Below the pieces are notes generated by a model that saw nothing but the letters and a program-made list of their open reading frames with translations, made no database searches and had not been told where the DNA came from. Below are positions 1 through 33,998 of a stretch of DNA of 33,998 nt, one piece after another. The stretch is from Moniliella sp. 'wahieum'. Its lineage: Eukaryota. The first letter of the stretch is position 1. Every line of letters begins with the position of its first letter. The position numbers were made by a program, and so were the translations under genes. The stretch is from assembly GCA_003971905.1 (NCBI GenBank), contig RSEE01000159.1:62001-95998 (forward strand), in the 5' to 3' direction.

Positions 1-347
1 GCCGGGTATGCTCCCTCCACGCGCCCAGTGTTTGCAGTCCGGGTGGATCGAATAGAACACTTTGCATTGTAAAGGAGCTTGGGTGGGACGCATCCTCTCT
101 TATCATCGATCGATGATTGCGTGTCATTGGGATCTCACGAGTTGAGGAATAACCATCGGGTGGGGGGCGTGCACACTCGCTTCTCTAAATAGGGTAGCCA
201 ACCCCAAACACAGATCTGCGTGTTTTGCCGCGGGGACTTGGGGTGCGTGGGTGGGCGGGAATCGAAGGCAAGCGAATCGGGCACAGCTCCCAACCAGGAG
301 TAGGTGCTCAGGTGGGGGTTAGAAGGGCGGGCTCCTTTCCCGACACA

Positions 348-387
348 GCCATCGCCATCGCCATCGCCATCGCCATCGCCATCGCCA
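348..387. repeat. (GCCATC)6.7 hexanucleotide microsatellite just upstream of, or at the N-terminus of, CDC7
   Basis: Six perfect GCCATC units plus GCCA. In the CDC7 reading frame it reads as a Ser-Pro dipeptide repeat. Confidence 0.95.
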
Positions 388-432
388 GCGTCAGCGTTTA
401 TTGCGCCCACTCTCCCATTGGCCAAGTTGATC

Positions 433-2035
433 ATGTCGCACCTCTGTGATGGGGCGCGCCTCCCCAGTGACGCATTCAACCCTGCCGTAGATGAACCGCG
501 ACTTTACCCCCCGATTGAAAGCAGCGGGGAGGTACGCGTTCTGCGGGATGCTGCCGAACTGTCTCAAATCAGCGAGGAAATTGAGGCCCTTGAAGCCCAG
601 ATGGAGGGATTAAAAGAGCAGTACTACATTATCGACAAGCTCGGAGAGGGGACGTTTAGCGTGGTGTACAAGGCCGTGGATCTTCTTCATACGGAGTACG
701 ACAATGAAGAGTGGGTCGAGACGTATGCTCGCTCGATGGCCCCCGGGGCTCTTCCGTGGTCCATGAAGGAGGACATGGACTTTGATCAGGCTGGAGAGAG
801 CCAAGCAGACCGGGGGGCAGCACAACGGTACATGCGTGCCTCTGAGTACATTCGCAAAACGGGAACACCCGTCTATGTCGCACTCAAGCGCATCTTTGTC
901 ACCAGCAGCCCAATGAGGATCTACAATGAGCTCGAGATCCTTAATCGCTTGCGCGGGGGAGCTTGCGTGAGTTATTTGATCACGGCCTGGCGGTGTGAAG
1001 ACCAAGTAATTGCTGTCATGCCCTACGTGCGGCACGTGACTTTCGTGAATACTACAGAGTCATTCCCTTGAGTGACCTGCGATACTACTTCCATTCCCTA
1101 CTTAGCGCTCTGCGCTGGTGTCATGCGCAAGACGTAATGCACCGCGACGTCAAGCCAGGCAACTTCCTCTACAACCCCGTAACCGGCACAGGCACTCTTT
1201 GCGACTTCGGTCTGGCTGAAATCTTTGATCCGTCGAGATGGCAGGGCAACTGCCACCATGTGCTTGCGAGCCACAACCACACCCATGGACAGACGAAGAT
1301 CAACGAGCAGACCTACTCACCCACTTTGCTCCAGGGAGCATGCTGCACCCTAACTCTCGCCCTTCAACAGTTGGGGAGACGATTGGCACGGTGCCGGTTC
1401 AGACATACCAGCACCTCCATGCCAATATTGCGATTGCTTGGGGGAAAACGGCCAAGCCCGGGTATTCGCAGCACGACAGCCGTCCTTCGGTTCGTGCCAA
1501 CCGAGCTGGGACGAGGGGTTTTCGCGCACCCGAGGTACTTTTCAAGTGTCCCGACCAAACTGTCGCGATTGACATATGGTCGGTTGGAGTTATAATGCTT
1601 GCATTTCTTACCAAGCGTTTCCCCCTTTTCAATGCTCTAGACGATGTTGAGGCTCTCCTTGAGGGGTACCATTTTTGGCAAGCGCCGGATGGAGCAAGTT
1701 GCTCTTTTACACAGTGCGTTCCGTTCCTCTCTCTTTCTGTATGTGTTCCTTATAGATTGACCACAATGTGGACAGACCGCACTTTTATTTGCACCGTCCC
1801 CACGGTAGACGAGAGTCTTACGACCCGAGTTCCTGATTGGATTCACTTACTTAACCCCAATTTGACGAACACGACCAATATGTCTAACCCAAGTGAGTAC
1901 CTTCGACTGGTCCATACTGCAATTGAGTTGGCGAGAAGTTGCACGCAGTTGGACTGTACCCGGCGTTGGACTGCAGAGCGTCTCCTTGAATCGCATCCAT
2001 TCTTCGAGGGGATGGACGAGGAGAGCAAAACGTGA
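433..2035 (+). CDS. CDC7: Cdc7/Hsk1 (DDK catalytic subunit) Ser/Thr kinase; 1 intron, 3 apparent indels; true start may lie further upstream
   Basis: Motifs DKLGEGTFSVVYKA, VALKRIFVTSSPMRIYNELEIL, HRDVKPGNFL, LCDFGLAE and the Cdc7-typical RANRAGTRGFRAPEVLFKC...IDIWSVGVI. Intron 1714-1775 (GTGCGT..ATTGAC..CAG) gives LHNRTF. Frame changes at ~1038, ~1317 and ~1665. Confidence 0.93.
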
Positions 2036-2420
2036 ATTGTTTCTCCTCTCAAACCGTTCTCAGACTCTTCTGTTGCCGAGGCCTTAGTTTCACGAATTCG
2101 TCAGTCCGTTTAACATCAAGCCCCTTCAAGCTTCAAGCTTCATCCCTTGTTGCTTACCACAGGTGAGCATAGTATAACCAGTAGCATTCCTTACGCCCCT
2201 TACGTTGGCAATGGCCGCATGGCCACACATTGGCCTTGTTCTTATGAATATGCTACTGCCCTCTTCTGGCGGAAATGGGTGCAAAGATGGCTTCGCTTGG
2301 GGGACTATCCTCCATGTGCATAAAAATGTGTGCTAGGCAAGTGCTGTTCTCTCCACTGTAGCCCTTCCAAGTCTGGTAGAACTGGTGTACGGGGATGCAT
2401 GACGAGAACCAAAATATTGT

Positions 2421-3028
2421 TCAGTTCTTGCCCTCGCAGAGGGCAAGGAGGGCCTGGGTAAGCGGCTGTTGACGCACAAGCTTGGGATCGGGCATCTTGA
2501 GTGCTTGCAGCAGTGCGCTGGGCGATTGAACCTTGGGGAGGGGCTCAGTGTAGTGCCTGAGCAGATTGGCCTCGTAAGGGTGCGCATCACCGCGATAGAG
2601 CTTAAGCCGGGCAAGACGTTCGTACCGAAACGAATTTTTAGGCAGCATACCCGACACAGCCTGGCGAATGATCTGTCCAAGCCAAGTGTTAGTTGAGTTC
2701 CTCTACTCACAGGGGTGAAACGGACCCTCTCTGGATGATCCAGCCGCAATTGGTGGAAAGTGTGCACGCGAAGGGACCCTGGCCTGGTGGTGCTCTTGTA
2801 GTAGAGCTTGTTGAACTCCTTCTTCCCCGTCACAAGCACGTCTTCAATATTGGTGACAATGACAATGTCGCCGGCGCGGTCGCTGCCGGCGTCGTAGAAA
2901 GGCTTGTGCTTGCCCATCAGCACACGCGCCACAGCCTCGGCCAAGCGACCGAGGGTGCGGTCGCGCGCGGAGACGTGGTGCCAAATCCTCGTGTAGAGTA
3001 AGTCGCGTGCGCCGTTGACCTGCGACAT
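2421..3028 (-). CDS. MRPL23: Mitochondrial large-subunit ribosomal protein uL13m; 1 intron
   Basis: WHHVSARDRTLGRLAEAVARVLMGKHKPFYD...GDIVIVTN...TGKK...PGSL. Intron 2673-2725 (GTCCGT..CTAAC..CAG) joins to IIRQAVSGMLPKNSFRYERLARLKLY, the L13 signature. Confidence 0.93.
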
Positions 3029-3302
3029 GGCCGGGTGGTGGTCGTCTCGCCCTCCCCGGACTGCCTGCTGCCCATCTCGCCCAGCGGTAAACGTTAACCG
3101 GTAAACGTTATTCACTTGCGGCTTCGAGACGGGACGGGCCAAGCAACCCGTGCGGTTCCGCCTGTAATTTCATTTCCAGCGGTGCCAGTTCCGCCTGGCC
3201 CCGATTAGTAAAGCAGCGGCTGGGCTGCTGCCTCACCCAGCAGCGGCGCGCTTCCCCCTCCTCCATCGATCTGCCTGCGCCTGCCTGCGCCCCGCCTGGA
3301 CG
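3029..3302. promoter_or_regulatory. Short bidirectional promoter region between uL13m and NDUFA13 (two mitochondrial genes)
   Basis: Head-to-head ATGs 275 bp apart. Contains the chain TAA-ACGT-TAA-CCGG-TAA-ACGT-TA at 3088-3110. Confidence 0.7.
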
Positions 3303-3836
3303 ATGAGCAGCGGCTTCACCTACAAGCAGGACCTGCCCCCGGCTGCCGGCTATGCCCCCATCCGTACAAGCGCAACCTCCCACGCCGCGGCCCAGCTGGA
3401 TGGATGGCCTGTCGGCTGTGCTGCTCATGACCGTCGTGGCCGGCAAGTACAAGCTCGACACGCGGAAGGAGGAGCTGTGCGTCCCCTCCCCTTCGGACTT
3501 TATCTCTTGCTACGCCAAGGGTGTACTGACCCCCCGCCGGCTCTCAGCGAACTTAACCGGGAAGACCAATGGTCGCGTATTTTGCTCGTGCCTATGTTGC
3601 AGGCAGAGGCGGATCGTGATCTGCAGCGGCAGATTGAGGAAAACCGGCGTCGTGAGAGCAAAATTATGGCGGATGTGCCCGGGTGGGAGGTGGACAAGAA
3701 CGTGTACAACGACAAGAGCTACTTCTTGTCGTCGGCCGCCGCCGTACACCTATCCCACCTGTCGACTGAAGTGTTACTCTCTCCTGCCGGCAGGAATGTA
3801 CTGAAAAGATGGAACTTGCACTCGCCAGCGCTGTAG
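3303..3836 (+). CDS. NDUFA13: NADH:ubiquinone oxidoreductase subunit NDUFA13/GRIM-19 (B16.6); 3' end uncertain
   Basis: YKQDLPPAAGYAPIxYKRNLP N-terminus. Intron 3477-3547 (GTGCGT..TACTGAC..CAG). Then ELNREDQWSRILLVPMLQAEADRD...MADVPGWEV...VYN. Apparent indels at ~3362 and ~3405. Confidence 0.88.
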   Translation: MSSGFTYKQDLPPAAGYAPIRTSATSHAAAQLDGWPVGCAAHDRRGRQVQARHAEGGAVRPLPFGLYLLLRQGCTDPPPALSELNREDQWSRILLVPMLQAEADRDLQRQIEENRRRESKIMADVPGWEVDKNVYNDKSYFLSSAAAVHLSHLSTEVLLSPAGRNVLKRWNLHSPAL

Positions 3837-4292
3837 CGGGGATGGAACGACGGACAGCGGCGCTCTGGGTTCAAAGGGGCGCCGCAGTTCTTTATGCTGG
3901 GCCCAGCAGTCCATTATATAGGTAACCCGCCTCACTCCCCGGTAGCGACGCTGGCACATTGATCTGACCACGTGGGAGTAATGGCTTGGTATGTGACGTG
4001 ATGCCATGTGGAACGTGGAACACTGCGAATTGCTGGACGTGGCCGTGCCCCGAGGGAAGATGTGAGAGCAATGAAGTGAATGAAGACAAGGGGACCGACT
4101 ATACAAATGGAGTGTCCCCACGAGGCAACATGAGAGGTTCAATATAATATGTTGGGAATATTTTGCATTTCCTTACCTTCATTGGTCTTCATGACGCTGC
4201 AAGAACTAGTAAACATGGGCAGCATACGAAGGTGTAGCTTCTTGGTACGAGGCCGATTGCATTGTGTGATACCCGTCCTCAAACCTGGAGCT

Positions 4293-5533
4293 TTATTCGT
4301 CCTTCGCTTCGCCCTCCTTGCCCTCGCTCTCCTCGCCTTCCTTCGTCTCGCCCTCTTCTCCTTCGCTTTCTTCTTCGTTATGCTGCACCTCCTCGACCAC
4401 GACATAGAACTTGGAGTCGACTTGGGTGCCGGGGACCATCGTCACGTCCGAGTCGGCGGGGAGGGAAGGTCTTCGCCAACGTGGCGCCACCATGAGGTGC
4501 ACTGTCCTCTTCGATAATCTTCTTTCTTCTTCAAATCAGGCCGAACGACATCGGCATAGCGCTGGGCAGGTTCGTGTCGCGAGTTAAGATCCTTGACGGG
4601 TTGGTAGTAGGCCGTGCCAGCCAAGGTGGTAAACAAACCGGCACCCACCACGGTAGTCAACCAAAAGCGGTAGGTTGAGTACCAGCGTGGGGTCCAGCCC
4701 CACTGCGTCGCCTTGGCATCAATCCACCATGCTCCGACCCAGGAGAGCCACTGGCCAACGAGACCCAAGGAGAGGGGGGGCTAAGTGCCAGGGAGGCCCA
4801 ACCAGCGACAAAGGGGGCCACACCCATTGCGTACCGTGCATTGCCGTGGTGCCCTCCGAACCCGGCGAATTCGAGGCCCCAATGCATGGCGCCAACAAAG
4901 GAGAGCAGGACAGCACTGACCGTAATTTGGGCCCACTCAGCTTGCCCGGCCAAATGGAGGAAATGCTGAACCGCCTCTTCATTACCTGTTGACATCATAT
5001 TGTTAGTCATCCCACCTACGCCAGCGACCATACAGAAGACGAAGAAACGCACCAACAGCCAGATACGCCTGGCGAGTGAACCAAACGCTGCTCGCGGTCG
5101 TAGCCACAATAGGCACCGAGCCTGCCACGCCCCATCGTTTGGCTGCCAAGGGCACTGCATGAATCAACGCCTCGGTATCCTCAAGCCCGGTCTTGATGGC
5201 GTTTGTGATGGTCGTATCGTGCGGAACTCCACGGACAGGTTGCTTGTACATAGCCTCAAGCTCGCCATCTGACTCTGACGGCAGCTTCCCCCCGGATATA
5301 GTGGCCTGCGCCATCCCCAAGGTCGAAACCACGTCTTCCTTCACGTTCTGGGCCGCATGCTTCAAGTTCTTGGAGCCCGGGGCGCCGGCCCGCGTGTCCT
5401 CTGCCCAGAGGGAGGGAGAACTGTGCAAGGTCCGTTGAGCCATCAGAGGGATAGAAGCGGGGCCGACTTTAACGGGTGCATCGCCGGGCGCCACATGGCG
5501 GGGGGCAATCCGGGCAGCGGAAAAGGCAAGCAT
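4293..5533 (-). CDS. DUF3429-type membrane protein, probably mitochondrial, with an acidic C-terminal tail
   Basis: Presequence-like start MLAFSAARIAPR. WGVAGSVP, then AVLLSFVGAMHWGLEFAG...RYAMGV, then W..D..AT..GWTPRWYSTYRFWLT. Intron 4986-5052. Indels in the G-run at ~4775 and at ~4490. Confidence 0.75.
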
Positions 5534-6344
5534 GTTGGCGGAGAGCTCAGACTGTAATGTACGACGGCTTATTGCAAGATGGAGGATGGAGGGAGGAGGG
5601 AGAAGGGCGAGAGGAGCCGGGTGCGGCCAATTCGAACAGGTTATTATATAGTTGCTCGGAGAGAGATCTGTAGGACGTCTCTCTCTCCGACGGACCTTCC
5701 TTCGGGATCGAGCTGAGGGTTTGGCAGACGTTTGGGGGGGTGCGGCACGGGCCAGTAAAACAAACGGACTGGGGTATGACGCGGACGGCAGATGGTGGGT
5801 GGGCTGTTGGCCCGCCTGGAGCGACACGTCAACGAAGGGGCATAATGGTGACAGGCAGATGCGGGTAGCCTGTGGTCACGGACTGGACTTATTACATCAG
5901 AGTACTGCTCTTGGGCGTCTGCCTGCATGGCAACTAAGCACGGAAGAGTGCTGTCCAGTCTGAGCCAATGCACTAGTGATCAGATGAGCGATCACCTCGA
6001 AGATCGATGATATCTGCGACGCAGCACTTCGCCGCTACTATTTATTGGCCCGGCGGAGAAGTACCCGTGACATCAATCGAGCTGTTGACGCCAGCGTTGA
6101 CATCGTTGACGTCACACCCTGTGGACGGCGGAGTGGACAATGCGAGCTCCGAGTGTGCTGAACCTTAGTACTGAAATACTCAGTACTCAGTTGGCCTCAG
6201 TACTGAGACTCAGTACCGAGAGCGTGTGGTACGCGGTACGATGACCGTCGAAAAAAAGCGAGATGATACTAGTAAAGGTGGACCCCGATCTATATACTGC
6301 TTGATATAGGCAGCTGCGGCCATCACATGTCACACGAGGAGACC

Positions 6345-6385
6345 ACCGGGCCTACGGCCCGGTCAGCTGGGGCTTCGCCCCAGCT
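6345..6385. repeat. Two adjacent perfect GC-rich hairpins (8-bp and 9-bp stems, 3-nt loops)
   Basis: ACCGGGCC-TAC-GGCCCGGT (6345-6363) and AGCTGGGGC-TTC-GCCCCAGCT (6365-6385), separated by 1 nt. Confidence 0.9.
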
Positions 6386-6394
6386 TGGTGCTGC

Positions 6395-6495
6395 GTCGCC
6401 ACCGTAGCCACCGGTCCCCCGTCGCCACCTTAGCCACCGTTCCACCGGCCACCGTTCCACCTCCACGGCCACCGTTCCACCGGCCACCGTTCCAC
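6395..6495. repeat. CCACCG-based direct-repeat array
   Basis: GTCGCCACC(G/T)TAGCCACCG x2 (6395, 6421) and GCCACCGTTCCAC x4 (6433, 6448, 6468, 6483). Confidence 0.9.
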
Positions 6496-7204
6496 GCTGG
6501 AAAGACGAAATAATATCACCGATACGCGCTGGTGGGTGGCTGCGGACGTGGCACGGGGCATGCTGATGTAAAAGTGCAGGGCCGATCCTTTTTGCGTATG
6601 ACATGGAGATCTATGCAGTAGTGAACAGCTCGGTGGGGGAGACAGATCCACTGGGTCAAGGAAAATAGTGACTTTGGGGAAAAGGTGTGAGCAAGGAAGA
6701 GCCTGCCAGAGAGAGATTACAAAAGTATCAAGTGTGTGCCTTGACCTGTGGCAGATCCGCTTCCGAGCACGGGCCTCCCGCTTCCTTTTGCATTGTGCAT
6801 GAGACTGTGACGAGGGAGGACGCCAGAGGATACCGCTAATATATAACACCGCTATGCGCTGACAAGTCCACGATTCCAGACCTTTTCTCCTCCTCGACAC
6901 TCATGGCCCACATCCGCACCTGAGCCATCATATACACCGCTCAAACACGGAGCGAGGACGGAGGGCAGTGCAGCTAGCCTATACATGCAAGCTGCAGGAG
7001 CACGCGGGTGGATAACGACACATGGATAACTCGGTACAACGGGACACAAAAGGGAACAGTGAACCCGGTTGCGTGGTAAAACCGATCCCGCAGGACCACA
7101 GTGGTGGTCCAGACGGAATACATGGCAACAATAAAGAGAAACAAGGGACGAGCGGGGGAGGGAGGGGTGCGAAGATAACGAGATATGTAGAGCATATAGT
7201 GGGC

Positions 7205-10200
7205 TCAGTAACGAATGTTGACCACGTTCTGGTCCTCGGCCAAACGAGGCCGCAACTCCAGTGCGATCCGGGCCACGACCTCCTCCTGCCAGCGGGGGAG
7301 AGGTTCGCCCTGGTGCACACGTGGGGTGGTAGTGTTGGACCCAGAGGTCGAGCCAGTGGAGCCGGTGGCCGAATGGGTACGGGTGGGCGAGCTAGGGTGT
7401 TCAACTGCCAACACGGCAATGGGGATCAGCGCGGCCACCGTCAAGTCGCGCGGGATGAGGCCCGACAGCTCCATCAGTCTGTCGTCCCAGTGGAGCCAGC
7501 TGAGCCAGGGGGGGCGAGTGAGGTGTTCCTGGCTTCCCGGGTCATCGACCACGGGGAGATAAATCACTCGCTTCCCACTACGTCGCCCGGCCGAGGGAAC
7601 GCCCGGGGCGGAACTCTGCATTGGGATCGGCTCGCGCAACTTGACCGGAAGACGAAAGAGCGAGCCGGCGTAGCCAATTCCCCGTTGGATAGGCAGCTTA
7701 CTTGGACTGTCAGGCCGGATGGTCGTGGAGGCTACGGCCCGACCTAACGAGAGGGGCGAGACCTCGTTGCCCAAGGGCATGTCTTCTTTGGCATCGGCAA
7801 AGTCCGACGGGGAAGTCTGCAACCCCCCATGGTGAGAGACGACAACGTGCCGTGCAGGTGACGGGCCGAGTGTGACCCCGTCAGTGTCAGGGGAGGAGTA
7901 GGCGAGCCCATAACCTCCCTCCTGGGGCACGGTAGGGGTCAAGTCCTGCACAATCTCTTGGGAATAGACCGAACGTGAAAGATGACCTTGGTCCGGCCCA
8001 TCAAACACGATGGCCGACTCGACGGCACCAGGACCGTTGTGGTCCGTTTGGTAGCTCAGCACCGAGGTACGGCGATAATGCGCCGGCAGGGCCGCCAGGT
8101 CGCCCATCGAATCCCCCCCATCCTCAGCATCGGCAAACAGGGAAGATCGATCGGAAACGTGTTCCTCCGACCCACTCCCCACTCGGAACGCCGAGGCGGG
8201 CAGTTTCCCGGGCCCTGGTACTGCGCGACGGTTGCGTAGCCCCGAAGCGTCCGAACCCAAAGCGACACTCGAGGCGAGCGAAGACGAAGGACCGTGTCGC
8301 CGGTGCCCCCGCTCTGCGGCGGCGGCAGCAGCAGCAGCACCAGCCACAGCACCAGCGCCGGCACCCACAGCCACCTCACCAAACCGGCCGGCCGAAGCGG
8401 ACGAGGTGGTGCCTGAACTTGATTGAGCCAGTCCTTCGGGCCCGAACGAGTAGAACTGAACAGTCCGGTTTCCCAACTTGCTTTGGGGGTCATGTCGTTC
8501 TGTTCGGTATCGACCAGACCCAAGCCCACGCCAGGCTGAGAAGAGGGATCGACAGAGCGGCTCTGAGTGAGTGTCTTGGCACAGACAGGGGAACCATCCT
8601 GGGTTTCCTCCACGAGCTCGGCCGGCCGGGCCTGGGGAGTGGTACCTTTCAAGTGGGTAAAGAAGGCATGAGGTTGAGGCGCCGGCTCCGTGTTGCCGCT
8701 CAAACTGGATTGGGTTCCAAATACATCATCTTCCTCGGTCGGGGTGGTGCGAGAAACGTCATGATGTGCCCCCCCGCAGCTACGCCCGCCGCAGCGGCAG
8801 TCCCGGCAGCCCCAGCCAAGAGAACGTTGCGAGGGGTGCCAGTTGAGGGTTTAAAGGGAGTGGCTGGCGTGCGCGGCGTGCCAGCCGCAGCAGGGGTGGT
8901 GACAGCAGTGGGGTGAGACGAGTAGCTCTGAGAGTTGGAGGCATCCGAAGCGCGGTTGCTGGGGGATGATTTCTTACCCCAGGCGGGGGCGAAGGCGCCT
9001 GCACCTGCTCCTACAGCCGCTCCCCCGACAGCCCCCGTGGCAGCGTCCCCCGTTAACGTCGTTTCACCCCGGTCCATTATGTGGGAGTGGGTGGCGAGGG
9101 AGTGGCTGCTCTGACTGGCGAAGCCTGCTGCACACCGGCGTGACCGGCAGTGAGTGCGACGTGAGACCCTGAAGCGGGGATGGGGGTAGCCCCCAGTAAT
9201 ATCTTTCTCCTTCTGCTCCTTGTCTTGCCTCTTTCTTCCTCCGGCAGCAGCAGCACAAGAGCAGGGCCAATAGAGCCAGCAGCGTGGGATACCCAATCCG
9301 AGGCCGAGCCCCAGGCCAAGGCCAAGGTGGTTGGAGTGGTGGTGTCCAGCCGCCGTGGCGCCCTTGGAGGCAACGAGCAGCTTCATAGTAGCTGTGCTGT
9401 TGAGTTGTACCCGTTCACCATGCGCGACGCAGCAGCAACTGTTACTGTGCTGTTCCCCTCACCGTCCGAAGGAACAGAGCCGGAAAGTTGTGACCCATTG
9501 GAGTGTAGCCAGGTGGGACCACCCGAGAGCGCGAGTGCCAGTCCCCCCGCGCCGCGGCCGGGGTGAGGTATGGGGCAACATCATACTTAAAGTCTTGGCC
9601 TGGGGTGGCATGGGCATCCGGGAGAGACTGAGTGGCAAGGAGGGATGGGAAGAGCTGCATGGCCTGGGGGGCTAGCATCGTAGCGTTCATAGAAGGGATA
9701 GAGAAATTGACGGGCACATTCCAGGTCCTGGTCGAAGTGAGGTTTGTATCCACGGGAGGGGTGCCAGAGAAGGTACGGGTAGCCTCATCGAACTGCAACC
9801 AAGGGGCAGCAGAGGTATTGGCACTGGCTGTTACTGTTTGGGCAAGAGTACGGTTGAGATAGACTCGTTGACCGTCCAGGGTCAAATGTTGATGGGCAGT
9901 GTGTAGTTGAAGATAGATCCGGCGGTAGCGTTTGCCACATGCAGCGGCTCTGCCAGGGCAAGCACATGCTTCGCGACCACAATGTTAAAATTGCTGGAGG
10001 GACCTCCAAAACCAGGCTGGTTGGATGCAGTGACCGTGACATTAGCCGTGGTGGGTGTGTTTGGCGTGACGCCAGAAAAAGTGTGGTCAGAGGGATTGAA
10101 GTGGAGCCAATCGGGCAAAGGCTCGTGTTCGCCCACTTGCGGGGTCCAGTAGACGGGCGTGGCATTGTTAGCCTCGACAAATGAGTCGCCTTGGAATCCG

Positions 10201-10665
10201 AGAGAGAAGTTCTGTCCCATGGGAGCGAGATGGAACCGTCTGGCAAAACTTGTGACGAAGCCAGGGACGAAGCGATGCGGGGCAACTGTTGAGCCAGAGG
10301 CACATTGACGGTGGGCGCAGGCGCTTGTAGCACTTTGAGCTGGAACGTATCGTAGCCCGTGTGCAACCCATCGGAAGGTTCTCTGGCACGGCAGCGAGGG
10401 TGACGTTAGCGGAGGTTGGGTCAGAAGCTGATGGTGTGCCGAGAAAGTGAGAGTGTTGTTGTGTCAAAAGAGCACCACGAAGGCAATCCTGTCACCGAAA
10501 ATTCAACAGGGCCCCCGGCGTTGGCGACAAAGGTGTCCTGGTCTAGGACCCATTGGTATGGCTGACCCACATGGGCCAGCGGGGGGAGCTGAGCCTGGAG
10601 TGTAGTGACCTGGTGCACGGAGGCGTGAACGACGCCTGCGACAGCACGACGAGAGAAGCGAGCAT
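7205..10665 (-). CDS. Axl2-like type I membrane protein with dystroglycan-type cadherin-like (CADG) repeats; many apparent indels
   Basis: Signal peptide MLASLVVLVAGVVHA (needs a 1-bp fix). QLPPLAHVGQPYQWVL..DTF..LPSWCSFD..GTP, LPDWLHFNPSDHTFSGVTP and APWLQFDEATRTFSGTPP repeats. TM helix at ~9250-9325 (LGLGLGLGLGI..LLALLL) followed by CCCCRRKK. Long Ser/Gly/Ala-rich tail to the stop at 7205. Confidence 0.8.
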
Positions 10666-12630
10666 GGCAGGCGTGCGGGCCTGGGCAGAGCAACAGGCCT
10701 TGTGCGACGCGTCATGGCCTATCGACGCGACAAAGAAGGTCAGCGGCTGGCGCGATGCCGAGGGCGGTCATACGCACAATATGGTCAAGGAGGTGCACGG
10801 CGGGAGGAAAGGTGGGGTAAGGAGCGTGGGCACCTGTCACTTCCGACACAGCGGGGGGGGGGGGGGCGGAGATGGGGAGGCAGGTGGGCAGGGAGGGAGA
10901 CGGGGTGGCGCCGAGGCCAGAGAGGTGGTGGAGGCTGGGAAGAGATGAGCAGACGGCGGGAAACAGAATCACGGCATCCAGCCCTTTTCTCGTTGCAGTC
11001 AATAACTCGATACACGGAGTACTCAGGGTAATTCAGTACTCAGGGTCCGTGTCCCTTCTGGTGCCTGTGTGCCAGCCGAGGTGCGGTGCTGGGGCGGTAC
11101 CAGCAGTCTATGCGTGGAGGGCATGCGCAGGCGCGGGGGCAGTGTCGGACCACTTACAGTGCATGTGATTGGCATGCGAACGTCCTGACGGTGCAGAGGA
11201 AGAGTGGCCGGGTGGGGAAGCGCTCTGGAGACTGCCCCCCTGCGTGCACGCTGCCTGCCGGAGAAGGCAGGTGGAGCGCAAGACCAACACTGCGCACGGG
11301 CGGGGCACGCACACGCAGGGCCGCATAATGGGGGTGCCTGCCAGAAACGGCAGGGCACGCAGCAGGCAGTGCGCCCCAGTGGCTCAGCGCTCACGCGCTC
11401 ACATGTCCTCTCAGATCTCAGACCCCAGAGTCCAGACTGGGCCCCGGAGTGCAGATCTCTCGCTGGCCATTGGACGCCCCGTGCCTGCCCGCCAAGGGAA
11501 GCTCGAAGCAGAGGTGCGGGCCGGGACGGGGGCAGTGTAAAAAACTTCCATCGAATATCTACCAACCCCACATGCGTCAGTTGCATCAGTACCAGTGCAG
11601 TCCTCCGTCTGAGTACTCAGGACCAGTCGTGATTAACGTGGTGGCTCTATTCAGAGTATTCACTACGCAATGGAGAAGTAGGCCTAGCTAGGCCTTTTTT
11701 AGGGCCTTGGGGCGGGAGGCATTCGCTGCTAGTGACTTGCGACGGACACCCCTTCTTAGATCTTACATGTTACAAACCCACCATTCTCACACCCGTGCCA
11801 CCCGCGCATGGCCCAGACGCGCGGGGCGCCTACTAGTGACTCGCCTGTAAGAGATCCGTGGCATTTCGGTGAGGCACAGCAATCGTTTGTGGCAATCTGT
11901 ACTTCACATGCCTGTCATGTGATCACCGCCGCGCATTGTAGTAGTGACCTGCCGGTTGTGGAAGGCATGTCAGCGCCAGCCCGCCTTTTTGTTCGTTGCC
12001 TTAGATGGCTCTCGCCTTACTGGGAAACCACCTTTTAAGCGCACGAGCCGAAGCCCGACGGCACCGAACCTGTTTGTGGCGCAACCACGTATGCACAGCG
12101 CACCTCTTCTATCGTCATCCGCCGCACCCCCTTCACTATACTACCACAACAGTAATACCCCCTCTCTGCATCCGCCCTGCCGAGAATGTGCGGCCAGCTC
12201 GAAAGACATTAATAAACAATACCGAGATGAGAATGATACACGATGTTACGGGCTGTATTGCATCCGAGATGGTCTGATCCAAGCTAAGGCTCGCCTGATC
12301 TGCATATACCCACTGGAGCGCGCTCCGAAGTCCAACCATGTTTGATGATGATTGGTTAAATCACAGGTGCGGTGGTCCCAGGGGCTATATTTGCATCTGC
12401 CGCGTGACAAAAATTAGTCGCCCCCACCCAAGTCCAAGTCGGATGGCCTAAATAACGCCACCAAGTTTCCATTCTCTTTTCGTCGACTGTCGCCTCTTCG
12501 TCACCACTTACTTTTCCTTTCTCGGTTGCGCCAGCGGCAACCAACCCCTCTTTTGACGCGTCTTCCTTTCTACACCCCTATTGTATCCGTCTCCCCTTCT
12601 GATCTATAACCTGTACCCCTCTGGTTGGTG

Positions 12631-12997
12631 ATGGGGATCATTTTCTCCACCTTCCATTCTCGTCCACTCTCGCCCCTTTTCGGCCCTTCCCGCCTTTCCT
12701 ATCCAAATCCTGCCTGTTTTCCAGCCAATTTTCAGTACAGGCTGCCTCCTCTCCACCTATTCCCACCTCCTCTTCCGACCTCGTTCTCCAGCTCTCCATC
12801 CGTCCAGTCGCGTGAGCCTTTCTTCAGCCGCGTCAGTCGATTCCTCGTACCAGCTTGTCACTCGGGTTCCTTTCCAGCCACGTCGACAACCGTCCCTGTC
12901 CAGTCTCAGCTCTGGAAGTCTTTGTTCTTCACTGCCTCTACCCGTCCCTAAGCTCCGGAGGCTTCGACACGTTACCACGGCCCAAGCCGGTGCATAG
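12631..12997 (+). CDS. Candidate small Ser/Pro-rich protein with a possible N-myristoylation start (MGIIFS); frame broken
   Basis: ATG at 12631 follows a pyrimidine-rich leader like those upstream of the other genes. A downstream frame reads RPRSPALHPSSRVSLSSAASVDSSYQ..RRQPSLSSLSS. I recognise no homolog. Confidence 0.25.
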
Positions 12998-14542
12998 TAC
13001 TACGCAGCCTTTTGTCACACGTGCAGCCGCCTCTATCCTGCCTTTAATTGATCACGCCCAAAGGCCTCTCCTTTCCCCTAGCTCCGCTCCGATCCACCAC
13101 CTAGCCCAAACTCGAAACTCCCATGAGTCAACCTACCGGAGCCGCCTGACGGGGCCCGCCCCGAGACACACGGCCCTCTGTGCGCTCTTGGATAATCGAC
13201 TGTCATTAAAAATGTCATGATTTCTGTGTTCCCGCCGCTGATGTTTTCCTTTATGTTTTGCCAGTCTGCTTTCCTTTGCCACACTTCTCACAAGGAAAAC
13301 AAACGCAACAGAGGTAGAAAGAGGAACAAGGGAACAGGAGGACGGGTGCGGCACAGGCGCAATGGAGAAAAGATTAAGGTAAACGGACATATGGGGCGAC
13401 TATATTGTCGCACGCGGATAATATGTAGGTTGAACTGGGAGACCTTTTTTGATGTGGCAGTTGTCGAAGAGGACCTGTCGAGTGGGCTGCACATTTCAAT
13501 TAGGGTCATTGGTTGCCACTCCCGATTTCCAGCGGGGCCGCCCGCGGCGGGGCCGTGCGTACGCTGGGAGCTCGAAGCGCAGCAGTGCTATACGAAGCAG
13601 GCGTGTTTTGTGGTCGGACTGCGGGTCATCGATCATCAACCATCTCCCATCTGGATCACCTCGCAACACCTCACCTTACCGACCGCGATGGTTTGGCAGG
13701 CCTTCTTATGTTCGGCGCGGTGCGTGTCCGCTATACATACAGGAGACCGCATCTCCTGGGCAAAAAAGTATATTATACAAGCGAAGTGGCACTGATGGGC
13801 CCCAGAGGTGTGTGATAGGGGGACCCTACCGTCTCGCTTATATTTCGTGCATCGCGTACTCGGTTTTGTTAACCGGCTTGGCCCCTATTATACTAGTCTC
13901 TGCCATTTTACACGCTGCTTAAAAAGGTACCAGGTGCTATTAGGAGACAAGCGTGCGTCCGCAGCCGGCTCGGCTGATGGGAGAGCTCTTATAGTATAGG
14001 GCCCCGTCCAATCGATAAGGGGTTGAGCCGTACTTCACATGCTTCACAGTGGAGGCGCAGCGCCACACTTTTGTGATCCGTCATGCACGCCATGCGTCAA
14101 GCGTCCCCCCCGCAATCGTCCTGTAAGTATGCGTACGTCGGAGGAAGGCCGTACATCCTGCTCTGCAATGAGAGATGTAGGATCCTCCCCAACCTGAGTT
14201 TCGTTAGCCAGCGCACGTGCAGAGTCGCAGCAGCGATGGCGGAGCACAGGGTTCATGAATACTCTCTGTTGGCGTCTCCAGTGCTGCGCTGCATAGTATT
14301 CCCGGCACCTCCCCCACAAAAACGCAGTTTGTGGGTTGACTACGCCGTTGACTCCCGCAGCATGTTTCCAGCTTCAGCCTTTTTAAGCCCTTGTGCCCCA
14401 CCCTCTCCTTTCATCCACCCATACCACCAAATCTCTTTCTTCAGCGCCCCACCAGCACCGCCCCCGTTTCCTCTCTCCATATTCCTTCCCTTTGTAATCC
14501 CCACATCCTTACTTGACCTGTTACACAGCAAAGCAAAGCCCC

Positions 14543-16234
14543 ATGGTCAATCGCCGCTCCTTTATCCTGGCTCTCAGCTCTCTGGCCACAGTGGCCTCTG
14601 ATGCATTCGCTTCCCGTCCTTTGGCCTTGTCCAACCGCGCTGTCCTGCAACGCTCTTCCGCTGCCACGGCAAATGCCACGCCCCATCTTACCTACCACAC
14701 CTGGAAGCAGTACGATACGGCCCAGTACCCGTGGCACACCAACTTGACCCTCCTCTGGGCGACTCAGTGGGAGACCTTTGTACGTCTTCGTCTATTCCCC
14801 CCCTCATATTTGTCTTCTATTCCAGAATGACAGATAGTAGTGATTGTGTTGTTGCTAACATTCAGAACGCCTTTTCTGTTGTTGCTCTCGTTTTCTTTGG
14901 GGGTGTGCATGGCTCCTTACTGCACTTCTGTGTGCACAGTCGCAACATGGCATTTACCCGTTCGACTCGTGGTCCAATGGGACCGACTTTAGCACGATCT
15001 TCTCCACCCTTCTCGCCAAGCACGGATCGGTATCGGCCAATGGCTTTGATCAGGACACGTGGGCCCAGCCGTTCCTGGATCAGGGCAAGAAGGTCCTCTC
15101 CCTTGCAAAGAGCTATGTTCAAGGTGGCAACCTTACTGCCGCCTACGCAGCTTACTTGTACGTTCCTCCCTGTACCATTATACTTTTGGTCGTCTGTACA
15201 GATTTTCATCCATGGCGATATGCTGACATGATTTTGTCGGGCTGGTATGTAGCCGTGCGGCCACCGTCTTCCGCATTGGGTACTTCCCTTGGGTCGGGCC
15301 CAACTCGGAGTCCAAAAAAGAAAGAATCCTTTCAGTTGGAGAAGGAAGCGTACGAGTTGGGCATCAAGTACTACACTCCAGCAATTGCGTTTGAAAAAGT
15401 AATATTCCCTTCCCCACCGCACCAGAGGGTGCGTTCAACAAGACCATCCAAGGATACCTGCATGCGAACCGGCCCTGGTCCGCCTCAACCAAGGTCCGGC
15501 GTACCGCCCCGGTGGCCCCGTCCAAGCAAAAGTTCGTCCTCCTCGTTGGTGGCTTGGACCACTACCGCCTGGGCCAATGGGACAATGTGCAAGACTTGCT
15601 TGGCGCCAACTTTACCACGTTGGTGGTGGATATGCCTGGAACCGGGGACGCGGCCATCTCAGGCCGCAACACAACTTGGGACGCAGCGATGTGGAAGACG
15701 GTGCTGGACTGGGTGGAGGCCAATGCGGAGAAGTATGCAATCGACACCAACTTTCTCTACGCTTGGGGTACTTCGACCGGTTCGTATTATGCAATCAAAC
15801 TTTCTCGTTCCGAACATGCTCGGCTGCAGGGTGTTCTGAGCCAAGGCCAGGCTGCTCACTTCGCCTTTGAGCCCGACTGGCTTGCCAGTGCCGATTACCT
15901 TGCGTACCCGACAGACCTGTGGGGCCCATTGGCCAGCGCATTTGGGTACAGTTACCAGACCAAGGAGGATTTTGCCAAGGTGTCGCTCAAATACTCATTG
16001 CTTAACCTCGGGGTCCTGGACAGTGCACCTTGCCTCACCACGGTTATTAATGGTTTGGACGATGGCGTGTTCCCCATTGACGATGCCCTACTCGTCACCA
16101 CTCATGCCACGGGCTCCTTTGCTCGCCTCTTCCCAGGCCAGGGACACATGGGCGAGCCAGCTTCCACGCCTTGGGTTACCGAATTTTGGAAGGACGTCCA
16201 GAGCAACGGCTTCATTTTCCCAGTGCACGTTTGA
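14543..16234 (+). CDS. Ayg1-like (heptaketide hydrolase family) alpha/beta hydrolase with a predicted signal peptide; 2 introns
   Basis: Colinear with Ayg1 motifs as I recall them: HxxxxxLWATQW..GIYPF, YFRAATVFRIGYFP, VLLVGGLD, DMPGTGD, nucleophile elbow WGTSTGSYYA, NGLDDGVFPIDD, FPGQGHMG. Introns 14780-14939 and 15158-15252. Indels at ~15318 (A-run) and ~15402. Confidence 0.8.
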
Positions 16235-17202
16235 TTGATTCGTTTCTCTTGAGGCCACATGGATGCGGGGTGGCTCGTTGGGGGGGGCATCAGTTGCGTA
16301 CCCCTCTTTTTTCTTTCGAAGCCGCTGCCCCACATTCCTCTCATTTAAGGTCGAGAGTTCTCCACAACATCTCTCTCACTATTACAAGAAACAACTCTCT
16401 CCCTCCTCTCTCGACAACTCTTTTATGGTGTCCACACGCATATCATATGTCGGTCTTCTTTTTCTTACCCACCCGCTCTTACTGTATGACTTCTCGCTTT
16501 CTACCTCCCGCTACTTTCGGCGCGTATATATATGCACCGTGCCCATATATAACCGGGAAACACAAGTGATGCGGGGGAGATACTTAGTTGGGGGCTGCCT
16601 CAGGCGGAGAGCGGCGTGCCGCTTGAAAAGATCTTGCTTAGTTGATGTTTGCGGCGTGGGAGAACCGGGAGAAGCGTACATCTCTATTCACATGCAATTC
16701 ACACACTGTCCATATCCATATGTGTGGGGGCGTCTCTTGCGGCGAGAGAGCTGCGCCGGGAGGGGGTGATTATGAGGTGCCGGCGCCTGCTTATACTTGC
16801 GGATGGCGGATTCGGAGCCGACCGGGTGCGGCACTGGTGCGGCACAACTAAGACCGGCGATTGTCCGGCCCGATCTGCGGCTATCGCAGCCGGTTGGGGC
16901 CTGCTGGGGCGCCAGTTGGGTGTTGGGTTGGGAGGATGGGTGATACATGATTTGATTGTGCGACCACAATTCCTCGGCCAACGCTATTCGTCACGATGGG
17001 GCTGCCAGGCCGATCGACTGATCTTGCCCCTTTTGCGTCTTCCGTGCTGCCTCGGCCTCGGCGGTAGAACGAGCAACAAGGCCATCTGCGTGCGCTTTCT
17101 CTCCACCGCTCTGCCACCGCTCTGCCTCCTTCGGGTCCCTTCCGCCCCCCTCCCCAGCCCCCAGCCCTGTGCGACGGACCGAACGTTGAGCTCCCCTTAA
17201 CC

Positions 17203-19067
17203 ATGCGTGGGCCTGGCCACCACGAGCGTCCACACAAGGACCAGCGTGCGTTTGGCGCCGCCGCCGCTGCTGGGCTCGTTGCCCTGTCTCACACCCCCCA
17301 CGCACCTTCGTCAACCCCCCCCACTGCACGCGGAGGGCAAGTGTGGCCATCCTCCTCCGTTTCCGCCCCCACCCCGACGATCTGCCTCATCTAACCGGCG
17401 CAACCCAGTCCTACTCGTCCCTTTATCCGCATGGTGTGCCTCTCGTCTCGGCTGAAACGGCGCGGCTGCAGAGTGTGCTTTCGGGTGGTCTGCCGCCCGT
17501 CGCCGAGGAGCCCGCCATGGACACTGGCAGTTCGGACGACGACGATGGCAGCGACACCAACTCCAACAAGGAACAAGGTCCTCGCTCTACCTCCCCCACA
17601 TCGGCCACCCAACCGATCGGCCTGCCGGCCTTCTTGGCCAGGACTGGTCCAACGTTCGGAACCTGAGTCTTCTACATCCAGCGCGCCACTCGTCCTGGCG
17701 ATCGATGGTCCTCCCACGTCGCCTTCCCCGGGGGCAAACGGGAAGAAGCAGACCCGTCGGACCTGTTTGCTGCGATGCGCGAGACATGGGAAGAAGTTGG
17801 TGTCGACTTGTCAGAGGAGGATTTCACTTTAGCCGGCCGTTTGGATGACGGGAGATTTCCGGAGCGTTTGGGAGTCGGTTGTTGATGATTCTGTCTTCGT
17901 TTAGTACGTTCCTTCTCTCCCCGTTTCGTTTTCCACTACGTTGTTGAGGTGCACATTGGCTAAATCAAGGTGCGTAGTTTTTGTCCAAACCACCCCTTTT
18001 GCTCCTGAGCCCCAGCTCCAGCCCGAAGAAGTCGCTTCGGCCCATTGGATCCCACTTCGTCTGCTGGCCGACCAAGCCGCCATCCTTACCAAGGCGAGCG
18101 TGAATGGGGGTGCTGCGCCGGTCCCCGTGCCTGCCACTATTGTCCCGCCCGCCTCGCGCATTTCTTTCCTTCGGCTTCGGCCCCGCTCCCACCGACCAAG
18201 CAAGAGGCATGGGAGGAACACCCGTACCGCCTCAGCATCGACATTGCTGACCGACTAGTTCAGTGGCCGGCGGTGCAACCGATTGCAAGGTGGTTGTTCG
18301 GTCGCGATCGATGCACTTTTACTATACCCCCCCCCAATCGGCCGATTGTAACCAGCGAGCCAGGCTCCGGGGCAACGCTTTTCTTCTCATACCAACTCGA
18401 ACGATCCGCAATCCCGCTCGCGTCTCTCTCGTGGCCATCACCCCCATGCCATGCCACCGTTGCAGCTGTGGGGCATCACGCTCGGTATGACTCTCGATTT
18501 GCTCGACCGGCTGTTCCCCGCTCGTTCGGGCGCCCGCCTGTCCGTACCCGCGCCTGTCCATCCGCTTGACCGGCAGGTCGAACGCGAGGAAGAGGCTGCG
18601 ACCCGGGAGCTGGCCGAATCCAAGGTCGGGCAGGAAAGAGCCATACTGGATTGAGACGCTTACCACCTCTGCTACCGCTATGTCCCACTGAATTCAACGG
18701 GTGGAGGAGTTTGGGTCCCTTGGGTTGGATCTCCTCTTTGGTTCACCACGTGCGTCTCCGGCTCCTGGCCCGCCTCGCCGTGCCCACTCCGGCATTCAAC
18801 ACGACCGCGATGCATACCATTGTGCCTTCCTTTCCCGCGCTCGACATTAACCTGTACATCTACCTTGCCAGTGGCCGTTACCGTCGCATCCTGCTCGCGC
18901 AACAACGCAGCGCCCCTACCGACCCGCGCAACTGGGTCGCCATCTCGGTGCATGCGTATTACCTGGCGCTGCGCCGGGCGCTGGTGATGGCGCTGATGAT
19001 GCGCTCGGCGGCTATGGTGATGCTGCTGGTATGGGCAGGGAGGAGGGTACGCAGGCTGCTGCGCTAA
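17203..19067 (+). CDS. Nudix hydrolase (CoA-pyrophosphatase-like) with a C-terminal transmembrane helix; start uncertain
   Basis: RASVAILLRF, FYIQRATRPGDRWSSHVAFPGG and the Nudix box GGKREEADPSDLFAAMRETWEEVG. Intron 17904-17977 gives SSFIFVQT. Then LQPEEVASAHWIPL, LWGITLGMTLDL and a hydrophobic C-terminus RALVMALMMRSAAMVMLLVWAG. Confidence 0.82.
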
Positions 19068-19391
19068 ATCAATCAATCCATCATGATCGCAACGGGAACA
19101 AAGGGGCCAGAGAAAAGGGGCAGATAGGCGAGTGCAGGGCACGCACGTGCACGCCAGGAACGGGGAGGTGAGAAAGGCAGTCCACAGGCCCGTGAGAGGG
19201 GTAAACGCTGAGGGTGGCAACATGGGGGCCAGGCGACAGAACAAAACACGTAGTCCAAATCATCCAGAGGTCCGGCTTTCGTTCGGAACCGGGGAGGGAT
19301 GGGGAGGGGGGGGGGGGCAAATGAACCAAGCGTTGACTGGAAGAGCGAAGAGGACAAGGAAAAAGCAGAGGGCCAAGGGAGATGGACCGAT

Positions 19392-22300
19392 TCATGTCGC
19401 CGTCGGGCTGCTAACCAACGAATGCGATAAGGACAAGCCCATGCCTCTGCGCTCGGCAACCGAAGGCGAGGGCGCCAGGTCCGCTTGGGGCGCGCTCGTG
19501 GGGACAGGTAAGCGCTGCGGATGCGGTTCCTCGCGTTCCTTGGGGGAAGGCTGGTGACGTTGCTTGGCCAAAGCGGTACCGCGGACAGACATGCGGGCGA
19601 TGGCTTTGGTCATTCCTCGGTGGTGGTGCTTCGGGCAAGGGAAGCGGGATCTTCTTGCTCCCCTCGGGTTGAGCCTGCTCGGGCTGCTCTAGGTCGGTTT
19701 GCTCGGTAGGCACCGAGGCGGGGACACCTCGGTGGCCAGCTGGGAACGCGCCGGGCGTAGCGGGTTGGACAGGGATAACCTCCGTTCTCGCTCGCCCGTC
19801 AGCGGCGGAGCCGGCACGGGCGGGAATCCGTACCCCCTCCTCTCGACCATCGGACTGACCGCAGGCGAGTTGGTCGACGCACGACGCTGCCCAAACGCAT
19901 ACTTGATCTGCCGTGCCTCTCCGTCTTCTTCTTCCCGACACGGCACACTCATCTCCGTCGCCAGTATGGGCTGGGCCAGAGGAACCCCCTGGATGCTCTG
20001 TCTCAGCCTCCGCATTCGATGGAGAGGGGACAACGGGGAAGGGGTACCCCTCCGACGAATGAGAGGGGGCAGGTGGTGCGGCGCATCGGGCTGCGCCGAC
20101 AGTGGGGCCGCCTGGGCAGGGCCGGGAGTAGGGTGGGTGGGCACCACAGCAGGTGGCGGTGCCATTGGCACCATCTGCATCCCCAGTGCGGCGTGGGCGG
20201 GGCAGGCCAATGCGGCGTAGCCGGGTCCATGGGCGTAGGAATGCCCATGTAGAACGGCATGTGGGCCGAGGGGGTGCCTGGGTGCATAGGAAAAGTGCAC
20301 GGGCGCCCCAGGGCTTGGTTGATGTACGGGTTAACGTCTGCGCGCCCGGTGTCAATGGAAGACCTGGCACAAGACGGGTGACCGAAGGGCTAAATGTGTT
20401 TGCCAGGGGAAAGGAGATGAGGGGCAAATGAGCATGAGGCGTTCCGGGATCGAGTCCATGGGCCACCCCACCCCAGGTGTGACCACACCCGGCGTCACAG
20501 GCACATTCACCCGCCCCAGCGGTTGGGCGTACCCCTGCACATACCGGAATGGTGCAGAGGGAAGATCGATCCGTCCTGGCCGTCCATTGGGGCGAGGTTG
20601 ACCTCCATTCGGCGGCGCAGCACGCGATGCGGCGTGTAGCGGCCGTCGGCGGCGCAGGCAAGGATGCTTCTCCCACGCCACGGGGTTGTTGAGACGGGGC
20701 TTCAGCTTGGGAGGGCCTCGACACGCCTGACGTTGCCGATGTATGTGAGAAGGATGACAAGCCTGATGCGGCCGACACGGTCGATAAGGAGCGATGATTG
20801 CGTGTGGGCGGGTCCGAGGGATGCATCACGCTGCGGCTGACACGACGGCTGGGGAAGCATGCGAGGAGCCTGTTGAGGAGGTGCCATGGGCACTCCCAGG
20901 CCGCATGTGTGGCGAAGCGGAGTCGGTGGATTGGTCCGAGGGCCAGGCGCGGAGCGGAGGCGCCGCTAACTGATGTCCATATTCGGAACGGCCCATATAA
21001 GATTGGTGTCCTCTAGCCCCTTGCGCTTGAGATGGGGGGGCTGTGGAGGGGACAGAGAGCTGCTGTTGATGCTGCTGTTGCTGGGAGCAGAGCGCTTCGC
21101 TGCATCGCTTGCTGGACGTACGGCGAGGGCTGCTGTGGGCGCATCAACACATACGGAGACGCAGTCAACGGTGCCCCTCCCGCCAGTGCCGTCCCACCAG
21201 TCATGCCAGAGGTCCCCGCACCGGCAATGGCAGACCGGGAATCCCCCCCGCCAAACTAAAGTTGGTCCCGACCAGACCCGGGAGGTCCAAGGCAGAAGCT
21301 GCTGCGCCGCGGTGGGGGCGCAACAGCACCTTGCGACATGCTTGCGCTGAACGCGCCGTGTACTGGGCGGGGGCGACGGGGATCGATCCTGGGCTGGGGC
21401 TGCATTAACCGCAAAGCGATCGAAATGGACCTTCAGCGTACGCCCACTAAATTCGTAGCTAAAGAGAAGGGTTAGCATGACATCACCAGCAAAGGAGATG
21501 GTGAGGATGAGGGGGGGGGAGGACATACCCATGGTACAAGCGAACAGCATGCTGAGCATCCTCGGGGGTAGCAAAGAGGACCGTACCAAAACCTTTGGAC
21601 CGGCCTTCGGACCGACGGCCACATCGGCACGCTGGACACGGCCCGCGGCACGAAACAAGTCCTTGAGGTCTTGCCATTGAGTGTTGAAAGGGATGTTGCC
21701 GACAAAGAGGGTACGGCCATAGTACGGCGTAGGCGCCGCGGCCGCCTGAGCAGCCGCCTGGGCTGGCAAAGGCAGCAGCATTGGACACGGCCATACTATT
21801 CATAGAAGCAAGATTCACGTTCACATCTCCTGACGGGAAGCCGAGCGACCGGTCCCACCGCTCTGTTCCCAAGGGGAAGCGCAAAATTGTGTCGGGAGCA
21901 GCAGGGGCCGGCAGCGGGCCCGGGTTGAGCAATTGGCCAGACCGGTCGATTTGTACGTCGAGAACACGGCCTTGCCAGCTGAAGCCATGGAACATCTCGA
22001 CAGCATGCAGTGCATCGGTCTCGGTCGCCAAAAGGACCGAGCCATAGCCCTTGGAACGATTGTCGGGTGTCAGGGCAACGTCGGCGCGGAGCACGGTGCC
22101 CGAGCGGCGGAAGAGATCCTTGAGGTCTTGCCAGCGAACACGGTACGGCAGGTTACGCACGTACAGCTGGGTACGTGGGTCGAAGCGGCTCAGCGGGCCA
22201 GCCTGGGCGGGGGAGCCCTGGGTGGCAGGGGGCCACGGGGAGGGATGGGGGCAGGGCTGCGGCTGCGGCTGCGGCTGTTGCTGGGAGACGGCGGACAAGT

Positions 22301-22586
22301 AGCGATGCGCAGGGCTTCCGGCGCTCAGACTGGGGCTGGCACTCAGGTTCAAGCTCAGGCCGGGGCTGGGGCTGGGATGGTAGGGGGCGGGAGCGGGCGG
22401 ACGGAGCGCATGGCGGCCAAGGCGGACGAGGGCTCGAGGCGCCAGAGCCGGCGGATCCGCTCGAGGCGGAGATGGCGCGGTCCATGAGCAGCGCTTGGCG
22501 GCGGCGGCCGCGGCTGCTGCGTCGTCCAGGCCGGCGCGGGTGCTGGGCACGGGGGAGCGTGCGTGGGCAGGAGCGTCGGGCAGCAT
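19392..22586 (-). CDS. RNA-binding protein with two Gbp2/Hrb1/MYEF2-like RRMs and long low-complexity Pro/Gln regions; boundaries approximate
   Basis: RRM1 QLYVRNLPYRVRWQDLKDLFR..RSKGYGSV..FHGFSWQGRVLDV. RRM2 TLFVGNIPFNTQWQDLKDLFR..RSKGFGTV..YHGYEFSGRTLKVHFD across intron 21459-21528. Multiple indels. Confidence 0.85.
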
Positions 22587-23673
22587 GGAGGAAGAGAAGA
22601 CGAGGGGGACACGGGGCAGCTGAGCGGAGGCGGGGGGCTACAGGCCAGACCAGAGGAGACGGGGCAGAGACAATAGCAAAATCGCATACATCCCTCGTCC
22701 GGGGGGATGGTCGGGGCGGCGGCGGTGGAGGCGGAGGACGGGTCTTCAAGGCGCCCGAGGGCTTCCCAGCATGGCGGTTGGGCGGCGCGTGTGTTCCGCA
22801 CCTCCGGCTGACGTCATTCCGCCGGGCGGGGGTGGTGGCGCCATGCGAGGCGAGGCCACGTCGCCGTTCCCCGACCCGACGGATGACTGTGGCGGAGGCA
22901 TGGCTGATCGCTACTCGCTGTGTGGCCGCAGCGCCCGGGCGGCTGCTCGGAACACCCACACAAGGCTTCTCTGCCCAGTCCATCATCCATCGCACGCTGC
23001 GGGCAGCCCCGGGCGCCAAGGCAGCTACTAGCCGCCAGCAGTCACCTAGTCCCCCACACACTCATCCTCACGTGAGTAGTCAGCTACAGCGCGCTAGCCC
23101 AGGCTAGCCCCCTAGTCAGCCTAGTCAGCGCTGGGCTCAGCGCACTCTCAGTGATGAGATTCATCATGCATCATCCATCCATTATCCGCCTGACTGGGGC
23201 TGGGCGCTGAGGGGCTGAGCGCTCGCTCAGTTGAGCCTCAGCCGTGAGGGCCTCGGCGGCTCAGCTAGCGAGGAGCTTCCTCCGCCCCTCCTCCTGCCTA
23301 GCCAGTCGCTCCGTCCATGCAACCTCGCTGTCAACGTGTCAACGCTGAGGTCAACGTTGAGTAGTGTTAGTGTGTTGTCAACTGCTTCTTTACCCCACGC
23401 GCTGCAGTCCAAGCGCCAAGATCAGTAACCTAGTAACTCCACTCTAGTGACTTTTAGGAGTGATCGGATGATCGATGACGGTTATCCCACACGACACGTG
23501 TCATCACATGCCACATCACATCCGCCGCTTGACAGCTCTGCGCCATCGGAAAATGGTTCGGCGCATGGGAATTCGCTAAGTGTGCATTACATAAGCAGAC
23601 ACGCACTTGATTCCGTCGGCCACTGGCTGCGATTTTCGTCGCCACCGGCTCTGGACCCCTCCATCAGCCCAGG

Positions 23674-24608
23674 ATGTACAACGGCATTGGCCTCCGCACC
23701 GCCCGGGGCTCTGCTACCAATGGCCACATCCAATCCAACCTAGCCGCCCCACGTCCCCCGCGCATTCACCACTCCGGTGCGCGCGAAGTGAGCGCGCGCT
23801 GCCCGAGCGCGCACCAGATCCCGCACTGCTGGCCCACGAAGAGCGGCGACAAATCGAAGTGCGGTGCATGGAGTTACGCATGCAACTTGAGGAGGAAGAC
23901 GTGCCCGACGATCAGATCGAACAGCGCGTTGCTTCGCTGCGCGAAGAGCTTCAATCGGCCCCAAGGGAGTACGATCCGAGCGAAGCCAAGGGCCTGCGAT
24001 CCTCGGACGTGCACCGTCTCGCCGCTGCCAAGGACAAGGAGATGCACGCTTTGCGTCCGCCTTGCGTATGCGCGATGACTACGTCCTGGCGAGGCCTTTG
24101 AGGACGACTACCGGGACCGACAGCGCGCTCGTCGCCAGGAGGAAAAGGAGACGCGTCATCGCGAATGGGAGGAACGTCAACGGGCCCGTCAAGCGGCCCA
24201 GAAGCTTCGGGACGAAGAGTACGAAGCACGCATGGCTCAGCGCGCCGAGCAGGCGAACCGTCGCTCGGAACAGAGACTGGCACGAGAACGCCCAGAGGAG
24301 GCCATGTCCCACCTTGATGCCGAGCTGGACAAGATGGCGGCCGAACGGCGCGTGCGTCCCTCCCTCAGTCTCGATCGCCATCTCGTTCGCGCTCCGTCTC
24401 GCGCTCTGCCTCGCGCTCTGCTTCACCCAGAGGACGGCGTGACTCCCATTCGGCTTCGCCTCCAAGGAGGTCTGGTTACCGCTCCCACTCTCGGTCAGAG
24501 TCGTACGACTCCCGGTCGCCATCGCCGCGGCGCTCCTACTCTCCCGTCGGTCCCCCTCTTATTCCCGCTCGCCGTCCTCGGCGGGACGGACGGTCGCGCC
24601 GGTATTGA
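23674..24608 (+). CDS. CWC21: Pre-mRNA splicing factor Cwc21 (SRm300 N-terminal homolog) with an RS-rich tail
   Basis: Signature N-terminus MYNGIGLRTARGSATNGHIQSNL. cwf21 domain LLAHEERRQIEVRCMELRMQLEEE...IEQRVASLREEL. C-terminal R/S-rich repeats. Several indels. Confidence 0.9.
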
Positions 24609-25148
24609 TTCTGGCTACGCATGTTATACGTGTTTTTCATCCCCTTGTGGATAGTGCCAAAGCAAGATCAATAGAAGGAGGAGAAAGAACGTGGAGGGGA
24701 ACAGGGAGAAGGTCAGATGTATTATTGCTTTGTGGAACCACAGTTGGTGTCTTCGTTCGGTTCGAGGTGGGGAGGGCGAAGGCTTGAATGCTGTTTAAGG
24801 GGGAAGAGTAGGTTAAAATGCAAGGGATGCGTACAAAGAACAAAACGAAGCAAGGCGGATTGGGCTGTATAACGGGACGATTGGATTGGAGCCGGCCTAC
24901 GTTTTAATGTGAACACGGACGGGGGATAGGTATGAGATCTGAGATAACGTTACCCAGTAACCGGTAACCGGATAACCGCACTATTACATTGAGGTTTGCG
25001 TGTAGCTTTGATCTTGTCAATTGCATCGACATCGATATCGCACAGTCATCATATCTGCGGTTCACTATATAGAGTAGTTTCCCGTAGGTTTCTTTGGATC
25101 CCGCTCGACTCGCGCTGGCGCTGGCTCAGGTTGGTGTGGTGTGGACAA

Positions 25149-25175
25149 CATGACATGCATGACATGCATGACATG
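25149..25175. repeat. (CATGACATG)3 tandem repeat
   Basis: Three perfect 9-bp units. Confidence 0.9.
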
Positions 25176-26013
25176 CACATGATGAACTACGTGAGGGCGT
25201 ATAGAAGGTGGTACTGTTGTGGGGGAAGCGTTTTCCATGTCATAGATTACCAATGCCGTTAATGCCGGGATGGGTGTCGGTGATCAATGATCGAATGATT
25301 GAAGCGATGCATGACACTAGTACTACTTGACGTACGTACGGGTGGCGGTCCAGCGCACAGTGACGGTTCAACGTTCAACGTCAGTTCAGACTCAAGTTCT
25401 GCGCTGAGCCGCTCTGCGCTCAGCATGCCTCTCCGCTTGGTAGAACTAGTAACTCGATTGTTTTCCTGTCTTGCACGCTGGACACCAAACAAACAAACTC
25501 ATATGTACCGCCGGTGGCCACCGTTCAGTTTCCAAGCTTGCATGGGGCGGGGCTGCACGGAACACAAGGGCATAGAATTCATGAAGTGCCCAGACGACAC
25601 TATTCTTCTTCGGCCGCCTTTCAGGTGTGATGCACATAATATGCGAGCACTGAGCTCTGCTGAGGGCTATACTCAGCGCCGAACGCATCGTTTGCATAGT
25701 TATAGATCATCGATCAGTAGTTCAGGCGTTTTCATAGCAGAGGGCCTGAGGTCTGATATCCCCTCTCAGCGCTGAGGCTCAGCGTTCAGCCTGTAAAACA
25801 CCTGAGAGAGGACGCCCGAAGAGGGTGTGGATCTGTGAGAACGTAGTGCCACAGCCGTCGGATACCACCGCCATATGACATGGACTACAGGATTGTCCGG
25901 GGAATGTATGGGGGAGGCTGAAGCAGTGCTTAGGCTTAGGCTGCTTGGCGCTTAACATGGTGGGTCTTTTGGTAGGAAATCTATACGACCTGGGGAGATT
26001 CGGAACGAGGTCA

Positions 26014-26136
26014 GAGATCTGAGATCTGAGAGTCTATTGTTGTGGACGCCACATAATTAAATGGCCCCTGGAGAGTTAAGCTTTAAGGTTCAAAACGTTC
26101 AACGAACAACGATTGCTCCTTCAGATCTCAGATCTC
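26014..26136. repeat. 16-bp perfect inverted repeat pair bracketing a ~91-bp spacer
   Basis: GAGATCTGAGATCTGA (26014-26029) is the reverse complement of TCAGATCTCAGATCTC (26121-26136). No obvious TSD. Confidence 0.85.
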
Positions 26137-26508
26137 AGAGCTTGAACGTCACGCATTGCACCCCTTACTCCCCCCGAGTATATACGCCTCTGCGTCTCTT
26201 GGACGCTTGGCGCTTTTGCTTTGATCCGGCCTTTCATTGGAATAGCGCGTGTAGCTACCAGTCGGTCGTTGGGACGTACCTGTGTGTACATACACCCCGC
26301 CCATCATCAAACTAGATTAATCAGAGCACGGCGGATCCCATCAGCGCATCAGCTGTCTGGATATGAGCCGTACTAAGAACTCAGTCACCCGTTAAGGCCT
26401 AAGGCCTAACGGCCTAACCCAACAGGCATACCCTACAGACCTCCGCCTCCTGATCAACACTCTCGCTTCGTCTCCCTCTCACTCATCTACCATCCACCAC
26501 CGCCCTCC

Positions 26509-29130
26509 ATGTCCTCTGTGCCCCATTGGGCCATGTCCGCCTCTTCCAGTGGCACGGGCGGCATGGACATCGCCATTCCCTCCTCGGCTCCAAGAGCAGC
26601 TTTACCCTTGCCTTATTTTCGCTCTAATTATCCGTCTCAGGGGTCGCACCAAGGACTGCACTCCCCCAGCCTAACCGTCAGGGGGAGGGGATCCGTCAGG
26701 AAAGTGCCGCCCTCTTCTCCTCCCCTCATCGACCCTCTGGTGACCTCACCTCTCTTCAACCCACCCCTCACTCCGTCGCCATCGCGGCTCTCGCGGGAGA
26801 TCTATCCACTGTCCGTTCCGCTCTTGCTTCAGGCATCTCCCCCAACCATTCTCATGGAGGAATCACTCTTTTGCATGCCGCCTCGGCCGCAGGGCACCAA
26901 GACGTGGTCTCCCTCCTTTTGGCTCATGGCGCCAACCCAACTCTGCCGCGGTGGAATCCGACACGTTCCGCTTCCTCCCCTCTTCCGTCATCTGGTGTGC
27001 CCGCGGTGCCCCAGGGTGCTACTGCCCTCCATTTAGCGGTGGCCAACTCACACCCCAAGGTGGTCAAATTGCTGCTCGAAGCAGGTGCCCGGCCAGATGC
27101 CCTTGACGCCAATGGTACCACCCACTCGAGTTGGCAAGAGAGGCTGCACGCGCCCTCCTCAACCAAAGCCACGAGCAATCTCTCCCACAAGGGAGGCACT
27201 CCCGTGCAAGAAGTCCATGATTGACTGTTCCGACGGCTTTGGTTCATCCTACTCTGTGATAGGCACCGATAATCCAACCCCTTCCTCCTCTTCCCTTGCT
27301 TCTTGCCGGAAAAAACTGAGCCCTGCGTCCTTGGAATGGAGCTATCCTCAGTCTTTTTCCGCCAAGGGAAGCGCCAACACGTATATTCTCACTCCCCATT
27401 CTCCTCCCCCAACCCCTCACCACCACCAAAGTCACACAATCCTGCCCTACTTCGATCCATGCTGCTCACATACCCTCGAGCCCAGTCACCCCACAATGGT
27501 CCATTCTCCCCCCTCATCGCCTTCTCTTCAAAATCCAGCGTTCCCTGGTTCTTTCCTTCGTTCTTCCGCTTTCCCCCGCCCAGTTCCCAAGACACATCAT
27601 CATGAACTGGACTCCTCCGGCGTGTCCACTCTCACCCATCGCTCTGGCCCTTCATCTCCTCCTCTCCCAACAGCAGTGTAGGCTGGGGGCCGCGCTACCC
27701 CGCTCTCGGTCAGGGGGGGCGATTCAACCGCGCCGACCGTCGCTACCGAGCATCACTGAACGGAAGGTCTCCATCTTGAAGGAGCCCCATTCGGCCTACA
27801 ACGTCGCCACCACATCCTGGCCTCGTGACGGGACAGACAGGCGGACAGTACAGTATCAGTACTAAGGACGAGTGGGAAGAGTTGGCGTCGCACTCGCCTC
27901 CCTCTCGCTCTTCCCCACCCCCAATCGTGGGTGGAGCATGGTACACCCCGTTGGCATGCCTGCCGGGCGATCGCCCTCTTCCGTTCCCAGGAAGCAGCAC
28001 ACTACTCTCGGAAGAGACGGGGTTCTCGACGAACCTCGCCAACGGTTTTGTCCCCTCCCCCATCGCCAGGCTCACCGGGTTTAGGATGCTTACTTCCCAT
28101 ACCTCTGAATCCTCTTTCGGCCTCGGCCCAAGCAGCAGCCATCCTCCAGCACAGCCCCACAGGGGAGACGCTAACGCACCAACTCGCGTCCTTGGGAAGC
28201 GTTGCAGCGGGAACGCAATTCTGGCCCAAAGGGGTTTTCTCCCCAAGACGGGGGAAGGCGATGGGCACCGCCTCTCGCCCCGGCCATGCGCTCGTCCTGG
28301 CGCGCTGCGCCACTCACCCTCTTCTTTTGCCACCCTCGTTCCGCCGGCATCAGGTCTCGCTGCTCGTCGGGGGCCATGGATCAGGCCCTGCCCCATTGCA
28401 CCCGCCCCCCTCGCTTTCTTCGGGGAGTTCCAAATGGAAAGGCAACCAATCCCCCTGGAAACCGGTTGGTCCTCCGGCACCCGATTCCACCGAGGAGACT
28501 GCCATTTTTGTCATCTCCGATGCCACCTCCCCGAATGCTGTGCCTGATGAACCCACGTCACTTGGCGCCGGGACGTGCCGAGCTTGCGTCCGCTGCCTAA
28601 TGTGATACCGATCGGGTCCGACGTCTCGTTCCTCGCCCGTATCGTCTTCCTACCCTTCCTGCATGCCAGAATTGGAGACGAGCGGCCCCAATCCCTGCCG
28701 GCCAGTCGTGCTACCCGTGACCATGCAGCCACTTCGTTCTGCGCCCGCTCAGTTCGCCGCACCATTTGGTAGGGGCGGCGCCAGCCGGTTCCGCCAGATG
28801 GAAGAAGGCGAGGGATCGATCTGGTCGCGTTCCTGGAGCGTGGGGGGCGAAGAAACGTCCTGTCTTCCGGGCCCGGCTCAGCCTACCCAACGCTTTCGTA
28901 CTGGCTCGATGGACGCTCTGCGTCCGCTGGCCAAGGCCTCCTTTCCCCTCCTCCGACGGTCCGAGTCAGCCACGCGGCCTTGGGAGGACGTGTGGACGTC
29001 CGAGGCGGATGAAGGTAGGTGCGCCACAAGTCCTGCTAAACCCTTCCGTTCCGCCTCGGCCTACCCCGTCATTCGACGGGTCAAGTCCGAGGCGCTCGGA
29101 GTGGTGCACAAGATGTTTGACAAGAAGTAG
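26509..29130 (+). CDS. Ankyrin-repeat protein with a long disordered Ser/Pro-rich C-terminus; many indels
   Basis: LLHAASAAGHQDVVSLLLAHGANP and GATALHLAVANSHPKVVKLLLEAGARPDALDANG ankyrin repeats. S/P-rich frames continue to MFDKK* at 29130. Confidence 0.75.
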
Positions 29131-29428
29131 CCCCCTTGCTCTCCCCTCCTGAACGTTGAATGTTGAAGCCTCTATTGTCACCTGTATGGCACCCCGTCGC
29201 CTTTCCTTCAGTGCCTATTGCTGTCCCCTCTCTTTGTCCCACCTACCTACAACACGATTCTTTACGCTCTTTCGCGCCTGCATATATCCCTGCCTCCCGT
29301 ACTGATCCCCCCCCCCGTGCACTAGTTACCCTCGTTACATGTTTCCCCACCCTCAATTTCATGGAAAAAAGGAAGACTACTCGGTCCCTACACTCTTCTT
29401 CCCCGCATCTCCTTCGGGCCAGGAAGGG

Positions 29429-32400
29429 TTAACGGGGCGTAAGTGTGGCTGGCAATCTGGACTGTAGCGGAGTCCAATGCGTGTGACCAACTGGGCCACC
29501 CGGCGCACCAAGGCCGAGGGCGGCGCGGCGCGGTTGCGTTCCACCTCGCGCTCCAGCGTAGCATAGGCATCTAACCGGTGAGGCAGCTCGGGCCCGCGCT
29601 CCAAAGTGATTCGCAGCCCCAGCACGTGCAGCTGGGACACAAGACAGCCCGCATGGGCGTACGCTGCACCAGGGGTCCGGGTTAGTATCTGATTCCCTCT
29701 AACCAAGAGGGAGTGGAGTGAAGGGATTGGAGCAGGGGGTACATACCTTCTGCCGCATGATCCAGATACTGAGTTGCCTGGTCCCAATGCGCTCGCGCCA
29801 TATCCTGCGCTGCCGACATGGATCCAGCGACACTGCTGGCCAACAGACCTAGTTCGACCTGGGCCAGATCGAGGTAGGCGCCAGCGCGTGTTTCCGGATT
29901 GGGGTCGATGCAGGCCAAAGCGGCGGCGGTGGGCCATTGTCGTACCACCCGCTGTGCCTGCGGGGCAAGGTGAGCAGCAGCCAAGGTACCCGCTGCCGAG
30001 AGCAAGATAGACCGTGCTTCCCTCCCATTCCCGTTCCCCCCCGCTTCGGATGCAGCAAGCGAGAGGGATGCCAGGTCGGCCAATCCGAGCGTGGCTACAT
30101 GTTGCCGTGCCCAGGGGATACCCTCGGCCAAGGCCGCGCCAAGGAGCTCGTCCTTTCTCGAGGACGGAGGCGGCAAGCCAGCCCAGACACGTGGGTTAGG
30201 CGCAAGTACATGGGGCGCAGGATCGAGGAGCCCTTGGTCCTGGAGGAAAGTAAGATCGCCCAGACGCTCGGCACGACGAGCCTGCAGGGCCAGGATGCCA
30301 CCTACACAGGCCAGCCAGCCGGGATAGGAAGGGTGAGTAGAGCGCGACGACCGTTGGATGCAACACTTGGCCTAGCGCAGAGGTATACTCCCCTCTCAGG
30401 GCCGTGCGACGCGCTGAGATAAGAAGCGCATCGAGGGGATGCAGTTTCGGCGGCTGCCCAGGTGACGCGGTACTGCTGGGATTCGGGGGGGCACCCAACG
30501 CACTGGCCAAGGCGGCGGAGGAAGGTCGGGAGAGGGAGGATGGGGTGCAGCGCCCAGGACCAAGGGGAAGGAAGACCGCCGCAAGGCATGGGCCAGGAGT
30601 ACATCGGATGCTGCAGTGTTCCCTACCACACCCCAGAGGTGAGCACGAAGTGCATCCGCTCGAACCGAAGTGCGGGCCACACTAGCCCGCGGCTCGAGGG
30701 GGCGAGCTTGGGCAGTGGTGGTGGTGGTAACGGGTACGATGGAGGACCCGATCCCGGCTCCGGAGACAGGATGGCCGTTGCCTGCGCCCCGGCTCCGAGA
30801 AGCACGAGGGCGATGGGTGGAGGCATAGACCGCATGGACCCGGGCCCCCCAGAGCAGCGACCGCTCTGCAGGAGCTGAAGCCATGACGGAGACAATGGGA
30901 CCAGGGGAGGGGTTCGCTCCCCCGCCCCGCAAGCTGCGTGGCCAGGTAAGGCTGGTAAGAGCGTTCAACGCCTGGACAGGGCCAAGGGTGCGGGTATAGA
31001 AGTAGCCGAGCGAGACATGCCAGAGCGTCTCGCCGGAAAAGGGTGTCAGAAGAGAGAAATCCACCCCTTCGGGGGGAAAGCGAGCGGGGAAGGCACGCTG
31101 GGCCTCCCCTTGCGTATCAGTGGGTTGTTTTGTCTTGGAGGTGGGGCGGGTGTTGAGAGCAGCACATCGAGAGAGGAGAGCAGCACATAGGGCCATCGCA
31201 TCCCGGTCCTGGGCCAAACGCGCGTGCGAAGAAGCCTCACGTGCCATCTTTGCTGCAACGCGGGCAACAGAGGAGACCTCTATTGGAACATAAGGCGAGG
31301 AAGTGGAGTCCTTTGGCCCTGACGAGAGCAATGGCGGAGGTGGGGATGAGAGCTGGAGCGCTGCCGACCCATCTGAGCATAGTGGTGCAGTTTCATGTTC
31401 TGATCCAGGTGGGACATAGTCAAAGAAGCTTCGTAATGCCTCGGGAGCGAGAGATCGGTCCCCGACCAAAGGGATTGCACAAAGCGATCTAACGCGTCAC
31501 TCGGGCTTCATACTCGCCCTCCTTCCGTGGATAGAAGGCCGCCAGCTCCTCGGCCCCTGGTTGGGCTAGGCGGTGCTGTGGGTAAGGCACCATTTCATTG
31601 GGGTAATGGGAGAGTCGCCATGGAGGTCCGTACCGTCAGAATTGTCGCGAGATAATTTCACGCGAAACAGGCGGGAGAGCAAGGCGAGCGGGACAGGGCG
31701 GGTAAAGGAGTAGAAGTCGACCAAGCTGGGTCGCTATGTACCCAACGGCGCCAGAGTTTCGTAACGACGAGCCTGCCCGCTCGGGAAGAAGGCTCCATCT
31801 GAGCCGTGCCCTGCGTATCTGGACTCCGAGGAAGCTCCGAGTATAGAACGGCATAGATGAAGGCACCACAGACGCAGAAGAGGGCGTGAGGCCATCCCTT
31901 CCTCCCAACGCAGACACAGGGGCAGGCCGAATGGCCGCGTTGAAATAGGTTGTGATCCATGCTGAGGACATACCGGGTTTGGGCATGTGGTGCTCCTCGG
32001 TTGTTGTGGTGGCGTGGTCAATCCCGCCTGTTCGATTGCGAGAGGTGGAGCTGGCGCTGGCGTCGCCCATGTCGAAGAAGAACGTGTTAAGGTCGCGTTG
32101 TGTTTGAGTGAGCCGATGCGAGCAGAAACTGGCGCCACAACCGCAGCAGTAGTCAAGGCTAGGGCCATTGTCACTATCTTGGCATCTGGCAAAGCCGGAC
32201 TGCTAGGCTCGGTTGAGGAAGCGGGGGCGGCAACCAGGAGGACACGAGCTGCATGGCACTTGCCCTTGGAGAGACTGGAGCCAGAGCACAGCATTTGTGT
32301 GGCAGATCCACTGCCGAGAAGTGGCGGACTGCAAAGAGCATGGCTGCTGCCAGTGCTTCCTGGACCAGGGAGCGAGAAATTGGGCGCTTGGGCCTCGCGT

Positions 32401-32691
32401 TGGCGGGGAGAGCAGAAGGGCCAGAGCCAGCTGGGGACGATGGGGGTTGGACATCGTCGAATGGGTGCCCGATGTCCGCTGTGGAAGGAGACTGGCTGGA
32501 TAAGGAGGAGTGGGTGGGACTGGAATGCGACGACTTGGGGCCATTTTGCTCGGCCACTGGACAGCCGCGTCGGCGGCGTCGGCGAGCCACACCGCGTTGG
32601 CCCCGACGGTGGCCACGTGCTGGAGGAGGGCAAACACGGCGATGCCATCGGGGGTGATGGCGCCGGGCTTGGCCGTGGCGGCGATGGACAT
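29429..32691 (-). CDS. APC5: Probable anaphase-promoting complex subunit 5 (TPR-like helical protein); many indels
   Basis: N-terminal ITPDGIAVFALL, SFLGVQIRRARL, GDRSLAPEALRSFFDY and VAAKMAREA..DRDAMALCAALL resemble Apc5 motifs as I recall them. Intron 29664-29746. Confidence 0.65.
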
Positions 32692-33059
32692 GGCGGGAGG
32701 CGGTGTGGTGGTGGATGTTGTTGCGGTCGGTGCGGTGCGCGGGGGAGCGCGTGGGTAGAAGTCACTCGGCTCCATATTCACCCCGGCAAACAGCAGCCCC
32801 CAGCGAGAAGAAGCGGAATGGGACACGCGCAGAGTGGGGGGAGTGTCCACGCCAGGCAGCCTCGCTATAAACGCTCCGCGCACCCTCCCCCCACCACCGC
32901 CACCACCACCGGCGCAGCGCATGGGATGGTGCTGGTGTGTATCCGGCGATACGAGCGAATGCTGGGCTGCTCTGGTGCTGACACAACCCGCTGTGTGATC
33001 TCAGGCGCCACAGGATGCGCTTGCCTTCCTCAACCAAGTCCAGCTAGCCTGGCAGCTCG

Positions 33060-33998
33060 GCCAGGCGTTTCCCCAGCGTCCTTCGCCTTCTGTCCGATTT
33101 TGAGAATGGCGTGTGCGACGTGGCCAGCTTAAGTACCAAGTTCGTCGACTTGCTTCGAGTCATCCGAACCTCATTTCCAAGTTCCATGTACTTCTCGCTC
33201 CTGCCGATTCCAATGACGCTGTGTCCCCTGCCCACTGCGCTACGCTCTGTCCGAACCCTGCGACACTTTTTACGCCACCTATCCCACTCCCTCTACCGCA
33301 GCTGGCATGATGGAGGTGCGCCCCGCCGTGTTTTGGGAACAGGTCCGACAGGTCTGGGCGATCCTTCGGTGTACACCGAGTTCCTTCAGCTTGTCCATCT
33401 GTACTCACAACACACGATTGATCTACCCACCTTCCTCGACCGGTCCGCAGCGTTTCTTGGAGGGGACCCAGACTTATGGGGTACATTGGTATCTCTCGTG
33501 TCTTCTTCACCTCCTCAAACCACTATCCTCCCCGATTGAGCGTCTTAATCCTTCGTACCAGTTCCTCTCGGATTCTCGCGAACGCGCAGCCAAGTGCAGC
33601 GGCGGAGAGACGCACTGTAACGAAGTATTGAACGACGAGTGGTTTGCGGACCCTATTGCGTGGACGGATGGAGATGCGCTGGAGCCGTTCCGCAAAATTG
33701 GGCCGAGGAAGCTCTGTTTCGCACCGAAGAGGAGCGACATGAACTGATTTTTATCTCAACCGTCATTCGGCGAGCCATTCCTTTCTTCAAACAGTTTATC
33801 ATCTCATCGACGCCCTTCCGCTGAACGAGCAAGCGAGATATACTCTTTCCCCGACTTGGATCCCGGAGCTCGAACTGCATACATTGTCACGATCAAGAAA
33901 GTCTATGGGCCACACAGTTTGGCCCGGCGGTGATTGACGCTCTCCATTTCACCTGCACAGACATCCCCACAATTTTGTCCCGGTTGCAAAAAAAAGGA
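33060..33998 (+). CDS. Divergent Sin3-like corepressor (PAH domain plus HDAC-interacting domain); runs off the window end, start uncertain
   Basis: PAH3-like FWEQVRQxLGDPSVYTEFLQLVHLYSQHTID..FLDRSAAFLGGDPDLW. HID-like PSYQFL..KCSGGETHCNEVLNDEWFADP..RKNWAEEALFRTEEERHE. Confidence 0.8.

Follow-up and report, generated by a model that had tools for sequence, protein, structure and literature searches.

Flank-templated palindromic scars of 7 to 9 bases at T-N-A in a Moniliella contig: probable excision footprints of a cut-and-paste DNA element

A 33,998-nucleotide stretch of contig RSEE01000159.1 from Moniliella sp. 'wahieum' (the window) carries repeated 10-mers in which two TNA triplets enclose a 4-bp palindrome of variable sequence. 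The question raised by this DNA is which process would write so many palindromes at T-N-A while changing their cores from copy to copy.

Enrichment and position of the motif

An exhaustive scan of the whole window yielded 34 TNA-[4-bp palindrome]-TNA 10-mers with 12 different cores. The earlier note had listed 31 (29 called intergenic, with 10 cores, and 2 coding); all of them were found again where it had placed them, and the enrichment it described is real. The three added matches are TAA-TATA-TAA (6837), TCA-TCGA-TCA (13626), and TCA-GTAC-TAA (27856). By chance, 3.7 ± 1.8 such 10-mers (maximum 10) were obtained in 200 dinucleotide shuffles of the whole window, and 3.83 ± 1.97 (maximum 10) in 300 shuffles restricted to 300-bp blocks, in agreement with the rough rate of 1-2e-4 per position estimated previously.

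Within the window, the control with non-palindromic cores that had been proposed was also clear. Palindromic cores occupied 34/73 (47%) of TNA-N4-TNA occurrences against 6% expected, while the other 15 XNY-N4-XNY flank classes ranged from 1/52 to 14/131 (approximately 2–11%). The flanking triplets were identical in 26 of the 34 10-mers, as had been said of most copies, and identical TNA pairs at distance 7 numbered 36, compared to 18.1 ± 4.2 (maximum 32) in 200 shuffles. The T and A positions were invariant, and the middle base was C or G (TCA/TGA) at 18 of the 23 loci described below.

The intergenic bias noted previously was supported, with "intergenic" judged by ORF length and Pfam matches only. 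The 13% of the window with no open reading frame of at least 120 codons held 20/34 10-mers and 18/23 event loci (binomial P = 2e-12), and none of the 23 loci fell inside Pfam-supported ORFs (8571 bases). In one spacer, 14 events were counted in 1758 bp, contributing 104 of the 1758 bases and reaching up to 8 per kb.

Flank copying and the series of joints

In 21 of the 26 copies with identical triplets, the core consisted of the two bases beside the motif together with their reverse complement. Formally, for pq-TNA-core-TNA-rs, the core equals rc(pq)+pq or rs+rc(rs). Only 0.16 ± 0.38 matches to this rule (maximum 2) were expected from 300 shuffles. The four TNA triplets had 21 rule-obeying 14-mers; the remaining 60 triplets together had 12, several of them the same events read in another register. 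Since the local flank serves as template for the core, there is no need to invoke ten element families, and the suggestion that the core represents 2 bp of each terminal inverted repeat (TIR) end does not hold. Across 376,829 bp from 57 metagenome loci of other eukaryotes, palindromic cores amounted to 68/1168 (5.8%) with one rule match; relative to the eukaryotic contigs compared, the pattern is lineage-specific.

Altogether, 30 events were assigned to 23 loci (Table 1), with net gains of +7 (n = 21), +8 (n = 5), and +9 (n = 4); 6 of the 23 loci were chained. At least 5 nt of each target copy was retained in 30/30 events, and trims amounted to 0–2 nt on one side. One full 4-nt palindrome was kept in every unambiguous joint, and among single events with a non-palindromic target, one flank was mirrored in 15 unambiguous cases.

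Table 1. Event loci in the window, followed by two further motif-bearing tracts
Positions	Strand	Net gain	Sequence	Remark
2124..2144	.	two chained +7	CT-TCA-AGCT-TCA-AGCT-TCA-TC	between 3' ends of kinase and uL13 genes
6178..6191	.	+7	AC-TCA-GTAC-TCA-GT	target heptamer palindromic, so same core expected from either overhang
6321..6334	.	+7	CA-TCA-CATG-TCA-CA	core = right flank CA + reverse complement
11382..11403	.	chained +7 and +8	GC-TCA-GCGC-TCA-CGCGC-TCA-CA	
11409..11422	.	+7	TC-TCA-GATC-TCA-GA	
11754..11774	.	two chained +7	TC-TTA-GATC-TTA-CATG-TTA-CA	cores differ, each templated by its own outer flank
13624..13637	.	+7	GG-TCA-TCGA-TCA-TC	absent from the earlier list
14033..14048	.	+9		heptamer CTTCACA twice; between them TG, reverse complement of CA
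23114..23129	.	+9		heptamer AGTCAGC twice; between them CT, reverse complement of AG
23162..23175	.	+7	CA-TCA-TGCA-TCA-TC	
23329..23343	.	+8	TG-TCA-ACGTG-TCA-AC	
23424..23438	.	+8	AG-TAA-C-CTAG-TAA-CT	left copy 1 nt short, then two mirrored bases, right copy intact
23467..23480	.	+7	GA-TGA-TCGA-TGA-CG	
24931..24944	.	+7	TA-TGA-GATC-TGA-GA	
24956..24969	.	+7	AG-TAA-CCGG-TAA-CC	
25149..25173	.	two chained +9	CA-TGA-CATGCA-TGA-CATGCA-TGA-CA	6-nt core fits two palindromic 4-nt overhangs, CATG and TGCA, that overlap by TG
25366..25379	.	+7	GT-TCA-ACGT-TCA-AC	
25705..25718	.	+7	GA-TCA-TCGA-TCA-GT	
26018..26031	.	+7	TC-TGA-GATC-TGA-GA	
26074..26087	.	+7	AG-TTA-AGCT-TTA-AG	
26119..26139	.	two chained +7	CT-TCA-GATC-TCA-GATC-TCA-GA	
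26339..26353	.	+8	CA-TCA-GCGCA-TCA-GC	
26391..26419	.	three chained (+7, +7, +8)	GT-TAA-GGCC-TAA-GGCC-TAA-CGGCC-TAA-CC	~100 bp upstream of ankyrin-repeat gene ATG
3088..3104	.		TAA-ACGT-TAA-CCGG-TAA	off-rule; 14-bp repeat, uL13/GRIM-19 gene spacer
6165..6221	.			AGTACT-word cluster; 10-bp perfect palindrome TCAGTACTGA (6197), 13-bp repeat

All nine longer joints obeyed flank templating, and they extended up to the whole 7-base word NN-TNA-NN standing twice with two mirrored bases between. Whole heptamers doubled in this way at 14035 and 23116 contradict the 3-bp duplication assumed previously, and the duplication of 7 bp is displayed most clearly at 23114..23129. At distance 9, both flanks were retained in 6/23 TNA pairs compared to 27/946 non-TNA pairs. 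A duplicated target of 7 bp (NN-TNA-NN) is thus the best reading of the sequence, argued for mainly by the nine longer joints. A plain 7-bp duplication was found in none of the 36 pairs, which rules out ordinary slippage and the filling-in of staggered cuts as sources.

Certain matches stood outside the rule. Among copies with identical triplets, five broke it (3088, 3095, 6837, 11033, and 29150). Unlike triplets occurred in 8/34 matches, compared to approximately 2.7 expected, and four of these eight were perfect palindromes of 10 bp, for which either more extended mirroring or a different origin is required. The cluster at 6165..6221 may be an extended mirrored stretch or an independent repeat.

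Excision footprints and the competing explanations

The scars of 7 to 9 bases are probably footprints left behind when a cut-and-paste DNA element was excised from T-N-A sites. From the scars alone, we infer a cycle in which insertion at T-N-A would duplicate 7 bp (pq-TNA-rs). On exit, the transposase would seal each flank as a hairpin precisely where the duplicated heptamer stops, and a host nuclease would open each hairpin 2 nt off its tip. The resulting 4-nt overhangs would be self-complementary and would read rs+s'r' on the left side and q'p'+pq on the right side. End joining would mostly retain one overhang whole and drop the other, giving pq-TNA-[4-bp palindrome]-TNA-rs with a net gain of 7 bp, and one or two extra bases retained from the other end would give +8 or +9. 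Every scar recreates TNA sites, so repeated events, or later slippage, could build short 7-bp arrays. Selection would presumably purge frameshifting insertions from coding DNA, which may be why the scars are seen only between genes.

The features by which excision footprints are recognised were present: two target copies flanking the joint, a flank-templated palindrome, and a range of slightly trimmed joints. A joint composed of part of one overhang and part of the other accounted for 21/36 pairs with a 4-nt core, 5/18 with a 5-nt core, and 4/23 with a 6-nt core, against chance values of about 0.7, 0.07, and 0.02, respectively; with cores of 7–8 nt, 0/32 pairs fitted. The earlier note had offered transposon footprints as one option and was right in kind; the 3-bp TNA duplication, the retained TIR ends, and the likeness to PIF/Harbinger with its W middle base did not stand.

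The window itself contained no candidate element with inverted ends and a TNA-centred 7-bp duplication, no match to transposase families among its 134 ORFs of at least 110 codons, and no paralogous segments. Events at this density call for an element of great activity or for a record accumulated over a long time. The chained loci call for hot spots or an additional process, for instance slippage, by which arrays, once formed, may grow further.

The absence of element and transposase from the window, together with the very dense clustering of events in gene-flanking spacers, would also suit cutting free of any transposon, in which TNA in open chromatin would be cut by a nuclease of the host, such as a domesticated transposase, and repair would leave the same scar. 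This is considered unlikely. A 7-bp direct duplication with hairpin-type mirrored inner ends is the product of insertion followed by excision; a staggered cut with fill-in predicts the plain duplications that none of the pairs displayed, and a hairpin-forming cut on its own would, by reasoning, yield no duplication.

Replication errors only, either slippage of 7-bp units or fold-back or template-switch synthesis or polymerase snap-back at breaks, appear quite improbable. The motif is present in 7 of the 10 period-7 arrays reported by Tandem Repeats Finder, chained loci could expand by slippage, and the two inverted bases resemble a strand switch, the part of the earlier fold-back proposal that was retained. 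However, slippage copies any unit, and the mark of a slippage micro- or minisatellite, an arbitrary unit simply repeated head to tail, was missing from all pairs. The mirroring of one flank in the 15 unambiguous single events likewise argues against such errors, as do the strict T-N-A centre, the 7-bp direct duplication, and the chance level of non-TNA triplets. No basis is known for template switching that spans exactly 2 nt and is always anchored 2 nt off T-N-A without microhomology.

Very improbable, too, are selected cis-regulatory words, read by a dimeric or structure-reading protein that binds T-N-A spaced 7 bp around a symmetric spacer. Many copies do lie in spacers beside gene starts (e.g., 3088, 23116-23469, and 26391-26419) with T and A invariant, yet 12 different cores are in use, and their prediction by the two neighbouring bases points to copying rather than recognition. 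The copying rule still holds in the +8 and +9 variants, which depart from the 7-bp spacing, and the locus at 2124-2144 sits between two 3' gene ends. The dimeric binding protein suggested previously would leave both the neighbour-copied core and the +7/+8/+9 series unexplained. A dyad-symmetric transcription-factor site, defined by conserved sequence and fixed spacing, was rejected, as the 12 cores each depend on their own flank and the spacing varies between 7, 8, and 9; the earlier remark that this is no ordinary transcription-factor motif was well founded.

A sequencing or assembly artefact can be practically dismissed, since the events avoid all Pfam-supported ORFs and concentrate in ORF-poor DNA, unlike an error process, decayed copies with one mismatch are present (13 windows compared to 4.7 ± 2.2), and we know of no error mode that matches their sequence-copying rule.

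Comparison with known systems and biological meaning

Hairpins on flanking DNA are described for hAT, Transib, MULE, and RAG, host enzymes opening them and end joining producing footprints (PMC5499845). For Artemis:DNA-PKcs, +2 is the main position at which coding-end hairpins are opened, and openings 1–4 nt off the tip give 2–8-nt 3' overhangs (PMC2175297); the two mirrored bases dominant here (a 4-nt self-complementary overhang) correspond to the main +2 product. Common to these scars and the P nucleotides of V(D)J joining is an even palindrome that begins right where the retained flank stops. The clade comprising Transib and CACTA is reported to make 2–5-bp duplications (PMC12730594), in contrast to the TNA-centred 7 bp here. 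The present joints also differ from V(D)J and Transib in their near uniformity, one overhang being retained whole and the other lost, and in the lack of untemplated additions. No RAG/Transib-like gene was seen in the window. Fungi are not known to have DNA-PKcs.

Footprints of Ac/Ds and other hAT elements in plants, S. cerevisiae, and Candida albicans likewise consist of two target copies with short deletions, and their palindromic insertions are explained by flank hairpins, as here (PMC5873905). The centre of the Ac/Ds palindrome, however, is the complement of the element-adjacent base (PMC5873905), which accounts for 0/36 pairs. Canonical hAT, with its 8-bp duplication and this type of palindrome, was rejected. 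The Basidiomycota families reported to make 7-bp target duplications (PMC12730594) are hAT7, which occurs in rust fungi, and Kyakuja (KDZ); their likeness lies in duplication length alone, and no element or transposase of either was found in the window. PIF/Harbinger elements have a T-N-A-like target word in common with the scars and were rejected on their 3-bp TWA duplication compared to 7 bp, on the C/G middle base, and on the flank-derived core. Footprints also formed a genome-scale record of DNA-transposon activity in a comparison of rice species (PMC4423477), but there they belonged to known families and were obtained by genome comparison, whereas here one grammar suffices to recognise them in a single genome.

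A bolder possibility, rather doubtful at present, is that the writer of the scars is an unrecognised transposase, domesticated or belonging to a very active undescribed element, that combines RAG/Transib-type flank-hairpin chemistry with a staggered 7-bp TNA-centred cut and prefers gene-flanking open DNA. If the reading is true, a scar-writing transposase would continuously supply promoters with fresh palindromes and 7-bp repeats, and the scars would represent a built-in source of regulatory variation.

Enrichment of palindromic cores between TNA triplets

An exhaustive scan of the window for TNA-[4-bp palindrome]-TNA yielded 34 10-mers with twelve different cores. All 31 copies listed in the earlier note, which was made from the sequence alone, were present, and those at 6837, 13626 and 27856 were added. 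Dinucleotide-preserving shuffles gave 3.7 ± 1.8 copies for the whole window (n = 200) and 3.83 ± 1.97 copies, with a maximum of 10, for 300-bp blocks (n = 300).

The control proposed in that note, a comparison of palindromic with non-palindromic cores, was decisive: the core was palindromic at 34 of 73 TNA-N4-TNA sites (47%), the corresponding share in the 15 other XNY-N4-XNY classes ranging from 1/52 to 14/131. The two triplets were identical in 26 of the 34 copies. Identical TNA triplets were in main excess only at distance 7, with 36 pairs against 18.1 ± 4.2 expected. A lesser excess was seen at distance 12 (31 vs. 18.7 ± 4.6), where the listed pairs shared no common rule.

Copying of the core from its flank and the 7-bp unit

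Let pq and rs denote the two bases immediately outside the paired triplets on the left and right. Of the 26 identical-triplet copies, 21 had a core equal to either the reverse complement of pq followed by pq, or rs followed by its reverse complement. Block shuffles gave 0.16 ± 0.38 copies following this flank rule, and at most 2. At all 60 non-TNA triplets together, 12 such 14-mers were counted against about 6 by chance, several of them being other registers of TNA events. Because the core consists of two neighboring bases and their reverse complement, it was copied from the site itself. This contradicts two explanations offered in the earlier note, in which the core would be set by a dimeric binding protein or by the ends of a transposon with a 3-bp duplication.

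The flank rule was broken by five identical-triplet copies, at 3088/3095, 6837, 11033 and 29150. The copy at 6837, with a TATA core, is probably due to chance, and that at 11033 is part of a 16-bp repeat. Those at 3088/3095 form a 14-bp repeat, GGTAAACGTTAACC ×1.8 at 3088–3112, in the spacer separating the divergently oriented genes for uL13 and GRIM-19. This repeat consists of two interleaved A-NNNN-T palindromes and cannot be derived by the simple scar rule. Copies with unlike triplets numbered 8, against about 2.7 expected. Four of these were perfect 10-bp palindromes (6197, 11610, 23351 and 25766), which would need mirrored tracts of at least 5 nt, or another origin.

In a joint test, the stretch between identical TNA triplets was compared with a two-part sequence: the first a bases of rs plus its reverse complement (s'r'), and then b bases from the end of q'p' (the reverse complement of pq) plus pq. 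This series fitted 21/36 pairs with a 4-nt core, 5/18 with a 5-nt core and 4/23 with a 6-nt core, where about 0.7, 0.07 and 0.02 pairs, respectively, were expected by chance; none of 32 pairs with a 7- or 8-nt core fitted. Each unambiguous joint contained one complete 4-nt palindrome (a = 4 or b = 4), the opposite side adding 0, 1 or 2 bases, all of them its own and none mirrored.

At 23116 and 14035, the whole heptamer stood twice around two mirrored bases (AGTCAGC-CT-AGTCAGC and CTTCACA-TG-CTTCACA, respectively). Both flanks were retained at distance 9 in 6 of 23 TNA pairs versus 27 of 946 non-TNA pairs, and the middle two bases were the predicted mirror in four of these six, the exceptions being 2191 and 4072. 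The 9-bp array at 25149–25173 (TGA-CATGCA) is consistent with CATG and TGCA overhangs that share a TG at their junction. The joint series sets the length of the duplicated unit at 7 bp. Neither a plain 7-bp tandem duplication by itself nor the hAT-type form, in which the element-adjacent base is replaced by its complement, explained any of the 36 pairs.

When metagenomes were searched with the window's RRM protein, 57 eukaryotic control loci (376,829 bp) were obtained, whose encoded relatives reached no more than 74% identity in their best segment. Orthologous neighborhoods were absent from the 57, and the set serves only as a negative control. Palindromic cores occurred there at 68 of 1168 TNA-N4-TNA sites (5.8%), and the flank rule was followed at one. 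The signature is a property of the window's lineage, not of eukaryotic spacers generally. Stretches resembling the window were absent from the other genomes compared.

Gene content and distribution of the events

The window (33,998 bp, G+C 59%) was gene-dense and eukaryotic in content, with introns, GRIM-19, cwf21 and Sin3, and Pfam matches on open frames revealed split genes. A self-trained codon model for gene calling was dropped after it drifted to CT-rich low-complexity frames. At 348–387, a perfect (GCCATC)×6.7 hexamer array lies within the frame located upstream of the kinase domain and reads as a dipeptide repeat.

Pfam-supported features of the window
Feature	Position	Strand	Basis
Protein kinase, three frames	about 300–2032	+	Pfam
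Ribosomal uL13	2336–3000	-	Pfam
GRIM-19	3168–3833	+	Pfam
DUF3429	4445–5163	-	Pfam
He_PIG	9445–10463	-	Pfam
Alpha/beta hydrolase	15395–16231	+	Pfam
RRM protein	20969–22637	-	Pfam
cwf21	23595–24098	+	Pfam
Ankyrin repeats	26628–27221	+	Pfam
Sin3	33048 onward	+	Pfam

Counting each +7, +8 or +9 insertion at a TNA as one event, 30 events were found at 23 loci in 34 kb, six loci carrying two or three chained events. No locus fell within the 8571 bases of Pfam-supported ORFs, and 18 of 23 lay in the 13% of the window without any open frame of 120 codons (P = 2e-12), as did 20 of the 34 motif copies. In the spacer at 24652–26409, between cwf21 and the ankyrin gene, 14 events added 104 of 1758 bases, about 6%. 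Such density and chaining need hot spots, re-use of TNA sites recreated by the scars, or later slippage.

The central base was C or G at 18 loci and A or T at 5, near the availability of these triplets in the window (829 vs. 357). The four flanking positions showed no clear preference across the 23 loci, p and s being complementary in 9 and q and r in 7. The target word is plain NN-TNA-NN. One-mismatch copies apart from perfect ones amounted to 13 windows in 11 clusters (4.7 ± 2.2 expected). As perfect copies exceed decayed ones about three to one, a rough estimate suggests that the majority of events are young.

Several other repeats were observed near the scars. Three copies of GTTGAC, at intervals of 12 and 9 bp, lie at 6086–6112 (GTTGACGCCAGCGTTGACATCGTTGACG); they do not follow the scar rule and may represent a genuine repeated binding motif. 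An imperfect G+C-rich array of GCCACCGT-like units with periods of 8, 15, 20 and 26 adjoins a scar cluster at 6394–6495 and also yields the few non-TNA matches to the rule (CCA/ACC). GCTGAG/CTCAGC is clustered, with 6 copies in 23136–23349 and 7 in 25403–25783, some of which belong to scars at GC-TCA-GC-type sites; as a separate word it was not enriched over the window (34 vs. 26.9 ± 4.8).

Probable excision footprints and competing explanations

The events are likely to be excision footprints of a cut-and-paste element with a 7-bp NN-TNA-NN duplication, whose flank hairpins were opened at +2. Reading from the scars alone, we infer the whole cycle as follows. The element would insert by staggered strand transfer and gap repair, which would duplicate a short target in direct orientation, and would later excise through hairpins of the flanking DNA, so that mirrored bases remain where the two copies face each other. 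Both hairpins would be opened at +2; retention of one 4-nt overhang, removal of the other to duplex and joining of the ends would give the dominant joint. This joint is read as +2 opening because a 4-nt self-complementary unit is the product of a perfect hairpin opened 2 nt from its tip. The palindromes were even in length and started exactly at the heptamer end, which is as expected if the nick falls precisely at the boundary of the element, as in the RAG/Transib geometry.

Flank-hairpin excision has been described for hAT, Transib, MULE and RAG (PMC5499845), and +2 is the main hairpin-opening position of Artemis:DNA-PKcs on coding ends (PMC2175297). According to PMC5873905, Ac/Ds excision in fungi as a rule leaves palindromic insertions and small deletions; the palindromes there have as their center the complement of the base that borders the element, whereas those of the window do not (0/36). 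In Basidiomycota, the families that duplicate 7 bp include hAT7 (rusts) and Kyakuja (mushrooms), the CACTA/Transib clade having 2–5 bp duplications (PMC12730594). The T1 transposon was set aside as a match, its target duplication not being given in the available text of PMC9942834.

Within the window, no candidate inverted-end element flanked by a 7-bp duplication was found, nor any useful inverted-end element among 9 inverted pairs, a paralogous segment useful for capturing single events among 21 short direct-repeat families, or a Pfam transposase match among the open frames. A host nuclease working independently of any mobile element is an unlikely source of the scars, one that is hard to tell apart from the mobile-element reading within the window. 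Replication error alone is quite improbable, binding sites are more so, and a sequencing or assembly artefact is hardly credible; each conflicts with the copying rule, the specificity for T-N-A or the way the events avoid coding DNA.

Both excision footprints and P nucleotides are established phenomena. Footprints have been catalogued genome-wide by comparison of rice genomes (PMC4423477). Open-access papers and bioRxiv yielded no description of a single-genome scar grammar or of a TNA-centered target of 7 bp, and none reporting such scars from smut-like fungi. New in the present analysis are the joint series fixing the duplication at 7 bp, the rule that one overhang is kept, the failed test of hAT geometry and the cross-genome control.

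If the excision reading is true, a single genome sequence holds a dense, legible record of transposon traffic (30 events/34 kb), and the scars point to a very active candidate element with an unusual 7-bp NN-TNA-NN target. In-vivo hairpin opening and joining in a fungus would become visible, with one dominant product and +2 opening without DNA-PKcs, and promoter 7-bp tandem repeats and short palindromes would have a concrete source. The scar rule would then be usable as a regular expression that dates and maps activity in any assembly of the lineage.
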